Positions 1 through 64,000 of a DNA stretch of 64,000 nt are shown here, piece after piece. Source of the stretch: Nitrosopumilaceae archaeon (GTDB taxonomy: Archaea > Thermoproteota > Nitrososphaeria > Nitrososphaerales > Nitrosopumilaceae); the NCBI GenBank assembly GCA_965214835.1, contig CBDCCK010000002.1, positions 2,304,001 to 2,368,000 of the forward strand, in the 5' to 3' direction. The notes beneath the pieces are model-generated. The model ran no database searches, was not told the origin of the DNA, and saw only the letters and a program-made list of their open reading frames with translations. The stretch's first letter is position 1. The number at the start of each line of letters is the position of its first letter. The position numbers and the translations under genes are program-made.

Positions 1-80
1 GACTGTGCCGATCTGCAGGCAGCTTTGCTTGAACCGTTTCGAGTTTGGAGCCGTCTTATGGGGAACTTCTGGGAAGACTG
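1..80. mobile_element. Right part of a CAGT-ended (ISH3-type) MITE, cut by the window edge
   Basis: Ends in ACTTCTGGGAAGACTG; similar in reverse to the MITE at 1771-1891. Confidence 0.65.
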
Positions 81-196
81 GCCCAAGAGCCGAAGTAACC
101 TTGCCACGTATGAGGGCGTGTATGAGACTGGCTCAGAGTAGGCGGACAACAAAATGCCACATCAAGGGCGAATGGGAGTTTTCCGTTCAGTTGGGC
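81..196 (+). ncRNA. Putative IS110 bridge RNA, copy 1
   Basis: Closing stem GCCCAA/TTGGGC encloses two hairpins (GAGCC/GGCTC and GCGGA/TCCGT), each with a large internal loop and an inner GCC/GGC stem; directly upstream of an IS110 ORF start. Confidence 0.7.
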
Positions 197-228
197 ACAC
201 ACACTTTGATCAACAAGGAGGTGATGTA

Positions 229-331
229 ATGATCAACATCGGAATAGACGTTCATAAAAAGTCGTGCGTAGTAACCGTCAAGGACGATACTGCAAGGATC
301 CTGGAACAGACGGAGTTTTCCAACACGGCCG
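229..331 (+). pseudogene. IS110-family recombinase N-terminal fragment
   Basis: MINIGIDVHKK DEDD/RuvC start motif, GGAGGTG RBS upstream; truncated by the MITE at 332. Confidence 0.8.
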
Positions 332-442
332 GTAACAACTCGCATTCTGGAAGCCGTTCCAGACTTTAGGCACGAATGTGCTCGATCGGGGTTTTCGGGG
401 CGACAAAATCCACGCCTGAACTTTCAGAGCCCTAGCTGTTAC
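332..442 (-). mobile_element. 111-bp IS66-derived MITE (GTAACAGCTCGGGC family)
   Basis: GTAACA...TGTTAC termini; similar to copies at 36600, 41205 and 47081 and to the IS66 left end at 37805. Confidence 0.75.
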
Positions 443-467
443 CCGGTGTGGCTATGCGGGATGCAGT

Positions 468-1699
468 CTATGGTGGCTTTGTCCCAGCTGCCATGCCGCG
501 GTTCACTACGAGATCCTTGATGTCCCAGATAATCAGCTGGAATACTGCGGGCGGCAGATGCGGATCCTCAGCATGGGCGTCGTAACCGAAGTCGGCTAGG
601 GCCGCCTCCAGTATTTCGCGGTTTTTTGCGATTACAAAGTCCTCGCGTCTTAGCCGTGAGATCCCCTCCACCCAATTTTTTCCAGTCCGATCCGGATCTC
701 GTCTGCCAGGGCAAGAATCCGGCGGCGGATTGGGTCAAGGTGTGCATGAGGGTTGATTTTGAAGGCAATGCTGGTGCCACTGATCACGATCCACATGTTT
801 TCTGGCTGCATCACATACGGGGGTTGGATCTTTGCCTGTCAACCTCCATTTCCACTTGCAGATGTTTGGGCTCGGTTTAGCAAATCAGATCTTATCGTGC
901 CCACCTCCTTTTCAATTTCCCCGAATTTGGATCGTATTTTGTATGCGTATCCTTCCATTTCCATCAAGCCAGATCTTATGGCGCCTGCGCTCTTTTCTAA
1001 CTCCCTGAGCTTGGGTATTGCCAGATCAACCCACTTTTCCATTTCCACCTGGTCAGATCTTGCTGTGCCTAAAGGGGACGGTTTTTTGGTGATTTTATGA
1101 GACATCTCTCTCATCCTCTTGCACGCAGCACTTGCCATCTCGACCTCCCTTTCAATTTCATTATAATTGGACCTTCCCATCTTGATCGCCGCATTTATTT
1201 CCCTGAACCCGCTCCAAATTTTATTATAGTCAACTCTTAGTTTGTCTGCGATCTGTTCTACCACCGCGAAGACATCTTCCCTCATGCCTACATCCTCTCC
1301 CTTCTCAACGTCAGATCTTACCGAGTCTGAAAACTTTGCAAATTCCATTAATCTGTTCACTTCCATGTCTGTCATCTCTTTTATCTCATGTAGGTTGGCC
1401 CTTACTATTCCTGCATTCTTCTCTGCACTCTTAAAGTCAAATCTTGCCATGCCGGTATGTGATATTATTTCCTTAAAGTCAAGTCCTGCCCTGCCGGCAT
1501 CCCTTCTCATTTCCTTGATCCTTGATCTTATAACCTCGTTCTCTCCCCTCATCTCCTCAAACCCACTTCCAATTTTCTCAAAGTCAGATCCTGCCTTGCT
1601 GATCCCTTTTCCTATTTCCTCAAAGGCAGACTTTATTCTGCAAGATTTCTTCTCTATCTCCTTTATGGACTCGAGGTCTGATTTCTTGTTTTTTGGCAT
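468..1699 (-). pseudogene. Coiled-coil repeat protein, paralogue of 10118-11410, C-terminal part disrupted
   Basis: Likely start MPKNKKSDLESIKEIE at 1699; stop at 839 and a frameshift near 670, yet HLDPIRRRILALADEIR and REDFVIAKNREILEAAL match the paralogue. Confidence 0.75.
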
Positions 1700-1750
1700 A
1701 TGAAACCAGTTAAACACATTCAAATTAAAAACTATTTGGGGGTGTGGTTG

Positions 1751-1966
1751 GTAAGAGTTTACCTCCCCCTCAGTCTTCCCAGAAGTAACCCAGAAAACGG
1801 CCCCGGATTTGAAACAAATCAAATTATGATGCCTGCAGATTCGCCTGCCGTCGTCTGTACAGTCATGAATCACGTACTTCTGGGAAGACTGCCCCTGAGA
1901 TATAGCATGGTATGCGTGATCATGAAGGCTCCGGCCCGCAGTATCGCCCAGGGGGTAAGCTCTTAC
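1751..1966. mobile_element. IS66-derived MITE (GTAAGAGTTTACC family) containing a nested MITE
   Basis: TIR GTAAGAGTTTACC / GGGGTAAGCTCTTAC; degenerate flanking repeat TGTGGTTG/TGTGATCG; absent upstream of the paralogue near 11455. Confidence 0.8.
1771..1891. mobile_element. 121-bp ISH3-type MITE
   Basis: TIR CAGTCTTCCCAGAAGT / ACTTCTGGGAAGACTG with 5-bp duplication CCCCT. Confidence 0.85.
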
Positions 1967-2021
1967 TGTGATCGGGCAAGAGTTTGCCACTTGGCAACGC
2001 TGTCAATCAGGGCCTTTATGA

Positions 2022-2113
2022 TGTGTGAGGCCACGTCCACTTGCTGGCTCGGCATGAAAATCACAGCAACGCACAAGCTTGTGCCCGGTTGCTTGGGGAA
2101 GGTGACCTAGTGC
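2022..2113. repeat. Degenerate MITE of the GGCATGAAAATCA-core family
   Basis: Core shared with copies near 8580, 28935, 36800, 40850, 42569, 43036 and 56640. Confidence 0.5.
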
Positions 2114-2319
2114 CAGCAGGCTAACTTGAGATAATAATGCAAGAAGCCTACTGCAGTACGTCCACTAAACAATGGATGATAATACTGCCACACCGTGCCT
2201 ATTTTGACACAAGAATATTCGGTTTTTATCTATGCGTACTATGGAAGGCGAGTCATAATATCCACTACACGATCACATTGTACCGATTACGCAAAGCCTA
2301 CTGGTTGTTCAAGGGAGTG

Positions 2320-2805
2320 TTATTTTGCCGAGTCTGGAATGGAGATGTCCACGTAAAAGTCGGCATTTCTGTCCTGCTCCAGGGCGTTTTTGACGTTAAG
2401 AACTGTGGTAATTGAGACGTTTTTGTAGATCTCAAACCCGTCCATGGCCTCTACTACCTCCGCCGGTTTCCATGGAACCAGCATGTTCTGGATCTTGGCC
2501 CTGATCCTGTCCTCGTTGGGGTTCAGCTTGTGGGCAAACTTGTTCCTGATCTCGTTCATTATTCTTGCATTATAGTACAGCACGTCTGAGAGAAACCCCG
2601 TCCCGTGCAGCACCCTCAGCTTCAGGTCCGTCGAAAAGTAGGGCACGTCTAGGAGGTGAACCTGCCTTGGAAAGTACCTCTCGATTGCCAGATCCAAAAA
2701 GTGCTCCAAGTACAGGTGGGCCCTGATGAACAGGGTGACCTTCTTTTCGGCAGTCAGAACCTCCTTGATTATCTCGTCTGTAAGATCCTGCATGTCCTCA
2801 CTCAT
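2320..2805 (-). CDS. MtlR/HEPN-like hypothetical protein coupled to trpA
   Basis: 161 aa with AHLYLEHFL and IRNKFAH (RxxxxH) motifs; 4-bp overlap with trpA. Confidence 0.6.
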   Translation of the reverse strand: MSEDMQDLTDEIIKEVLTAEKKVTLFIRAHLYLEHFLDLAIERYFPRQVHLLDVPYFSTDLKLRVLHGTGFLSDVLYYNARIMNEIRNKFAHKLNPNEDRIRAKIQNMLVPWKPAEVVEAMDGFEIYKNVSITTVLNVKNALEQDRNADFYVDISIPDSAK

Positions 2806-3602
2806 CGCTTGGTCTCCTCTTTCAGGGCTTTTGTAAATGCAGCAACCTTTGACTCGATTTTTGCCTGCGGTGTCCTCTCAATCAACTTCAAAAACGCGCT
2901 TCCCACAATCACCGCATCGGCTCCAGCCGAGACATACCTCCTGACATCCTGCGGCGTCGCGACCCCGAATCCAACCCCTACCGGAATCCTGCCGCCCGTG
3001 GCCCTCTTGACGTCCCTGATTGCCCTGATCGTATATCTTTTCACCCCCGTCCTGAGGCCCGTCGTCCCGTATACTGCCACAAGGTACAAAAACCCCGATG
3101 ACGCCCCCGCGATCCTTTGAATTCTTGCCCTGTCTGTGTTTGGGGATACCAGGAAGATCGTGTCTGCCCGGTTCCCTGCGGCCTCTAGGTATTCTGCTGC
3201 CTCCTCTACCGGCATGTCTGGCAGGACAAACCCGTCAATTCCGGCCCTTGTTGCCTCCCTGATGAACCTCGAGTATCCCCTGCGGTACAAGATGTTGGTG
3301 TACGTCATCATGACCAGCGGAATGTCCGTCTGCCCCCTCACCCTTCTTACAAGCTCGAGGAACCTCTCCATCCCTGTACCGCCCTCCAGTGATGCAATGC
3401 CTGCGTTTTGAATCACCGGGCCGTCTGCCAGCGGGTCTGAGAACGGAAAGCCCAGCTCTATGATGTCTGCACCACCCCTGATGAGGCCGTTTATGGCCAA
3501 AACCGTGGCCCTTTGGCTGGGGTGGCCTGCCATGATGTATGAGATCAGCGCACACTCGTTGCGGGCAGACAGCTCCCCAAACTTGCTGCTAATTCTTGAC
3601 AT
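2802..3602 (-). CDS. trpA: Tryptophan synthase alpha subunit
   Basis: [22 protein letters not shown] and [10 protein letters not shown] motifs. Confidence 0.97.
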
Positions 3603-4779
3603 TTTTGCCTAGGTACTCCTGTACAACCTCCACATCCTTGTCTCCCCTTCCCGACAGCGTGACTATTACCGATTCGGACTTTTTCCCCTTCCTGGCCACC
3701 TTGATTGCCTCTGCAATCGCATGCGATGACTCTAGGGCCGGTATGATTCCCTCCGTCTGCGCCAGCCTCAAAAACGCGCCTACGACCTCCCTGTCGGTGG
3801 CACTGCGGTATCTGACCCGGCCGGCGTCCTTGAGGTAGGCGTGCTCGGGCCCGACCCCCGGATAGTCGAGGCCTGCTGAAATGCTGTGCGTCTCCTTTAT
3901 CTGCCCCTCCTTGTTCTGCAGCAGGTACGTCATCATCCCGTGCAGGACTCCCATGCTTCCCGCAGACAGTGTGGCCGAGTGGTGCCCGCTTTTCAGTCCC
4001 CGGCCTGCGGCCTCCACACCTATGATCTGGGCATCCGTGTCTGCAAGCGGGTAAAACGTGCCGATTGCATTAGAGCCTCCACCCACGCATGCAATTACCG
4101 TGTCGGGGGTTCTTCCGGATGCGGCCTTTATCTGCGACTTTATCTCCCTCCCTATAATGCTTTGAAAGTCCCTGACCATCACCGGGTACGGGTGCGGGCC
4201 TACTGCGGAGCCCAGCATATAGTATGTTGATTTGACGTTTGTAATCCAGTCCCTTATTGCCTCATTGATTGCGTCCTTTAGGGTCTGGGAGCCTGACTTT
4301 ACCGGATGAACCCTTGATCCCAGCAGGTTCATTCTAAAGACGTTGAGCTTTTGCCGCATGGTGTCCCTGTAGCCCATGTATACCTCGGCCCTCGTGCCAA
4401 GTGCCGCACATGCCATTGCGGCAGCCACCCCGTGCTGCCCCGCACCCGTCTCTGCAATGATGCGCTTTTTCCCCATCCTCCTGGCAAGCAGCGCCTGGCC
4501 CAGGGTGTTGTTGATCTTGTGCGCACCCCCGTGGAGCAGGTCCTCCCTTTTGAGGTAGATCCTGGCCCCGCCTAGCTGCTCTGAGAGGTTTTTTGCATAG
4601 TACAGCGGCGTGGGCCGTCCTGCGTATTCTCGCAGGTAATAGTCTAGCTCCCGCCTGAACCCCTCGTCGCCTTTGATCCTCAGATAGCTCTCCTCCAGCT
4701 CCTCGATTGCCGGGACCAGAGTTTCTGGAATGTACCTTCCCCCAAACTCACCGAACTTTCCGTTTTTAGGATATCTCAA
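3589..4779 (-). CDS. trpB: Tryptophan synthase beta subunit
   Basis: [15 protein letters not shown] (PLP lysine), [22 protein letters not shown]. Confidence 0.98.
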
Positions 4780-5552
4780 TACGCATTCACCAGCCTTTTC
4801 ACGAATTCTTCGATATTATCGCTTTTCATTATGCTTGAGCCTGCCAGGAACGCATCGGCACCGCATCCTTTGAGGTACCGGATGTCCTCAGGAGTCCTGA
4901 TTCCACTCTCCGATAAAACAGGCCTGGTTTTGCCAAACCCCGAAAGGACTCGCTCCGTAGTCCTTAGATCTACCTCTAGCGTGTCAAGATCCCTGTTGTT
5001 TATCCCGATCAGGTCTGCCTCGGTTTTTAGCGCATTTTCCAGTTCTGACCTTGTGTGAACCTCAAGTAAGACCCCCAGCCCCCTCTTGTGCACATAGCCT
5101 ACAAACTCGTCAACCTCACTGAGATGGCCCCTGTCAAACAGTGACTGTATCAGCAGGATATAGTCTGCCCCGATTTTTTGCCCCGCATCAATCTGGGCCC
5201 TGTCTATGACGATGTCCTTCATCAGCAGCGGGACGTCGACTGCATCTCTGGCCCTCAGAAAGTATTGCGGCGAGCCGTTGAACAGGTGTGGTTGCGTGAG
5301 GACAGACAGCGCCTTGGCGCCCCCCCTGACCATCTGGTTTGCAATGCTTGCCGGATCTGATGCCGTACGAATCTTGCCAAGCGAGGGGGATGAGAATTTT
5401 ACCTCCGCTATCAGCGTGGCGTGCGGGTTTGTACTGATTGAATGCAGCAGATCGTGGCCGGATCCCTCCCTGTTTGCGTCAACCTCATAGGTGCCGTCGT
5501 CTATGGCTGCCTGCGAGTTGTTTACCAGCCTTTTTAGTACGTCTCTAGCCAT
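4776..5552 (-). CDS. trpC: Indole-3-glycerol phosphate synthase
   Basis: [20 protein letters not shown] and SESGI motifs. Confidence 0.96.
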
Positions 5553-6591
5553 CTGTCATCTCCCTCAGTCTTGCAACATCCCCCGTGTCCTGCACAAATC
5601 CCTCCAGGGTTTTGAATGCTTTGCCGTCCCTGATGGCAGACAGCGCAGTCTCTACTGCCTCCTCAAAGCTGTCTGCAATGCCTGCGACAATCAGCCCCCC
5701 CGCCGCATTGAGCGCAGTCGTCTCGATCATTGCCCGGTTTGCCGTGTTGTCTAGTACCCCCACAAAGGACTCTACGGCCTGCTGCCCCGTCTCAATCCGG
5801 ATGTCACTCAGGGACGATCTGTGCAGCCCAACGGCCTCTGGATCAACCGTACTTGTCGTCACCTTGCCGTTTCTTAGCACCGCAACCCGGTTAACGGCGC
5901 TAGTTGAGAACTCGTCCATTCCGTCATCTGATCTGACTGTCATGACGCTTTGTGCCCCCCTCTGCCTTAGTAGCAGGGGCAGCCTTTCTAGAAGGTCTGT
6001 GGAGGATACCCCGACCAGCTGGTTTTTTACCCGTGCAGGATTAGACAGCGGGCCCAGCAGGTTAAACGCCGTTCTTCTGCCCAGCTGCCTTCTTGCCGAG
6101 AATACGTGTCTCATTGCCGGGTGGAATTTTTGCGCAAACATAAAGCATATCCCGTGTCTGTCCAGGATGTCTGCGATTTGCGACGGCTCCTGACTCAGAT
6201 CATATCCAAAGTACTCAAAAATGTCCGCACTGCCTGAGACGCCGGAGCTGGAGCGATTCCCGTGCTTTGCAACGGTTCCTCCTGCGGCGGCGACTACGAA
6301 CGAGGCCGTTGTGGATACATTAAACGTCTGAAGCATGTCCCCACCTGTACCGCACATGTCAATCGGCGTATCATGCGTCCTGGGCCTGACCTCTAGTGAG
6401 AACTCCTGCATCTTATCGAGCATTCCCAGCAATTCCTCATCTGTCTCCCCCTTTGCAGTCAGCGCGCCTAGAAAATCGATGTTTTCCCGCTCTGACGTAT
6501 TTCCAGACAGCATCTCTTCCATGGCCGAGCTTGTCTGCTCGCGGGTCAGATCGGCCCCCCTCTGAAGCCTTAAAGCCAGCTCTGCAATCAC
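5545..6591 (-). CDS. trpD: Anthranilate phosphoribosyltransferase
   Basis: DMCGTGGD, FNVST, KHGNRSSS, FNLLGPLSNP. Confidence 0.97.
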   Translation of the reverse strand: MIAELALRLQRGADLTREQTSSAMEEMLSGNTSERENIDFLGALTAKGETDEELLGMLDKMQEFSLEVRPRTHDTPIDMCGTGGDMLQTFNVSTTASFVVAAAGGTVAKHGNRSSSGVSGSADIFEYFGYDLSQEPSQIADILDRHGICFMFAQKFHPAMRHVFSARRQLGRRTAFNLLGPLSNPARVKNQLVGVSSTDLLERLPLLLRQRGAQSVMTVRSDDGMDEFSTSAVNRVAVLRNGKVTTSTVDPEAVGLHRSSLSDIRIETGQQAVESFVGVLDNTANRAMIETTALNAAGGLIVAGIADSFEEAVETALSAIRDGKAFKTLEGFVQDTGDVARLREMTDG

Positions 6592-7178
6592 TGCCTTCTC
6601 ACCTGCTCAATAAAGTTCGAGAGGATCCTCTTTCCGTCCTGGGTCATTATTGACTCTGGGTGAAACTGAACCCCCTCGATCAGGTACTTTTTGTGCCGGA
6701 TGGCCATTATCTCCCCGTCATCTGACGCCGTTGCGGTGACCTCCAGGGCGTCTGGAACCACCGTTTTGTCACCTACTAGGGAGTGATACCTGGTGGCTCT
6801 GAATGGGTTCCTCACCCCACGGAATAGTCTGCCGTCCTTGTGCTCTACGGGACTGGTCTTTCCGTGCCTTACGCATCCTGCATTTGTCACCCTGCCACCG
6901 AACGCGTGAATGATGCCCTGGTGCCCCAGGCATACTCCTAGTACCGGCTTTGAGGGCCCAATCTCCCTTATCACGTCGCTGCAGACGCCAAAGTACTTTT
7001 TGTCTTCGGGGGTTCCCGGACCCGGGGAGATGATTATCGCATCGTAATTTCTGGCCCTGATGTCCCCCAATGTGACTTTGTCGTTCCTGATTACGTCGCT
7101 TTTTACTCCCAGCTCCCCCAGATACTGCGCTATGTTGTATACGAATGAATCATAGTTGTCAATGATCAGGAACCTCAT
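6588..7178 (-). CDS. trpG: Anthranilate synthase component II
   Basis: IIDNYDSF, SPGPG, GVCLGHQ, QFHPES. Confidence 0.96.
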   Translation of the reverse strand: MRFLIIDNYDSFVYNIAQYLGELGVKSDVIRNDKVTLGDIRARNYDAIIISPGPGTPEDKKYFGVCSDVIREIGPSKPVLGVCLGHQGIIHAFGGRVTNAGCVRHGKTSPVEHKDGRLFRGVRNPFRATRYHSLVGDKTVVPDALEVTATASDDGEIMAIRHKKYLIEGVQFHPESIMTQDGKRILSNFIEQVRRQ

Positions 7179-8527
7179 GACGCCGCCTCCCTGACTGCCT
7201 GGATCATTGCACCTGCCTTGTGCTCTGTTTCCTTGAACTCGTTTTCAGGGACCGAGTCCGATACTATTCCAGCACCTGACTGGACGTACCCCCTTGTACC
7301 GTCGATGAATATGCTCCGGATTGCAATTGCAAAATCACAGCATCCGTTAAATGAAAAGTATCCAACTGCCCCCGCATAGGCTCCCCGTGATTCCGGCTCT
7401 AGCTCGTCAATTATCTCCATGGCCCTGACCTTGGGTGCGCCAGATACCGTTCCTGCAGGAAACACTGCCTTGAAGGCATCAAACATGTCTTTTTGGGAGT
7501 CAAGCGTGCCTGCGACATGCGTGACGATGTGCTGAACGTGGCTGAACCGCTTGATCTGCATCAACTCCTCTGTGTGTACGGTGCCGTACCTGCATACCCT
7601 GCCTATGTCGTTTCTCCCCAAATCCACCAGCATGGTGTGCTCTGCCAGCTCCTTTTCATCACGCAGCAGCTCCTCTGCCAGCTCCCGGTTTGTTTTTTCA
7701 TCGGCTGTGATCTTTTTTGTCCCTGCAATTGGGAATGTCTCTACCCTGTCTTGCGTGATTCGAACAAGCATCTCGGGGGATGCCCCGATTATTGTCCTGT
7801 CCCCGTGATTGAGGTGATACATGTATGGCGAGGGATTGAGATCTCGCAGCGTTTTGTACAGTGTTAGTTTGTCGCCACCTGCCTCGAACTCAAACCTGCG
7901 GGACAGGACAACCTGAAAAACATCCCCGTCATGAACATACTGCTTTGCCCTTTGCACGATTCTTGAAAATTTGGATTCGTCCATGTTTGGCTTGATTTCA
8001 GTTGAGGTAAAACCCCCAAACCCTTCCTCTGAAATCTTAAACCGATCAAAGCGGTTCTCCTCATAGTAAAAGTAGAACAGCTTTTCATGTATGTTGTCAT
8101 AAAGGATTCCGTCATCATAAATCCCGAACTCCATCAGGGGTTCCGGGGCGTTATGCCGGTTTGGGATGTCCTCGACAAGCCTGATTGAGTCATAGCATAC
8201 CACTCCTACTGCCCCTCCAAGATACCGGTATGACTGATCACCGTTGCTTCCTAGCAGTTTTTTTAGCTCTGAAAACGGATCCTTTGTGGGAACCGTTTCT
8301 GTGTTTTCTTCACTGTCAATGATCTCCACCCTGTCAGAGTACCCCCTTAGTACTATCTTGGGATCAAATCCCATCACCGAGGTCTCTGCAAGCTTTTCAG
8401 GGCCGGTCAGGGATTCAAAGAGAAACGAGTGTGAATAGTTTCGCGATATCTTGTTGTAGATTTGAAATTGGTTTTCAGACAGGTCTAGGGGCACTATTTT
8501 CGGCTGAGAGCTTCCAAAGGCGTCCAC
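7175..8527 (-). CDS. trpE: Anthranilate synthase component I
   Basis: GDVFQVVLS, KELAEHTMLVDLGRND, FPAGTVSGAPK. Confidence 0.96.
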   Translation of the reverse strand: MDAFGSSQPKIVPLDLSENQFQIYNKISRNYSHSFLFESLTGPEKLAETSVMGFDPKIVLRGYSDRVEIIDSEENTETVPTKDPFSELKKLLGSNGDQSYRYLGGAVGVVCYDSIRLVEDIPNRHNAPEPLMEFGIYDDGILYDNIHEKLFYFYYEENRFDRFKISEEGFGGFTSTEIKPNMDESKFSRIVQRAKQYVHDGDVFQVVLSRRFEFEAGGDKLTLYKTLRDLNPSPYMYHLNHGDRTIIGASPEMLVRITQDRVETFPIAGTKKITADEKTNRELAEELLRDEKELAEHTMLVDLGRNDIGRVCRYGTVHTEELMQIKRFSHVQHIVTHVAGTLDSQKDMFDAFKAVFPAGTVSGAPKVRAMEIIDELEPESRGAYAGAVGYFSFNGCCDFAIAIRSIFIDGTRGYVQSGAGIVSDSVPENEFKETEHKAGAMIQAVREAAS

Positions 8528-8577
8528 CCATAACCGAGACTCTAGTTGAATGTTATTTAAGTTGTAGCTCGCCGAGT

Positions 8578-8673
8578 TGTGAGGCCACGCTCCCCCAACC
8601 TAGGCTAGGCATGAAAACCACGGCTGCATGCAGCTCGTGGCCGATTTCAAGGGGGATGAAGGAAATCCCGTAC
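8578..8673. repeat. Degenerate MITE of the GGCATGAAAA-core family upstream of trpE
   Basis: TGTGAGGCCACG...GGCATGAAAACCAC resembles 2022-2113. Confidence 0.45.
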
Positions 8674-8704
8674 GCTGAATTTTGAGGTCTGAGCCAGTTA
8701 CCGT

Positions 8705-8911
8705 ATGGTACGGTACCTTTATATCATATTTGATCGTACGTATGGCATGCAAAATACAGTATCTATTAGGAGAACAGTCCCAAGATCCTCTGCTCGCGAG
8801 GTTGGCTGCGATGTCTGCGGGAGGGGATTGGAGGATGGATTTTCAGTTACCGCAAAATCACTGCGAAACGGCACCGCAATGTTTTGTGACATTCATTATG
8901 AGATGCAATAA
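8705..8911 (+). CDS. Small putative zinc-binding protein
   Basis: CDVC...FCDIH motif; start may be the internal Met (MQNTV). Confidence 0.55.
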   Translation: MVRYLYIIFDRTYGMQNTVSIRRTVPRSSAREVGCDVCGRGLEDGFSVTAKSLRNGTAMFCDIHYEMQ

Positions 8912-8936
8912 ATAACTAAGACTAGTCCAACGTGCA

Positions 8937-10025
8937 ATGGATGATCTCTACCGACTTCTTCCGGAGGAAATGGAGGACATGGTAACCAGCATGGGCGAGA
9001 GGAGGTTCCGTGCTGATCAGATACTGCTTCCCCTGTATTACAAGTATACCGAAAAAATCGGAGACATAAGGCAGCTGTCCAAGACCTTTCGCGAGGAGCT
9101 AGCGGGCAGGGGCTATACCATCGGCTCTGCAAGAGAAACCCACCGCATTGTCAGCGAGGACGGACGTACCGTAAAGTCGCTGCTTGAGCTGCCCGACGGG
9201 GCCCCTGTCGAGACCGTCCTGATGCAGTACGACCCCGGCTCTATCCTGGAAAAGCATCCCCGGTCCACCGTCTGTGTGTCCACCCAGGTGGGGTGTGCGA
9301 TGGGATGCGTGTTCTGTGCCACCGGGCAAATGGGGTTTGGCAGGCAGATGAGGGCCGAGGAGATCATCTCCCAGGTAATCCATTTTGCAAAAATCCTCAA
9401 GGAGAAAGGACAGCATGTCACGAACCTGGTATTCATGGGCATGGGCGAGCCCCTTGCAAACTATGACGAAACGGTACGCGCAATCAGAATCCTGACACAT
9501 CCAAGGGGGTACGGGATGGGGCAGCGGCACATTACCGTCTCGACGATCGGGCTGGTTCCTGCAATCGACAGGCTTGCAGACGAGGATCTTCAGATCGGGC
9601 TGGCCATTTCGCTGCATGCCCCCGGCGACGAGCTTCGGAGAAGGCTGGTCCCAACCGCCCGCCCAAGCTCCGTCTCCGAGCTGGTGTCTGCCGGAGTGCG
9701 GTATTTCAAAAAAACCGGGCGCCGTGTAACCATCGAGTATGCCCTGATTGCCGGCGTAAATGACGCCCCTAGAACTGCAAGAGAGCTGGCAGAACTGCTC
9801 AAGGGAAACGGATTCCATGTTAATCTGATACCGCTGAATCCAACTGCAGGTGACTTTTCAAGGCCTGTACGAAAAAGAGTGCTAGAGTTTGAAAAAATCC
9901 TACAGGCTGCAGGCGTGAACTGTACCGTTAGGGTGGAAAAGGGCAGTGAGATTGCCGCCGCATGTGGCCAGCTCCGAACGGATGCCGCAAGTCGGCAAAA
10001 ACCCGGCAGTGCTCACCCGGCCTGA
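8937..10025 (+). CDS. rlmN: RlmN-family radical SAM RNA C2-methyltransferase
   Basis: TVCVSTQVGCAMGCVFCATG (CxxxCxxC), VFMGMGEP, ISLHA, C-terminal AACGQL. Confidence 0.92.
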   Translation: MDDLYRLLPEEMEDMVTSMGERRFRADQILLPLYYKYTEKIGDIRQLSKTFREELAGRGYTIGSARETHRIVSEDGRTVKSLLELPDGAPVETVLMQYDPGSILEKHPRSTVCVSTQVGCAMGCVFCATGQMGFGRQMRAEEIISQVIHFAKILKEKGQHVTNLVFMGMGEPLANYDETVRAIRILTHPRGYGMGQRHITVSTIGLVPAIDRLADEDLQIGLAISLHAPGDELRRRLVPTARPSSVSELVSAGVRYFKKTGRRVTIEYALIAGVNDAPRTARELAELLKGNGFHVNLIPLNPTAGDFSRPVRKRVLEFEKILQAAGVNCTVRVEKGSEIAAACGQLRTDAASRQKPGSAHPA

Positions 10026-10117
10026 TCACCGGCAAAGCCTGGACAGAAGCGGGGGCTGCTGTACCAAGGCAATCCAACAATGCAGACGGCAGATGCGGGA
10101 TGGCCCCTGACACCTCA

Positions 10118-11410
10118 TCACGCGTCTGGCCCGGAGTCGGGGGGAACGTCTCGGCGCATCTGTACCTGATGCTGCCTATGGCGATTTCGTCCCGGCCGCC
10201 CGCTATGATCCGTCAGAAGATCCTTGAGTTCCCAGGCGATCAGCTGGAATGTCGCGGGCGACAGGTGCGGATTCCCGGCATGGGCGTCGTAATCAAAGTC
10301 GACCAGGGCGGCCTCCAGGATTTCGCGGTTTTTTGCGATTACGAAATCCTCGCGCACTGACCGCGGGGCCCCTTTCGCCTCCATTCTCTTCAGCCCGACC
10401 CGAATCTCGTCTGCCAGGGCAAGGATCCGGCGGCGAATCGGGTCGAGGTGTCCCTCCGGACTGATCTTGAAGACGGTGTCCGTATCCCTGATCACGACAC
10501 GCAGGTTTTCTGGCTGCAGCTCGTATGGGGGGACGGATCCCTGCCTCTCAGCCCCTGACTCTTGCGGATGTTCGGGTTTTGCCAAACGGTTTAGAAAATC
10601 AGATCTTATCCTGCCTGCTTCCCTTCCTATTCCCTTGAACTCAGATTGTACCCTGTATGCGTGTTTTTCTATTTCCACAAAGTCAGATCCTATGACGCCG
10701 ATGTTCTTTTCTAGCTCCCTGAGCTCGGATCTTGCCAGCTCTATCCCATTTGCCATTTCATCATAGTAGGATCTTGTGCCCAGAGGCGGTTTTTTGGTGG
10801 TCTTGCGAGACGGACCTTCCAATTTCTTGAACTCGGATCTTGCCAGCTCCGCCTCCCTTTCAATTTCCTTGTAGGCGGATCTTGCAAGCTTGACCATCGC
10901 TTTGAACTCCTTGAGCAGCCCCCCAAGTTTCTTGTAGCCATCTCTTAGTTTGCCGGCCCTGTTTTCTAACAACTCGAAGACATTTTTTCTCATGGAGGCG
11001 TTTTTCCCCCCTTCCCCGAGATCGGCTCTTAATTCGCCGGCAAGCCTTGTCCATTCCATGATCCTGGCTCTTTCTATGCTGATCTCTTCTTTTAACTCAT
11101 CAAAGCTGGATCTTACCTTGCCAAGATTCCTTCCTGTCTCCTCAAAGTCAAACTCTGCTATGCCGGTACGCGATATTACCACCTCAAAGTCAAATCCTGA
11201 CCTGCATGCATCACTTCTCATTGCCTTGAGTTTTGATCTTGTCACCTCGGCCACCCTTCCCATTTCCTTGACCTTGCCTTCCATTTCCACAAGGTTGGAT
11301 CTCGTCATGCCTGTCTCCCTCCCTATCTCCTCAAAATCGGATTTTATTTTGTGAATCTTCTTTTCTATCTCCTCTATGGACTCGAGGTCTGGTTTCCTGT
11401 CTTCTGACAT
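10118..11410 (-). CDS. Long coiled-coil repeat protein with a globular C-terminal domain
   Basis: 430 aa, E/K/R-rich, recurring RSxF..EIE units; paralogue of 468-1699. Confidence 0.75.
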   Translation of the reverse strand: MSEDRKPDLESIEEIEKKIHKIKSDFEEIGRETGMTRSNLVEMEGKVKEMGRVAEVTRSKLKAMRSDACRSGFDFEVVISRTGIAEFDFEETGRNLGKVRSSFDELKEEISIERARIMEWTRLAGELRADLGEGGKNASMRKNVFELLENRAGKLRDGYKKLGGLLKEFKAMVKLARSAYKEIEREAELARSEFKKLEGPSRKTTKKPPLGTRSYYDEMANGIELARSELRELEKNIGVIGSDFVEIEKHAYRVQSEFKGIGREAGRIRSDFLNRLAKPEHPQESGAERQGSVPPYELQPENLRVVIRDTDTVFKISPEGHLDPIRRRILALADEIRVGLKRMEAKGAPRSVREDFVIAKNREILEAALVDFDYDAHAGNPHLSPATFQLIAWELKDLLTDHSGRPGRNRHRQHQVQMRRDVPPDSGPDA

Positions 11411-11629
11411 GTGGAATCAGTTGAACGCATTCAAATTAAAAGATATTTGAGGGCGTGATCGCAGTTGGATGATCCCGGCAGTGCGGCGGCATCTACAGTT
11501 GAAAGCCAGCCGGCTTTGCCAGGACAGCCACGATATGCCAAAGTAATGATCCATTCTTTGGTGTGATCACTGACGGGATCCCATGCCCTGGTGCAAGTGC
11601 CTCCTTTGCACGGTACTCTACGAAATCCC

Positions 11630-11791
11630 CTACGCGGCATTGGCCACCTTTGGCTTTTCATGAAAATGCGTCTGTACTAGTGCAATGTTTGCACAGCAAT
11701 TGCATATTGTGGATATGACCAGCCGGCATACGCAGCATCTTTCAAACTCCTGTATCTCACAGCCGCATTTCCTGCACATCTTGACGTTCAT
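11630..11791 (-). CDS. Small Cys-rich (zinc-ribbon-like) protein
   Basis: MNVKMCRKCG...CCVC...CNCC...THFH. Confidence 0.55.
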   Translation of the reverse strand: MNVKMCRKCGCEIQEFERCCVCRLVISTICNCCANIALVQTHFHEKPKVANAA

Positions 11792-11819
11792 GAAGACACA
11801 CCTCAAAAAATAACCGATG

Positions 11820-12128
11820 CTAGCGTCTTTCTGCCAGCACAGACAGTATCGGCATGGCATCCCACTGGTACATGCTATACTCCAAAACGCCCGAGCAATA
11901 GCGGTCGTACTTTGCAAAAAACTCTCTTGCTTCTGGCTCGGTTGCTTCAAAGACGGCCATGGATGAGGCCTCGTTGTCAAATGGCCCAGACCACATGATC
12001 CTTCCCCTGGACTGCCAGTCATCCACGAGGGATGCAACCTGCGAGGGAAGATTCTGCATCCTTTCTGCATCTGGATCATCCTTGACGTTGCTGATGATGA
12101 CCCAGGGCTTGACTTCTGTTTGACTCAT
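11820..12128 (-). CDS. Hypothetical protein, YciI/muconolactone-isomerase-like
   Basis: 102 aa; GRIMWSGPF...SMAVFEA pattern. Confidence 0.65.
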   Translation of the reverse strand: MSQTEVKPWVIISNVKDDPDAERMQNLPSQVASLVDDWQSRGRIMWSGPFDNEASSMAVFEATEPEAREFFAKYDRYCSGVLEYSMYQWDAMPILSVLAERR

Positions 12129-12434
12129 GTGTGGTGTATCGCCGTTTTGATTTTAAAGATAGGAATCGTTTCAATATACTACTCCAAACCCTTGTTTCCA
12201 AAACCAAAGCAGCCAGATTTCAGTACCGTATAACAACAATTTGAAATCTTAGCCACCTATAATAATTTCAAAAGACTGCTCTACCCTTGATGAGTATGAT
12301 GCGTCTGACACAACTCATGCAAATCAGATCAATGGAGGGGGCAATCAGAGCAAAACCATTTTACACAGCTCCGAGTACGGAGCACTGCTATTGGCATATT
12401 GCAGTCACCCGACACCTCCCATTGATCCTTTTAT

Positions 12435-12878
12435 GTGGTTGATATGGGTAAGGAAATACTGTTTGCAGGCACCGCAGATGCAGAACACGTTGAAATGTAT
12501 CTAAAGGCCATTTGGCACATTACAGAGATGGGTGAAAGATGCAGGATCCGCTCCATGGCAGGAATGCTCCACATCAGGGAGCCCAGCGTCATTGAAATGC
12601 TCAAAAAGCTCCGAGACGGGGATCTGGTAGTCTACAACAAAAACCAGATATCGCTTACCGATTCGGGCCAAAAGATTGGCTCGGCGATGATGCGCAATAG
12701 TAGGCTGCTAGAAGTCATGATGTCAGATGCGCTGAAGATCGACGTTGACGGGGAGGCGGCATGCGGCATTGAGCACCACATGAACAGGCAGTTTGCCGAC
12801 GCGCTGTGTGCCATGCTGGATCATCCCAGAAAGTGCCCGCACGGCCATGACATCCACCGGGGCCCGTGCTGTGCTTAG
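12435..12878 (+). CDS. DtxR/MntR-family metal-dependent repressor
   Basis: EMYLKAIW, SVIEMLKKL HTH, ACGIEHH, CPHG. Confidence 0.9.
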   Translation: MVDMGKEILFAGTADAEHVEMYLKAIWHITEMGERCRIRSMAGMLHIREPSVIEMLKKLRDGDLVVYNKNQISLTDSGQKIGSAMMRNSRLLEVMMSDALKIDVDGEAACGIEHHMNRQFADALCAMLDHPRKCPHGHDIHRGPCCA

Positions 12879-13091
12879 ACATGCACGCGTGCTCATACTG
12901 TGATCAGCTCTTCGATACCAAGGAAAAGCTGTATGACCACATGGAAATCCATTCACCTTCAGACAGGAAAGCCACATCCGATTGTGGCGGTTAAAGACCC
13001 TAGATCACCAAGAGGCGCCCCTCTGCGCAGTCCATGCCCGCGCATACCCGGGAGTCCCCGGTCGTCACTGCGTGGTGCAGTCTGGAACCGG

Positions 13092-14774
13092 CTAGTCCCA
13101 CCTTGGTCCGGTGATGGCGCCCTGTGCAGACGAGCCCACCAGCGATGCGTACTTTGCTAGGGCCCCAGACGTGTAGTTGGGCTCCGGCCTTTCCCACCCC
13201 TGTCTCCTTTTTGCCAGCTCGTCCTCTGATACGTGGAGATCGATTGCCGAGGTTTCGGTGTCTATCGTAATCCCGTCGCCGTCCCGGATCAGTGCGATCG
13301 GCCCCCCGACGTAGGCCTCCGGCGCAACATGGCCAACCATAAAGCCACGGGTTCCGCCCGAGAACCTGCCGTCGGTCACCATGGCCACCTTTTTGCCCAG
13401 GCCCTGGCCCACCAGCGCCGCAGTCGTTGCAAGCATCTCCCTCATTCCGGGACCCCCCTTTGGCCCCTCGTATCGAATGACTACCACGTCTCCCTCCACT
13501 ATCTTCCCCCTGGATACCGCATCAAACGCATGCTCCTCCCTGTCAAACACCCGCGCCCTTCCGGCAAACCTCGCCATCTCGACCCCGGCAGTCTTGATGA
13601 CTGCGCCCTCGGGGGCCAGCGTTCCCTTGAGGATGACTGCAGTGCCCGTGTTGTGAATGGGGTTCTCGACTGGACGGATGATGGACTGCTCGCCGGCTGG
13701 AATGCTTGCAGAGTCAAGGTTCTGCCGGATTGTCCTGCCTGTTACTGTGATACAGTCCCCGTTTAGCAGCCCGTTGTCTGCCAGCTTTTTCATTACAAGC
13801 GGTATGCCGCCGATCCTGTCCAGGCTGTTCATGACATAGCTTCCGCCCGGCTTCATGTCTGCAATGTGCGGCGTCTTTTTCCTGATTCTCTCAAAATCCT
13901 CGTAGGTTAGCCTTATCCCCGCCTCGTTTGCCATCGACAGCAGGTGCAGTATTCCGTTGGTGGAGCCGCCCACGGCGTTTAGCATCGTAATTGCGTTCTC
14001 AAACGCCTCGTAGGTCATGATGTCGCGCGGCCTGATGCCGGTCTTGAGCAGCTTTGCGCATGCGGCGCCCGTATCATACACCATCTTTTGCCGCCGCTCG
14101 TCCTCGGCCGGCGGGCTTGCACTTCCGGGCAGTGCCAGCCCTATGGCCTCCGAGATCGAGGCCATCGTGTTTGCAGTAAACATCCCCCCGCAGGATCCTG
14201 CGTTGGGACATGCGGTGTTCTCGATGTCCTTGAGCGCCTCCAGCGAAATCTGCCCCGCATCATATGCCCCGACTGCCTCGTAAACGTCAACTACGGTAAG
14301 CTCCCTCCCATCAAGGACTCCGGGCATTATGGTTCCGCCGTAGACGAACACCGAGGGCAGGTTAAGCCTGGCCATTGCCATCATCGTACCGGGAAGGCTC
14401 TTGTCGCATCCCGCTATCCCTACTAGCGCATCGTACTGGTGCGCGCGCACCATCAGCTCGATAGAGTCTGCAATGACCTCCCTTGAAATCAGGGAGGACT
14501 TCATGCCCTCGTGCCCCATCGCGATTCCGTCACTTACTGCAATCGTTGAAAATATTCTGGGCGTGGCCCCGTTTTGCGCCACCCCCTCCTTGGCATTCTC
14601 TGCGAGGCCGGGCAGCAGTATGTTGCACGGCGTGGCCTCGTTTCCAGTATGGCATACGCCTACCATCGGCCTGTCTAGATCCTCGTCGCTGAGTCCCATC
14701 GCCTTGTACATTGCCCTGTGCGGGGCACGGGCCGTTCCGCCGACTACGTTGCGGCTGGAAATCTCCATGATCAC
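13092..14774 (-). CDS. ilvD: Dihydroxy-acid dehydratase
   Basis: [27 protein letters not shown]. Confidence 0.97.
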
Positions 14775-14809
14775 AACACCCCGTTTCTGTAATTTAACCT
14801 TGTTTTTGG

Positions 14810-15409
14810 CTACCTGATGTCCAGGATCAGGTTGTTTGCCTCCCTTAGCTGATCCTCGATCTCCTCTGGGGTCTCAGATCCGTATGACACCAGGATCCTG
14901 TCGTCGTCCCGGACGACATAGTCTGAAATGCTTGAAACCTGGTCTCCGTTGATGTAGAATTTCAGGGAATAGGTGTCATCCGTACAGAACTGCCTTCCGT
15001 CGGGGAATATGTAGCAGTCATCTGTGACCCCTATTGACAGCGAGTCAAAGAGGTATTTCAGCGTGACACCTGTCGCGTGCCTGTGTATGGTGTCCCCGTT
15101 TTGCCCCTCAAAGTGTATCCACGGTGTCTTGATCTGGTATGCGGGCAGCGAAAAGTCAAACTTGTCACCGAACACCTTTACCAGTATGCCTGCGTGTACG
15201 TGTGCGCTTCCCAGCGCCCCTGCGTCCTCCGGGCCGCCGGGGGTATCGACTGTAAGTGTGGCAAATTCATAGCCTGCATAGGCAATAATCGCAATGACTA
15301 CGGCAAACACCGCCCCTGCAATCAGCTTGTTCTTGCTGCTTTCCTTTTGCTGTCTTGCGGCATATCTCTCGCGCTTTTCCTCGCGATCACGCTGGTGCTT
15401 CTTTCCCAT
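14810..15409 (-). CDS. Membrane-anchored hypothetical protein
   Basis: Basic N-terminus, one TM helix, HVHA and IHRH His motifs. Confidence 0.75.
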
Positions 15410-15503
15410 GGGTAACCCAAACTCTGGAATTTGCCCTAATTAATGATTCGATGCATTTTGACACCAAGCGTAGCGTTGAAATAAAATAACAAACCAAAGT
15501 TTT

Positions 15504-15911
15504 TTGATGGACTGCATCTTTTGTGACATCCTAGACGGCAGGACAACTGCATACGTAATCTACGAGGACGAAAGACACGTGGCGTTTTTGGACAAGTACC
15601 CCATTGATCACGGCCACAGCTTGGTGATACCTAGATCCCACCATGAAAGAATCACCCAGATGGAGCCCGGTGCGGTAGGCGATCTGTTCTCCCGGGTTCC
15701 GAAAATAGCTGGCGCCATCCTTGATGCTACCGGTGCCGACGCGTTCAGCCTGGGGCAAAACAACGGGCGGGAGGCAAAGCAGATCGTGCCGCACGTTCAC
15801 GTGCATATCATCCCCCGGTACCGGGACAGGGGGGCCGTCTGGACCAAGCGGGGCATTGCAGGCGAGTCCGAGCTATCCGAGCTTGCCGTCAAAATAAGGT
15901 CACACATGTGA
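15504..15911 (+). CDS. HIT-family nucleotide hydrolase
   Basis: CIFC and HVHVHIIPR histidine triad. Confidence 0.93.
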   Translation: MMDCIFCDILDGRTTAYVIYEDERHVAFLDKYPIDHGHSLVIPRSHHERITQMEPGAVGDLFSRVPKIAGAILDATGADAFSLGQNNGREAKQIVPHVHVHIIPRYRDRGAVWTKRGIAGESELSELAVKIRSHM

Positions 15912-17192
15912 CTATTTCACATGTCCCGGATTGTATCTCAGGATGGCCCCTACCTTGCCAAGGCTTGCAAGCATCGAGCCGTGCTCTGCGGTTCCAGAGA
16001 CCACCTCGATTTTCGAGCCCGTCTTTGCAGACAGCAGCGACAGATAGTCCACAATGTCCTGTTCGCGTATCTCCGAGCCCGCGGCCTTGCACTCGGGACA
16101 CGGCAAGCTGGCAAACTCTGTCTTTTTGGGGATCACCTGTGGTCTTTCGATGATTGCGTCCTCCACGTGGCCACATCTCTTGCATGTAGACTCTACGCGG
16201 TACAGGTCTGTATCATCGGTGATGATCAGCGTCCCAACGACGTTGTTTTTTAGCAGCTCGACTACCTCCTTTAGGCCGTATGCGCCCAGGCCAGTATGGG
16301 AGTTTACATGCCTGAACAGCTCCTCGATGATCCTCCTCTCCTCTACCATCCTAAAGTCCGAAAGAATGTCGCCTGACTTTGTAAACGCCTCCCTGATCCC
16401 TTCTGCGCCTGCATAGGATGAGTCAATCGTTGAGATTATCATCTCCTGCAGGCGGTACTCGAGGTACCCTCCGTTGATAAAGTCCTCCTTTGTCGGACCC
16501 GGCCCTGAGATTATCAGCCCCTTGATGGGGTAGATGTCGATGAAAAACTCCCTTGTCACCCCTGCCACCCTGTTAAAATAGTACGTCAGCTCCATCTCCC
16601 TTAGCCTCTGGAATCTCTTTGCTGACTGTCCCCCCTGCCTGTGCTTTCCTGCGACCCCGGAGGACGTGTGTGTCAGAACCTCGATCTTGTCCCCGTGCAG
16701 CAGGCCCCACCCGGCATCCTTTGCATCAAGGGCCAAAAACCCAACCAGGTTGTCATCCTTTAGCATATCCTTGAGGATGTCGACGTGAAAGTGATCATCG
16801 CACCGGTACAGATACTGCTTCAAGTCCTTTGGCGGGTCGATCTCCCACGCCCTTACCACCTCGCTCCCGAGAGGGCCCCCGTCCTCGGGCGGCAGGGCCC
16901 CGCAGAATATCACCAGCCCCCTCTCGGGGGTCTTTTTGTATAGCTTTAGCCTCTGAATCACCTTTCCAAGCGAGTCGACCACGTGGCTTCGGGTCAGATC
17001 TGACTTGATATTGCCCGCCGTACCCTGCTCCTGCTGAAGCGTGCCTATGATCTCGTGAAGCTGCCTTCCCTTGGGTATGTATACGCTGATCAGCTCAGTG
17101 CCCCTGCCTGACTTTTGAGACAGCTCATCAAGCGCCTTTCTGATTTTGTACATCTTAACCGAGTCCTGTTTTTCAATGTTGATCCTGCCCAT
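15912..17192 (-). CDS. prf1: Archaeal peptide chain release factor 1 (aRF1)
   Basis: NIKS, YRCD and GGQS motifs; zinc-ribbon insertion. Confidence 0.96.
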   Translation of the reverse strand: MGRINIEKQDSVKMYKIRKALDELSQKSGRGTELISVYIPKGRQLHEIIGTLQQEQGTAGNIKSDLTRSHVVDSLGKVIQRLKLYKKTPERGLVIFCGALPPEDGGPLGSEVVRAWEIDPPKDLKQYLYRCDDHFHVDILKDMLKDDNLVGFLALDAKDAGWGLLHGDKIEVLTHTSSGVAGKHRQGGQSAKRFQRLREMELTYYFNRVAGVTREFFIDIYPIKGLIISGPGPTKEDFINGGYLEYRLQEMIISTIDSSYAGAEGIREAFTKSGDILSDFRMVEERRIIEELFRHVNSHTGLGAYGLKEVVELLKNNVVGTLIITDDTDLYRVESTCKRCGHVEDAIIERPQVIPKKTEFASLPCPECKAAGSEIREQDIVDYLSLLSAKTGSKIEVVSGTAEHGSMLASLGKVGAILRYNPGHVK

Positions 17193-17232
17193 GCCACAAC
17201 CATCCCGTCCTGTTCATATTAAGCTTGATTGG

Positions 17233-17889
17233 CTACAGCCCGTCGATTGCTTTTTCAAAAACCTCCAGGGGCTGGTTGCCCCTGATCTTGATTACTCTCT
17301 CGTCGTTGAAAATGAAAAACGAGGGCGTTGCATCCACCCCGATCTCCTGGCCTGCCCTGTACATGTCAAGCACCGCCCCTCTGTACCTTTGCCGATCTAG
17401 GCAGTCACTGAACTCTTCTAGGTTCAGCCCTACCGAGCCTGCAAATCCTGCGACAGAGTCCCGTGTCACCCAACCGGTCCTCTCCCCTCCCCAGTTCTCG
17501 TATATCTCGTCATGATACTGCCAGTACCTGCCCTGATCACCTGCGCAGTGTGATGCCTCTGCTGCCAGAACCGAGTCCGGACCGTTGAGCGCAAAGTCCT
17601 TGAAGATGACGTTCACCCTTCCGGCCTTTACGTATTTTTCCTGGATGGCATTCAGGGTCGTCTGGTGAAACCTGTAGCAAAACGTACACTGATAGTCCCC
17701 ATACTCCAAAATCGTAACCGGGGCCTTTGGATCGCCCATTACAGGCGAGCCTCCGGACTTTAAATTCGAGGCTGTGAGCTTTGAGGAATGCCCCGGATCT
17801 GGATTGGCCTGCTGGTTGTAGTGTACGAGAAACGCTCCCACTGCAACCCCGATGATCAGTGGAACTGCAATCAGAACCCACCTGTTCAT
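17233..17889 (-). CDS. DsbA-family thioredoxin-fold oxidoreductase
   Basis: N-terminal TM, EYGDYQCTFC, GVDATPSF. Confidence 0.9.
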   Translation of the reverse strand: MNRWVLIAVPLIIGVAVGAFLVHYNQQANPDPGHSSKLTASNLKSGGSPVMGDPKAPVTILEYGDYQCTFCYRFHQTTLNAIQEKYVKAGRVNVIFKDFALNGPDSVLAAEASHCAGDQGRYWQYHDEIYENWGGERTGWVTRDSVAGFAGSVGLNLEEFSDCLDRQRYRGAVLDMYRAGQEIGVDATPSFFIFNDERVIKIRGNQPLEVFEKAIDGL

Positions 17890-17926
17890 GGTTTTCTGAG
17901 CTGCCTTTGGCGTAATTAAGCTTGTT

Positions 17927-18481
17927 TTAGGATGCTGCCACGGTACACAGTGCTGCGTTTTTTACGGATAGCTCGGCCACAAATGGATCGTCGGCCGATG
18001 TTATTATGACTACGTCGTTGTCTTGTGGGCACATGCCCATTAGGACCTTGCGCGTCTTTTTGTCGCCTGCCAGGACATCCTTTTCCTCGCCGGGAAAGAA
18101 AAACCTACCTTTGCCGTAGATCAGCGTCAGTGCAGCAGATGCCCCGTACCGGACTGCAAAGTCCCTCTGCTCCAACCCCGTTCTTATCACGCGTGCAAAG
18201 TTCCTGATTAGGATCGCGTGGTTATGCCTGCCGCTAAAAATCCTTGACTTTTTTACTGCCGTCTCCCCGGTAATTGTACCCAAGACCACCCCGGTGAATT
18301 TCCTCCCCCTTTCGGTAAGAAAGGTACCTGCTCGCGTTGAATCTGCCATCCTTCCTGCCTTCATGTGCAAAATCAGCGTCTTGGCCGCACCCTCCCCTAT
18401 GTGCAGCTCCCTGCAAAAGGTGGCCCTACTCACGAAGCGATCCCTGTCTAGCAGCTGCAGCGCCTTGAAGACATGTGGCAT
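17927..18481 (-). CDS. Winged-HTH putative regulator (DUF4443/DUF2111-like), divergent from cbtBA
   Basis: ELHIGEGAAKTLI HTH, GLEQRDFAVRYGA; frame stays open upstream so the start is uncertain. Confidence 0.7.
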   Translation of the reverse strand: MPHVFKALQLLDRDRFVSRATFCRELHIGEGAAKTLILHMKAGRMADSTRAGTFLTERGRKFTGVVLGTITGETAVKKSRIFSGRHNHAILIRNFARVIRTGLEQRDFAVRYGASAALTLIYGKGRFFFPGEEKDVLAGDKKTRKVLMGMCPQDNDVVIITSADDPFVAELSVKNAALCTVAAS

Positions 18482-18568
18482 GCCAAATGTCAGGATCTTG
18501 CTGGAGCCTTTCCTGGATGCGATGCTTTGCAGTGACCGGATCTCTCTTTTCAGATCGTGTTTTAGGTA

Positions 18569-18612
18569 TGTCCAATATAAAAATTGGACAATTTATCCAA
18601 GTGTTTAAATAA
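18569..18612 (+). promoter_or_regulatory. Palindromic candidate operator plus TATA box for cbtBA
   Basis: TGTCCAAT-N6-ATTGGACA overlapping TTGGA-N7-TCCAA, followed by TTTAAATA about 30 bp before the ATG. Confidence 0.5.
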
Positions 18613-18634
18613 TTACCTTCAGGGTTACCACTAG

Positions 18635-18850
18635 ATGTCTCAATCCAGACTACTGACGCTCTCAAGGAGCAGGACTCCGGTATTGTCAATCATTGCCCTG
18701 TCTGCAGTATTTGCAGTTGGAATGTTTGTTGCCGGTTTTGACCAGGGACAGATTATCAACATGGCTTTTGCCGAGACTGGAATCGATCCACTGGTTATTC
18801 ATGAACTGACTCATGACATGAGACATGCAGCAGGCTTCCCCTGCCACTAG
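18635..18850 (+). CDS. cbtB: Cobalt transporter subunit CbtB
   Basis: TM helix and HELTHDMRHAAGFPCH C-terminus. Confidence 0.9.
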   Translation: MSQSRLLTLSRSRTPVLSIIALSAVFAVGMFVAGFDQGQIINMAFAETGIDPLVIHELTHDMRHAAGFPCH

Positions 18851-18859
18851 GCACCTGTC

Positions 18860-19588
18860 ATGAAGGCATTACTTTTTATTGCAATAGTTTTACTCTCCGG
18901 CTCACTTGCAGGACTGATTCACGGCGGTATTAATCTCGTACTCGTTGAGCCGTATCTGGACGTTGCAATAGGCATGGAGAACCAGAACCTCTTTGCGTCC
19001 GGCGAGGAGGAGGATACCGCGGAGTTTTGGAATTCATATTATTCTTACCGCGACTGGCAAAAAAGCGGGCAGATACTGGCAGGGGTAACTCTCGGCCTGG
19101 CCATGGGCTCGTTGTTTGGAATCGTGTTTGCATTATCGCAAAACATGCTGCCCGGAGGCCACAGCATCAAAAAGGCGATGATCCTGGCCGGAATCATGTG
19201 GCTGGTCGTATTCTTCATCCCGTTCTTAAAGTACCCCGCAAATCCCCCTACTGTGGGGGACGCCGAGACCATACAGCTGAGAACCATCCTGTATGTCTCA
19301 TTCATTGCGATTTCGGGGTTTGGGGCAGCGGGTTTTTATCAGATTGCCAAGCGTGCAAAAAAGGGCAAAAAGGCCATTGCCATAGTGGGGTATGCGGCAT
19401 TGATGGCCGCTGCATTTGTTTTGATGCCTGGAAACCCCGACGAGATTACGGCACCCGCGGATCTGGTGGGTGGATTCAGGGTAATGTCCGTTTTGGGCGT
19501 CTCGTCGTTTTGGACATCCATCCCGCTGATCCTTGGGGCCTTTTGGCAGAAGTTCAGGCCAGATGTTGATGTAAAGCTAAAGCCGTGA
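18860..19588 (+). CDS. cbtA: Cobalt transporter subunit CbtA
   Basis: Multi-TM protein, PFLKYPANPPTVG; follows cbtB. Confidence 0.9.
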   Translation: MKALLFIAIVLLSGSLAGLIHGGINLVLVEPYLDVAIGMENQNLFASGEEEDTAEFWNSYYSYRDWQKSGQILAGVTLGLAMGSLFGIVFALSQNMLPGGHSIKKAMILAGIMWLVVFFIPFLKYPANPPTVGDAETIQLRTILYVSFIAISGFGAAGFYQIAKRAKKGKKAIAIVGYAALMAAAFVLMPGNPDEITAPADLVGGFRVMSVLGVSSFWTSIPLILGAFWQKFRPDVDVKLKP

Positions 19589-19663
19589 CTTTCAATTCTC
19601 AAACCATGGAACGAGAACAACACCATGGCGTTTAAATAACTCGTGGTATGACGAGTCTTGTAA

Positions 19664-19993
19664 ATGACAAAAAGACACACGCTGCCACAACTAAAAAAAT
19701 ACGACATCAACCAGAAGGTCATCGAGGCGTTGGCAGATGCCGAGTCCAGGGCAATTCTGTTTTCGGTGATCAGAAGAGGAAAGACTGCCGCAGAGCTGTC
19801 CGAAAAACTGCGCATTCCACTGAGTTCGGTATACAAAAAGTTATCAGGATTGGAAGAATTGACACTCATACAGGTAGAAAAGTGGATGCTTTCTGACAAG
19901 GGACGGCGCTACAAGGTGTATCGTAGCAGAATCAGCAAGGCAGAGATCTCCATTAAAAAGCCCGAACCCGTTCTCAGCTTGGTACCAAACTGA
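19664..19993 (+). CDS. ArsR-like winged-HTH regulator
   Basis: ELSEKLRIPLSSVYKKL. Confidence 0.85.
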   Translation: MTKRHTLPQLKKYDINQKVIEALADAESRAILFSVIRRGKTAAELSEKLRIPLSSVYKKLSGLEELTLIQVEKWMLSDKGRRYKVYRSRISKAEISIKKPEPVLSLVPN

Positions 19994-19999
19994 TCCCCC

Positions 20000-20338
20000 A
20001 TGTCCAAGCCAAACATCATCCAGCTAAGCGAGTTTGACATCACCCAGAAGATCATCGAGTCGCTGACAAACGTGTGTACGCGCGCAGTGCTGTTTTCTGT
20101 CAAAGAAAAGGGCAAGGATGCAACGCAGATTGCCGACGAGCTGCAAATCTCGATATCCACCGTATACAAGACGCTGTCTACGCTTGAGGATCTTGCCCTG
20201 GTTGAAATTGAAAAATTCGTCATTACAGAGGAGGGCAAAAAAATCAAGCAGTACAGGAGCCGGATCGGGAAGGTGGAGATCACCATGACGAACATGGCAC
20301 CGGTCTTGAACCTGTATCCCAACAAGCATGAACCGTGA
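20000..20338 (+). CDS. ArsR-like winged-HTH regulator (tandem paralogue)
   Basis: QIADELQISISTVYKTL; similar to the preceding ORF. Confidence 0.85.
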   Translation: MSKPNIIQLSEFDITQKIIESLTNVCTRAVLFSVKEKGKDATQIADELQISISTVYKTLSTLEDLALVEIEKFVITEEGKKIKQYRSRIGKVEITMTNMAPVLNLYPNKHEP

Positions 20339-20415
20339 TTCTAGATACGTGGAATGAGATCGTGGAATCAGGTTTTCGTTTAAATAATTAGCTTCAACTA
20401 ACCCCAACATCCGAG

Positions 20416-21534
20416 ATGAACAAGAATACAAAAATCACGATCCTGGCAATTGCCGTATCTGCAATTGCCGCCTCTGCAATTGCCGCCTCTGCAATTGCCC
20501 CGGGCGTGGCAGCACAGAGCTCGATGGTACCAACCTGGATCAAGACCCCAATACAGGCCTGGTCACAGGGCATCGTGTCTGAGGAGGAGTTTCTTGACTC
20601 AATAACGTTCCTAGTTGAGAATCGAATAATCGAGGTCGGGGGACGCTCCGATGATGCAATGGTAGGTCCAGACGTTGATACTCTGACGATTGGCTTTATC
20701 CCGGTCGAAAAGGCAGAGGAGCTGACGCCGAGGGCAGAGGCATTAGAGGGATTTCTGGAGGATCGTCTGCCCGGAGTGGATGTCAAGCTGGTAATTCCCA
20801 CAAACTATGAGGCAATAATCGAGGGGATAAAGTTCGGCCACATTGACGGCGCGTTCATGGACACGGGTCCTGGCTGGATTGCACATCAGAGATCCGGCGC
20901 AGAGGCAGTCCTAGCCGAGGTCGTCAACGGCAAGATCAACTACCAGGCAACCGTCTGGACAAAGGCAGACAACGACTCGCTGCAGACAATAGAGGATACA
21001 GTTGGCAAGCGCGTGGCCTTTACCAGCATCACCGGCTCTTCTGGATTCGTCAGGCCGATGGGAACCCTGGTTACCAGCGGCGCCGTTGAGATTCAAGGGG
21101 ACGATCTTGTCGCCTTGGAGGGTGCACTGGCAGACTCGTTTGAAAGCCACACCTTTGCAGGGGGCTACAAGGCAGCGCTGACCCTGCTTCTTGAAGACAG
21201 GGTGGATGCAGCGTTTGCCTCAGACATTGCACCTGCAAAGTATCTTGAGCCAGAACAGCAAAGACAGCTGCGCCCAGTAGCCGCGATTGGCCCGGTGCCC
21301 TCGCACGTCTTTATGGTCTCATCGGAAATGTCTGATGGTACGCAAAAAGCCCTGGTGGATGCGCTCATTGAGCTCAACTATGACGAGAACAACGAGATTC
21401 TAAGAGGCCTGTACGGTGCCGAGGCGTTGCTGCCGACTAGTACCACGCTGCACATCGGCGAGTTTGGCACCTTTATTGACGCGCTGACCGGCCTTGACCA
21501 GAAGATCCTCGACAAGTACGACAAGAGCAAATAA
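20416..21534 (+). CDS. phnD: Phosphate/phosphite/phosphonate ABC transporter substrate-binding protein
   Basis: Signal peptide, VPTWIK module, TIGFIP, AFTSITGSSGF. Confidence 0.85.
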   Translation: MNKNTKITILAIAVSAIAASAIAASAIAPGVAAQSSMVPTWIKTPIQAWSQGIVSEEEFLDSITFLVENRIIEVGGRSDDAMVGPDVDTLTIGFIPVEKAEELTPRAEALEGFLEDRLPGVDVKLVIPTNYEAIIEGIKFGHIDGAFMDTGPGWIAHQRSGAEAVLAEVVNGKINYQATVWTKADNDSLQTIEDTVGKRVAFTSITGSSGFVRPMGTLVTSGAVEIQGDDLVALEGALADSFESHTFAGGYKAALTLLLEDRVDAAFASDIAPAKYLEPEQQRQLRPVAAIGPVPSHVFMVSSEMSDGTQKALVDALIELNYDENNEILRGLYGAEALLPTSTTLHIGEFGTFIDALTGLDQKILDKYDKSK

Positions 21535-21550
21535 AAATCAGGGCTTGGTA

Positions 21551-22384
21551 ATGGAAGTGCAGGCAATGGCGTCCTCCACCACATCTCTACCATCTATCTC
21601 CATTAGAAACATAGTCCAGATGAATGACGTGTGGGCATCGTATGACTCAAAGAACTACTCGCTCAGGGGGGTACATCTCTCAATCGAGAGGGGGACAAAC
21701 TATGCCATAGTCGGCGTCTCCGGTTCTGGAAAATCCACCCTGCTCAAGCTGCTCAACGGAATGATGAGGCCAAGCAGGGGAGCCGTAAGGGTCGGCTATC
21801 AAACCCCGGACATAAACTCAAAGGAATTCCGCAAGATGCTGCACGGGATAGGGTACATTCCACAGAACCTGGGACTGGTGAGGAACCTTTCGGTCAGGGA
21901 GAACGTCCTGATTGGCGCTCTTCCAAGGCTTGGAGTGCTGCAGTCCCTCCTAAAGTCCTTTCCAAAGGCGGAGCTTGATGAGGCCGGAAGAGTCCTAAGA
22001 CTGGTCGGGCTGTCTGACAAGACAGAACGCAAGGCATACATGCTAAGCGGCGGCGAAAAGCGGAGGGTGGCCATCGCGCGCGCACTGATGCAGAGGCCAG
22101 ACATTCTGCTTGCCGACGAGATTGTCTCCGAGCTGGATCATGTCACTGCCAGGGAGATCATGGATCTTGTTGCAGATGCGCAAAAAAGCATCGGGCTGAC
22201 TGCCGTCATGGTCCACCACGACATGAACCTAGCCCTGGAATATGCAAACAGGGTCGCGGTGATTCAGAACGGCAGCAAGGTGCTGGAGATCGGAGTCGAG
22301 GGAGACAGGATTGTGGACTTTCAGACGGGAAACCTGTCACAAGAGGAGATTTTGGAGATGTATCCTGGTGAGTCCAAAGAATAA
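21551..22384 (+). CDS. phnC: Phosphonate-type ABC transporter ATPase
   Basis: GVSGSGKST, LSGGE, ILLADE. Confidence 0.85.
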   Translation: MEVQAMASSTTSLPSISIRNIVQMNDVWASYDSKNYSLRGVHLSIERGTNYAIVGVSGSGKSTLLKLLNGMMRPSRGAVRVGYQTPDINSKEFRKMLHGIGYIPQNLGLVRNLSVRENVLIGALPRLGVLQSLLKSFPKAELDEAGRVLRLVGLSDKTERKAYMLSGGEKRRVAIARALMQRPDILLADEIVSELDHVTAREIMDLVADAQKSIGLTAVMVHHDMNLALEYANRVAVIQNGSKVLEIGVEGDRIVDFQTGNLSQEEILEMYPGESKE

Positions 22385-23156
22385 CCTGCTGGTGGGGGTG
22401 ATAGTAGCCCTGGTGATTGCCATTTCGATAAACATGGAGGCCGATCCTGCGGAGTTTGTCGGCGGATTCTCAAATATCGCAATCGTAATAGAGGAGATGT
22501 CCATAGAGGCATCTGACCTCGGCCTGTTCAAGACTGCGTTTTTTTCCATGTTTGAGACGGTTCAGATGGCCTTTGTGGGTACAATTGCCGGCGTTGCAAT
22601 ATCCATGCCCCTCAGTCTGCTTGCCGCCCGAAACCTGAACAGCAAGTGGGTCTATGCGCCGATGCGCGCCGTTTTGGCTGCAATCCGCACGTTTCCCTCC
22701 ATACTGTGGGCGCTGCTGTTTGTAATCATGATAGGGCTGGGGCCGTTTGCGGGAATCCTGGCCATCATCATGTATACAATAGGATTTGTGGCAAAGCTGC
22801 AGTACGAGTCGATTGAGACCATAGACTCAGATCCCGTCGATGCCGTGACCTCCATCGGGGTAAGCAAGAGCCAGCTGATCCGCTATGTCGTGATTCCCGA
22901 GTCCGCATCCCACCTGCTAAGCCAGGTTCTGTACATGTTTGACTATAACGTGCGGCAGACCAGCATCTTGGGAATCGTCGGCGCGGGGGGAATCGGCTTT
23001 TACATCATCAATTACATAAAGTTCTTCGAGTACGGCAAGGCGGTAGTCTTCATGCTGGTCGTGCTGGCAACCGTGCTGGCAATTGACTGGGCCAGCGTAA
23101 AGATCCGCGACAGGTACATCATAAAGTCGCAGCGCGGCACGCAGGTCAGAACATAA
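22368..23156 (+). CDS. phnE: Phosphonate-type ABC transporter permease
   Basis: ETVQMA, IRTFP, FDYNVRQTSILGIVGAGGIG. Confidence 0.88.
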   Translation: MSPKNNLLVGVIVALVIAISINMEADPAEFVGGFSNIAIVIEEMSIEASDLGLFKTAFFSMFETVQMAFVGTIAGVAISMPLSLLAARNLNSKWVYAPMRAVLAAIRTFPSILWALLFVIMIGLGPFAGILAIIMYTIGFVAKLQYESIETIDSDPVDAVTSIGVSKSQLIRYVVIPESASHLLSQVLYMFDYNVRQTSILGIVGAGGIGFYIINYIKFFEYGKAVVFMLVVLATVLAIDWASVKIRDRYIIKSQRGTQVRT

Positions 23157-23187
23157 GTTTTAGTAATCCCGTGCCCTAGTTGCAGGC

Positions 23188-23685
23188 ATGAGGGTTGCGC
23201 CGGTGCTTGCATTGGCTTTGATCGGCGGTGCCGTCCTGCCTGCATATGCGCAGTCAGATCCGTACCGGATATCAGTCGACGGGCACTCCTTTGACGTTGC
23301 CTACTCTGTGGACGCAGATGTCGTTGCCATGGAGATCGACGTGGAGCTGAACTCCCTGCTGGTGGGCCTTGAAGGCACCCGTGACTCTGTGTTTGAGATA
23401 CATCTGCCAGACGAGATGATCTCGGCAGAAGACGATGATTTTGTCGTCCTAGTTGACTGGGTGGAAGTAGATCATCGGATAGTAGAGCCCTCGCACACCA
23501 GCGCCCCCGAGGCTCCAGTGACCGTGGTGCAGTTCCCGGTTCAGGATGGCGCGCTGGAGGTCGAAATCATCGGAACGCATGTCATCCCAGAGTTTCCAGT
23601 AGCCATGATTGCCCTTGCAGCAGTCCTGACTGGGGTGGTCGTCATGTCTAAAAGGCGTGGTCTTCTAGGTCGTAACCCTGTCTAG
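23188..23685 (+). CDS. PEFG-CTERM-type surface protein
   Basis: Signal peptide; C-terminal VIPEF, TM helix and basic tail. Confidence 0.8.
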   Translation: MRVAPVLALALIGGAVLPAYAQSDPYRISVDGHSFDVAYSVDADVVAMEIDVELNSLLVGLEGTRDSVFEIHLPDEMISAEDDDFVVLVDWVEVDHRIVEPSHTSAPEAPVTVVQFPVQDGALEVEIIGTHVIPEFPVAMIALAAVLTGVVVMSKRRGLLGRNPV

Positions 23686-24690
23686 CTGGCCGGATTCTGC
23701 TGCAAGCCTTACCTCCCTTGCAATTCTTTTTCCCATGCTCATCGGCTCGTCATAGAACAGCGTGGAATACGGGGAGCCGTCCATGTAGATGTTGGTTCCT
23801 GCAACGATTCTTGCCGAGAACTCAAAGCTTGTAAACCTAGCATCTTCGTCATAGACGCCCTCGATGCAGAACGGGCCGTTCATGCCCGGCTCTACCAGCC
23901 GTGCCGATGCCTTGACAAAGTTCTCGCCCATCTCGTATACCTTATCAAGCAGGGACTCGCGCAGCACCATCGGGCTGTTTCCTATTACGTTAAACGAGGG
24001 CACCTTGCTGCCCTGAAGCTGCTGTCCTGCAGGGATTCTTGCCAGCCCCTCGATGTCGGACTCGTGTCTTTGGTCGATTCCGTAAAACTCCAGCTCCTCT
24101 TTTAGCGGGGAATAAAAGTACTGCAGGTATGCCAGAACGCCTGCGGCATACTCTTGGATGTACAGTTTTTCATCAGGCGAGATTAGTCCGTTCCCGATCA
24201 AGCTCGCTCTTTTTTCGTTATAGTCTCCCTCACTGGATGCCATAAAGTAGCCCTTGCCGCCTGCGGCACCCTGTCTTTTTACGATTGACAGGTTTTTGAT
24301 CTGGCTGGGATCCGACACCGGCGTTGGAACCGGCAGGCCGGACTCCCTCATCAGCTTTTCCTTCATTTCGCGGTCGGACTCCCACCGGAGGATCCACTTG
24401 TTTCCAAACACCGGAGTCTTGATGGACTCTATCTGCTCGGAGCTCATCTGTGCAACCAGGGTTCCGTGAGGCACCAGGACGGCGTCATTTTGCTCCAAAA
24501 CCTGCAGGCATCTTTGCTCAAGCAGCTCCAAAAACGAGTCTACGATCACAAACTCGTCAATGAATGGAAACCTGCGGTATAGCTTCTCACGCCTTTTCTC
24601 GCATACCAGGATTGTCCTCAGGCCCTCGTCCTTGGCTCCCTTTAGAACCTGCAGCGAGCAGTGCGATCCCAGCGTTGCAATTGAGGCCAT
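23665..24690 (-). CDS. purP: 5-formaminoimidazole-4-carboxamide ribonucleotide synthetase (PurP family)
   Basis: IATLGSHCSLQ, GGKGYF, FEFSARIVAGTN. Confidence 0.93.
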   Translation of the reverse strand: MASIATLGSHCSLQVLKGAKDEGLRTILVCEKRREKLYRRFPFIDEFVIVDSFLELLEQRCLQVLEQNDAVLVPHGTLVAQMSSEQIESIKTPVFGNKWILRWESDREMKEKLMRESGLPVPTPVSDPSQIKNLSIVKRQGAAGGKGYFMASSEGDYNEKRASLIGNGLISPDEKLYIQEYAAGVLAYLQYFYSPLKEELEFYGIDQRHESDIEGLARIPAGQQLQGSKVPSFNVIGNSPMVLRESLLDKVYEMGENFVKASARLVEPGMNGPFCIEGVYDEDARFTSFEFSARIVAGTNIYMDGSPYSTLFYDEPMSMGKRIAREVRLAAESGQLDRVTT

Positions 24691-24717
24691 CTTCTGATCA
24701 CTTGTCCCCCGCTGTCC

Positions 24718-24924
24718 TTATGAATGTGCTCCAGAGACATAATTGAAGACCTCGTCGATGATCTCCATGTTTACCTTTGGTTTTAGATCCTCAGGCATCG
24801 CTCCTAGTATAAAGTCAAACATGGTGGCACCTTCGGGAATCCTCCCCTTCTCCGAATATAGGGAGTATGCGGCAATCCCGTTTGCAATTATGGCCACCAG
24901 CTGCTCCCTTTCCGTCAGAGCCAT
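24718..24924 (-). CDS. Small hypothetical protein
   Basis: 68-aa ORF co-oriented upstream of purP, TATA-like element upstream. Confidence 0.65.
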   Translation of the reverse strand: MALTEREQLVAIIANGIAAYSLYSEKGRIPEGATMFDFILGAMPEDLKPKVNMEIIDEVFNYVSGAHS

Positions 24925-25746
24925 GTACTGAATAGGACTTGAGGGGGATTAAAATGATGGTACGAGGCCAGTCTTCCAATCTGTGTTAAAACGCCCGGGC
25001 CCTTTAGCGGTGGCAAACTGTGTCTCTCTGATCCACGCCTAGTTTGATATGGGCCGCCTTATGGCTTACGCTAGGTACAGGGGTCTGTTCCCCGGGTGGG
25101 AATGGTGCGCATTACTCTGCTGTCTTCTTCCCGGCCTCGGATGGCGGCTCGGATGATGCTGCAGTAGTAACAGCGGTAGCAGCCTCTGTCCTGCTCAGTT
25201 TGAGGCCGTACGTCCTGGGATCGTGTCCGGAGTATGGCGTCTTTGTCACGAGCATGGATCAGATGATCCTGATCATCTTGGTTGCCGCGTGCGTCCTGGC
25301 CACCATGGGCCTTGCGCTGTTCCTCTTGGATCCTGCATTGATCCTTCCAATCCTCTCGTCGTATATGGCGGCCGTGCGCGCAGCCTGAAGCATCGCCCGG
25401 TTGCACCTGTGGTTGGATGTCTTTCTCATCTTGCCGCAGTACTCCCTGTCGCCGGACTGGTGGACGGTCGGACACATGCCGAACCACGCAACAAGCTTGC
25501 CCGGGGTCTTGAATCTGCCAATGTCTCCGATCTCAGATACCGGCAGCATGGCCGCAGGCGAGTCGATCCCCGGAATGCTCATCGGGATCCTCGCATCCTC
25601 GCTGGCGCCGGCTTGTGTGGCTGTCTTCGTCTCGATATCTGCAATCTCCTCCGTGGGCTGCCTGACCCTTCTGGTATGCACGCCGAGAACCGCCCCGTCG
25701 TTGGGATCATCAAGTGCCATGTCTGTCAGCTGCCTGAGTCCCTTGT

Positions 25747-27114
25747 CAGTAGTTGAAAATGTACCCCATAAATCCGTCTAGCCGGGATCATGCCGCCGTC
25801 GCCCCACCCCGATCCTGTCGGCATCCGGCGCACGGAGGCAGCACGAATACAGGACCACGGCATACATCAGAGTCAGCAGCGCCATGACGCGGGTCTTTGG
25901 GTCTCCCGAGTCCCTCATTGTCAGCCATATGTTGCATACTGCAAGCGACATGTAAAACAAAAGCACACGCAGGACAGGATTCCTGCTGACGGTCCGCGGC
26001 CTGACGCTCTTGGCACAGCGGTATCCGGTCTCTATGCCCCACCTGTTCCGGTACTCTCTTGTCACATGGCAGAACAGCTGCCGATAGCTGCAGCAGCGCA
26101 CCGTGGTCGCAAACACGTGGTATCTGTCAAAGACGTTCTTTGCCTTGGACCTTGGGATCTTCTTGATGACCAGCGTGAACGTGAACTCTTTGCCGTCTGA
26201 CGACCTCATGGTATACCTTGATACTGCCTTTCTCTTGCCGCGGGCGCGCTGCACTATGGCCCTCTTTATCCCCGGCGTCTTGACTGCGGGCATGATGAAT
26301 GCAAACCCGGGTTCGGATATGGCATCCATTACATCGACCGAAAAGAACCCCCTGTCAAGCAGGATGATGCTGCGCCTTGACCCGAGCCTGGGCGTAATGC
26401 CCAGATCGGCGCATTTTTTGAGCATATTACGCACCAGATCGGCCTGTTTGTCGCCCTCGGTCACCATGCGGCAGGCCGTATGCACGTCGGCGCCGGCCTT
26501 GGATGTCAGCTTGCATGTCATGTACTGCTCATAGTTGATGGTGCCCCTGTCGCGCTTTGACTTTACCAGGTGCTTTATGTCGGTTTTCTTGTCGTATCTG
26601 GGCAGCTTGGTCGCGTCTATGGCAAGGACAGGCGCCTTGTGGCTCCTTTGGAGGGAGCAAAGCTGCCTGCCCACCGCCTCGGCGGCCGTGTAATGCAGCA
26701 TTGCATCGCACCTTTTCTCCATCGTGGACAGTCTTGCGTGCCCCAGCTTTGCAAGAAGCCAGGCCGAGCTGGGCACCGCGGCCCCGGCGCCTTCTGATGC
26801 AAGAAGTGCAAGCTTTTGGGCGGTATAGTGCGCACATGCGGAACGCTCCGACATGGATGCAATCAGGCGGGAGGCGTCTTCCAAGCCCCACATGGCGTTG
26901 TGTCTTGAGGAGAACTTGATTTTCAGCATGCCTACTGCGGTAACCAAGAATTTAAATCCGGCCTCACCGTACCTTGTGTGGTGTTTCTGTTGGGTTTGGT
27001 TCATTATCAAGGTAGACAGGAACACCGCTGTTTATAGCTCGATTGGTGAAAAAATCATGTCAACTTGTTCAAAACATTCAGACACTTAAAAAGGGGGTAC
27101 ATTTTCAACTACTG
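25747..27114 (-). mobile_element. ISH3-family insertion sequence
   Basis: 21-bp perfect TIR CAGTAGTTGAAAATGTACCCC, 5-bp duplication CTTGT. Confidence 0.9.
25778..27025 (-). CDS. ISH3-type DDE transposase
   Basis: LAIDAT, LLDRGF, YRNRWGIETGY. Confidence 0.9.
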   Translation of the reverse strand: MFLSTLIMNQTQQKHHTRYGEAGFKFLVTAVGMLKIKFSSRHNAMWGLEDASRLIASMSERSACAHYTAQKLALLASEGAGAAVPSSAWLLAKLGHARLSTMEKRCDAMLHYTAAEAVGRQLCSLQRSHKAPVLAIDATKLPRYDKKTDIKHLVKSKRDRGTINYEQYMTCKLTSKAGADVHTACRMVTEGDKQADLVRNMLKKCADLGITPRLGSRRSIILLDRGFFSVDVMDAISEPGFAFIMPAVKTPGIKRAIVQRARGKRKAVSRYTMRSSDGKEFTFTLVIKKIPRSKAKNVFDRYHVFATTVRCCSYRQLFCHVTREYRNRWGIETGYRCAKSVRPRTVSRNPVLRVLLFYMSLAVCNIWLTMRDSGDPKTRVMALLTLMYAVVLYSCCLRAPDADRIGVGRRRHDPG

Positions 27115-27158
27115 CTTGTTGGAGTATGCGTGTGACGAGTCGATCCTCCCGTCATACC

Positions 27159-27287
27159 GGGGTTGCCGCCTAATTCCACTTGTTTGACCCAATCTGCACG
27201 TTTTTCTGAATTTCCGCCCTTTTGCACGCCTGATCATATGGCATCTCAACGGTTTTCGGGGATTCTAGCGAATTAGGCGACAACCCC
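27159..27287. mobile_element. 129-bp MITE (GGGGTTGTC family)
   Basis: TIR GGGGTTG(C/T)CGCCTAATTC; near-identical inverted copy at 57263-57391. Confidence 0.85.
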
Positions 27288-27707
27288 CGTACGGACTGCA
27301 TATTATCAGCTTCTTGATCGGTTTTACAGGCTCACTCAACATCCAGCATCCTCATGATCTCGCGCCCGGCCCAGTCCATCACCTTTGCGGCGATCCTTTT
27401 TGGCTAGCCGGTGCCGCCCTCTGCCGGCCTGAGCGGCTGCGACCTCGTCTGCCTGTGTGCCTCCAGCTTGTCTGCGTCTATGACGGCCTTGAGATCCTTC
27501 AGCATAATGCGGTACAGATTATCTCCGAAGCTTCTGGGCATGGGAAAGAAGACCCGCCGCGGATGCATGCAGCGGCCACGCCGTATGACCGGGATGTGGC
27601 AAACTCTATCAGCCGGAATGTCGCAGCCGCCGACAGGCGTCCGTCCTATCGTTAGGCACCAACTAGATTATACAATCATCAGGTTTGCCACATTGAAGTA
27701 TCCCCTT

Positions 27708-28862
27708 CTAATTCAAACGTGTAAGATTCTTTGGTAGCATACCCTTATTCATATCTGACACAGCATGAATGGATGAAAATTGCATGCTGATCGCATCTAT
27801 TTTGGCCATGTTACATAGCAACTTCTTCATGCCCTCAGTTAATGACTCCATGCGTTGATCAAAGAAGTCACTACCGATATCCATTATTATCGAACCTCGA
27901 ACCTTTTCATAATCACCCAGACCAATATCATGTTTGTCAATTCGATCTATTGCCTCTTTGGCAAAATACTGGATGAAAAATGGATATTGATCGGCATCGT
28001 CTATAATCAAAGAAATCAGATCGTCTGAAAATGTCCAGTATGTTTTTTCCAGTGGTTTGGTTATGGCCTCCTTTGATGCCGGTTTTGTCAGATTGGAGAT
28101 TTGTAGGAACTTGAACATTCTTTCAGAATAGGATCGTGCATTTTTGACGTTGATTGACATAGGCAAGCCAGACAGAACAAGGGAGTACCTAAAGCCCTTG
28201 GCCTGCACCTGATTTATTGCCCAATAAAGGCCGAAAGCGTATACCATCCGTTTTGTTTCATGTTCTGGATTGTATGAAATTCGTCTAACAGAAACACTGC
28301 GCCTTCATAGTTTTCCCGTACAAACTTTGATTTTTTGATCAAATAGTCTGCAATCTGATCCTCCACCGGTGCATTGGAATCCGGGTTGCAAGAGGGCTCG
28401 TAGGATATCACTCCTAGAATCCCTATGTTTTTTGACTTTAGATAGCTGACAGCTGATTGGATCTTTCCCTTGGTTCTTTCCGTCTTTGAAAATTCCTAGA
28501 TTGCAGTGTCAGGATCATGCCTTATTGTCTTGAAAAATTCTGTCGGATCAGAGTGCTGTTCGCTGTACTGCAGACGCAGTATGGGCAAAAATCCCTTATC
28601 GGTACAAATCTCTGCAAACTTATTCAGCAGTACAGTCTTTCCCATACCCCTGATGCCCTGCATCAGCAGGTTTCCAACCTTCCCTGCTTTGACGTCTTTG
28701 GATTCCAGCTGGCCGCGGTGGCCTTTGGAACTGCATCAGCAGGTTTCCAACCTTCCCTGCTTTGACGTCACGCAGTATGTGAGAGAACTTGTCAATCTCA
28801 TGGTCACGCCCTGCCAGATATGGCGGCATGAGTCCAGATCCTAGATTAAACGGATTGTGCAT
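27708..28862 (-). pseudogene. AAA/ATP-binding protein, fragmented
   Basis: NPF..GSG..PPYLAGR, Walker A GIRGMGKT, Walker B FLLDEF; stops, frameshifts and a 73-bp repeat-spacer insertion. Confidence 0.8.
28658..28769. repeat. 39-bp direct repeat pair with a 34-bp spacer
   Basis: CTGCATCAGCAGGTTTCCAACCTTCCCTGCTTTGACGTC at 28658 and 28731. Confidence 0.9.
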
Positions 28863-29098
28863 GCTTTCTGTTGTGCTCTGCCTAGATAAGCTTGTGAATC
28901 CCTGGTTTGTGTGGGGTGGCGTCCCCTGCCTGCCATGTATGAAAATCATAAATCCGCGCCTAGCCGGTCGGGGACAGGCGACACCGCACCTTGCTTTCCA
29001 AGCAATGCCTAAATACCCCCACAGTAGCGATCAGATATATCGGGAGACCGGTCTCCCCTTGAGGACACCCCCCTCAGTTCCCGGTCTCTTGATTATCC

Positions 29099-29932
29099 TT
29101 ATACTATCCTTTCAAACTCGGCTAGCTTGTCTTTGATTTGATCCTTTGTCTTGCCTGATATTTTCTTGGGATCAAACAACCCCTCCCTTGTGTTATTTTT
29201 GACAAACTCCAAATCAAACGTGCAGAGGCATCCCTCCTCTCCGGTTACCAGTCTTGCATCGTCAATTAGGACAGAGCTTGTCTGGTACGTCTCCACAAGC
29301 AGACTGTCCAGCTCGTCAAACAGATCCTGCTTCTTTTTTGCCATCCTCTGAAAATCCTCGTCGGCCGAGTCATGGATTTCGGAATAAATTTTCTCCCGCA
29401 GGCTGTCATTTTCAAACAAGACCTCAAATAACCTCTCGTGATCCAGATCCGCATATCCTGACTCCCTTAGCCGGTTCAACACGAACTGATCGCTTTGATC
29501 CGCCAGTGCGGCCTCTCTTTTCTTTGTCACATCCATTATTTCTGACAGTTCTTTTTGTGCCTCCACGACCCTGTGATCCGTCCTATAGTACAGCAAGACA
29601 TGGAATTGAATCGAGACGTGTCCTGAAAGCAAATAGTTGCCGACCTTGGTCTCAAACTTTGCAAAAATCCTCCTTATATCCTCATTGTTTGTGGTTGTAA
29701 GATCCTGCACCGACCACCCCTCAAGCTTTTGGATGATTCCCTTAAAGTAGCCCTGGACCAGGCCGGGATCAAACGTCATCTGCTCCGTTACCGTGGCGTC
29801 CCCCAGCATGACCTTTAGAGGAACCGATCTCGTGTGCACCTTCATCCTCGCAACGAACCCTTCCTGAATCCTTTCATTCAGATCGCCTAGCTCGGACATG
29901 AAGGCATCGGAGGATCTGCTGCCTATCCGCAT
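29099..29932 (-). CDS. Hypothetical protein
   Basis: 277-aa intact ORF with a coiled-coil segment and CLC motif. Confidence 0.75.
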   Translation of the reverse strand: MRIGSRSSDAFMSELGDLNERIQEGFVARMKVHTRSVPLKVMLGDATVTEQMTFDPGLVQGYFKGIIQKLEGWSVQDLTTTNNEDIRRIFAKFETKVGNYLLSGHVSIQFHVLLYYRTDHRVVEAQKELSEIMDVTKKREAALADQSDQFVLNRLRESGYADLDHERLFEVLFENDSLREKIYSEIHDSADEDFQRMAKKKQDLFDELDSLLVETYQTSSVLIDDARLVTGEEGCLCTFDLEFVKNNTREGLFDPKKISGKTKDQIKDKLAEFERIV

Positions 29933-30007
29933 GGCCTGAATCTGATCACTCCCACATTAAACCTTGAGCATCCTATCTTAAATATGCCAAAATCGTATCA
30001 TGGGTGT

Positions 30008-30124
30008 ATGAGCAAGATGCTGTGCAATAACTGCAATGGCGATCTGACCGAGTATTATCACCACGGATACGGGGGAAGGCGGGGAAAATGCCCCGACTGC
30101 AAGGTTGATTTCCCCCTAGAATAG
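30008..30124 (+). CDS. 38-aa zinc-ribbon microprotein
   Basis: MSKMLCNNC...GKCPDCKVDFPLE, ending 1 bp before the cyclase ORF; not in the ORF track. Confidence 0.6.
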   Translation: MSKMLCNNCNGDLTEYYHHGYGGRRGKCPDCKVDFPLE

Positions 30125-30125
30125 G

Positions 30126-30929
30126 GTGATTGTCATGGGTGATTCTGAAGAGCGTCCAATTCCAACCGGAAGAGACGCCCCCGACGTGGTAGACATGATG
30201 CTGGGCAAAAAGGACGGCACGGTAGTTGATCACGATACCATGATACAGGAAACCCAGACCAGGGTGTGGGGGGCACTGAAAAAGGGATACGAGTATGCCG
30301 GCCCCACGGATAACTCCGAGGAGTTTCTCCGGAAGAACGTATTCAAAAGAATCCAGATGGTTTCCCTGTATGTGGATCTGGTTGGCTCCACCCAGATGAC
30401 ACTGGAGCTGCCAAGCGAAAAAATCGCGATAATCATCAGCTCGTTTGCCCAGGAGATGGCATCTGTCGTGCACCAGCACGAGGGCTATGTCCTAAAGTTT
30501 GTGGGAGATGCCGTGATCGGGTATTTTGTTGCCGAGAAGAACTCGCTGCGCGCCGCAGACAATGCCGTAAACTGTGCAAAATCCATGATTACCGTAATAG
30601 AGAAGGGAATCAACCCGATCCTGAACCAGTATGACTATCCTGATCTGCTGGTAAAGATCGGCATAGACTATGGACAAAACATCATTGTTCGGTATGGCGC
30701 AGATGCCGAGCAGTCCCATGTGGATGTCATGGGGCCTGCAATGAATATCGCAGCCAAGATCCAAGGCATGGCAAAGCCAAACCAAATCCTGATCGGGGAT
30801 GACGTCTTTGCAAGGCTGCATCCTGAGACCCAGAAGGAGTTCAGGCTGATTGAATGGAAGAACAACGAATGGCGGTATCGCTCAAGGGTTACTGGCCAAA
30901 TTTACCCCGTCTACGAACACCTGCCTTAG
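30126..30929 (+). CDS. Class III adenylate/guanylate cyclase domain protein
   Basis: LYVDLVGST, KFVGDAVI, DVMGPAMNIAAKIQ. Confidence 0.9.
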   Translation: MIVMGDSEERPIPTGRDAPDVVDMMLGKKDGTVVDHDTMIQETQTRVWGALKKGYEYAGPTDNSEEFLRKNVFKRIQMVSLYVDLVGSTQMTLELPSEKIAIIISSFAQEMASVVHQHEGYVLKFVGDAVIGYFVAEKNSLRAADNAVNCAKSMITVIEKGINPILNQYDYPDLLVKIGIDYGQNIIVRYGADAEQSHVDVMGPAMNIAAKIQGMAKPNQILIGDDVFARLHPETQKEFRLIEWKNNEWRYRSRVTGQIYPVYEHLP

Positions 30930-31072
30930 ACGGTAAACCTATCCGGACACTCAACGTGCTCATAGTGGTGTTCGGTGAGCTTTTCCCTGACCACATAGAT
31001 CACAATCTTGTGTAGATCCGTGTACTTGATCTCCTTTTTGCACCTTGTGCAGTGCTTCTTTGTTTGGGCCAT
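30926..31072 (-). CDS. 48-aa putative zinc-binding microprotein
   Basis: MAQTKKHCTRC...HYEHVECPDRFTV; not in the ORF track. Confidence 0.55.
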   Translation of the reverse strand: MAQTKKHCTRCKKEIKYTDLHKIVIYVVREKLTEHHYEHVECPDRFTV

Positions 31073-31269
31073 TTGCGTAACTGCGATCAAAATGCCCTGT
31101 AGTATAAGGATCTGCGATCAGCTGTTTTTAACAAAAAATGACTCCAAGCTAGCTCTTGGGGTATATCTAGTGAATGCAATCAGCAGTCTGTTGCACGATC
31201 CTGGTTTTAGGCACGAAAGACCGGTAGCCTTTACGCGTCCAGACACGGCCATGCAAGACTGCTGTTTCC

Positions 31270-32576
31270 CAGTGACGGAAATGTATCCCCTTTAAATACA
31301 CCTGACAGACGGCAGCATAAAAAAACCCACCAAAAATGTAAGCAAATCTCTTACCATCACAGGCGGGGGCAGAATCAAGTTCTACAAACAGCATAACGTG
31401 CTATACGGACTGCCCCTAGTTTGTGATGGTTCTGGCCTCCATGTGCAGATCGGGCCAGACTGCTACAGGGGCGGTGCTGGAGTTCGAAGACAGTGAGAAT
31501 CTGCCCATTGCCAGATGGTTTCACGGGAAGGTCAGAACCGCGGGCCTTGACGGGACAAGGGAGATCTGCGCTGACATGGTGAAGACTGCAATCAAGGCTA
31601 CCAAAAAGGGCGGCATTCACAAAAAAGGCCCGGTCATGATTGCAATAGACCAGGCACGAGATACCTAGATACGACAAGGACAACATAAAGTACCTGATAA
31701 GATCAAAGCCCAAAAAGGGAACAAGCAGGTTCGAGGCGATGCGACCATGCAGGCAGTCGATTCCCCTGTCAACGCCACGCTCGGATGCATTCTGCTCGCA
31801 AGGGGGGGGATTTTGACGCCGACTTCGTGCGTAAATTCGTGGATATTCTCAGGAAATTAAACACAAGGCAGCGCCTTTTTCTACCGGATCGGGAGTTCTA
31901 CTCGGTCGACATAATGACAGAAATGCGCCATGCAAGAAAAGTTTTTGATGCCTGCAGTCAAGAACATCTCTATTGCCTTTTTTACGGTGATGGCACACGA
32001 GGCAGGCAGGATCGACGAGAGCTGCGTGTCAGGCTTTGCCATCAGGAACAGCAAATGCAGGACCTCGTCGTTTAGCCTGGTCATCGTGCCGTCTGCCATG
32101 CACGGCAAAAAGGACAAGACTGTAGTGGAGCAGTACGTGGCATTTGCCACCAATCTCCCGTTCTCCAACGCGCTGCACGAGATCGATACTGCCTCGCAGG
32201 ACTACCGGAAGAGGTGGGGAATAGAGACAGGATGCGTGCAGATAGAGCAGATACGGGCCAAGACCACGAGCAGGAACTAGGACATCAGGCTGCCTGTGTT
32301 CTTTGTGCACCGCCGCCCGCGATTACGTTCTCGGCAGTCATCATCAGGAACTAGGACATCAGGCTGCCTGTGTTCTTTGTGTCTGTATTTGTGTACAACA
32401 TGTGGGCCATCGAGCGCAACAGGGATGACATATGGTGTATGAAAAGGGATCTTACACTGTTGCGGATTGCATGTGTGCTTCTCATGGCTGCCAGAAGAAA
32501 CCTTGCAGAATACGGGTTTGCCGGCCCGCCGCCGTAGGGCTGCGGTGGCTTTTGGGGGTTACATTTCCGTCTACTG
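31270..32576 (+). mobile_element. Degenerate ISH3-family IS with a pseudogenised transposase
   Basis: TIR CAGTGACGGAAATGTATCCCC / GGGGTTACATTTCCGTCTACTG; fragments IAID, DREFYS, YRKRWGIETG. Confidence 0.8.
32271..32381. repeat. 37-bp direct repeat pair with a 37-bp spacer
   Basis: CAGGAACTAGGACATCAGGCTGCCTGTGTTCTTTGTG at 32271 and 32345. Confidence 0.9.
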
Positions 32577-32620
32577 GAATGTAGCAAAGGCAGAAATACA
32601 CCCGTTTTTCAAGAAAAACC

Positions 32621-32998
32621 ATGGATAAAGAGCTCCTAGAGCACATGAAGACGCTGTTTGGCCTGAATCCCGACGCGGTGCCGCCAGGATTACAGTTTCC
32701 CAGACTGCCTCCCGGACTCATGCATCCGATGACCAGCCAATTTGCCGTCCCTCAAAGAAGGACTGCACAGGATGCTGCGTCCCTGACTCCCAGCTTGGAG
32801 GAATTTCAGCAGGCCTATCAGAGACATGCGTCGGGACTGCTCAACTCGCACTATCCTGGGGTCGTACCTCCGGGACATCCGCTATATGAAAAACATGCAT
32901 CCGCCAGTATCCTGAGATCTGAAAACGACAAGCTGTTAAAGGAAAACCTCGAGCTTAAAAAACAACTAGACGAGATGGCAAAGCCTGGATCCCACTAG
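32621..32998 (+). CDS. Hypothetical protein with a C-terminal coiled coil
   Basis: 125 aa, Pro-rich, PPGHPL motif, leucine-zipper-like tail. Confidence 0.65.
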   Translation: MDKELLEHMKTLFGLNPDAVPPGLQFPRLPPGLMHPMTSQFAVPQRRTAQDAASLTPSLEEFQQAYQRHASGLLNSHYPGVVPPGHPLYEKHASASILRSENDKLLKENLELKKQLDEMAKPGSH

Positions 32999-33196
32999 CC
33001 CTCAGTAGTCACTGTGAAATTTCATCTGTATCATCAGATAAATGAAAAGTACCCCAGCCAGGCAGAAAATCAAGGAATTTAGGCCATCTTGGCAACACTG
33101 CAGATGCAAACAGATCAATTGGGGTGGTGAGGATCCCTCTGGAATAGGAACGCTTTTTTTCGCACACTTTTTGAGTTAGGAGGTCGAATCACAGAT

Positions 33197-33487
33197 ATGA
33201 GCAAGAAAACATGGAGTGCGCAGGACAAGATAGAGATAGTCATGGAGCAGTTCAACACCAACATCGAGACGGCAGAGCTGTGCCGCCGTCACAGCCTCTC
33301 CCCTAGGACGTTTTATCAGTGGAGGGAGCGCTTTTTGCAGGCAGGATGCGCCTCGCTGTCGGGTAGAGGCCACAAGTCAACGGAGGAGCAACAGCAAAAG
33401 GAGATCGAGTCGCTCAAGAAAATAGTTGGGGAGTACGCCGTGGCCAATGCGGCATTAAAAAAAACCTTGGAGACAGGCAACAGGTGA
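33197..33487 (+). CDS. IS3-type transposase OrfA (HTH), orphan
   Basis: ELCRRHSLSPRTFYQWRERFL plus zipper; A-rich run near the end; downstream part interrupted by an IS. Confidence 0.8.
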   Translation: MSKKTWSAQDKIEIVMEQFNTNIETAELCRRHSLSPRTFYQWRERFLQAGCASLSGRGHKSTEEQQQKEIESLKKIVGEYAVANAALKKTLETGNR

Positions 33488-33495
33488 CGGCCGCA

Positions 33496-34582
33496 GAGAA
33501 GCGATTCTTAATTAGCAGATTTTGACCCACTTGGGCACTAATCTATGCCTGACGGATCAAAATACCTGTAAAACCATGTACAAATCATGTGTTTGATCGA
33601 TAGACTGACAAAAAACCCACGGACGTTCCGGATGTTTGCAGGAATGACCGAGGCAGAGTTTGACCAGCTGTGTACCGAGGTGCAAAAGAAATTTCCAGAT
33701 ACCGAGAAGAAGAGGCTCTCAAGGCCCGACCGTGTGCGGGATATAGGCGCAGGCAGGCCCTTTGCCCTGGATCTGAGGAACCGCGTACTGCTGGTCTTGT
33801 TCTACTACAGGACGTACGTCTCCCAGGACGTGGCTGGCGCCATGTTCGGTATAGGACAGGCGTCGGTCTCGCGCTCCATAAGCCTGACTAAGCCCCTGCT
33901 AAAACAATGCCTGCCGATCCCCGAGAAGATTTACAAGGACTCCAAGAGGATCTCCTCAGTCGAGGAGCTGGCCGAGATCTTCCCGGGGATGGTGTGCCTG
34001 ACTGACGCCTCCGAGCAGCCCACAAACAGGCCCAAGAGAAAGGACATGGAAAAGTCGCACTATTCGGGCAAGGCAGGCACGCACACGGCCAAGGTCCAGT
34101 ATACGGTCAACATACACGGTGCCATAGTGCACAAGACCCCGCACTCGCCGGGGCGCGTAAACGACGTCAAGATATACCAGATGAAGCATCCCACGTTCTG
34201 GAGCGGTGAGGAGGACGGCGAGGAGCTGCGGCACTATATGGATCGCGGATACCAGGGTGCGCAGCACATCGATGCAGGGACGAAGGTTATACTTCCAATC
34301 AAGAAGAGTCCTGGCGGCAAGCTGACCGACGATGAAAAAGAGTACAACAGAACACACTCAAAGATACGGGTGTACGTGGAGAATGGCATACGCAGGGTCA
34401 AGACATTCAAGATAATGAGCTACAAGTACAGAAACAGGCTCAGAAAGTACGATCTGGCCAACAGTATCGTGTGCGGGCTGGTCAACCTGAGGATACTGGA
34501 ACGGATAGCTGCTGTGGCCTGAAAAACACGGCAGAAAACAACTGCAACCTGCCACTCGTAATTTAATTACGGATTGCTTCTC
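33496..34582 (+). mobile_element. IS5-like (ISL2/DDE_Tnp_4) insertion sequence
   Basis: Imperfect TIR GAGAAGCGATTCTTAATTA / TAATTACGGATTGCTTCTC around the transposase. Confidence 0.75.
33587..34522 (+). CDS. IS5/ISL2-type DDE transposase
   Basis: DASEQ, YSGK, DRGYQG, RVYVENGIRRVK. Confidence 0.88.
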   Translation: MCLIDRLTKNPRTFRMFAGMTEAEFDQLCTEVQKKFPDTEKKRLSRPDRVRDIGAGRPFALDLRNRVLLVLFYYRTYVSQDVAGAMFGIGQASVSRSISLTKPLLKQCLPIPEKIYKDSKRISSVEELAEIFPGMVCLTDASEQPTNRPKRKDMEKSHYSGKAGTHTAKVQYTVNIHGAIVHKTPHSPGRVNDVKIYQMKHPTFWSGEEDGEELRHYMDRGYQGAQHIDAGTKVILPIKKSPGGKLTDDEKEYNRTHSKIRVYVENGIRRVKTFKIMSYKYRNRLRKYDLANSIVCGLVNLRILERIAAVA

Positions 34583-35494
34583 AGGGCACTGCCCCCCATA
34601 TCAGACGGGCAGAAAAAGCACGCGATAGTGGGGCAAACTCCCTTTATGTGACGGGAAGGGAGCAGAACATGGATTTTGTAGACGACGTAGTCGATGGAAT
34701 CAAAATAAAGAAAATAGGAACGCCGGTGTGGAGCAGAAATTACAAGACCCTGGATAAAAAACGAAAGCGGAAAAATGCCAAAATGGCTCTGTTTAGACTA
34801 TAATTCTGGCATCATCGACTCAGATTGCAAGTCCGCAGTCGGCCAAGCTAGGCTCGGGGAGGGGGCTTTTTGATCTGCGGTTTTGTATACTCTTCTGTGA
34901 TGCGGGCAGGCAGCACCTTGAGCTTGGCCGCCCAGAGATGCAGTGCCGCAATCTTCCCTGGTACTGGCAACAGTTGCCAATAAGCGGGAACTTTTCTTCC
35001 CTGTTACTGGCAACGGTTGCCTACTTGCGGGAATCAGCAGATCCGACCGTGTCTGAAGACGCGGCAAAGCGACACGTTCTGACGATCGCCTGATCCAGAG
35101 CAGTGAACAGGACACAGAGATCCATTAGGAGTCAAACAAGGAGAAAAAAGAGTTGCATGTGTGATCGTCATTTGATCACCGTCCTTGAGAGCGGATCAAG
35201 GCCGGGGTCATCAAAGGGATTGTCATGCTTGCCTGTACCGTGCCTTTGAGGACGCGCCGCCCACATCGCCCGTCCTGAGATCCTTTTTTGCAAACCTTGC
35301 CTCCACGTGCTTTGCTATTATCGTGCCGCTTGACTCGCCCAAAGAGAAACCCCCTACCTCAAGCCACAGCCTGTCTGCAAGTCTCTTTGGGACGCTGGAC
35401 ACGGCTGCCCCGCTGCCGTGCCCGTGGATGACTCGCCATGTTTTTTGTGTGGATCCAGTGCATCCGGAACTTGAAATAAACTCAGGGCGCGTTT

Positions 35495-35553
35495 TTGCAA
35501 GCTTTGCAATACCCACTTGCAAGCTTTGCAAAAAAACTTTGCAAGCTTTGCAA
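35495..35553. repeat. Three 15-bp near-palindromic repeats with a 22-bp period
   Basis: TTGCAAGCTTTGCAA at 35495, 35517 and 35539. Confidence 0.85.
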
Positions 35554-36227
35554 AGATACTCGTGGCAGATTGACTCGCATTATCTCACGATTTCCAAAAA
35601 ACGAGACCAGGACACAGGGCCCCCGTCGGGGACTCCTGATCCCCACAACCTTCTGGGACGCCGGAGTCTTCCCAGCCCCTTATCTTTACCTGAGTGAAGA
35701 ATTCCCCCGCACCACATTGAATCAGACGACCGTCTTCGGACAGACAAGACAAAATCATGCCCGCGAGCTAGGAATCATTGCAATCAACCCCGTATGATTA
35801 ATTTTAAAATCATAGTATCATATCCGGAGGAATATCAAAAACATGACAGGAATCAAGAACATGAAAAACAGAGTTTATCAATTCTGAGGGTATTGACTAT
35901 TTCCCTTTCTATCCTGCCACGACATATAATACATCTCGGAATCTTTTGAGCCTTTTGATCACCAAAAGTCCATCATTTTTAACCCCTCATCGGATGTCAT
36001 CGGAATCATCTGAGAAGATTATCTTCCCTCGGGCAGGTTCGTGATCCCGCCGCCTGTGGTTGCAGGATGCCCCATAGGCAGAGTCCGCATCCCAGATAAA
36101 GCCATCCCGAGCATCAAGTAAAGCATGAAAGCGGAAAAACTCGGCTTTGAGCAGTGTCACACGTGGTCAAAGAACCCAGATGTCCACGATCCCCGCCGGC
36201 CTTGACGAACAAGAGGGGTGCGGGGCG

Positions 36228-36494
36228 TCATTTGATGTGCAGTTTTTTGAGCTTTTCTGCAGGCAGATCCGCCTCTTCCATCATCTCGTCCAGGACCCTG
36301 TCGTACTTTGTCCTGCCCTTGCCTGGGGCGCCTGCGGGCCGTACGGGGATCAGCTCCAGCCTGTCCGGGTGCGCCACGAACTCGACGATCTGGCCTCCCG
36401 CAATGCCGAGATCTTCTGCCAGCTCCTTTGGAACGGTGATGGCGAGGCTGCCGGCCTGCCTGCGCACCTTTCTATAGTGTTTTTTTTCAGACAT
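36228..36494 (-). CDS. AbrB/MazE/SpoVT-family DNA-binding protein
   Basis: RKVRRQAGSLAITVPKELAEDLGIAGGQIVEF. Confidence 0.8.
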   Translation of the reverse strand: MSEKKHYRKVRRQAGSLAITVPKELAEDLGIAGGQIVEFVAHPDRLELIPVRPAGAPGKGRTKYDRVLDEMMEEADLPAEKLKKLHIK

Positions 36495-36539
36495 ACACTG
36501 TAACCGTGTTCCATGTTTAAGGGTCCGGGGTTTTTTGTA

Positions 36540-36599
36540 AAGCACTGCCCCAAAAAGTGCGACAAGTGCAACAGCACCAACATGAAAAAGCCCGAAAAG
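36540..36599 (+). pseudogene. 5' fragment of the IS66 transposase that resumes at 41325
   Basis: HCPKKCDKC...KKPEK joins in frame to LFSKTVTEIP across an 8-bp duplication. Confidence 0.7.
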
Positions 36600-36710
36600 G
36601 TAACAGCTCGGGCTCTGGAAGTTCAGGCACGAATTTTGCCATCAAAGAAGGCCGATCAAACAGAATTTATGCCTGAAATTGTAAATCACTTCCGAAGCCC
36701 GAGCTGTTAC
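36600..36710 (+). mobile_element. 111-bp IS66-derived MITE
   Basis: TIR GTAACAGCTCGGGCT / AGCCCGAGCTGTTAC. Confidence 0.88.
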
Positions 36711-36859
36711 AAAATATCTCCGTTTAGTTTGGATCCGGTGGGAAGCGATGCGGTAGCAGGATAGACACTAGGCGGAGTTAAAGTCGCGCCCCCTGCCGGC
36801 CAGGCATGAAAATCATAACTGCAGGCAAGTGTGTGTCTGGTTGCTGCCCGGGCAGCATG

Positions 36860-37243
36860 ATTTCAACACAAAATGACGTGTTTGCACACCAGTTTGACAT
36901 GGCACCACAGCAGTTTGAAACATTGCGACAGAGATTCTCCAGGTTCGGGCTGGCCGTCTCAGAGAGCCACAACGCAGCGTATGGCCCAGTCGACGTACTG
37001 CGCGTGCTAGGCTTCATGTCTGGGAGGAGGATGTTTGCAGAATCTGCCGTGACGCATCTTCGCAGGCACCGGCATGACGGCGGAGCTGCCTCCGAGGCCG
37101 GCGCATGCAATCGTCGTACGCCCAGTCCGGACCGGATCCCAAGGACTATCCGGTGCGTCAGTCCGGACGGCGCGCAAAAGTGGTGCAGCTCCACGGTACA
37201 GCACACGGTGAGAGGCACCCGCAGGTCCGGCATGGCGCGTTGA
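36860..37243 (+). pseudogene. ISH3-type transposase N-terminal remnant
   Basis: SHNAAYG...TPSPDRI resembles the N-terminus of 25778-27025. Confidence 0.45.
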
Positions 37244-37440
37244 CCACGACGATGCAGTCACCGCCTAGTATGAGATCATGATCCCCCATGATCTCGATTG
37301 TTCTCTGGTAAGGGGATCTTATGTTCTGATGGCCGGCAAACGAGATTTCAAATCGGACTGCTCAAAACGATTCCGTGCGCATATTTTAAAATAGTTCCCG
37401 CGGCAGGTGGGATTTCAAATCGGACTGACCACTCCTCAAA

Positions 37441-37731
37441 TCAGTGTGAGCTGATTTTCGTATAATAGGTGAAAAAAATCAGCAAGCCAACGATTACCCA
37501 AGGAGCAACGCGAAAAAAACCAGATGCCAGAAGTTTGTGCGTTGGGTTGACTGATTCTATTTCACATGGAGTCATTTTTCCAGTATCATCCTCAAACCAA
37601 CACTCATCAGGATTGCCTGCATAGACAGGCTCAGACATGGAATATCTATACTCATATCTAATCATACCAATTGAAATCAGAATAGCTGCTGACAATAAAA
37701 TCACAATGAGAAATTTTGATCTTTTATTCAA
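37441..37731 (-). CDS. Small two-TM membrane protein, AT-rich
   Basis: 96 aa; two hydrophobic helices around a loop with two Cys. Confidence 0.6.
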   Translation of the reverse strand: MNKRSKFLIVILLSAAILISIGMIRYEYRYSMSEPVYAGNPDECWFEDDTGKMTPCEIESVNPTHKLLASGFFRVAPWVIVGLLIFFTYYTKISSH

Positions 37732-39251
37732 GAAAAAGGGGGGCTAGCATACATTATATGATTTTATGCATGGTCGCAGCCAAGTGAAAAGTACCCCGAA
37801 ATCGGTAACAGCTCGGGCTCGGGAAGCTCAGGCGTGAATCTTGCCACCTTGGAGGCCCCCTTGGGCAGCACCCCAGGCTAGCAGGAAGATCTGAAAAAAT
37901 CACAACACATAAAGATCCCAGGATCTGCCTTCCGGGTATTGGTTGGGGATCCTGACATTACGGACGTGGACTGGAGAATTCCCGACGTGATCCGCCTGTT
38001 TGAACACATGAAGACAGGGGTGGATAATGTTGAAAAATACAACCAGCAGCTGCAAAAAGACAACGAGCAGCTGCAAGGCGAACACCAGCAGCAGTAGAAA
38101 GTGATCCAGCAGCAGCAAGAGGAAATCGAACGGCTAAGGGCACTGCTCGGCCAGTAGATACCGGCGTCCGGATCCGGGCCGGTGTGGGGTTCCGTTCCAA
38201 AGGAGGCCCGCAAAGAGCCGAACTCGCGCGGCTATAACGTGCGCAAGTTCCACGACTTTCCGCATCCTGAAAAGGCGGCCCCAAAAAAGAGGTTGGAGAC
38301 CAAGGCCGTCACCCGTACATGCACTGCAGACGCCGAGTTCTGCCCCGACTGCTGCAACAGGCTCTCTGACTGGTGCGAAAGGTACGCAAGGAAATCTGAG
38401 GATCTGGTCGACGGCAGGTGGACCGAGACGGAATGGGACGTCACCAAACGCTACTGCAAGTCATGCAAGAAAAAGCGCGCTGCCCCCGTGCCAGGCGTGC
38501 TACCAGGCGAGCATTACGGCACGCGCGTCATCGGGATAATCGTGTTTCTCCGCTGCATGTGTCTGTCCTTTGAGAGGATCCAGACCATACTGCACACGCT
38601 TTACGGCGCCCACATACCGGCGTCCACCCTGATCCACCTGTGTGATGTATCGACTACCAGGATGATGCCCGTATATGACGGCATTCTGGAGGAGATACGG
38701 CGCTCAGAGTCCGTCGGGGGTGATGAGACGGGCTGGTTTCTCAACGGGGCCGGCCACTGGGTATGGGTGCTTGTGACAAAATTCTCCGTATTCTACCACA
38801 TAGCGCCGTCCCGCTCGGGCGACGTCATAGATTCCCTGATGGCAACCTTTGACGGCATCGTGACATCCGACTCGTACTCGCCGTGGAACCGCATCGGCTG
38901 CATGCACCAAAAGTGCCTCCTGCACTACCTTCGGGACATGTACCTGACGCTGGAGAAGAACCCCGGCGCCGAGTTTGCCACGATGTTTTGCAGGCTCCGC
39001 GGCACCCTAAAGGACGCAATAGAGCTGGGCAGGGCCACGCCCGGGGAGGTGCAGTGCCTGAAATATCGCGTGCGCAAGCTTGCCTCGGCCGCGTACACGG
39101 ACGGGGACTGCATCCGGTATACAAAGCGCCTCAAAAGGGAGGTCGACGATCTGTTTACGTTCCTAGAGCATGACGTCGAGTACCACAACAACGGCAGCGA
39201 GAGGGCGCTGCGCATGATTGCCGTGATACGGAAGATCCTGTACGAAAACAG

Positions 39252-39400
39252 TAGTCAATTCATAAAAAAACGAACAATTTTGACAACTGCTTTTGATCCA
39301 AACATTAAGATCAGGCAAACCATCGCACATGCATGGGAAAACAGGCAGAATTTGTGGCATCTAGGGACAAATTCCTGGGCAAGCAAAGCACTCACGCCTT
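39252..39400 (+). mobile_element. Partial IS630 left end, inverted relative to 39534-40674
   Basis: About 130 bp similar to the reverse complement of 40545-40674. Confidence 0.7.
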
Positions 39401-39413
39401 TGCAAGGCGTACT

Positions 39414-39534
39414 AGACCCGACAGTATGGAACACGACAGTTGTTGCTGCTGCAGTTAATTCGTGCATGTGGAGTTTGACATACTGCCACACAAGACCCGA
39501 CAGTATGGAACACGACAGTTGTTGCTGCTGCAGT
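39414..39534. repeat. 41-42-bp direct repeat pair with a 37-bp spacer
   Basis: AGACCCGACAGTATGGAACACGACAGTTGTTGCTGCTGCAGT at 39414 and 39493. Confidence 0.9.
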
Positions 39535-40674
39535 AGTCAGCCCATCAAATATCGGAACATCTTTACCGGTAGGATCTCTCCGCTGGTAAACAGATTCCGC
39601 ACGGACTGCTCCATCTCATCAAGCGTATCAAACACCTTGGCAGACAGCCTCCGCTTTATCTCCCTCCACTGTATCTCTACAGGATTGAGCTCCGGCGTGG
39701 ACGGCGGCAGGTACTCCAGTATTATCTCGCCCTTGTACTTTTCCAGCGTCTTCCTTACGCCGACAGACTTGTGGTATGACGCATTATCCAGGAATATCAA
39801 CACCTTTCCGTACTTTTCGTGCACCTTTTCCAAAAAGTCGCAAAAGCTGTTGGTGTTGGTCTTGTCATAGAACATATAGTAGAATATGTTAACTGCCAGC
39901 ACGCCGAACATGTACCGGCGCTGCCGTGACAGCGTCAAGGGCGCCGTGACGCTCATGCCGCGCCTGATCCACCCGTGTTTGGGGCTGTTTGAGGTCTTTT
40001 GTATGGATGACTCGTCTTCTGCCAGTACCGTATACCCTTGCGCCTCCTTTTCCCGTATCAGCTCCTGGGATGCCTCCTTGAACTCGTTCTGCTTTTGTTT
40101 TGAGACGGCCTTTGGGTTCTTGGGCCTCGGCTTCCTCCATGAGAACCCAAGCTCGCGTGCCAGCAGCCGCGTGCCGCTCTTGCTGTATTCTATGCCGAAC
40201 TTCTTTTTGATGTGCCGTCTCATCAGGCCCGAGTCCCACAGGCTGCTCTCAAAACCGCACTCCTCGGATCCTGACTTGAGATCCGCCGCAAGCTGTTTCA
40301 GCTGCGACTCACTCAGCTTGTGCTTGCGTCCCCTGCCTGGCCGCTCGTGCCTTGCACGTATTCCCTCGTCCTGTGCGCGGATGAGCCACTTGGATATGGT
40401 GGAATGTGCCCGGTCGAGGTTCTTTGCTATCTGTTCCACACCGAGGTCGTCCTTGCGCTGCATGTATGCAAGCAGCCTGTCGCGCTTTCTCTTGTCTGTC
40501 TCCTTTTTGTATGCCTTGTGCAGGTAGGAGCGTGACGTATTTGGCAGGAATTTGCTCCCTGATGCTACGAATTCCTTTCTCTGTCTGTCCATGCATATGC
40601 GCATTCCTTGCCTGATCTTAATGTTTGGATCAAAAATAGTTGTCAAAATTGTTCTTTTTTTTATATATTGACTA
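39534..40674 (-). mobile_element. IS630-family IS (transposase about 39537-40604)
   Basis: TAGTCA/TGACTA ends; AEDES, LDNASYH, PELNPVE motifs. Confidence 0.88.
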
Positions 40675-40849
40675 AGGTCAGAAAAGGGGATGAAAATGAC
40701 GGAGGCCATGTGTACAGTATACGCCATGTGCGAGCTGCGCGGCGTCAACTTTTGCTCGTTCGTAACGGACTATCTTGACGGCAGGGTCACGGAGATCCCG
40801 ATGCCTGCTCGGTGCGTCGGTGCGGCGGTAGCAGTATAACGGACAATTG

Positions 40850-40967
40850 GTAGTAGGATAGCCCATGCCTAGGCAGCAATCAGGCATGAATCTGCCTGCA
40901 GCTGTGATTTTCATGCCTGACCGGCAAGGGACGTGATTCCAGCTTTAGGCAGGGGCTATCCTGTTAC
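40850..40967 (-). mobile_element. IS66-type MITE (GTAACAGGATAGCCCC family)
   Basis: TIR GTAGTAGGATAGCCC / GGGCTATCCTGTTAC; inverted copy of 43036-43153. Confidence 0.8.
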
Positions 40968-41204
40968 GACAATGGCATTACATGCTCCGCAGGCACGCCC
41001 CAGATCCGGATGCCCAAGACTGCTGCCACGGCATGGTTATGCAATGATGGCAGTGACAGCTGCAGGCGGTGCGCCGTACATTCGGTTCCGGCTTGATGTC
41101 ACCATGTCTAGGAATCCCCGAAAACATGACAGATTGTGCCTAAATCCCGGCTTCCGGAGCCCGATCAGACAGACTCGTGCCCGGAATCAGGAATAGACTT
41201 TATG

Positions 41205-41316
41205 GTAACAGGTCGGGCTTTGGAAGTTCAGGCGTGAGTTTTGCCATCTTGGAGGAATCCTCCTAGGCAGATTTGTGCCTGAAATCAAGAACAGCTTCCA
41301 TAGCACGACCTGTTAC
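41205..41316 (+). mobile_element. 112-bp IS66-derived MITE
   Basis: GTAACAGGTCG...CGACCTGTTAC; direct copy of 36600-36710. Confidence 0.88.
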
Positions 41317-41324
41317 CCGAAAAG

Positions 41325-42371
41325 TTGTTCTCAAAGACCGTGACTGAGATCCCCAAGAAGCCCAAACCGGTCACGACAGAGCACACCGCATACAAACGCG
41401 AATGCGCCGACTGCGGCCACGTGTCAATCGAGGACGACAGGGACTGGAACGTGCAGGGAACCGAGTTTGGACCAAACATTACGGGGATGATAACCTCAAT
41501 GCACATGGCACCTGCCTCCATACAGGCCACGGCCACAATGTGCTCAGAAATCCTGGACATGGACGTCTCAGAGGCAGGCGTGCTGCAGTGCCTGAGGGCC
41601 TGCACCAAGGCAATAAAGCCCAGCGTAAAGGGCATCAAACAGGCCATCAAGGATTCTGATTATCTGCATATTGACGAGACTGCCATGCCATACAACGGCA
41701 GGACGGCCCGCATATGGGTAATAGTGGGCAAGAACAAGGACGGCTCCACGACCGGCGTTCATACGCTGGTCGCACCCAGCAGGGCCAGGGTCGTAGTTGA
41801 CACGAACTTTCCGTATTATGATAAACCAGTTACAGTTGATGGGTACGGCGTATATGTCGTATTCAAGATCAGGCAGTGGTGCTGGGCACACATACTCCGG
41901 GAGGCCAAGGACGCCGGCAAGACTTCCCGGCAGGCCCACGAGCTGTATGATGCCCTCAAGAAAAAATTTCTTTTTGCCAAGGGGCTGGGGCCACCACCAC
42001 CGGAGGAGAAGAAGAACGGTGTCAGGCAGCAACAACACGACATGCTGGTAGTCGAGACACGCGCGCTGGCCGTAGCATTCAGGGAGGCAGGTTGCAAAAA
42101 ATTTGCCACAAAGCTTGAGAATGCCTCAGAATACCTGTACACGTTCGTGCTGTATCCGGGCATGGAGCCCACCAACAACCTAGCCGAGCGCATGCTGAGG
42201 CCGTCCGTAATTGCGCGCAAGATATTCCAGGGACTCCGTACCATGGAGGGCATGGAGATGTTTACCGTACTGATGACGTGTACGATGAACTGGCGCGCCC
42301 AGAGTTGCAACGTGAGTGAGATGGTCGCCAAGACCCTGACTGGAAACGTCGCCTGAGGGGTAAACTCTTAC
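41325..42371 (+). mobile_element. IS66-family transposase 3' part (ORF to 42356) and right TIR
   Basis: HIDET, VDGY, CWAHILRE, PTNNLAERMLR; ends GGGGTAAACTCTTAC. Confidence 0.88.
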
Positions 42372-42568
42372 CATGCTAAAGAGCACAAAGTTTGTTTATG
42401 GGCGGTATGCGGCTGCCTTGAGAAAATTGTTCAAGTTGTAGTGGTGATCTGGATTGGAAAATGAAAACTAGAATTCAAACCTGTCAGCCAAACTATCATG
42501 TTGGATCCTTTTTGCGTTTCAATAATCTGGTTTGACACGTCTGATTTGGATATTGCATGACAATACGC

Positions 42569-42659
42569 GTATGAGACCGCCTATCACTGCTGGCCAAGTA
42601 TGAAAATCATGACTGCATGTGGATTCACGCCTATCTGCCAAGTGGAGGTGGTCTCGTAC
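42569..42659. mobile_element. 91-bp MITE (GTATGAGACC / GGTCTCGTAC)
   Basis: Terminal inverted repeats and ATGAAAATCA core. Confidence 0.65.
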
Positions 42660-42750
42660 GTACGAGTTTACCCCTCACCTGAGATACGATGTGGCAGGCG
42701 TGATCATGAAGGCTCCAGACACCAGTGACGCCTAAGGGGTAAACTCGTAC
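42660..42750. mobile_element. 91-bp IS66-type MITE (GTACGAGTTTACCCC)
   Basis: Perfect 15-bp TIR and 9-bp duplication GTCTCGTAC. Confidence 0.88.
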
Positions 42751-42874
42751 GTCTCGTACAACCGAATAATCGTAACCGTATGTGTCTCAACAAAATTCAG
42801 ATGGTGCCAAAATAAATGGCAACGCAGACAAACAGACTGCCGCAAAAAAGAGGACACATGTGAAATCAAAGGCG

Positions 42875-42988
42875 GTGCAACAGCAACAACTGCAGTATGT
42901 CAGCCTGGACGTGAACAAGGAGTTCATCTAGTTGTAGTGATGGACAAGAACGGCAAGGTGCTGAGGAACACAAGAATCAACAACAAGA
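42875..42988 (+). pseudogene. IS110 transposase N-terminal remnant
   Basis: QYVSLDVNKE...MDKNGKVLRNTRI with stops. Confidence 0.5.
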
Positions 42989-43200
42989 GACTTTATGCGT
43001 AATCGGTTCAGATCTGGGGTTATTACGAACGAATTGTAACAGGTTAGCCCCTGCCTAGAGTTGGAGTCACGTCCCTTGCCGGCCAGGCATGAAAGCCACC
43101 ACTGCAGGCAGATTCGTGCCTGACTGCTGCCTAGGCAGGGGCTATCCTATTGCAATTTGTTCGTAATAATCCTAGATTTGAACCGATTACGCATAAAGTC
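42989..43200. mobile_element. Fold-back element: ~47-bp inverted arms around an IS66-type MITE (43036-43153)
   Basis: GACTTTATGCGTAATCGGTTCA... / ...TGAACCGATTACGCATAAAGTC. Confidence 0.7.
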
Positions 43201-43549
43201 TAATGACGGCAGTGAGTCGGTTCGGGCTTTGCAGACCCTGATCATACGTGAACGAACCTGCATCAGATGGATGCCATGTGAAATCCCATCGGCATCCCGG
43301 GAGTTGATCCGGAATTAAAAGCGTGCGAATCATTTCCCGGATTTTTCTACTGTGCATATGCCAGGTAACTCATAGGCAGTTTATCATCTACAGGCATCCT
43401 AATCGATTTGATGCAAGCAGGCTTGTTCATGCATCACGACCCGAGTCTGCTGGTTTCGAATCAACTCTCCGGCAAACGTGGTTTTCATATGACACGGTAA
43501 TGATTGGCCGTAATGGCAAATTTTTATTGAGTGCAATCTACAAGACTGT

Positions 43550-44019
43550 ATGGGGCGCGGACTATTCCTAGATCGTGACGGCGTATTGAATTTTAAGGCC
43601 GAGTCCTACGTGACAGGAGCAGATGAGCTGGTATTGCTTCCGGATGTGGGAAATCACTTGAGGAAATTTCAGGAATGCGGCTTTCAGCTGTTTGTGATTA
43701 CCAACCAGTCTGCAATAAATCGAGGACTGCTAAGCCGTGAGACCCTGAATGAGATCCACCAAAAACTGCTACGCCAGTTATTCGCAGATGGCGTTACTGT
43801 AAAAAAAATCTACTACTGCCCGCACAGACCAGAAGAAAAGTGCGCATGCCGCAAACCGAAAAATGCATTATTTGAAAAGGCCCTAAGGGATAACAGTCTT
43901 GATCCTTCACAGTCTTGGATGTAGGGGATTCAGACTCCGATATCGAAGCTGCAATCGCTTCCGGCATAAATCCATTTAAAATAAAAACCAATTCTTCCCT
44001 GCTGGCCTGTGCTGTCTAT
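43550..44019 (+). pseudogene. GmhB/HisB-type HAD phosphatase with a premature stop
   Basis: FLDRDGV, TNQS, CPH...CRKP; TAG at 43922 just before GDSDSDIEAA; 3' end abuts an IS481. Confidence 0.8.
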
Positions 44020-44908
44020 TGTACGAAAAGTCGGTCCGCCTAGGATCAGGAGGACAATAACGGACTATTTTAGGCTGTACCGATCACGAAAAACCATGAA
44101 AAAAATACTGACAGAAGAGTCACGGCAGTACCTAGTAAGACAGTGCAAGAAAGGCGTCGCGCCCTCCAAGATAGCAAAGGATCTGAACATCACGGCAAGG
44201 CATGTAAGGAGGCTGTGGGCCCGGTTCCAGGCAACAGGTACGACGCGCGTGAAAATGGGCAGGCCGCATGTCCCGGTCACGGCCGCCCAGATACGTCTGG
44301 TGACCGGGACGCACGAGGGCGAACCGACAGGCGTACTGCGCACCGCAGGCAGGCTGAGGCACAATCACAATATAAGCTACCGTGCAGTATACCGCATAAT
44401 GAAGAAGAACGGCCTAGTGATTCCGTCTGCGGCAAAATCAAAAAAGAGGGGATACGTCCGCTTTGAGCGCAAATACTCCAACGCGATGTGGCATGTGGAC
44501 TGGCATGAAATGAAGGATCCGCGCCTAAAGGGACTCAACCTAGTCACGTATCTTGACGATGCCTCAAGGTGCATTACGGGGGCCGCACTATTTGAGCATG
44601 CCACCTCTGAGAACGCCGTAATGACACTCAGGCTGGCGATCGAGAGGTTTGGCACGCCTGCATCCATACTGTCTGACAATGGCTCGTGCTTTGTAGGACA
44701 GAACGGCAGAAAAAAGGCGGCCTCCAAAGGCGGCACCGGCATGGGGACGTGGCAGCCCACGCTCTTTGAGGAGGAGCTGCTTACACGGGACATCATCCTG
44801 ATAAACACCAGGCCATATCACCCGCAGACCAACGGCAAGCTGGAGAGGTTCCACGGCAGCAAAGAGGCCGAAATCCGTCACTATGAGAGCCTGGATGCAT
44901 ACATCAAG
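44020..44908 (+). mobile_element. IS481-family IS (transposase from 44096), truncated by an IS66
   Basis: TGT start; WHVDW, LDDASR, SDNG, HPQTNGKLERF. Confidence 0.85.
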
Positions 44909-47036
44909 GTACAACTTCAGGTCCTTTTTATACTGACTAGGGAACTTTTTGCCCGGAACTTTTTGATCCTTCCGCATCTGCTGTGACAGACCCGCTACAT
45001 CATCATCACACGTCCCTTGTATATGCAAGACCGGCAGCGCGCAGACAACAGATTATTGGCAGACAACAGATTATTGGCAGACGGCACCTGCAGGAAACCA
45101 GCATTGTCAGATTTGTCAGGCGTTGTTGACTGGCAGACTTGCCTACACGGCCGGATTCTTTGACATGAAGCTACGGGTTACGCCGTCCCGTAGGCGCCAG
45201 ACGGATCATGTTGTTGTAGGAGCTGCTGCTGCTGGTACGACGGCCGTCCGGTTCCGGCGTACCGCTCCTCTGCTGCTGCCTGCGTCATCATCGACTACAG
45301 GCGGCCACGCCGGCGGCGGCCCGGGACACTCAAAGACGCTGTATCTTGTACCGTCCGTATTGACAAGCGAGGACAGCAGGCGCGCATCATTATCATCATC
45401 TCTTGCTTCTGCAAAGATATCCCAGACCGGATTCCGCAGGTATTTCAAGAGTCCGCCGGCAGGATGTATATTCTGCTTGCGACATGTCATCGAAAATGTC
45501 AGCAGCGCAGAAGCCGTCTTTCTTCCCCCGTCAGTTACGATCTTGTGGCGTGCATTGCGTTGTGGTATGATCCCGTCGCGTATGCACCGCTCCGTATCGT
45601 TGTTGTGCAGCGGCATTCCCCGATGCGCTAGACACGTAAACATGTCATGTATGGCGTTTAGCAGGTGTGTACGCACGTGAACGTCCTCATACGGGTTGAT
45701 TATTTTGTATACTTCCCTGGAAAGCTCCATGCATGTAAGCGGCGCAAGCGTCTTGATTTTATCTATCTTCCTGTAAAATTCCAGCAGCAAGTCATACCTT
45801 TTCCCCATCATCGCCTTCGGGCATCTTTACTGCAAGCTTTTCTGCATACGCCAGAAGGTGCCTCCAGCACCTCTGGATTATCTCAAAGAACAGCTTGTAC
45901 TGGGCCAGCCCGTCGACGACTATGGGAACCCTGGGATCCAGCCATCCAAAGTGCGTGTGCAGTACCTCAGAGGACCGGGAATCTGCAAAGACCACAAAGC
46001 ACGCCCCCGCACAGTTGAGCACCCAGACGTACCCCGTGTGTCCGTCGCCGCGCTTAAAGCCGGTCTCGTCCATCTGTATCCACGGCCTGCCCGCAATGAA
46101 TGTCTGTATGCATTGTATCATGTTTTGCCGGAGTGCCTCTGCCACGGCGTGCCGGGCGGCAGTCACGGTATTTGGGGCCATCTTGAATCCAAACATATAC
46201 TGAAAGTACTCTGCAATGTCCTCGTCTATGTTTCCCTTCTCAAAGAACATCATGATTAGAGAGAGTGAGACGGGCCCAAGTGACGTGCCGCCTAGAAACG
46301 GGGTAGCTGCGACATGCACGGTATTGCACTGTGGACACACCGCGTTTTGGATGATGGCATTGGCAGTAATCATGCGCATGGAGCCGTCCAGATCGTTGAC
46401 AAGCTTGTGGATCGGCTTGAGCATCCGTAACTGGATGTTGCACCTTGGGCATATTTTGAAATCAAGATCGTACCTTAATGTCATGGATGGCCGGTTGCCG
46501 TGCGATGTACCATGGTGTCCGCACGGAGGGCCGCGTTTCTTGCCCCGAGCCGCATCGCCGGGACTGCCGCCGGGATCCTCGCCCCTTTTCTCCCTGAACT
46601 TTTTTCTGGCATCATTGTATAATGACGGCGTGGACGTGGGCATGTTGGGACTCTCGTACAGGGCAAGCCTTGCCTGAAGCTCAGCATTCTCCTTCTTGAC
46701 ATCCACATTCTCCTTCTTGACAATAGAGAGTTCTTTTTCCAGCCCGGAGATCTTCTCATCTTGCTCCATGATCATGACAAGTGCCTTTCCAAGATCCGTA
46801 CAGCGTGCAAGCACGGCTTTGGAGTCCATATGTTACATCAGACAGGCAAGATCAAAAAAGATTTCCATCGAAATTCTTTGACCAAGATGCCGATATTATG
46901 TCACTCCCGTAAATTCCAAACCTGCAATGTCTGATCACAAATGTCTGATGTTCAGCCATGTTCGCAGGGGCATCTGATCATAAGATGCTGCCCAAAAATG
47001 TTTGACTGTCAGTATAAAAAGGACCTGAAGTTGTAC
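44909..47036 (-). mobile_element. IS66-family IS with a frameshifted transposase (45792-46829 and 45206-45811)
   Basis: 29-bp perfect TIR GTACAACTTCAGGTCCTTTTTATACTGAC; STPS, MDETG, QRCWRH, NNDTER motifs. Confidence 0.88.
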
Positions 47037-47080
47037 GATAAAACAACATCATAAGACTATGTTTTATTTAGTTCGTTTTG

Positions 47081-47188
47081 GTAACAGTTCGGGCTCAAGT
47101 TCAGGCGTGGGTTTTGCCATACTCGATCGGGGTCTTCCGGAATAATCTGTGTCTAAAATCAGGAACGGCTTCCAGAGCGAGCTGTTAC
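47081..47188 (+). mobile_element. IS66-derived MITE just upstream of the serpin gene
   Basis: GTAACAGTTCG...CGAGCTGTTAC. Confidence 0.8.
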
Positions 47189-47226
47189 GGCAACAGCCTT
47201 TTTAGCGACATGCCTGTAGTCCTGTC

Positions 47227-48621
47227 ATGATCAGGTGCCTTGCTATAACAGGACTCTTTCTGGTTCTAGCAGCAGGTGCCGTTGCCACCGCGCATGCGGA
47301 GGTGCCGCCCCCGCTAAAGCAGCTTGCAGCCGGCGTCTCTCCTGAAGGAGTCCTGTGCAGGGAGGGACTCGCGCTGGTCGTGCGCGACACCGGCGGCGCC
47401 GTATGCGTGAGTGGGAACACTGCAGAAAGGATGGGGTGGATCGTAACCATACCAGATGCCAGCGCCGCCGAGTCCACGCACCTGCTGCTACAGGCCGGCG
47501 GCCTGGTGCCAGTTGAGATTTCGGACTATTCTGGGATCGTGTCCGCAAACAACGACTTTGCAGTCGACTTTTACTCACATGCAGCCAGGCAGGAGGGCAA
47601 AAACATCGTATTCTCACCGTGGAGCATCTCCGGTGCCTTTGCACTCGTACACGAGGGGGCGGGGGGCGACACGAGGAACGAGCTCACAGATGCGTTCGGG
47701 TTTCCAGAGGAAAAACGCCTGCAGTTTGGCTCTGCAATGGTGGATCTGAACAGGCCCGACACAGAGTACAGGCTGTCGGTTGCAAACGCGCTGTGGCTTG
47801 CAGAGTGGCTCGAGCCGCTAGAGGAGTACGTGCAGACCGCAAGGATATACTATGACAGCGGCGTGGAGATGGTGGACTTTGGATCCAGCGACGCGGTCAA
47901 GACGATTAACCAGTGGGTGTCAGATAACACCGGTAGCAGGATAAACGAGGTCATAGCGCCCGGCTCCGTCAGCACCGCAGCGCCGCTGGTCATAACAAAC
48001 ACAGTATACTTCAAGGGCGACTGGGTGACCACGTTTAGAGGGTCTGCAACTATCGAGGACTACCCGTTCTGGGTGACCCCCGACAAAAAGGTGACGGTTC
48101 CGATGATGTACGCAAAGGCTGTCTACAAGCACGCATATGTGGACACGCACCAGATCCTTGAGATGCCGTACGTGGGCGACCGCATCTCAATGCTCGTACT
48201 GCTGCCAAACGAAAAAGGCGGGATAGGCGAGCTGGAGGGGCTACTGAGCGCCGAGAACCTCGAGGAGTGGAGGGAGGATCTTGCATGGAGAGGACTGAAG
48301 GTCTATTTTCCAAGATTCAACCTTGACGTCTCATACGACCTAAAAAGGGACCTGTCCGCGATGGGCGTGACCTCGATCTTTGATGAGAAGGCAGACCTTT
48401 CTGGCATCGCCGGGGACGGGCAGCTGTATGTGTCAGACGCAGTCCACAAGGCGTTCATAAACGTAAACGAAAAGGGGACGGAGGCCGGGGCCACAACTAT
48501 AATAGCATCTAGTTCATCAGGGCCTCCGACGTTTCTAGCAGACCACCCGTTTGTATTTGTCATACAGGACAGGGAGACGGGCAACATACTGTTCATCGGA
48601 AGGCTGTCCGACCCGTCATAG
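47227..48621 (+). CDS. Secreted serpin (serine protease inhibitor)
   Basis: Signal peptide, PPLKQ..GV module, NIVFSPWSI, NTVYFKGDW, EKGTEAGA hinge, FLADHPFVF. Confidence 0.93.
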   Translation: MIRCLAITGLFLVLAAGAVATAHAEVPPPLKQLAAGVSPEGVLCREGLALVVRDTGGAVCVSGNTAERMGWIVTIPDASAAESTHLLLQAGGLVPVEISDYSGIVSANNDFAVDFYSHAARQEGKNIVFSPWSISGAFALVHEGAGGDTRNELTDAFGFPEEKRLQFGSAMVDLNRPDTEYRLSVANALWLAEWLEPLEEYVQTARIYYDSGVEMVDFGSSDAVKTINQWVSDNTGSRINEVIAPGSVSTAAPLVITNTVYFKGDWVTTFRGSATIEDYPFWVTPDKKVTVPMMYAKAVYKHAYVDTHQILEMPYVGDRISMLVLLPNEKGGIGELEGLLSAENLEEWREDLAWRGLKVYFPRFNLDVSYDLKRDLSAMGVTSIFDEKADLSGIAGDGQLYVSDAVHKAFINVNEKGTEAGATTIIASSSSGPPTFLADHPFVFVIQDRETGNILFIGRLSDPS

Positions 48622-49454
48622 GGCGCCCCCGTGAGTCATATCTGAGAAGACTGCACCTGTGAGATGTTAAGGTCGTTGTGACATGCAGGCACGAATCTTG
48701 TTGCAAGATGATTTGGTCATGACTGAAAACCGAGGCGGCCCAGCCGATTACTTGCACCTCATACAAACGTCTTTTATAAAGCATCATGGTAACATCCAGC
48801 ATGAACCAAGCAGTGTGTCTTGCCATATTGCTGCCGGTTTTGCTCTCCGTTCCGGCTTTGTCATTTTCAGAGTCAGGCGAGGTACAGGACAACCTGTACA
48901 AGTTCGATGACGGCTTTTATGAAAAGATCCAGCACCTGCAGAACATGACATCGTATGAAAGGGCAGACAGTTCGGACAACGCTACACTGGCTGCACATTC
49001 CGTAATTATAGTCACAGATGACGGATACGAAGACGAATTGGAGCAAACGCTAAGGGAGATGGGCTCACGGGACATATTCAAGTCAAGGAGCCTGGACTTT
49101 CTCATCGCTGATGTCCCGGTGAACAGGATAACAGATCTGGCAGGCTATGATCATGTCTACAAGCTTGGAGACGGGCATGGGGAGCTGACATCGTCGGCAT
49201 CACCGTCAAGGTTACCTACAGCATTGACACTGGCGCAGGCCAAGGCCGTAGTTGGCGCCACCAACGTAGGCTCCAACGCGTATCCGTATACCGGCCAGGA
49301 GATCACCGTTGGACTGATTGGTCCGGGTACGGATTTTACACACCCTGACCTGCAAAACAAGGATGCCGCCTCGCTCCTATGTACCCAACTCCGATGCAGT
49401 GATTCTTCACTGCTGGCCGGTACCGATCATGCCACCTCGACTTCCGCAGTCATA

Positions 49455-50552
49455 TAGTGAAGAGCATAAATCATCCAAATCAACTTTATCAAACCACAAT
49501 ACATTTTGATCGCCATGGCACACATTATTCATGACTCCAAAAGAAAAGGCCAAGTTCAGGGAGGCGCACAGGAAGGAAAAGGATCCCGCCGTCAAGCTCA
49601 GAATGACTGCAATAAACCTGATCCACATTGAGGAAAAGGACTCAAAGATTGTGGCAAAATATCTGGGACAGACACGCGACTGGGTCTACTTCTGGACGCG
49701 GCGCTTCAGGGAGGGCGGCATTGATGCCCTCCGGAACCGCCCACACACCGGCAGGCCGCCCAAGGTGAGTCCGGAGATCATCACCAAGATCATAGATGCG
49801 GCCGAGGACGGCATACTCACGCCAAAGAAGTTTCGCCTGGACATACACGACGAGACCGGCGTTTGGTACCACCACACCCACGTCAGGAGGTTGATGAGGG
49901 AGCAGAACATGTCGCCCAAGACGCCGGAGCTCGTGCACAGGAACAAGGCAGACGAGCAGACCATACGAAGGTGGCAGTGCAACGCAAAAAGGCAGATTTC
50001 ACGCCTGAAAAAGGAGGGTTTTGCCATCGTAATCCAGGACGAGTCGATCTTCGTCAATGATCCGGTGGTCGGACGCAAATACTGGTCCGCAGTCGGGGTG
50101 CCCATCACGATCCCGTACAACGGGAGCCACCGCAGGATTGTGGCCTACGGCGCGATTGCCACGGACGGACGCCGCTTCTTCCGGACATATGATAAATTTA
50201 ACGGCCCGACATTCCTCAGGTATCTCAAGGAGCTCCGCAATAACTTTGGAAAGGTCCTAGTAATAATGGACGGCGCGTCTGCGCACAAGACCCGGGATGT
50301 AAAAAAATTCGTGGCAGACAATCCGAACACCGTAAGGGTCAGGTACCTTCCGGTGGCCACCCCGGAGATCAGCCTCATAGAGGAGTTCTGGCACCAAGCA
50401 AAGCGGGACGTGCTGGTCTCCGAGTACTATGCAACAATCGAGGAGATGAGACATGCGCTGTCCGAATATCTGAGGACTGCCGGCTTCGACCACAGTGTCA
50501 TGGAGTATCTCGGAAACAAGCCCAAGATTTGAAGAATTTATGCTCTTCACTA
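49455..50552 (+). mobile_element. IS630-family IS (transposase 49531-50532)
   Basis: TIR TAGTGAAGAGCATAAAT, TA duplication; QDES, MDGASAH, PEISLIE. Confidence 0.92.
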
Positions 50553-50840
50553 TAGCATCCAACAGCACCAACCCCGCAATGGCGGGGATGGCACCAGACT
50601 CCATGATACACGACGCTCGCTTAGCTGGCGTGACTCACGTGGGTGAGAGTTCAGCAACAAAAAATACCTTTGCCCGGGCACTTGATGAGATGGTAACCAG
50701 CGATATCACCGTGGCACTTTCAATACTGGCAGATGAAGAAAGTTTTGGATGCAACGACTATTCTGCCCTTACCATTGTCACCGATAGGGCGGTACACGAA
50801 GGCTTGAGCTTTTCCATGGCCATCGGAAACAAACCAAGTA

Positions 50841-51946
50841 TAGCAACGGTCACAAGTAATTGAGGGCTTTGACCGGCGATCTGTAAATGTACTTGTACAT
50901 GCAAAGGTGGGCAAATGACACCGTCCTATAATATTCGGATATGGTGTGCCGCAGCTCGCTGATCCTTCTGTACACTATCCCCCTGAAAACAAAATGTTTG
51001 CCCAGGTTCCAGCATTCTTCCACGATATTGAGGTACGGCGATCCTTTCGGAATCATTATCAGCCTGACGTCGGGATGGCCCGCCAGATATTCTGCGACAT
51101 CAGTAGATCTGTGCACACTCCACCTATCGCAAAAGACTGCAACCTTGCCAAACTTGATGCGCAGCGCCTCCAGACATTCTATGAACTGCACCGACGTAAA
51201 CGATCCCGTAAACGTCCTGAATAGCCTTCTGCCGTCTTCTGCGATGCTTCCAAACACGGCCACCTTTGTGTGGTCCCCCGAATACGATGCCACGCTTCTG
51301 GTGCCGACCGGACCCCACACGTATCTGTCGTATGCGCCCTGCACGAAGAACGCCTCATCAGATGACACCAGCGTAAAACCGTCGTTTTTCAGGCACGGAA
51401 TCCGCACGTTTTCAAGGTATCGCTGCCACGAGTATACCGAGCTTGGGGTGGCATGGTTGACATGTATGTTTTGCACCTTGCGGCGCGACAGGCCGTGCTG
51501 GCACATCAGTCTTCGGACATGCTCTATGCTGTATTCTATCCCGGTGGCATTCCTTATGTCATCGCGTACCGTCATGACATCGGTACTTTTGCATGCAGTG
51601 GACAGATCCATTATGGCTGCAATACTTTCTCTGTCCACCTTTGGTCTGCATCCGGAACGGGGAAGATCCCGGAGACCGTCTATGCCGCCCTCCGAAAACC
51701 TCGCCAGCCAGTTGCGCACGGAATTCTCACTGCACCGGATCTTTCTTGCAGTCTCGGGTACGCCCATGTCGTCTTCTAGCACAAACATCAGCGCCATGAT
51801 CTTCTTGTAGACTTTGACATCCTTTTCTTTGCGCATGGCCTCTGACAGAATGTCTGTTTCTTTTGTCATACATACTGCGCCAGTTACGTGATCATTATAC
51901 CTTTCGAATGACCTTGTTTTGGCTCAAAGACTTATGCTCGTTGCTA
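50841..51946 (-). mobile_element. IS630-family IS (transposase 50850-51869)
   Basis: TAGCAACG/CGTTGCTA ends, TA duplication; SDEA, DRWSVH, PYLNIVE. Confidence 0.9.
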
Positions 51947-53309
51947 TAACACGGCGGCGTTCCCTCCACCACACATACAAAAGCTGGCATGCGGCTTTAA
52001 TTACATCAGCGCAGGTGCCGTGGACGAGGACAGAATCCTGTGGAGTGACAGTGTTCTAGGCCCTGCCCAGTTCAACACCCCGGGCGGCGACGCACCCAGA
52101 ATAAAGCCCGAGATAACCGCAATCGGCGTAGATCTTGATCTTGCACGGGCCGCAGATACTAGAAGTATGATAAACCGCGACTATGAAATAGACTCCGGTA
52201 CGAGCTTTGCCACCGCCTTTGTGGCAGGTGCCAGTGCCCTGATCCTAGAAAAGCAGCCGGACTACCGGCATCTGGAGATAAAGTCCGCACTGATGCTTGG
52301 CGCAGACTGGCAGGCAGACACGCCGGCGACGGCAGCAGACTATGATGACCGGAGGGCCGGGATATACGATACCATGAACCGGTACGGCTTTGGCATACTC
52401 AACGCAACGAGATCCCTTGACTATGCCAACGACAACCAGTACCCAAACGTCCTGTACGACCAAAGCTCAAGCGACTTTGAGGTAAATTCGTACAGGATAT
52501 ACGCAGGCGCAGGCGAGCAGGTAAAGGTGCTGCTGTCATGGCTGGTGCATCCGAGAGGCACGGTACTGTCGCCCACCCTTCCAATCGGCAGCCCGCACAT
52601 CCAGCTTCCAAGCCAGTACCACAACTATGACCTCGCGGTGACGCTTCCCAACGGCGTGACAAGGACAAGCGACTCTGACGTCCAGAACAACGAGTTTGTC
52701 GTGTTTGACGCACCAGAGACCGGATTCTACACCATCACCGTGAGCTCCGACGGGACGCTGACGACTGCCGTCGGCGAGCCGTACACCCTGGCAAGCACTC
52801 ACGGGATAGACAAGTTCCCATACGACCTCGTCGTCCCGGTCACGGAGTTCGCAGACGACTTTGAGTCGGACCTCTCAAAGTGGGACATCTCCGGCGACTC
52901 TGACTGGGAGACGGGGGACCCCGACGAGGACGTGCCCGGCGAGAACAGCCGGACAAACCAGGCGCTCATATCAAGCAACTGCGACATTGTCTGCATCGCC
53001 ACGATATCCTCGACGTTTGACACGCAGGACGCGCTGACCATCTCCTTTGACAGGTTCGTCGACTCCAACGTCGATGCCGGGGAGGGCCTGTTTGTAGAGT
53101 ACTCTGCAGACGGAACCAGCTGGACCGGCCTTGCAAGCTATACCCACGACAACCGCGAGGACAGCGACTCGTGGAGCAGTGAGTCCCTGTCCTTGGATAT
53201 AACGGATGACACCGCAATGATCAGGTTCGTGGCAAAGTCCAGCTCCTCAAGCGAGCATGTCGAGATAGACAATGTTGCAATAATGGAAAGTAACGGAGGC
53301 GGACCCTCG

Positions 53310-54710
53310 GACACGACTGACCCCGTAATCACCGTGCCCGCAGACGTCACGGCCGAGGCTACCGGCGTACTGAGTATGATATCCATAGGGCAGGCCACGG
53401 CCACCGACAACCTGGATCCCGACCCGGCAATCACAAACGACGCACCAGAGTCGTTTCCCCTAGGCAGCACGACAGTCACGTGGACTGCCACGGATGATTT
53501 CGGCAACACGGCCACTGACACCCAGACTGTTACGATACGGGACACGACGCCGCCCATGATCACGGTGCCTGCAGACCGTACCGCGGAGGCCGCCGGCGTA
53601 CAGACTGCCGTATCCATAGGGCAGGCCACTGCCACCGACATTGCAGATCCCGACCCGGCAATTACAAACGACGCACCCGCGTCGTTCCCGCTCGGCGATA
53701 CGGTAATCACATGGACTGCCACAGATGATTCGGGCAACGTGGCCACTGACACCCAGACTGTTACGGTTCAAGATACCACGCCGCCGAGCATCACGGTGCC
53801 TGCTGACCATACAGCAGAGGCCACCGGCGTGCTGACCACAATATCAATAGGGCAGGCTACGGCCACCGACAACCTGGATCCCGATCCTGTCATCACGCAC
53901 GACGCACCGGAATCGTTCCCGCTAGGCAGCACGACAGTCACGTGGACTGCCACGGATGACTTTGGCAACACAGCGACTGCCACCCAGACTGTTACGATAC
54001 AGGACACGACACTGCCGAGCATAACCGCACCACCAGATGTCACAACCGAGGCCACCGGCGTGCTGACTGTAACATCCATAGGGCAGGCCACCGCCACCGA
54101 CAACCTGGATCCCGACCCGGCAATCACAAACGACGCACCGGAATCGTTCCCGCTCGGCGACACCATAGTGACATGGACTGCCACTGATTCCTCCGGCAAT
54201 GCTGCCACGGCCACACAGACCGTGACGATACAGGACACCACGCCGCCGAGCATCACAGCACCCGCCGATCATACGGCCGAGGCTGCCGGCATCATGACAA
54301 TCCTGAATGCCGGCGACTATGGGACTCCCGCCGTGTCTGACATTGCCGATCCCAGCCCCACAATCACAAACGACGCACCGGAATCGTTCCCGCTCGGCAA
54401 CACCACGGTAACGTGGACTGCCGCCGACTCTTCGGGCAATGCCGCCACGGCCACACAGACCGTGACGATACAGGACACCACGCCGCCTGCCATATCCGGC
54501 CTGCGCAACATAAACGTGGATGATCCGGCGGGCCGGGGAATGGAAGTCAGCTATGATGCGCCTACAGCTACAGACCTCGTGGACGGGGTCGTGGCAGTAT
54601 CGTGCACGCACGAGTCGGGATCGACGTTTGCGCCCGGATTCACCGAGGTGTCATGTATGGCGACAGACGGCTCTGCAAACTCGCTGCGGGACTGGTTTAT
54701 CATACACGTG
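53310..54710 (+). repeat. About six tandem HYR-like domains (~228 bp units)
   Basis: Repeated DTTPPSITxPAD...FPLGxTxVTWTATD units. Confidence 0.85.
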
Positions 54711-56349
54711 GACGCATCTGACGCCATCCTGGACGTCTCGCAGACCGTGAGCACGGGCCGGTCCACGTGGAGTGTCACGGGCCCCGACAGGATATTCGCG
54801 GGGCAGACCTTCGAGTATACCGTAACCCTCGAGGACGGGGCGAGGCCCAGGGAGGAGGCCCTTGCCGTGTACAGCGCTGCGCCGGATACGCGGTACCTCG
54901 GATGGCATGATCCCGATGCAGACTGCCAGACTATATTGTGCGCGGGGTTTCCCGAACAAAAGCACAACACGTACAAGATAGCCAGTGACGAGGACTCGCC
55001 GTATACTGCCATGCACAACAAGATGAAAAAGTCCAGATCCAGCCACACCATACTACTGCAGCCGGCAGCCGACGCGCCGGCGGGGGCGCAGGCCACAGTC
55101 GGCATGCTGGACGCCAGCTACAATCCTGTGGGAGGCATACCGGTAACGGTACTGCCGCCGTCCACGAGGACGGTAACGGACGGGGACACCACCTGGAGGA
55201 TCACGGGCCCCGACAGGATATTTCCGGGACAGACATTCGAGTATACCGTGACCCTTGATGGCACAAGGCACCAACACGACGCCCTTGCCATATACAGCGA
55301 CTCGCTTACGGTGGACGACTTTGGGGGACTCGCGGATGACTCTGCATGCGGCACGACCGTATGCACGGACTTTCCGGGGCAGCGGCGCCGCACGATGGAG
55401 CTTGACAACCACGCAGGCTCGGTATACGACGTGAGGTACCACACGATCAACGCGCCCGGCTCCCAGTATACGATACTGCTGAGGACCGCCGACGACGCAG
55501 ACGCGGGAGGCGCGTTCAGGGTAGGCCTGGTGGACGGGGACGGGATCCCCATTGGCGGCATACGGGTCACGATCGCCGATCCCGTGGCTGTAACGGGCCC
55601 CTATGAGGAGCTCGTGGCGGGCCTGTCCTTTGAGGGCAGCTTGGCAGATGCGACGGGGGACAACAACGGCACGGCGGCCACAGGGGATGCCACGTACGTG
55701 CCTGGCAGGATAGGCAGGGGGCTGCAGCTTGACAACTCCTCTCATGTAGTCCTTGCAGAAGAGGCCGACTTTGACTTTGGGCGGAGCGACCCGTTCAGCA
55801 TGGCGTTCTGGCTCAGGCAGGATGTGCCTCAGACTGCCAGGTCCATGATCCTCTCCAAGGCAGAGTCGTTTGGCCGTCCTGGCGCATACGTGTTTGTGTG
55901 GGACGGGGCGCCCAACAGGGTCCTGCTCCTGCTGTATGGAAACTCTTCTTTCATAAACGTGCACACACCGCAACACCTGAACATGTCAGACGGCGCCTGG
56001 CACCACATGGCATTCACGTACGACGGCTCGGGCGCCAAGGAGGGCCTCAACGTATACGTGGACGGCGAACACCGGGACTATGACCACTTCCGCAGGGGCG
56101 CGGGGCTGACAGGCAACATGACAAACGACCATGCGTTTACCATAGGGGCATCCGGCCTGGGGGAGCACGGCATATCCGATGCGGCACTTGACGAGCTGCG
56201 CGTGTACGATACCGAGCTGTTGGCCCGGCAGGTGCGGCTGCTGCATGCGGCAGGCCTAGGCTAGCCTGTGCGATCACGGTGGGCCCAGCCTGCGACAGGA
56301 GTTCGTACCGGCCGGTAAGGATTCTCAAAGTACTTCATGATCAGACACC

Positions 56350-56460
56350 CCTGCAAACGGACGATGACATTGAAGGATTTGTGACAAACTAGGAAGGCGA
56401 CGGGGTACGGCAAAAACGAGTGATCCTGCAAACGGACGATGACATTGAAGGATTTGTGAC
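56350..56460. repeat. 36-bp direct repeat pair with a 39-bp spacer
   Basis: CCTGCAAACGGACGATGACATTGAAGGATTTGTGAC at 56350 and 56425. Confidence 0.9.
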
Positions 56461-56695
56461 TGCCGGCATAATGCCCCACAGGCGGCACTGCCTGCCGGGG
56501 CCATACCGCGCGGAATGCGCGGCAGCAATCTTCTGGAGGCGATAGACTCTTGCCTCTTATCGTGTATTGCTGCGCAATACCTAAATCAGGCGTAAGGTTC
56601 AATCATCGGAACGCAAAAAGGATGTATCTTACTATCTAGGAATGAAAATCACAGTCGCATGTAAAACCGTGCCTGATTAGTTAAGGGGGAAAACT

Positions 56696-56720
56696 TCCAT
56701 ATCAAATTATTCTGGTTCCC
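56696..56720 (-). mobile_element. Isolated end of the IS110 element joined to a MITE terminus
   Basis: GGGGAAAA-CT-TCCATATCAAATTATTCTGGTTCCC, compare 60428-60462. Confidence 0.7.
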
Positions 56721-56785
56721 GGGGGGTACCGCTCAAATATTGGATCCTTGGTAGCAAAATTCATAACTGAATTACCAGAGCTAGA

Positions 56786-57019
56786 TCAGCTATGATCATG
56801 GGCGGTGGACATTCTATATTTTTTCAATAAAAACAATCCGACGATAAAAGGTATGAAGATAACAGCAAGTGTATAGCTTATAGACACGATGTTTCCAAGT
56901 GTGTCTGTTTGTTCTGTCATAATTACAAATGATGGGACGTACAATATTAATGAGATTGTGCCCATAATTCCATGTGCTATTAATGCATAACAGATTATTT
57001 TTAATTTTTTAGAGGACAT
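56786..57019 (-). CDS. Small two-TM membrane protein
   Basis: 77 aa, AT-rich, starts 14 bp after the restored upstream gene. Confidence 0.6.
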   Translation of the reverse strand: MSSKKLKIICYALIAHGIMGTISLILYVPSFVIMTEQTDTLGNIVSISYTLAVIFIPFIVGLFLLKKYRMSTAHDHS

Positions 57020-57033
57020 AGAAAAAAAGGGAG

Positions 57034-58092
57034 TTAGTTAAGATATATGTTCGATATGGTTGTGGAGAGCGTTGCACTATATGTGGCAGGAATATATGTG
57101 GTTCTTGTATATGTTTCACAGTCACCAGCATCAGAATGTGTGACTTCTTCGTCGTGATTAAAATGATATTGAGTCTGGCCAAAAATGTTTTTGGTGTTTC
57201 CATTAGAATTCACTTCGAAGTCAACACTGTTGTGATGTGTAGGGCTGTCAAGACATGTGATGGGGGTTGTCGCCTAATTCGCTAGAATCCCCGAAAACCG
57301 TTGAGATGCCATATGATCAGGCGTGCAAAAGGGCGGAAATTCAGAAAAACGTGCAGATTGGGTCAAATAAGTGGAATTAGGCGACAACCTCCATGTGATG
57401 GATTCATACGTGACGGTACCTCCACTTTGGCTAGCTATAAACCCCCATGAAGAAGTACTAGTGCCTTGATTCCAGCCATATGTTATCACTGGGAAAGGGA
57501 TTGTTGCAGGACCGTATCCGAAAAGAGGAATAGTCAATATTGATGTTCGCTTCAAAGCTAGATCTGTTTGATGAACATAATGTAAGGTTGAATTCTCATC
57601 ACTCATACTTACGTTCTTTGTTTTAGGCGTCTCCATTGCTGTTTTTGCAGCAAGTGCTCTTTCTTTCCAGTATTCCGGGTTTGCATCAAACCTATCTTTG
57701 GTTGTAACTCCATACTCTTCCAACTCAAAATATAGAGTCGTAAGTTCCATCTCAAGTGCTCGAATTACTTGCTCTGATTTGTTTTGTTCTTTTGCTAGGT
57801 TCACCTGTTTTTCAGCCTCAGCTATATTTACTACTTTATCAAATATGAATGCCTCATAGCCACCAAGTGTACCGATGAAAGATCTTAGTTTTTCAATACT
57901 TTGTACTTTCTGCGTGTCTGAATGTTCTTCTAGAGTCTTTAAAACCCATTCTTCATATGCGGTTAGTTTTCCTATATCGTCCATGTCTTGTTTTGCTTCC
58001 ACTGCTTGTATTCCTGAAAACATCATTATGGTAATCAGAGATGCGAACAGTATCGTTTTTGCGTTTTTTGCAATCATTGCCTGCCCTATCAT
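57034..58092 (-). pseudogene. Secreted protein interrupted by a MITE
   Basis: KTILFASLI signal peptide; removing the MITE and one duplication copy restores the frame YESITCLDSP...ISNIYLN. Confidence 0.8.
57263..57391. mobile_element. 129-bp MITE with a 9-bp duplication
   Basis: TIR GGGGTTGTCGCCTAATTC; CATGTGATG on both sides; ends resemble the IS at 60516. Confidence 0.9.
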
Positions 58093-58378
58093 TCTTCATT
58101 ATATAGGCAGCTATATCCTGATCTGGAGTGCCTTTTCTGAACGGCCTACGCAATGATGGCAGTGCCAGCATCTCCGGCTTGGCAGCAGCAGTGACAACCA
58201 GACGGGGGCATGTGGGAGCTGCTTTCCGCACGGTTGGATCCTGACAGGTGCGGCCGTTCTTCCTGCCTGCAGGCGTGATAGAAGAAACACATGCGCGACA
58301 GAATTCGCGCTTGCATAATGCCTGAACATCCAAGCGATATCCGGCATTACCGCATAATCACAACTACGATTACAATTC

Positions 58379-59522
58379 TATAATCCAAAAAGTAGTTCAC
58401 CCCTTCTCCGAGGGTCAAGTCGGTAAGGATCAGATGCACGGGCCTCATGCATGCCACTGGAAACAAGGGTGTGTGGGTCTGGCGCAAAAGGGCTGGTAAA
58501 TACGTCAGTCTTGCACGCCCCAACAACATGAATCTAAACAAGTCAGGCGTACAGTGGATAGTACGCCAAAAGCAAAAGGGAGACATGACAAACGCCCAGA
58601 TAGCCGAATCCATGAACGTCTCGGTCCGCTGGGTACAGAAACTGTGGGCCCGGCACAGGTCAGGCACCATACAGGACATATCGCACCCCGCACGGATGGG
58701 AAGGCCCCAGAACGGCATGCCCGGGCGCAGGGAGCACTCGGCGGTCCTCTCGGTGCGACCCTCCGAGCACCTGGGTGCGGCATCACTGCAGGATCTCATA
58801 AGGGAAAAGACCGGGATTAGTATCCCGCGACATACACTGCACGGCATGCTAAAGGACGAGGGGATGGCCAGAGACGAGCCCAACGGGCGCAGAAAACGCA
58901 GGTGGCTGCGCTGGGAGATGGAGTATTCCAACTCCATGTGGCACACCGACTGGAAGCAGATACACGGCGGAATGCACGACGGCAGGTGGTTTTTGTGCTA
59001 CGAGGACGACGCATCCCGGTTCGTGACCGGATACGGCATATTTGACAACGCGACTACAGAAAACGCCCTCAAGGTGCTTGACGGGGCCATGCAGAAGCAC
59101 GGCAGGCCCGCCTCCATAATGACGGACCACGGAAGCCAGTTCTATGCAAACGAAAAACAAGGCGCAAAGAGGGGGCACAGCGAGTTCGAGGAGAGCCTGG
59201 AGGCCCTAGGCATACGGCAGGTCCTTGCCGGGGTGCGCCACCCGCAGACAAACGGCAAGGTCGAGAGGCTGCACGGCGAGATACAGCGCAAGCTGCACGA
59301 GTTTGAGGATATCATGATGAGAACAAGCGATCCCATGGATCTATTCATGAAATGGTACAACTACGACAGGCCCCACATGTCCCTTGACCGGGAGAACCGG
59401 GAGACGCCGGCGCAGGCATATGAGCGCAAGATGCCTCCTGCGGGCGAAACGGTCATAGATGGGCAGACCAGGGAGGAATATCATGTCAGATAGGGGGGGT
59501 GAACTACTTTTCGGATCCCACA
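58379..59522 (+). mobile_element. IS481-family IS (transposase ORF to 59493)
   Basis: IR AAAAGTAGTTCACCCC / GGGGTGAACTACTTTT; WHTDW, EDDASR, TDHG, HPQTNGKVERL. Confidence 0.88.
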
Positions 59523-59557
59523 TCGCCTCCCGGCCAGCTCGTGGTTTATATAGTGAA

Positions 59558-60319
59558 ATGATTTTCGGATACCAGTGGTTCAAGCTAGTGTGCGGTGCGG
59601 CAAGCAGAAATGAGCGATTACAAAAAAAAAAAACAATCCCTGGCAAGCTAAAGTACTATTGCAAAAAGTGCGTCTCTGTTGCCACCACCCCGTGGCCACG
59701 TTCGGCTCAGTCGTTCTTGTATACGAAACTATTACGGTGGTATCTTCCTGCTAACGCAACAGTCGCACAGGTAAAGTCGGCAATACCGGATTTATTCGAA
59801 GGCAAATATTCCAGCGTCCTGTACATAGGTGCGAGTCACCTGAGACAACACTTTCTGGACGACTTTGTACGCATGTATGATCGTGTCGTAGTGCTTGAGA
59901 TCGATAAGAAAAACGCAGAATATGTCAGGCAGAAATTCGACCTGCCAGGAGTTACCGTGGTATGCGGTGACGTACGCAATACAGCGGACTTGACGGAGAG
60001 GGAATGGGGGGGCGGGCGGTTCGATGTATGCTTCTTTTACCACGGTTTGGAGCACCTGCCCAAGGAGGATGTCGCCGGCGTGCTAAACACGCTTGAATCC
60101 ATAACAGATCATATAATTGTGCTTGGAATGCCATACGGACATTATAAGCAGGATTCTGAATACGGGAACGTATACGAAAGACACCTTTGGGACATCTATC
60201 CGGGCGACATGCACCGGCTGGGATATCGAATCGACACGATGGGGGACGTAGACGACACCTTATCAAACATGATTGCTTGGAAGCGCACCGGCAAGAAGAC
60301 CTCTGGACTCAAAAAGTAG
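59558..60319 (+). CDS. Class I SAM-dependent methyltransferase-like protein (start uncertain)
   Basis: VLYIGAS, VVLEID, CGDVR, FDVCFFYHGLEHL. Confidence 0.7.
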   Translation: MIFGYQWFKLVCGAASRNERLQKKKTIPGKLKYYCKKCVSVATTPWPRSAQSFLYTKLLRWYLPANATVAQVKSAIPDLFEGKYSSVLYIGASHLRQHFLDDFVRMYDRVVVLEIDKKNAEYVRQKFDLPGVTVVCGDVRNTADLTEREWGGGRFDVCFFYHGLEHLPKEDVAGVLNTLESITDHIIVLGMPYGHYKQDSEYGNVYERHLWDIYPGDMHRLGYRIDTMGDVDDTLSNMIAWKRTGKKTSGLKK

Positions 60320-60351
60320 CCTGATGACGGTGTGGATCCCGTGCTTTCCTT

Positions 60352-60437
60352 GTAAGAGTTTACCCCTCCCCCAAGATACGACGTGGCAGGCGTGACCATG
60401 AAGGCTCCGGCCAGCAGTACCGCCTGAGGGGTAAACT
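60352..60437. mobile_element. IS66-type MITE whose right TIR is split by the IS110 element (last bases at 62152-62156)
   Basis: GTAAGAGTTTACCC...GGGGTAAACT|CATAC; body similar to 42660-42750. Confidence 0.8.
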
Positions 60438-60515
60438 CCCATATCAAATTATTCTGATTCCCTGCACGGGCCGCTGCGAGTGTGCGTTTCTCAGTCAGAC
60501 GTATTTACTAGACAC

Positions 60516-61713
60516 GGGGTTGTCCAAAAAATTTCCAAGAGGCTGCCATAATCTACCAGTCTGCCCCCGTATGTATGTAAATTCAGATGCAGAACGGGAC
60601 ATTTTCGGCCGGCCATGCGCAAAAGGCAACGTAAATATCCATGCGGGCCATACCTTACGGTAGTGCTGCGGTTCAACAACAGTACGGGTTATGATAAAAA
60701 ATTATACCGTAAGGTTGTAGCACAACACGCGAGCGAACAGCTCGACTGTAATGGTTCCGTCCAGTTTTGAGCGCAGGACGGATCCAGTCCTTTCCTTCAT
60801 TGCCGAGAACAGGGCCTCTACCTAGCTCCTCATGTGATAGGCGCGCCAGAACTCGTCTGGCCTGTCACGCAGCCACTGCAGCATCTTGGCCCGGGCACTG
60901 AACCCGCGGGGCTTTTCGTTTCCCTTTGCCGGCTTTATGGCAGGTCCGCGGCCGCTTTTTGCGATCAGCTCGCAGTTTTTGTACGAATCGTATGCCGAAT
61001 CCAGCGCCACTATGCCGTATCCTCCCTTTGGGATGCGGGAAAACATGCGGGCAAACTCCGGCGAGTCGGCCGATGTGCCAGGCGTGGCCTCAAATGACAG
61101 TATCCTGCCTCCTACTGCGCCTACTATGTGCAGCTTTGCAAAGTCGTGTCCTGTCATCTCCCCGTACTTGGCATGATGCCAGCTCTTGTACTTGCGGAGG
61201 CCAAACCCCGTCGAGTCACCATGCAGGTCCGCTATGCGCTCGCCGTCTGACATGGCCAGCACGACCTCGTCCATAAAGTCCTTGCCCATTTCCCAGAGCA
61301 TCTTCACCCTGTTGTGCAGGGTGGACTTGGAGAGTGTGTGGTCCAGGCCGCACCTCCTAAGATCGTCCGGATTTGTCTCCAGATGCGTGGCCATGATCCT
61401 GTAGGACAGGTGGTTCTCGATCCTGAGGATCGCAATGCGTATGGCAGACCATGCAAGTTTGGCATCGATTCCCGTTTTGTCCGCCATCTTCTTGGCCACC
61501 CTGCGCACGATCTTTCCCAGGTTCTTCCTTGCCCTCTTCTTGCGGGGGCTCTCCTGCCTGCGCTTTTGCTCGTAGAGTCGGTAATAACCTGTGTTCTTTC
61601 TGTCGTTACTCATTGAAATAGCCAGGATCGGCTGATCAAAATTGTTTTCGGCGTATTACGCCCATGATCTATAAGCTTAGCGGTCATTTTGAGGAAATTT
61701 TTTGGACAACCCC
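60516..61713 (-). mobile_element. IS5-like DDE IS; transposase 60822-61613 has a premature TAG
   Basis: 21-bp perfect TIR GGGGTTGTCCAAAAAATTTCC, 9-bp duplication ACTAGACAC; DSTG, KLH, DSAYD, RS*VEALFS. Confidence 0.88.
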
Positions 61714-61981
61714 ACTAGACACTCAATCATTTTATACTTTCTCTCCGTGAGATCTTTGTTCTGTGTGCGGTATTCGGTTTCATCAGCCAGCACGTGCCAG
61801 ATCACCTTTGCCAGCGTTCTGGCCACGACTGCCATCCTTGTTCCGTCGGCTGTGTTGGAAAACTCTGCCTGTTCCAGAATCCCTGCAGCCAGGTCCTTGA
61901 TGGCCGCTACACGCGTCTTCTTATGAACGTCTATTCCTATGTTGATCATTTTATCACCTCCTTTTTGATCAAAGTGTGTGT

Positions 61982-62100
61982 GCCCAACTGAACGGAAAAC
62001 TCCCATTCGCCCTCGATTATGTGGCATTTCGTTGTCCGCCTACTCTGAGCCAGTCTCTTACGCGCCCTCATATGTGGCAAGGTTACTTCGGCTCTTGGGC
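61982..62100 (-). ncRNA. Putative IS110 bridge RNA, copy 2
   Basis: Same three-stem, two-internal-loop fold as 81-196; differences fall only in loops. Confidence 0.72.
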
Positions 62101-62185
62101 CCAACACGGATAATATGGCGTCCGCTACAGATAAGATTTGATATAACGCCTCATACGATTTTTTTACTTTCGTATAGGATATGTG

Positions 62186-62400
62186 GTAACAGGATAGCCC
62201 CCAGCCAGAGTTGAAGTCATGTCCCCCCTTGCCGAACATCTTCTGCCCGCCGGAAGTCCGCAGTCCGAACCGTATCGTGCGAGCGATCACGCCGGGCCTC
62301 AGCGTGCGCTCGGCCAGGTTGTTGGTGGGATCCATCCCAAGATGCATCAGGAACGTGTAGAGAAACTCCGAGGCGTTCTCAAGCTTTGTGGCATAGCTGT
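62186..62400 (-). pseudogene. IS66 transposase C-terminal remnant with TIR
   Basis: KLENASEFLYTF...PTNNLAERTLRP; end GTAACAGGATAGCCCC. Confidence 0.75.
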
Positions 62401-62452
62401 TGGTGAGGACCCCGGGAAATGCCTGCCTGCCTGCCAGTATAAATAGGATCTG

Positions 62453-63569
62453 ATGATGTACAAGCGTATGGTGGTGGATTGGACGGCACTGCGCACGTGG
62501 TACTGGAACATCCGGCCGCACGACCATCGTGTGAAATGTCCCATATGCGGCCGTTCAAGACACGTCCAGAGGACGGATTTTAAAAAGCTCCCAAGGCACC
62601 CGGTGGCACACATGATTCTGCAAGGGAACAGGAAAAGCGCCCTTACATCCTTTCTCCGTGCCCCCCATGCAAGGGCAGGTTATGGCAGCCGAACCGGGAA
62701 CAGGAAAAGCGCCCTTACATCCTTTCTCCGTGTCCTGCCGGACTTTCTCATCATAGGAACAACCAAGTCGGCTACCACGTCGCTGTATGGTCTGATGTGC
62801 TCGCATCCACATGTGCTTCCTGCACGGGCCAAGGAGATAGGATACTTTGCCAGCACGTGGGCATACATGCACGGCCTGCAGTGGTACCGCACCCACTTTC
62901 CGACCGTACTGTACAAGCGCTATCTTGCATGGAGAACAGGTCGCAGGATGCTTACTGGTGAGGCCACCCCACAATACATGTTCTTCCCGGACGTGCCGGG
63001 CAGAGTCAAAGCCGTGCTTCCGGACGTCAGGATGATCGCCATCATGCGCAACCCCGTCGACCGCGCCTATTCGGAGTACAACATGCGGCTCAGAAAGGGG
63101 AAGGAGTCACTGACCTTTGAGGACGCAATATCTGTAGAGGGCAACAGGGTGTCGTATGAGCGGGAAAAGGCGGCATCGGATAGCAGATCCGACGGGTGTG
63201 ATCTTCACTTCTATCTGAGCAAGGGTCGCTATGCAGAGCAGCTGACTCGCTGGTACAAGTACTTTGACAGGAACCAGATCCTAGTCCTGACGACCGAGGA
63301 GCTGGGGGACGACAGGCAGGGCACGCTTGACAGGGTCTTTGGGTTTCTTGGACTGGAGCCGTTTGAGGTGGGGGGGGGAAACGGGCCGCCTGCCGAACCT
63401 GCCTTGGATGGGGAGGTACAAGTCCGAGCCGGGCGATCCCTTCAGGCTCAATGCGGGCAGCTACCCCCCGATGAGGCGCGACACGCGCAGGATGCTGGTT
63501 GACTATTTTCGTCCGCACAACGAGCGACTATATGATCTTTTGGGGCGCGGTCTTGACTGGGATCGGTGA
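62453..63569 (+). pseudogene. PAPS-dependent sulfotransferase, frameshifted at a G9 tract
   Basis: PDFLIIGTTKSATTSL, RNPVDRAYS; typical C-terminus YFRPHNERLYDLLG lies in another frame after 63370-63378. Confidence 0.85.
62624..62732. repeat. 37-bp direct repeat pair with a 35-bp spacer
   Basis: GGGAACAGGAAAAGCGCCCTTACATCCTTTCTCCGTG at 62624 and 62696. Confidence 0.9.
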
Positions 63570-63572
63570 CTG

Positions 63573-63644
63573 GTGCTGGGTACACAGTGCTGGGTACACA
63601 GTGCTGGGTACACAGTGCTGGGTACACAGTGCTGGGCACAGTGC
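63573..63644. repeat. 14-bp tandem repeat, about five copies
   Basis: GTGCTGGGTACACA units. Confidence 0.9.
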
Positions 63645-63678
63645 GCACCGTTAAAATCTGAACATTTTTTATCGAAAT

Positions 63679-63949
63679 AGGCACGATATGTCAAAATTAC
63701 AGTCCGTTTTTTATGGGTTGACTACAGCATTCCCAAAGTACAGCCAAGTGAAAAGTACCACAGATCTGGCGTCATGGAGTGGGGGTGCGGCCTATCCCAT
63801 GAGACAAACCGTCGCATCTCCCTGAATACCGGCATTGAATACCATCATGGATGCCGTGCTGCAACGCAAGACAGGCGGCCGGATCAAGGGAGGCTTGCTC
63901 TGTAGTGCGCACATCAAAAAACGGATCATAGTTTTGACATATCGTGCCT
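63679..63949. mobile_element. 271-bp IR-bounded IS remnant or MITE
   Basis: 18-bp perfect IR AGGCACGATATGTCAAAA. Confidence 0.6.
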
Positions 63950-64000
63950 GCTTTGGCAAGACATGATCCATTTTCAGCTGTGCGTACTATGGGTGTACGG

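Follow-up and report, generated by a model that had tools for sequence, protein, structure and literature searches.

Off-target 'neo-CRISPR' integration by overexpressed type I-E Cas1-Cas2 was reportedly observed in E. coli by Nivala, Shipman and Church in 2018. The archaeal genome described here resembles that case in its spacer-sized inserts, its duplications of one repeat length, and its non-CRISPR target sites that weakly resemble the native junction. Whereas the E. coli events were induced, those described here are natural, occur in an uncultured archaeon, comprise about 47 fixed events with a 36-bp duplication, and are attributed to a type I-G Cas4/Cas1 fusion. A Cas1-family integrase is also at work in casposons, where staggered cutting again results in a duplicated target; casposons measure kilobases, carry inverted repeats at their ends and produce duplications of ~14-15 bp. 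Unlike these kilobase-sized elements, the inserts here are unique sequences of 34-40 nt flanked by 36-bp duplications, and the genome has no second Cas1.

In the accessible part of one source, evidence for natural off-target integration is called only 'circumstantial', and it concerns two other species (10.1101/148544). According to the available sections of a study of Pyrococcus furiosus, Cas1-Cas2 in vitro attacks off-target sites with a preference for G, then C, at the attacked base, and its paired integrations into non-CRISPR DNA are spaced by the length of one repeat. Both features recur here; those substrates were plasmids and the repeat was 30 bp long, whereas here the integrations are heritable, lie in the chromosome and are spaced by 36 bp (PMC6698737). 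Type I-G (then I-U) Cas4/1-Cas2 of Geobacter sulfurreducens is stated, in the portion of the report at hand, to select TTN and mostly 36-bp spacers (PMC6547450). The G. sulfurreducens and Methanosarcina barkeri I-G systems share with the present one a fused Cas4/Cas1, a TTN PAM, mainly 36-bp spacers, and the joining of the PAM end on the spacer side, but the integration they deal with is at the leader-repeat junction, and the word 'off-target' is absent from the main text of both studies (PMC6547450; PMC10504553). Ectopic spacer acquisition in streptococci likewise takes place away from the leader-proximal repeat; those events reportedly fall on true repeats within the array, whereas here unrelated genomic sequences are involved (PMC7999890 and others). 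The mechanism itself is already known, and what is new here is its natural scale.

Repeat-insert-repeat units in the window

The window, that is, the whole 64,000-nt stretch of DNA that was analysed, lies on contig C2 of the assembly and contains all five repeat-insert-repeat units reported in the initial annotation, with the same insert lengths of 34, 37, 37, 39 and 35 nt. Their duplicated sequences differ from one another and from the native CRISPR repeat. Unit 1 has two identical 39-nt copies of its target (28658-28696 and 28731-28769; 100% identity, period 73), and its 34-nt insert (28697-28730) is, on the minus strand, an exact copy of C2:2292664-2292697, a source that has a TTC PAM on the minus-strand reading. 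Unit 2 has 37-nt copies (32271-32307 and 32345-32381; 100% identity, period 74) around a 37-nt insert (32308-32344), and unit 4 has 36-nt copies (56350-56385 and 56425-56460; 100% identity, period 75) around a 39-nt insert (56386-56424). The copies of unit 5 span 40 nt with one mismatch (62624-62663 and 62696-62735; period 72), 37 nt of which are exact (62624-62660 and 62696-62732), and enclose a 35-nt insert (62661-62695). For the inserts of units 2, 4 and 5, no source was found in the genome and no exact match in viral_contigs.

Three of the units had been placed in coding sequence. This stands for unit 5, which lies within an ORF (62453-63502, plus strand) recognized by Pfam as a sulfotransferase and remaining open across the entire 72-nt insertion. 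For the 'ATPase' at unit 1, Pfam gave no family for the ORF pieces, and unit 3, assigned to a transposase gene, is in the end of the IS630-like element, immediately 3′ of the stop of its DDE_3 transposase ORF and outside the coding part. Hairpins noted in three units are nothing special; folding z-scores range from -1.6 to +0.5 against shuffled sequences, and that of the native repeat is -3.2.

Scars across the genome

About 47 scars of spacer-sized DNA inserted into ordinary genes and mobile elements are present in this archaeal genome. A scan for direct repeats with at least 33 of 36 matches, restricted to non-tandem loci outside the native arrays, gave 23, 11, 4 and 10 loci at periods of 72, 73, 74 and 75 nt (48 in total), and 0-4 loci at each of the remaining periods between 60 and 83. 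The excess at periods 72-75 is far beyond chance, and, as had been anticipated, the joint length peak equals the repeat and spacer lengths of the host CRISPR. Exact duplications are 36-39 nt long in 32 of 49 unique units (36 nt in 15, 37 nt in 11, 38 nt in 3 and 39 nt in 3), which is close to a 36-bp stagger lengthened by chance matches. In some units, however, chance matches are not enough to account for the length beyond 36 nt (unit 1 has 39 nt, unit 3 has 42-45 nt), and this counts against off-target integration as the explanation. Of the best 36-nt windows in the tabulation, 31 match perfectly and 16 carry one to three mismatches, and therefore the scars are of differing age. In some cases copies of a scar have been carried along with their IS or genomic segment.

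The inserts are 34-40 nt long and unique, belonging to no element family, and a third repeat copy, sought in 45 units, was found in none; each unit consists of two copies only. A canonical CRISPR array was rejected as an identity for the units on the grounds of the two copies per unit, the different repeats throughout and the lack of a native-like hairpin; an IS or MITE with a target-site duplication was rejected on the grounds of unique inserts of 34-40 nt and duplications of 36 bp. About 14 of the insertions shift the frame of ORFs of at least 150 codons. In-frame insertions are only weakly enriched (26/46 versus 43% expected, p = 0.04), and this enrichment is not specific to coding regions, which counts against the integration explanation.

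The native type I-G system

A Cas1 encoded outside the window, as the initial annotation supposed, was found in the form of a single Cas4/Cas1 fusion accompanied by Cas2 of type I-G. The adaptation module, comprising the fusion and one Cas2, lies at C2:2480012-2482006, ~112 kb past the window end. The fusion is one intact ORF of 566 aa that scores 755 bits to NF049935 (Cas4g/Cas1g), and it is the only match to PF01867 (Cas1) in the whole genome; a casposon was rejected as the source of the units since there is no second Cas1. After cas4/cas1 come cas2, a 170-nt leader, 148 repeats, and then cas3g, cas8g2, cas7g and csb2. By NCBIfam the type I-G gene set is complete (cas4/cas1 fusion, cas2, cas3g, cas8g2, cas7g (csb1) and csb2), with cas8g2 at 100.8 bits, under its 125-bit cut-off. 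The array has a 36-nt repeat and spacers of 35-40 nt, and its counts at periods 72, 73, 74 and 75 (45, 53, 18 and 16) match the periods of the scars.

The units are thus very probably off-target spacer integration scars of the host's own type I-G Cas4/Cas1 fusion plus Cas2. The promiscuous Cas1-family integrase that had been proposed would be nothing other than the ordinary adaptation module of this system, rather than a separate and exotic enzyme. The initial interpretation is otherwise largely borne out, and the checks it suggested all turned out in its favour.

Origin of the inserts and PAM

A search for protospacers of the inserts recovered sources with a common TTC/TTG PAM. Of 45 core inserts, 14 have matching stretches of 28-38 nt at another place on the chromosome, so that the view of the inserts as captured foreign DNA does not hold for about a third of them, which derive from the host's own chromosome. 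Chromosome matches among the native spacers amount to 0/147 (Fisher p = 2.6e-10). All eight full-length protospacers have a 5′-TTC or TTG, six directly adjacent and two one base off; the probability of at least six adjacent PAMs in eight is 3.9e-5. The single native spacer with a target, which lies on contig C1, also has a TTC PAM. Four of the source sites lie close together, at the putative origin of replication. For the other 31 of the 45 inserts the genome search gave no source, and the three window inserts tested against viral_contigs had no exact match there.

Target-site preference

Target sites are non-random; G is favoured at the attacked position and T is disfavoured two bases before it. 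Among 74 junctions, C occurs at -4 in 34, T at -2 in only 1, G at +1 in 35 and G at +4 in 33, and the log-likelihood of the junction motif is 147 as against 71-102 in 20 random-site controls. The common GTG(NC) edge pointed out earlier for some units is a reflection of this junction bias. Between the units and the native leader plus repeat there is a real but weak likeness (z = 3.1, 28 units), and motif and PAM indicate the same orientation in only five of eight units; the weakness of the likeness and this poor agreement count against the integration explanation.

Unit 3 and the IS630-like element

Unit 3 lies in an IS630-like element, at its 3′ end. Its copies span 45 nt with one mismatch (39411-39455 and 39490-39534; period 79), and the 42 nt starting at 39414 are exact (39414-39455 and 39493-39534), with a 37-nt insert of 'type A' between them (39456-39492); 2 nt separate the right copy from the transposase ORF (39537-40748, minus strand). 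The element has four identical copies in the genome, sister copies are empty or carry a different insert, and diverged members of this IS family share the type A insert at ~85% identity. Whether the structure could be native to the element, for example as subterminal binding sites, with single-repeat copies arising by later deletion, has to be weighed for this unit only. Nine diverged copies (73-78% identity) do hold the whole repeat-insert-repeat structure, the period of 79 and the 42-45 nt duplication are off the main peak, and direct repeats do promote deletion. However, the same pair of repeats encloses unrelated inserts of equal length (type A, at least eight copies; type B, two copies), single-repeat sister copies with matching flanks exist for each insert type, and the diverged type A copies have a period of ~74 (38 + 36), which is CRISPR geometry. 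A built-in feature is therefore unlikely. Unit 3 is an older scar in the IS630-like element that was later transposed, rather than the fifth recent and independent event that had been counted.

Integrity of the assembly

An assembly or sequencing artefact, by which the duplications and inserts would be chimeric consensus errors, is the least probable of the explanations weighed here, to the point of being hardly credible. The genome is a two-contig assembly seen as assembled sequence rather than raw reads, and among the public runs no contig spans a whole unit, as these are short-k contigs broken inside the repeats. Yet contigs of three runs from two studies stop at 28687, 30 nt into the left copy of unit 1, and restart at 28740, exactly as a real 39-nt duplication predicts, and at unit 2 a joint that skips 74 is seen in runs X3 and X6. 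The earlier call for spanning reads is thus answered by predicted breaks rather than by spanning contigs, and the best-holding public run may itself be the source sample of the assembly. In addition, identical scars occur in several IS or segmental copies, some scars carry one to three mismatches, the scar geometry is identical to that of the native array, and insert sources are flanked by a PAM, which an artefact would not know.

Empty sites and congeneric genomes

Empty sites, expected from the outset, are present both in paralogs and in a congener. Of 53 loci, 19 have a paralog in which the target is present as a single copy. An empty paralog of unit 2 lies near C2:2597637-2597972 and one of unit 5 at C2:1844814-1845087; for unit 4 there are C2:2717321-2717630, counted among the 19, and C2:3190918-3191142, from the raw matches. 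Congener G002 has a single copy at the sites of units 1 and 4, the latter at G002:C39:6348-6383.

In another congener, G004, the Cas4/1 is an ortholog with 65% identity and the repeat is almost the same, yet 0-1 candidate scars occur in 800 kb versus ~11 expected at the density of this genome. Something lineage-specific is therefore needed. Since G004 has the same system without the scars, Cas4/1-Cas2 alone may not suffice, and this, together with the 31 of 45 inserts that have no known source, speaks for a Cas-independent process: short DNA would be copied into staggered breaks by template switching in the course of repair or replication, or by an unknown mobile element. Template switching would yield broad lengths, however, and not a 36-bp stagger with 36-39-nt inserts beside TTC/TTG; no element family unites the inserts; and with a sole Cas1-family gene there is no casposase. 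A Cas-independent origin is thus very improbable, and Cas4/1-Cas2 integration remains the preferred explanation.

Proposed mechanism

From these observations we infer Cas4/1-Cas2 as the agent, as well as the order of its two attacks. First, the complex would capture a prespacer of ~36-39 nt adjoining a 5′-TTN PAM, in many cases from the host chromosome and with the putative replication origin as a hot spot. Second, it would make two staggered attacks ~36 bp apart in ordinary DNA instead of at the ends of the leader-proximal 36-nt repeat. Finally, gap repair would duplicate 36, sometimes 37, bp on either side of the insert. The resulting units are most likely inert because their false repeats lack the hairpin of the native repeat and never gained a second spacer. 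Such inertness would account for the persistence of self-derived inserts in the units and their absence from the real array.

Implications

On balance we lean, by a modest degree, toward a lineage-specific burst in which promiscuous Cas4/1-Cas2 was a genuine source of insertion mutations in this symbiont-like archaeon, with at least 47 fixed events, ~14 of them frame-shifting, whose scars would be an unselected record of naive capture in which self DNA is heavily sampled and the replication origin is a hot spot, those at IS ends having been multiplied by transposition. Such a record would be preserved because the false repeats are not processed. If this is true, the multiplication of IS-end scars would be a route that seeds new CRISPR-like repeat units around the genome.

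The natural record is unusually large for an error known mainly in vitro and from laboratory E. coli with overexpressed Cas1-Cas2; it offers dozens of natural, datable events together with sources, PAMs, target sites and empty sites. For the screening of other genomes, a joint peak in the lengths of duplication and insert is a simple signature. With these events it becomes testable what adaptation costs the host, how Cas4/1-Cas2 recognizes its target in the absence of the leader, what naive acquisition samples before autoimmunity purges self-targeting spacers, and whether new arrays are born from scars.

Duplications of CRISPR length

The initial annotation had read five repeat-insert-repeat structures of the window, at 28658, 32271, 39414, 56350 and 62624 (units 1–5), as scars of natural off-target spacer integration by a Cas1-family integrase, and all five repeat pairs were recovered by a repeat search of the window. 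The exact duplications measure 39, 37, 42 (45 with one mismatch), 36 and 37 (40 with one mismatch) nt, the start-to-start spacings are 73, 74, 79, 75 and 72, and the duplicated sequences are unrelated to one another. The source genome (G000; 3.22 Mb in contigs C1 and C2, the window being C2:2304001-2368000) was scanned for exact repeats with a seed of 20 and a distance of ≤1000, and 160 of the 1412 non-tandem pairs fall in the cell of 35–39-nt repeats with 35–39-nt gaps, adjacent cells holding 0–18; the bulk of these 160 come from a single large CRISPR array, C2:2482178-2492954. A second scan, which tolerated up to three mismatches in 36 and left out arrays and tandem repeats, yielded 23 loci at period 72, 11 at 73, 4 at 74 and 10 at 75, with 3 each at 71 and 76 and 0–4 at the remaining periods from 60 to 83. 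Higher counts are confined to periods divisible by three, as protein repeats typically give (6 at period 84, 7 at 114 and 12 at 126). The native array has periods of 72 (45 cases), 73 (53), 74 (18) and 75 (16), so that the sharp joint peak of repeat and spacer length predicted from the window is present, the scars sharing the periods 72–75 with the array.

After removal of obvious tandem and protein repeats (C2:65000, 112405, 480476, 1727198, 2211484, 2212075 and 2476420), 53 loci were kept, 49 of them unique. A core of 45 units further omits 35551 and 1973493, which are repeat-rich or tandem-like, and 1736693, which is tallied separately as type B of an insertion sequence (IS) family; unit 3, with its period of 79, lies outside the period filter. 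The exact duplication is 36–39 nt long in 32 of the 49 unique units (36 in 15, 37 in 11, 38 in three and 39 in three), about what is expected of a 36-bp stagger with chance extension of the match into the flanks.

Other repeats were also met. A 14-nt unit stands in about six tandem copies at window positions 63559-63642, and a 68-nt direct-repeat family (62–76% identity) forms two pairs with 108–114 nt spacing, 9.6 kb apart, at 995-1176 and 10709-10884, which are probably repeats inside paralogous coding sequences. A 1414-aa ORF (52020-56264) that stops 86 nt short of unit 4 encodes six HYR domains together with a subtilase fragment and a laminin-G-like domain. The ribosomal protein L24 gene (C2:2475820-2477028; 11821-13029 of locus excerpt L003), an ORF of 402 aa, extends into an acidic tail of about 290 codons made of tandem 66–75-nt repeats, which was caught by the period scan and has no relation to CRISPR.

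The native type I-G system

The native array consists of 148 copies of a 36-nt repeat, with spacers of 35 (7), 36 (45), 37 (54), 38 (18), 39 (16) and 40 (4) nt and odd ones of 26, 41 and 51 nt. The integrase that had been placed outside the window has one candidate: the genome gives one Pfam match to Cas1 and one to Cas2. The Cas1 ORF (566 aa) carries an N-terminal Cas4 domain and scores 755 bits to NCBIfam NF049935, "Cas4g/Cas1g". This cas4/1 fusion gene is followed by cas2, a 170-nt leader and the array, beyond which lie an IS630-family transposase, cas3g, cas8g2 (below its cut-off), cas7g/csb1 and csb2; judged by these gene assignments, the system is of type I-G. The array was oriented by the side on which cas2 and the leader lie, by the ATTGAAGC 3′ end of the repeat and by the single PAM-bearing target; terminal-repeat decay was discarded as a guide, since the last repeat is intact. 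A decayed second locus near C2:130-136 kb comprises a cas3g fragment (6078-7262 of locus excerpt L005) and a short variant array; this small array (C2:135893-136330) has two repeat variants and one spacer occurring twice.

The ribosomal and proteasome genes upstream of the cas locus are archaeal, and the nearest Cas4/1 relatives come from Nitrosopumilus, Nitrosopumilaceae and Cenarchaeum MAGs. The closest non-archaeal relatives (locus excerpts L054-L074; about 45–52% identity) belong to Caldilineaceae, Dehalococcoidia and other bacterial MAGs, and protein similarity hints that the adaptation module may have been transferred between domains. A tRNA-Asn(GTT) gene (L003:15747-15823) lies about 190 nt upstream of cas4/1, and the CRISPR-cas locus may belong to an island that integrated beside it. 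Read-through from the ribosomal-protein cluster, as a cause of high Cas4/1 expression, is no more than a weak possibility: in this genome the cluster stops at L6, with L19e elsewhere at 320 kb, a small ORF and the tRNA-Asn gene separate L6 from cas4/1, and the upstream genes differ in the congener G004.

Sources of the inserts

When all inserts were compared with the genome by BLAST, 14 of the 45 core inserts proved to be copies of 28–38 nt from elsewhere on the chromosome, as against none of the 147 native spacers (Fisher p = 2.6e-10). A shared PAM was found: the eight full-length sources are flanked on one side by TTC (five), TTG (one) or TTG one base off (two), the chance of at least six of eight having an adjacent TTC or TTG being 3.9e-5. 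Native spacer 41 (C2:2485136) has a target at 6365-6401 of the 13-kb contig C1; the target carries a TTC PAM and differs from the spacer solely at the first spacer base (36 of 37 positions matching). C1, the element so targeted, was co-assembled with the genome. Cas4/1-Cas2 of G. sulfurreducens is reported to use an upstream TTN and to acquire spacers predominantly of 36 bp (PMC6547450), and the PAM end is reported to be joined at the spacer side (PMC10504553), which agrees with the orientation of the single native example, the target of spacer 41.

The other 31 core inserts are without an identified source; three of these, the inserts of units 2, 4 and 5, were tried by exact matching against viral_contigs and gave no match. 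Four of the 14 self sources lie within C2:900193-906409 (P ~1.5e-8, post hoc), which covers an Orc1/Cdc6 gene (900127-901338) and the gene for the PolD small subunit (DP1) and is directly preceded by the PolD large subunit (DP2) gene and a 33%-GC stretch. These features make the region a likely replication origin, and the concentration of sources suggests that prespacers are captured preferentially near the origin.

Empty sites and reality of the structures

If the duplications arose by insertion, sites with a single copy should exist, and they do. Spanning queries against the genome itself revealed paralogs whose flanks meet over a single copy for 19 of the 53 loci, among them window units 2, 4 and 5. 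In the congener G002, the homologous regions, both on its contig C39, are single-copy for unit 1 (77% identity; overlap of 38 nt) and unit 4 (84–91%; 36 nt).

An assembly artefact was considered with public sequencing runs, nine of which, from five studies, contain parts of the window stretch. Four runs were compared with the window in the form of contigs, with uncovered parts and depth figures excluded from the evidence. The contigs of run X1, from study P1, and of X3 and X6, both from P2, stop at 28687 and resume at 28740. Each break falls 30 nt into a copy of unit 1, which is what short-word contigs (word length taken to be 31) should show on meeting a true 39-nt duplication. No public-run contig over the window spans a whole unit. 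The empty-form joint of unit 2 has a much higher depth in the run contigs, presumably from other copies or strains.

Target-site preference

Both junctions of 37 units (74 junctions) were pooled, orientation not being chosen. C occurs at -4 in 34 of the 74, G at +1 in 35 and at +4 in 33, and T at -2 in one. A two-class motif model scores 147, as against 71–102 for 20 random-site sets. It agrees with PAM orientation in only five of eight units; orienting units by the site motif was therefore set aside, and the claim is limited to the pooled junction bias. The sites are slightly more similar to the native leader and repeat than expected (15.3 identical positions of 46 versus 13.9 ± 0.45; 28 units). 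The same G-then-C preference is reported for off-target integration by P. furiosus Cas1-Cas2 in vitro (PMC6698737). The hairpins once ascribed to some units did not hold: the five window repeats show no folding advantage over shuffled sequences, and hairpins are thus not a site feature.

Unit 3 and the IS630-like element

Unit 3 is located at one end of an IS630-like element, where 2 nt separate it from the stop of the transposase, and is present in four identical genome copies. Diverged copies of the element (73–78% identity) likewise contain two repeats, the period being about 74, and the first impression was of a built-in IS feature. Alignment of further copies shows three states at one site: a single repeat (three copies); two repeats around insert A (at least eight copies, that of the window included); and two repeats around insert B (two copies, including the C2:1736693 unit). 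There is no relation between inserts A and B, and for either type a sister copy exists that matches in the flanks but is empty. From this alignment, we read the site as a favoured one that would have received two independent old integrations, later multiplied by transposition; as the repeats are near-identical in the window subfamily (44/45), this reading needs putative gene conversion. One copy of a multicopy element holds two separate scars 200 nt apart (C2:1301320 and 1301520), with repeats partly decayed in both.

Consequences and distribution

None of the 45 units has a third repeat copy, and no hairpin like that of the native repeat is seen in the pseudo-repeats. In 26 of 46 units, an open frame of 150 codons or more runs through the site in the restored sequence, and 14 of these insertions are frame-shifting; the sulfotransferase ORF that contains unit 5 is lengthened by 24 codons and is still open. 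No selection on frame is claimed, in-frame insertions being weakly enriched (26/46, p = 0.04) and not coding-specific.

The 282 kb before the cas locus hold 14 of the 45 units versus 4 expected (post hoc P = 7e-5), and the 300 kb after it hold two. This dense region, approximately C2:2200000-2482000, includes the whole window; cas proximity, distance from the origin and regional tolerance are all candidate causes. Multicopy DNA, considered as the reason for scar location, leaves the regional cluster unexplained: flanks are multicopy in 6 of 45 units versus about 16% of the genome by a crude exact-20-mer measure.

Relatives and the place of the finding

Among 40 other genomes searched, four relatives have orthologous Cas4/1 (57–68% identity). 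The repeat of G004 is near-identical to the native one, and the matches listed for the sampled stretch include 35 copies of it. The 800 kb examined of the 4.3-Mb G004 genome contain no clear scar and one possible candidate, where about 11 would be expected at the density of G000 (P = 1.6e-4); this near-absence argues for a lineage-specific burst.

The literature on neo-CRISPR events, on spacer integration that is off-target, ectopic or non-canonical, and on CRISPR in sponge-associated Thaumarchaeota, surveyed largely at the level of abstracts, yielded no report of scars like these in a natural genome. Nivala 2018 is credited by a citing preprint (10.1101/148544) with circumstantial evidence from two other species. 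The mechanism is of a known kind, off-target Cas1-Cas2 integration, and this genome is a new and unusually rich natural instance of it, in a type I-G archaeal system.

Follow-up and report, generated by a model that had tools for sequence, protein, structure and literature searches.

The question raised by this locus is whether a short, damaged insertion element in an archaeal genome owes its position to an RNA of its own. The window, which is the whole 64,000-nt stretch of DNA that was analysed, comes from a Nitrosopumilaceae archaeon. A preliminary description, made from the letters alone, had taken the host to be archaeal and the element to be an IS110-family mini-element with guides for the ends of IS66-type transposons, and it was right about the host. 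Bridge/seek RNA-guided recombinases are intensely studied as genome-writing tools, and to our knowledge the characterised systems are nearly all bacterial. The analysis given below leads us to conclude that the mini-element is very probably a defective RNA-guided IS110-family element whose guides direct insertion into IS66-type repeats.

The mini-element (60438-62151, minus strand) is a defective, twice-damaged IS110-family copy of IS1111-like type, carrying both an internal deletion and a nested IS. Its extent was determined from the sequence, BLAST, and alignment to a full-length copy, and one copy of the core CT (AG in the element orientation) was assigned to it, at 62150-62151. It measures 1714 bp with the nested IS and 507 bp once the nested IS is removed together with one duplicate, close to the ~505 bp first estimated; the 507-bp remainder was ~90% identical to the full-length copy, aligning with its positions 2-314 and 1170-1351. 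The nested element is a DDE IS of 1198 bp (60516-61713, minus strand) with 21-bp terminal repeats, GGGGTTGTCCAAAAAATTTCC. It is flanked by the 9-bp duplication ACTAGACAC (60507-60515 and 61714-61722) that had been recognised at the outset, its ORF (60822-61613) encodes 263 aa matching Pfam DDE_Tnp_1 (E = 1.3e-5), and BLAST found at least 8 near-full copies in the genome at 85-87% identity. Contigs from three runs of one study join 60506 to 61714, a deletion derivative without the nested IS; thus, the locus is polymorphic in related populations.

A sequence check confirmed the junctions as originally read, GGGGTAAA-CT-CCCAT (60428-60442) and ATAACGC-CT-CATACG (62143-62157), and likewise the subterminal repeats ATATCAAAT (60441-60449) and ATTTGATAT (62136-62144). 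In the transposase orientation, the right end (60438-60449, minus strand) consists of a 3-bp extension, CCC on the plus strand, and the subterminal repeat ATATCAAAT; the left end (62136-62151, minus strand) consists of the subterminal repeat ATTTGATAT and the 7-bp extension AACGCCT, both given on the plus strand, with one core copy counted in the extension. An identical right end, adjoining a …CCCC repeat, was found in all six right ends of the subfamily. The first base of the left end is G in the mini-element and A in all other copies. The remnant transposase frame (61723-61949, minus strand) begins MINIGIDVHKK at 61949, and its C-terminal ~45 codons continue into the nested IS. With the internal deletion junction near 61827-61836, the mini-element retains just the first ~37 and last ~45 codons of the transposase, which form a fused 83-aa frame when the nested IS is removed; the remnant gave a weak Pfam match to DEDD_Tnp_IS110 (E = 0.0028).

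The search for a full-length recombinase and further genome copies returned one intact copy and 13 RNA genes. The intact master copy, 1.35 kb in length, lies in the same archaeal genome (G000:C2:311703-313053) and encodes a 365-aa DEDD transposase (P0001). Both domains of the IS110 family were present in P0001, DEDD_Tnp_IS110 (PF01548, residues 4-154, E = 1.5e-25) and Transposase_20 (PF02371, residues 224-308, E = 8.7e-25), and this full-length relative upholds the assignment of the mini-element to that family. P0001 is distant kin of the solved IS621 (E = 4e-14, residues 201-337) and ISCro4 (E = 1.5e-11) transposases. The nearest named relative of the intact copy came from a scan of genome contigs with the single transposase; this gave one locus only, in a MAG of Nitrosopumilus sp., whose best segment was 83% identical. 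The orthologues used below were taken from a separate genome search. An intact transposase frame follows just one of the 13 RNA genes. The earlier view that the system survives here as a non-autonomous mini-element therefore holds for the mini-element itself, but not for its being the sole survivor.

An IS66-type MITE of 91 bp is the host of the mini-element, which sits within its right terminal repeat. The left 86 bp of this MITE (60352-60437) include the outer repeat GTAAGAGTTTACCCC (60352-60366) and the inner part of the right repeat, GGGGTAAA-CT (60428-60437); the last 5 bp of the right repeat (CATAC, 62152-62156) were split off by the insertion. When 60428-60437 is joined to 62152-62156, the result is the empty site GGGGTAAACTCATAC, which is the repeat that bounds IS66-type elements and MITEs. 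This is the identity proposed for it earlier from a comparison with repeats ending at 42371 and 42750, and both of those repeats were verified. Approximately 60 related MITE copies were found in the genome by BLAST; these ends recur in MITEs of 89-92 bp, 7 of 14 of which had visible 8-9-bp duplications. The 15-mer GGGGTAAACTCNTAC occurs 37 times on each of the two genome strands. The ends GTANGAGTTTACCCC…GGGGTAAACTCNTAC delimit 12 IS66-type elements with lengths of 1.52-1.65 kb, ten of them with visible 8-9-bp duplications, and the 534-aa ORF of the target element matched PF03050 (DDE_Tnp_IS66, E = 4.8e-29), as expected for the IS66 family. We take their single-ORF layout to be that of the 'ISBst12-like' subgroup.

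On the right flank of the window MITE, a sequence check found no target duplication matching the left side; the right side of this MITE is a local rearrangement. Beyond it and outside the mini-element, 62160-62450 (minus strand) encodes the C-terminal end of a neighbouring IS66-family transposase (Pfam DDE_Tnp_IS66, profile positions 230-282 of 284, E = 1.3e-4), and a paralogue of this stretch lies at G000:C2:1783065, there beside a different repeat variant. A second contig joint, present in two runs, connects 60351 to 61960 with 30 other letters between; it suggests that related strains differ exactly at the left edge of the MITE, and is weak because its short side measures 25-39 letters.

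The preliminary description had the system parasitising IS66 ends, with the other copies expected at the same kind of site, and repeated insertions in IS66-type terminal repeats were indeed found. At 12 of 14 left junctions the subfamily adjoins GTAWGAG, the outer end of the IS66-type repeat; one of the others adjoins GCATGAG and one an unrelated sequence. All six right junctions adjoin repeats of the …ACCCC type. The copies inserted in the IS66-type repeat all share one orientation, and because the sequence past the repeat differs among them, they represent separate insertions. Among the orthologues, the core AG (CT on the plus strand) was present at both junctions (19 of 19 left and 10 of 11 right). 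Insertion is thus specific for site and orientation, with a short shared core and without terminal inverted repeats at the tips, as in the IS110 family. A second subfamily, sf2, has right ends AG-ATCTCC… and AG-TGGCGA… and left flanks xTAT-AG and CAGT-AG, which point to targets other than the IS66-type repeat.

The leader of the mini-element contains a predicted bridge/seek RNA gene (61982-62105, minus strand), in which a basal stem surrounds a target-binding and a donor-binding hairpin. In the orthologues as in each of the 13 genome copies, this gene is placed 44 bp in from the left end and precedes the ATG. Two internal-loop hairpins had been seen in this leader beforehand, and their stems proved to covary across 21 leaders. 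A five-helix structure was named by eye from these sequences and then tested on the same sequences: in a MAFFT alignment of the 21 leaders, 94.9% of 525 cells were paired and 10 of 25 pairs had changed on both sides, compared with 33-49% of cells (maximum 49.3%) for controls with slid partners, and the covariation score of the structure was reached by 0 of 500 shuffles. In a model-fitted alignment of 30 matches, which included nine complete leaders outside the model-building set, 97.3% of cells paired and 17 of the 25 pairs were compensatory. RNAalifold predicted three of the five helices independently from the 21 leaders; on its 188-column alignment it did not recover the outer donor stem or the basal stem. 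A 3-bp helix added by RNAalifold was rejected.

The covariance model R1, in whose training alignment the mini-element leader is a member, matched the RNA gene of the mini-element over its full length (1-121) with 121.8 bits, within 8 bits of the RNA of the intact copy (129.6 bits), and all 25 stem pairs of the mini-copy are intact. Folding of the 203-nt leader as a single sequence gave a structure no more stable than shuffles (z = 0.13); it differed from the comparative structure and was dropped. A scan of window positions 59000-64000 against Rfam 15, with E up to 1, returned 0 matches. The case against chance rests on comparison, namely on covarying stems, on covariation of guides and flanks among orthologues, and on repeated independent insertions; the single-sequence fold is unremarkable and the matches in this copy are imperfect. 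What the comparison gives is a structured RNA with two internal loops and conserved stems, like the bridge RNAs and seekRNAs. TTATAT lies within the left subterminal repeat, and TTATC/TTATAG ~27 nt ahead of the basal stem; we do not claim an archaeal TATA-like promoter from these, the motif being located in a 5' hairpin loop in some orthologues.

Both strands of the first loop correspond to the insertion site, which in the element orientation reads AG-TTTAC… for core and right flank. The 5' strand of the target loop (62080-62088, minus strand; AAGTAACCT / AAGUAACCU) is complementary to core plus right flank with one mismatch, and the 3' strand (62053-62062, minus strand; CGTAAGAGAC / CGUAAGAGAC) is sense-identical to left flank plus core (GTAWG-AG), the mini-copy having one mismatch relative to GTATG. 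The guides of the mini-copy thus have one mismatch per strand relative to its own site. The loop 1 variant GTAACCT, in place of GTAAACT, fits the variant repeat …GTAAC-CT…, and a sister copy that shares this guide occupies such a repeat; the loop 1 mismatch of the mini-copy is explained by this match to a variant repeat. In the donor loop, the 5' strand (62027-62034, minus strand; CAACGAAA) pairs with left-end positions 2-5 (ACGTT), and the 3' strand (61997-62007, minus strand; AATGGGAGTTT / AAUGGGAGUUU) is sense-identical to right end plus core (TATGGG-AG). The ATGGGAG of loop 2, correctly read before as a match to the element end, is invariant in the 21 aligned leaders and matched the right end in all 11 loci with a located end.

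Covariation of guide and target was found for both strands of loop 1, which follows the site here and in relatives, as had been proposed. The left flank and the 3' strand agreed at 4.67/6 positions for cognate and 1.92/6 for non-cognate combinations, a difference reached by 0 of 100000 permutations (18 distinct guides). For the right flank and the 5' strand the values were 6.4/9 and 4.26/9 (1 of 100000; 10 guides), and for the 5' strand of the donor loop and the left end (positions 2-6) they were 4.08/6 and 3.29/6 (0 of 100000), a small effect, this strand pairing with just 3-4 bases in most members; because the orthologues are interrelated, these permutation figures and the shuffle figure given above overstate independence. 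At orthologues located at unrelated sites, loop 1 differs while the stems and the AGAC tail remain constant. For example, the site GACCGGC-AG-AATAG goes with the guides CTATTCT and ACCGGCAG, and the site CTTGAT-AG-TATTCA with TGAATACT and TTTGATAG; at least 6 different target sequences can be read from guide/flank pairs across species. Poor fits were obtained for L029 (2/6), L008 (3/6), the right flank of L063 (4/9), and the duplicated sf2 copies at 1917498 and 1963049 (TTTAT vs TCAGT). One loop therefore covaries with both halves of the insertion site and the other matches both element ends, which is the arrangement of bridge RNAs and seekRNAs.

By its ends and guide polarity, the element would belong with the IS1111 group, with the putative RNA gene upstream of the transposase. 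In the passages of Siddiquee et al. (PMC11187229) drawn on here, IS1111-group elements have subterminal repeats with 7-bp left and 3-bp right extensions, a guide order in which the top-strand complement lies 5' of the bottom-strand match, and an RNA region located downstream, with few exceptions reported. The same passages give the repeats as usually 11-13 bp, and those of Durrant et al. (PMC11208160) as 7-17 bp. In this element, ATATCAAAT(C) pairs with (G)ATTTGATAT to give near-perfect subterminal repeats of 9-10 bp, which covary in relatives (ATATGAAAAAT with ATTTTTCATAT, and TATACGAAAT with ATTTCGTATG). The left repeat is preceded by the extension AG+ACGTT (here AG+GCGTT), and GGG follows the right repeat. 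The guide order is also that of IS1111, the 5' strand of loop 1 being the reverse complement of core plus right flank and the 3' strand being left flank plus core. That the guides match the strand opposite the ORF had been pointed out initially; the feature is real and no oddity, as it corresponds to the guide order published for the IS1111 group in the part of PMC11187229 cited. The RNA gene is not downstream but upstream in all 13 copies and the orthologues, a position shared with the IS110 group (IS621-like), from which the element departs in its 9-10-bp repeats and in a polarity inverted relative to the transposase. The combination of an upstream RNA with IS1111-like subterminal repeats, noted initially, is thus genuine, and the upstream position alone is atypical.

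The closest parallels are the IS1111 elements ISEc11, ISPa11, and ISKpn4, for which the sections of PMC11187229 used here describe a DEDD transposase, near-perfect subterminal inverted repeats, 7-bp left and 3-bp right extensions with one core copy counted, the same guide order, and orientation-specific insertion without true duplication. In those sections their RNA is downstream and their repeats usually 11-13 bp, whereas here the RNA is upstream and the repeats are 9-10 bp. The host here is an archaeon of Nitrosopumilaceae type, and the likeness concerns the ends and the guides. With IS621, as far as described in the portions of PMC11208160 and PMC11208158 consulted, the element shares an RNA in the left end upstream of the recombinase, a target-binding loop followed by a donor-binding loop, each reading both strands around a 2-nt core, and a core that is also CT when read on the strand giving the IS621 geometry. 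In contrast to IS621, the subterminal repeats here are long, and the proteins are distant (E = 4e-14, residues 201-337).

A third parallel lies in the choice of target. IS4321/IS5075, members of the IS1111 group that Partridge & Hall are said to have described in 2003, reportedly enter the terminal inverted repeats of a different transposon family, at a fixed position and in a fixed orientation. They share with the present element an IS1111-type insertion that splits such a repeat; however, theirs are the 38-bp repeats of Tn21-family (Tn3-type) bacterial transposons and their RNA region is downstream, whereas the targets here are single-ORF IS66-family elements and MITEs in an archaeon. ISEc21, of the IS110 group, likewise produces a seekRNA from a non-coding region upstream and targets another IS family, but according to the relevant passages of PMC11187229 it inserts in a conserved coding stretch of IS3-family transposase genes instead of a terminal repeat, has its guides in the opposite order, and is without long subterminal repeats. 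The same source mentions IS1111 relatives with a non-coding region upstream or at both ends (ISMtsp17, ISHvo10, and ISAcp5), of which ISHvo10 is archaeal; as described, they depart in the same way as our element from a downstream RNA region. An archaeal IS110/IS1111 element targeting IS66 repeats was not found in the literature searched, with the supplements of PMC11187229 and PMC11208160 as places where members of the clade may be listed; in the portion of PMC13343696 consulted, IS110, IS66, and Nitrosopumilus are named in passing only. The locus adds a clear new case to a mechanism that was described in 2024 and does not itself introduce one.

How such an element would insert can be outlined by homology with IS621 and ISEc11, by analogy with which transcription, binding of RNA and recombinase, a circular intermediate, and present-day activity are all presumed. 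The full-length element would excise as a circle in which the right end, AG, and the left end abut, and a ~125-nt RNA from the left end would bind the DEDD recombinase. The second internal loop would pair with both element ends, AUGGGAG representing right end plus core and NAACG pairing with the left end; in the first, GUAAACU would pair with AG-TTTAC on one target strand, and the other strand, where the complement of GTAAG-AG lies, would pair with GUAAGAG. Exchange of strands at the core (AG/CT) would place the insertion 5 bp from the outer tip of the IS66-type or MITE repeat, always in one orientation. The mini-copy retains both ends and a structurally intact RNA gene without the recombinase; lacking the latter, it would, if mobile, have to be moved in trans by the single intact copy, and with ~10% divergence from that copy it may be a fossil.

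Indeed, the chance that this copy, and perhaps the whole family here, is inert, with an RNA gene that has fallen out of expression or use and a mini-element that is decaying debris, comes close to even and falls a little short of it. Such inertness agrees with the single intact transposase frame behind 13 RNA genes and with the state of the mini-copy, which is ~10% diverged, interrupted by the nested IS, changed at the first base of its left end, and mismatched once in each target guide; a circle junction was not seen among the contigs compared with the locus, and neither was an empty MITE site for it. Nevertheless, the mini-copy has kept 25 of 25 stem pairs and 121.8 bits vs 129.6 for the intact copy, a complete open frame encoding the two Pfam domains persists in one copy, and the contigs of three runs, carrying the derivative without the nested IS, reveal a polymorphic locus.

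A different possibility is that the recombinase protein recognises the IS66-type repeat or its DNA structure, the leader being a mere 5' untranslated regulatory structure whose likeness to the flanks is a by-product, for instance of junction copying. The target repeat has potential secondary structure, and an origin from the junction is conceivable, given that the loop 1 3' strand (CGTAAGAGAC) reads as the junction does after insertion, with the two leading bases of the element included. We nevertheless judge protein recognition very unlikely: copying of the left junction could not have produced the complement of the right flank that the 5' strand carries, orthologues at unrelated sites carry different loop 1 sequences that match them on both strands, and the experiments reported in the cited parts of PMC11208160 and PMC11187229 showed that the RNA of homologous elements is required and reprogrammable. 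Chance similarity of short words, combined with a fold that is an artefact of the eye, would account for the modest matches of this copy alone (7/10, 7/8, 7/7, and 5/6) and for its ordinary minimum-free-energy fold. It would not account for permutation results of 0/100000 and 1/100000, for 94.9% of cells paired against 33-49% with slid partners, for the nine complete leaders that the model finds outside its training set, or for recurrent insertions into the same repeat, and we regard it as next to impossible.

Guided insertion into IS66-type repeats, the reading that we favour, leaves the known mechanism unchanged. It provides a compact archaeal example, with a 365-aa recombinase and a ~125-nt RNA, in which natural reprogramming across species is clear, and it cleanly illustrates how the terminal repeats of one transposon family become the destination of another. 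An IS66/MITE end invaded in this way should be disabled, and such invasion may have a part in shaping the very IS-rich genomes of these ammonia-oxidising archaea. The whole clade mixes features that separate the IS110 and IS1111 groups, and it bears on the evolution of both layouts. A bolder proposal, which we consider unlikely, is that the Nitrososphaeria/haloarchaeal clade constitutes a third IS110-family architecture (upstream RNA with IS1111 ends and polarity) and that the 12 RNA genes without a recombinase are not debris but serve as a library of guides that the one intact recombinase uses in trans, with the variants GTAAACT, GTAACCT, and GTAGCCT, and GTAAG, GTATG, and GCGTG. If true, the third architecture would record an evolutionary move of the RNA gene between element ends, and the library would mean that the system, through its defective copies, reaches a broader set of IS66-type repeats and of other sites.

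A tblastn comparison of the transposase with plasmids gave 2988 records, all of them below 60% identity and named just 'IS110 family transposase'; a Klebsiella record among the matches is without an IS name. A haloarchaeal plasmid relative, at 38% identity, had the same layout when examined by eye.

Three mobile elements were found nested one in another at window positions 60352–62156. The outermost is a 91-bp MITE whose left repeat, GTAAGAGTTTACCCC, occupies 60352–60366 and whose right repeat, GGGGTAAACTCATAC, is interrupted after GGGGTAAA-CT (60428–60437), its remaining five bases, CATAC, lying at 62152–62156. Placed between the two MITE parts is a 1714-bp IS110-family element (60438–62151) with its genes on the minus strand. 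This element in turn contains a 1198-bp IS (60516–61713) with 21-bp terminal repeats, a 9-bp duplication (ACTAGACAC) and a 263-aa ORF matching DDE_Tnp_1; at least eight near-full relatives of this nested IS, 85–87% identical, are present in the genome. When the sequence was re-read, the coordinates and junction sequences of the preliminary description were all correct. The lack of a matching target duplication around the MITE suggests that elements bearing the repeat have recombined with each other. To the right of the MITE, at 62153–62460, lies a C-terminal fragment of an IS66-type transposase (minus strand); the fragment is repeated with 96% identity elsewhere in G000, the genome containing the window (C2:1782900–1783500, locus L037), beside a different repeat variant, GGTAGGTGACCTCGTAC.

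Removal of the nested IS and one duplicate leaves 507 bp of the IS110-family element, which aligned at approximately 90% identity to positions 2–314 and 1170–1351 of a full-length relative. Because the remainder matches only these two segments, the window copy is an internal-deletion derivative. Through the deletion, some 37 codons of the N-terminus are joined to some 45 of the C-terminus, and the copy is without a recombinase. It keeps both element ends, with the first base of the left end altered (AG-GCGTT instead of AG-ACGTT-ATATCAAATC, the start of the element as read in transposase orientation), and all stems of its RNA gene are intact. With the covariance model described below, that gene scored 121.8 bits vs. 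129.6 bits for the intact copy, from which the window copy has diverged by about 10%. In one study, contigs of three runs joined 60506 to 61714 and ran on over the deletion junction specific to the mini-copy, with 6–11 differences in about 250–280 letters; therefore, a form of the deletion derivative free of the nested IS exists as DNA in related populations.

Archaeal models gave the best scores for the host rRNA (SSU, 1452.6 bits; LSU, 1134 bits), and BLAST revealed many copies of pieces of the element in the 3.22-Mb genome. One of them, G000:C2:311703–313053, has an intact 365-aa frame and is, like the window copy, inserted in a MITE; two more of full length are broken, and the others are truncated. 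The 365-aa protein had full-length matches to DEDD_Tnp_IS110 and Transposase_20 and showed distant similarity to the transposases of IS621 and ISCro4, whose structures are solved. In the IS621 alignment its NSG motif lies opposite ESGSS, a stretch that we take to include the catalytic serine. Of 401 genomes sampled from the class, 28 had close relatives (E up to 1e-60), a count that takes in G000 itself and G298, a genome flagged as unpublished and used in this count alone; the sole named relative locus found was in a Nitrosopumilus sp. MAG. G000 is very IS-rich for its family (3.2 Mb vs. about 1.5–1.8 Mb in most relatives listed), and one tblastn-type search gave 53 IS110-family protein matches in it.

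The RNA region starts 44 bp inside the element and stops approximately 35 nt upstream of a GGAGGTGA motif and the ATG. It corresponds to 61982–62105 in the window copy and to G000:C2:312886–313006 in the intact copy (both minus strand), and the predicted RNA would measure roughly 120–170 nt. Twenty-one leaders were aligned, representing both subfamilies in G000 and relatives with 45–83% protein identity. In the first hairpin RNAalifold predicted both stems, and in the second the inner one; the latter's outer stem (GCGGA/UCCGC) was added from the alignment, as was a basal stem around both hairpins (GCCYRA/UYRGGC). Across these leaders, 94.9% of the 525 cells in the five helices were paired vs. 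33–49% when partners were slid by 1–3 columns; 10 of 25 pairs had changes on both sides, and the covariation score was reached by 0 of 500 shuffles. A covariance model made from the trimmed alignment found 13 complete RNA genes in G000 and, across 42 sources, 30 matches in 28 sources. Nine of the 30 are complete leaders outside the training set, three of them from another family of the order with protein identity of only about 41%; 14 sources with more distant IS110-family genes had no match to the model. In the model-fitted alignment, which is biased towards the model's own structure, 97.3% of cells were paired and 17 of 25 pairs were compensatory. Stem covariation, named as a check in the preliminary description, was found across genomic copies and relatives. 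Folded alone, the single sequence had an unremarkable minimum-free-energy structure (z = 0.13), and a search of window positions 59000–64000 matched no Rfam family.

Both strands of loop 1 correspond to the insertion site. The 3′ strand has six variable bases followed by a constant AGAC; read together with AG, the six reproduce the left flank and core (CGTAAG-AG in both guide and flank of the intact copy). Core and right flank, reverse-complemented, give the 5′ strand (GTAAACT for AG-TTTAC). Orthologues are inserted at unrelated sites, and loop 1 changes in step: the site GACCGGC-AG-AATAGG is accompanied by the guides CTATTCT and ACCGGCAG, CTTGAT-AG-TATTCA by TGAATACT and TTTGATAG, CGTAAT-AG-TTAATT by AATTAAC and AGTAATAG, and ATCTGT-AG-AACGCTTT by AAAGTGT and GTCTGTAG. 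For quantitative comparison, junctions were placed by the conserved element ends without use of the guides, and rows with poor fit were left in the counts (L029, 2/6; L008 and L051, 3/6; L063 right flank, 4/9). The left flank matched its cognate 3′ strand at 4.67 of 6 positions vs. 1.92 for non-cognate pairs (18 distinct guides; 0 of 100000 permutations as good), and the right flank matched its 5′ strand at 6.4 of 9 vs. 4.26 (10 distinct guides; 1 of 100000), figures that overstate independence because the sequences are related. The guide-target covariation that the preliminary description proposed to test was found for both flanks.

In loop 2, the 3′ strand AAUGGGAG does not vary among the 21 leaders and is identical to the right end together with the core. 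The 5′ strand of this loop pairs with positions 2–6 of the left end and changes along with them (CGGGGT with ACCCTG, TAGTG with ACACTA and TGGCA with ATGCCA); the effect is statistically clear and small (cognate 4.08/6 vs. non-cognate 3.29/6, 13 distinct guides, 0 of 100000 permutations), with the same overstatement of independence among related sequences. As judged from these correspondences, loop 1 would read the target and loop 2 the element ends. The circle junction predicted for the intact copy is …GATATGGG-AG-ACGTTATATC…. At locus L006 (1244–1319 and upstream; G003:C3, near 937000, in another genome), an orthologous element is partially duplicated in tandem, and one copy has entered the RNA gene of another, exactly behind its 3′ target guide. 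Because this guide is identical in sequence to the target's left half, the RNA gene resembles a half-site, and the insertion appears to be natural self-targeting.

The target in G000 was examined through the repeat GGGGTAAACTCNTAC, of which the genome has 74 occurrences. Twelve elements of 1.52–1.65 kb are bounded by this repeat, each with one long ORF (a 534-aa ORF from one matched DDE_Tnp_IS66, E = 4.8e-29), as are 14 MITEs of 89–92 bp; 8–9-bp duplications were visible at 10 of the 12 IS66-type elements and duplications at 7 of the 14 MITEs. MITE-like BLAST matches number some 60 in all. Left junctions of the subfamily adjoin GTAWGAG in 12 of 14 cases, GCATGAG in one and unrelated sequence in one, and all six right junctions adjoin …CCCC repeats. 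Orientation and position are always alike; the DNA past the repeat varies between copies, so the insertions are separate. The IS66 repeat target predicted for the recombinase is GGGGTAAACTCWTAC. Guide GTAAACT accompanies GGGGTAAACT repeats, and GTAACCT accompanies a copy whose insertion site is a …GTAAC-CT… repeat variant; conceivably, defective copies could provide guides in trans. The window copy has the guide GTAACCT yet its host repeat has GTAAACT, and its 3′ guide has GTAAG vs. GTATG in the flank. These differences explain the imperfect loop matches noted from the sequence at the outset, and the repeat itself is polymorphic there (A, T or C).

IS4321 and IS5075, of the IS1111 group, reportedly home on terminal repeats of the Tn21 family. 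As described for this group by Siddiquee et al. (PMC11187229), the top-strand complement lies 5′ of the bottom-strand match, subterminal repeats are as a rule 11–13 bp, terminal extensions are 7 bp (left) and 3 bp (right), and IS1111-type elements are abundant in archaea. The present element has the same guide order and the same extensions (left, AG+ACGTT; right, GGG), whereas its subterminal repeats are 9–10 bp. Only the upstream location of its RNA region departs from the published pattern; for a few IS1111-type elements, the same source lists such a location (ISMtsp17) or an RNA region at either end (ISHvo10 and ISAcp5). Relative to transposase direction, the guide order is the mirror image of that in the IS621-type system as presented in PMC11208160, where the donor is the right-end/left-end junction. 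The claim that the guides match the strand opposite the ORF holds, and amounts to the mirror-image order already reported for the IS1111 group (PMC11187229). Given these features, the published upstream exceptions and the homing on transposon repeats, we would class the element with an already known kind, its IS1111 likeness being drawn from ends and guide order.

Several further loci were observed. Another complete RNA gene belonging to the family (121.2 bits) lies at window 76–196 (plus strand); behind it come GGAGGTGA and the N-terminal part of a transposase, which starts with ATG at 229 and ends after about 34 codons near 331. The left end of this copy is just beyond the window edge, and between that end and the RNA basal stem an approximately 125-bp MITE with ends CAGTCTTCCC… is inserted, its right part forming window 1–75; the same MITE also breaks the copy at G000:C2:1764913. 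At 56684–56720, a right-end remnant of the family, ATATCAAATTATTCTGGTTCCC, adjoins GGGGGAAAACTT, a degenerate IS66-type repeat. The second subfamily in G000 (C2:1909554, 1917668, 1963219, 2918740 and others; two copies belong to a segmental duplication) has left end ACGCTATATGAAATC and right end GATTTCATATGGG, distinct guides (TTTTATAG, TCCTATAG; ATGTGATCT, ATCGGAACT, ATTGTCACT) and distinct flanks (left, xTAT-AG or CAGT-AG; right, AG-ATCTCC or AG-TGGCGA). A like layout was seen by eye at a 38%-identical IS110-family gene on Halanaeroarchaeum sulfurireducens plasmid pHSR2-01 (52700–54200; locus L065): the RNA is upstream with the same polarity, its loops hold GGCCTTGAC (left flank) and GTCTAAACA (right-flank complement), ATAGGTG equals the right end, and the subterminal repeats are CTATGAAGTC / GACGTTCATAG.
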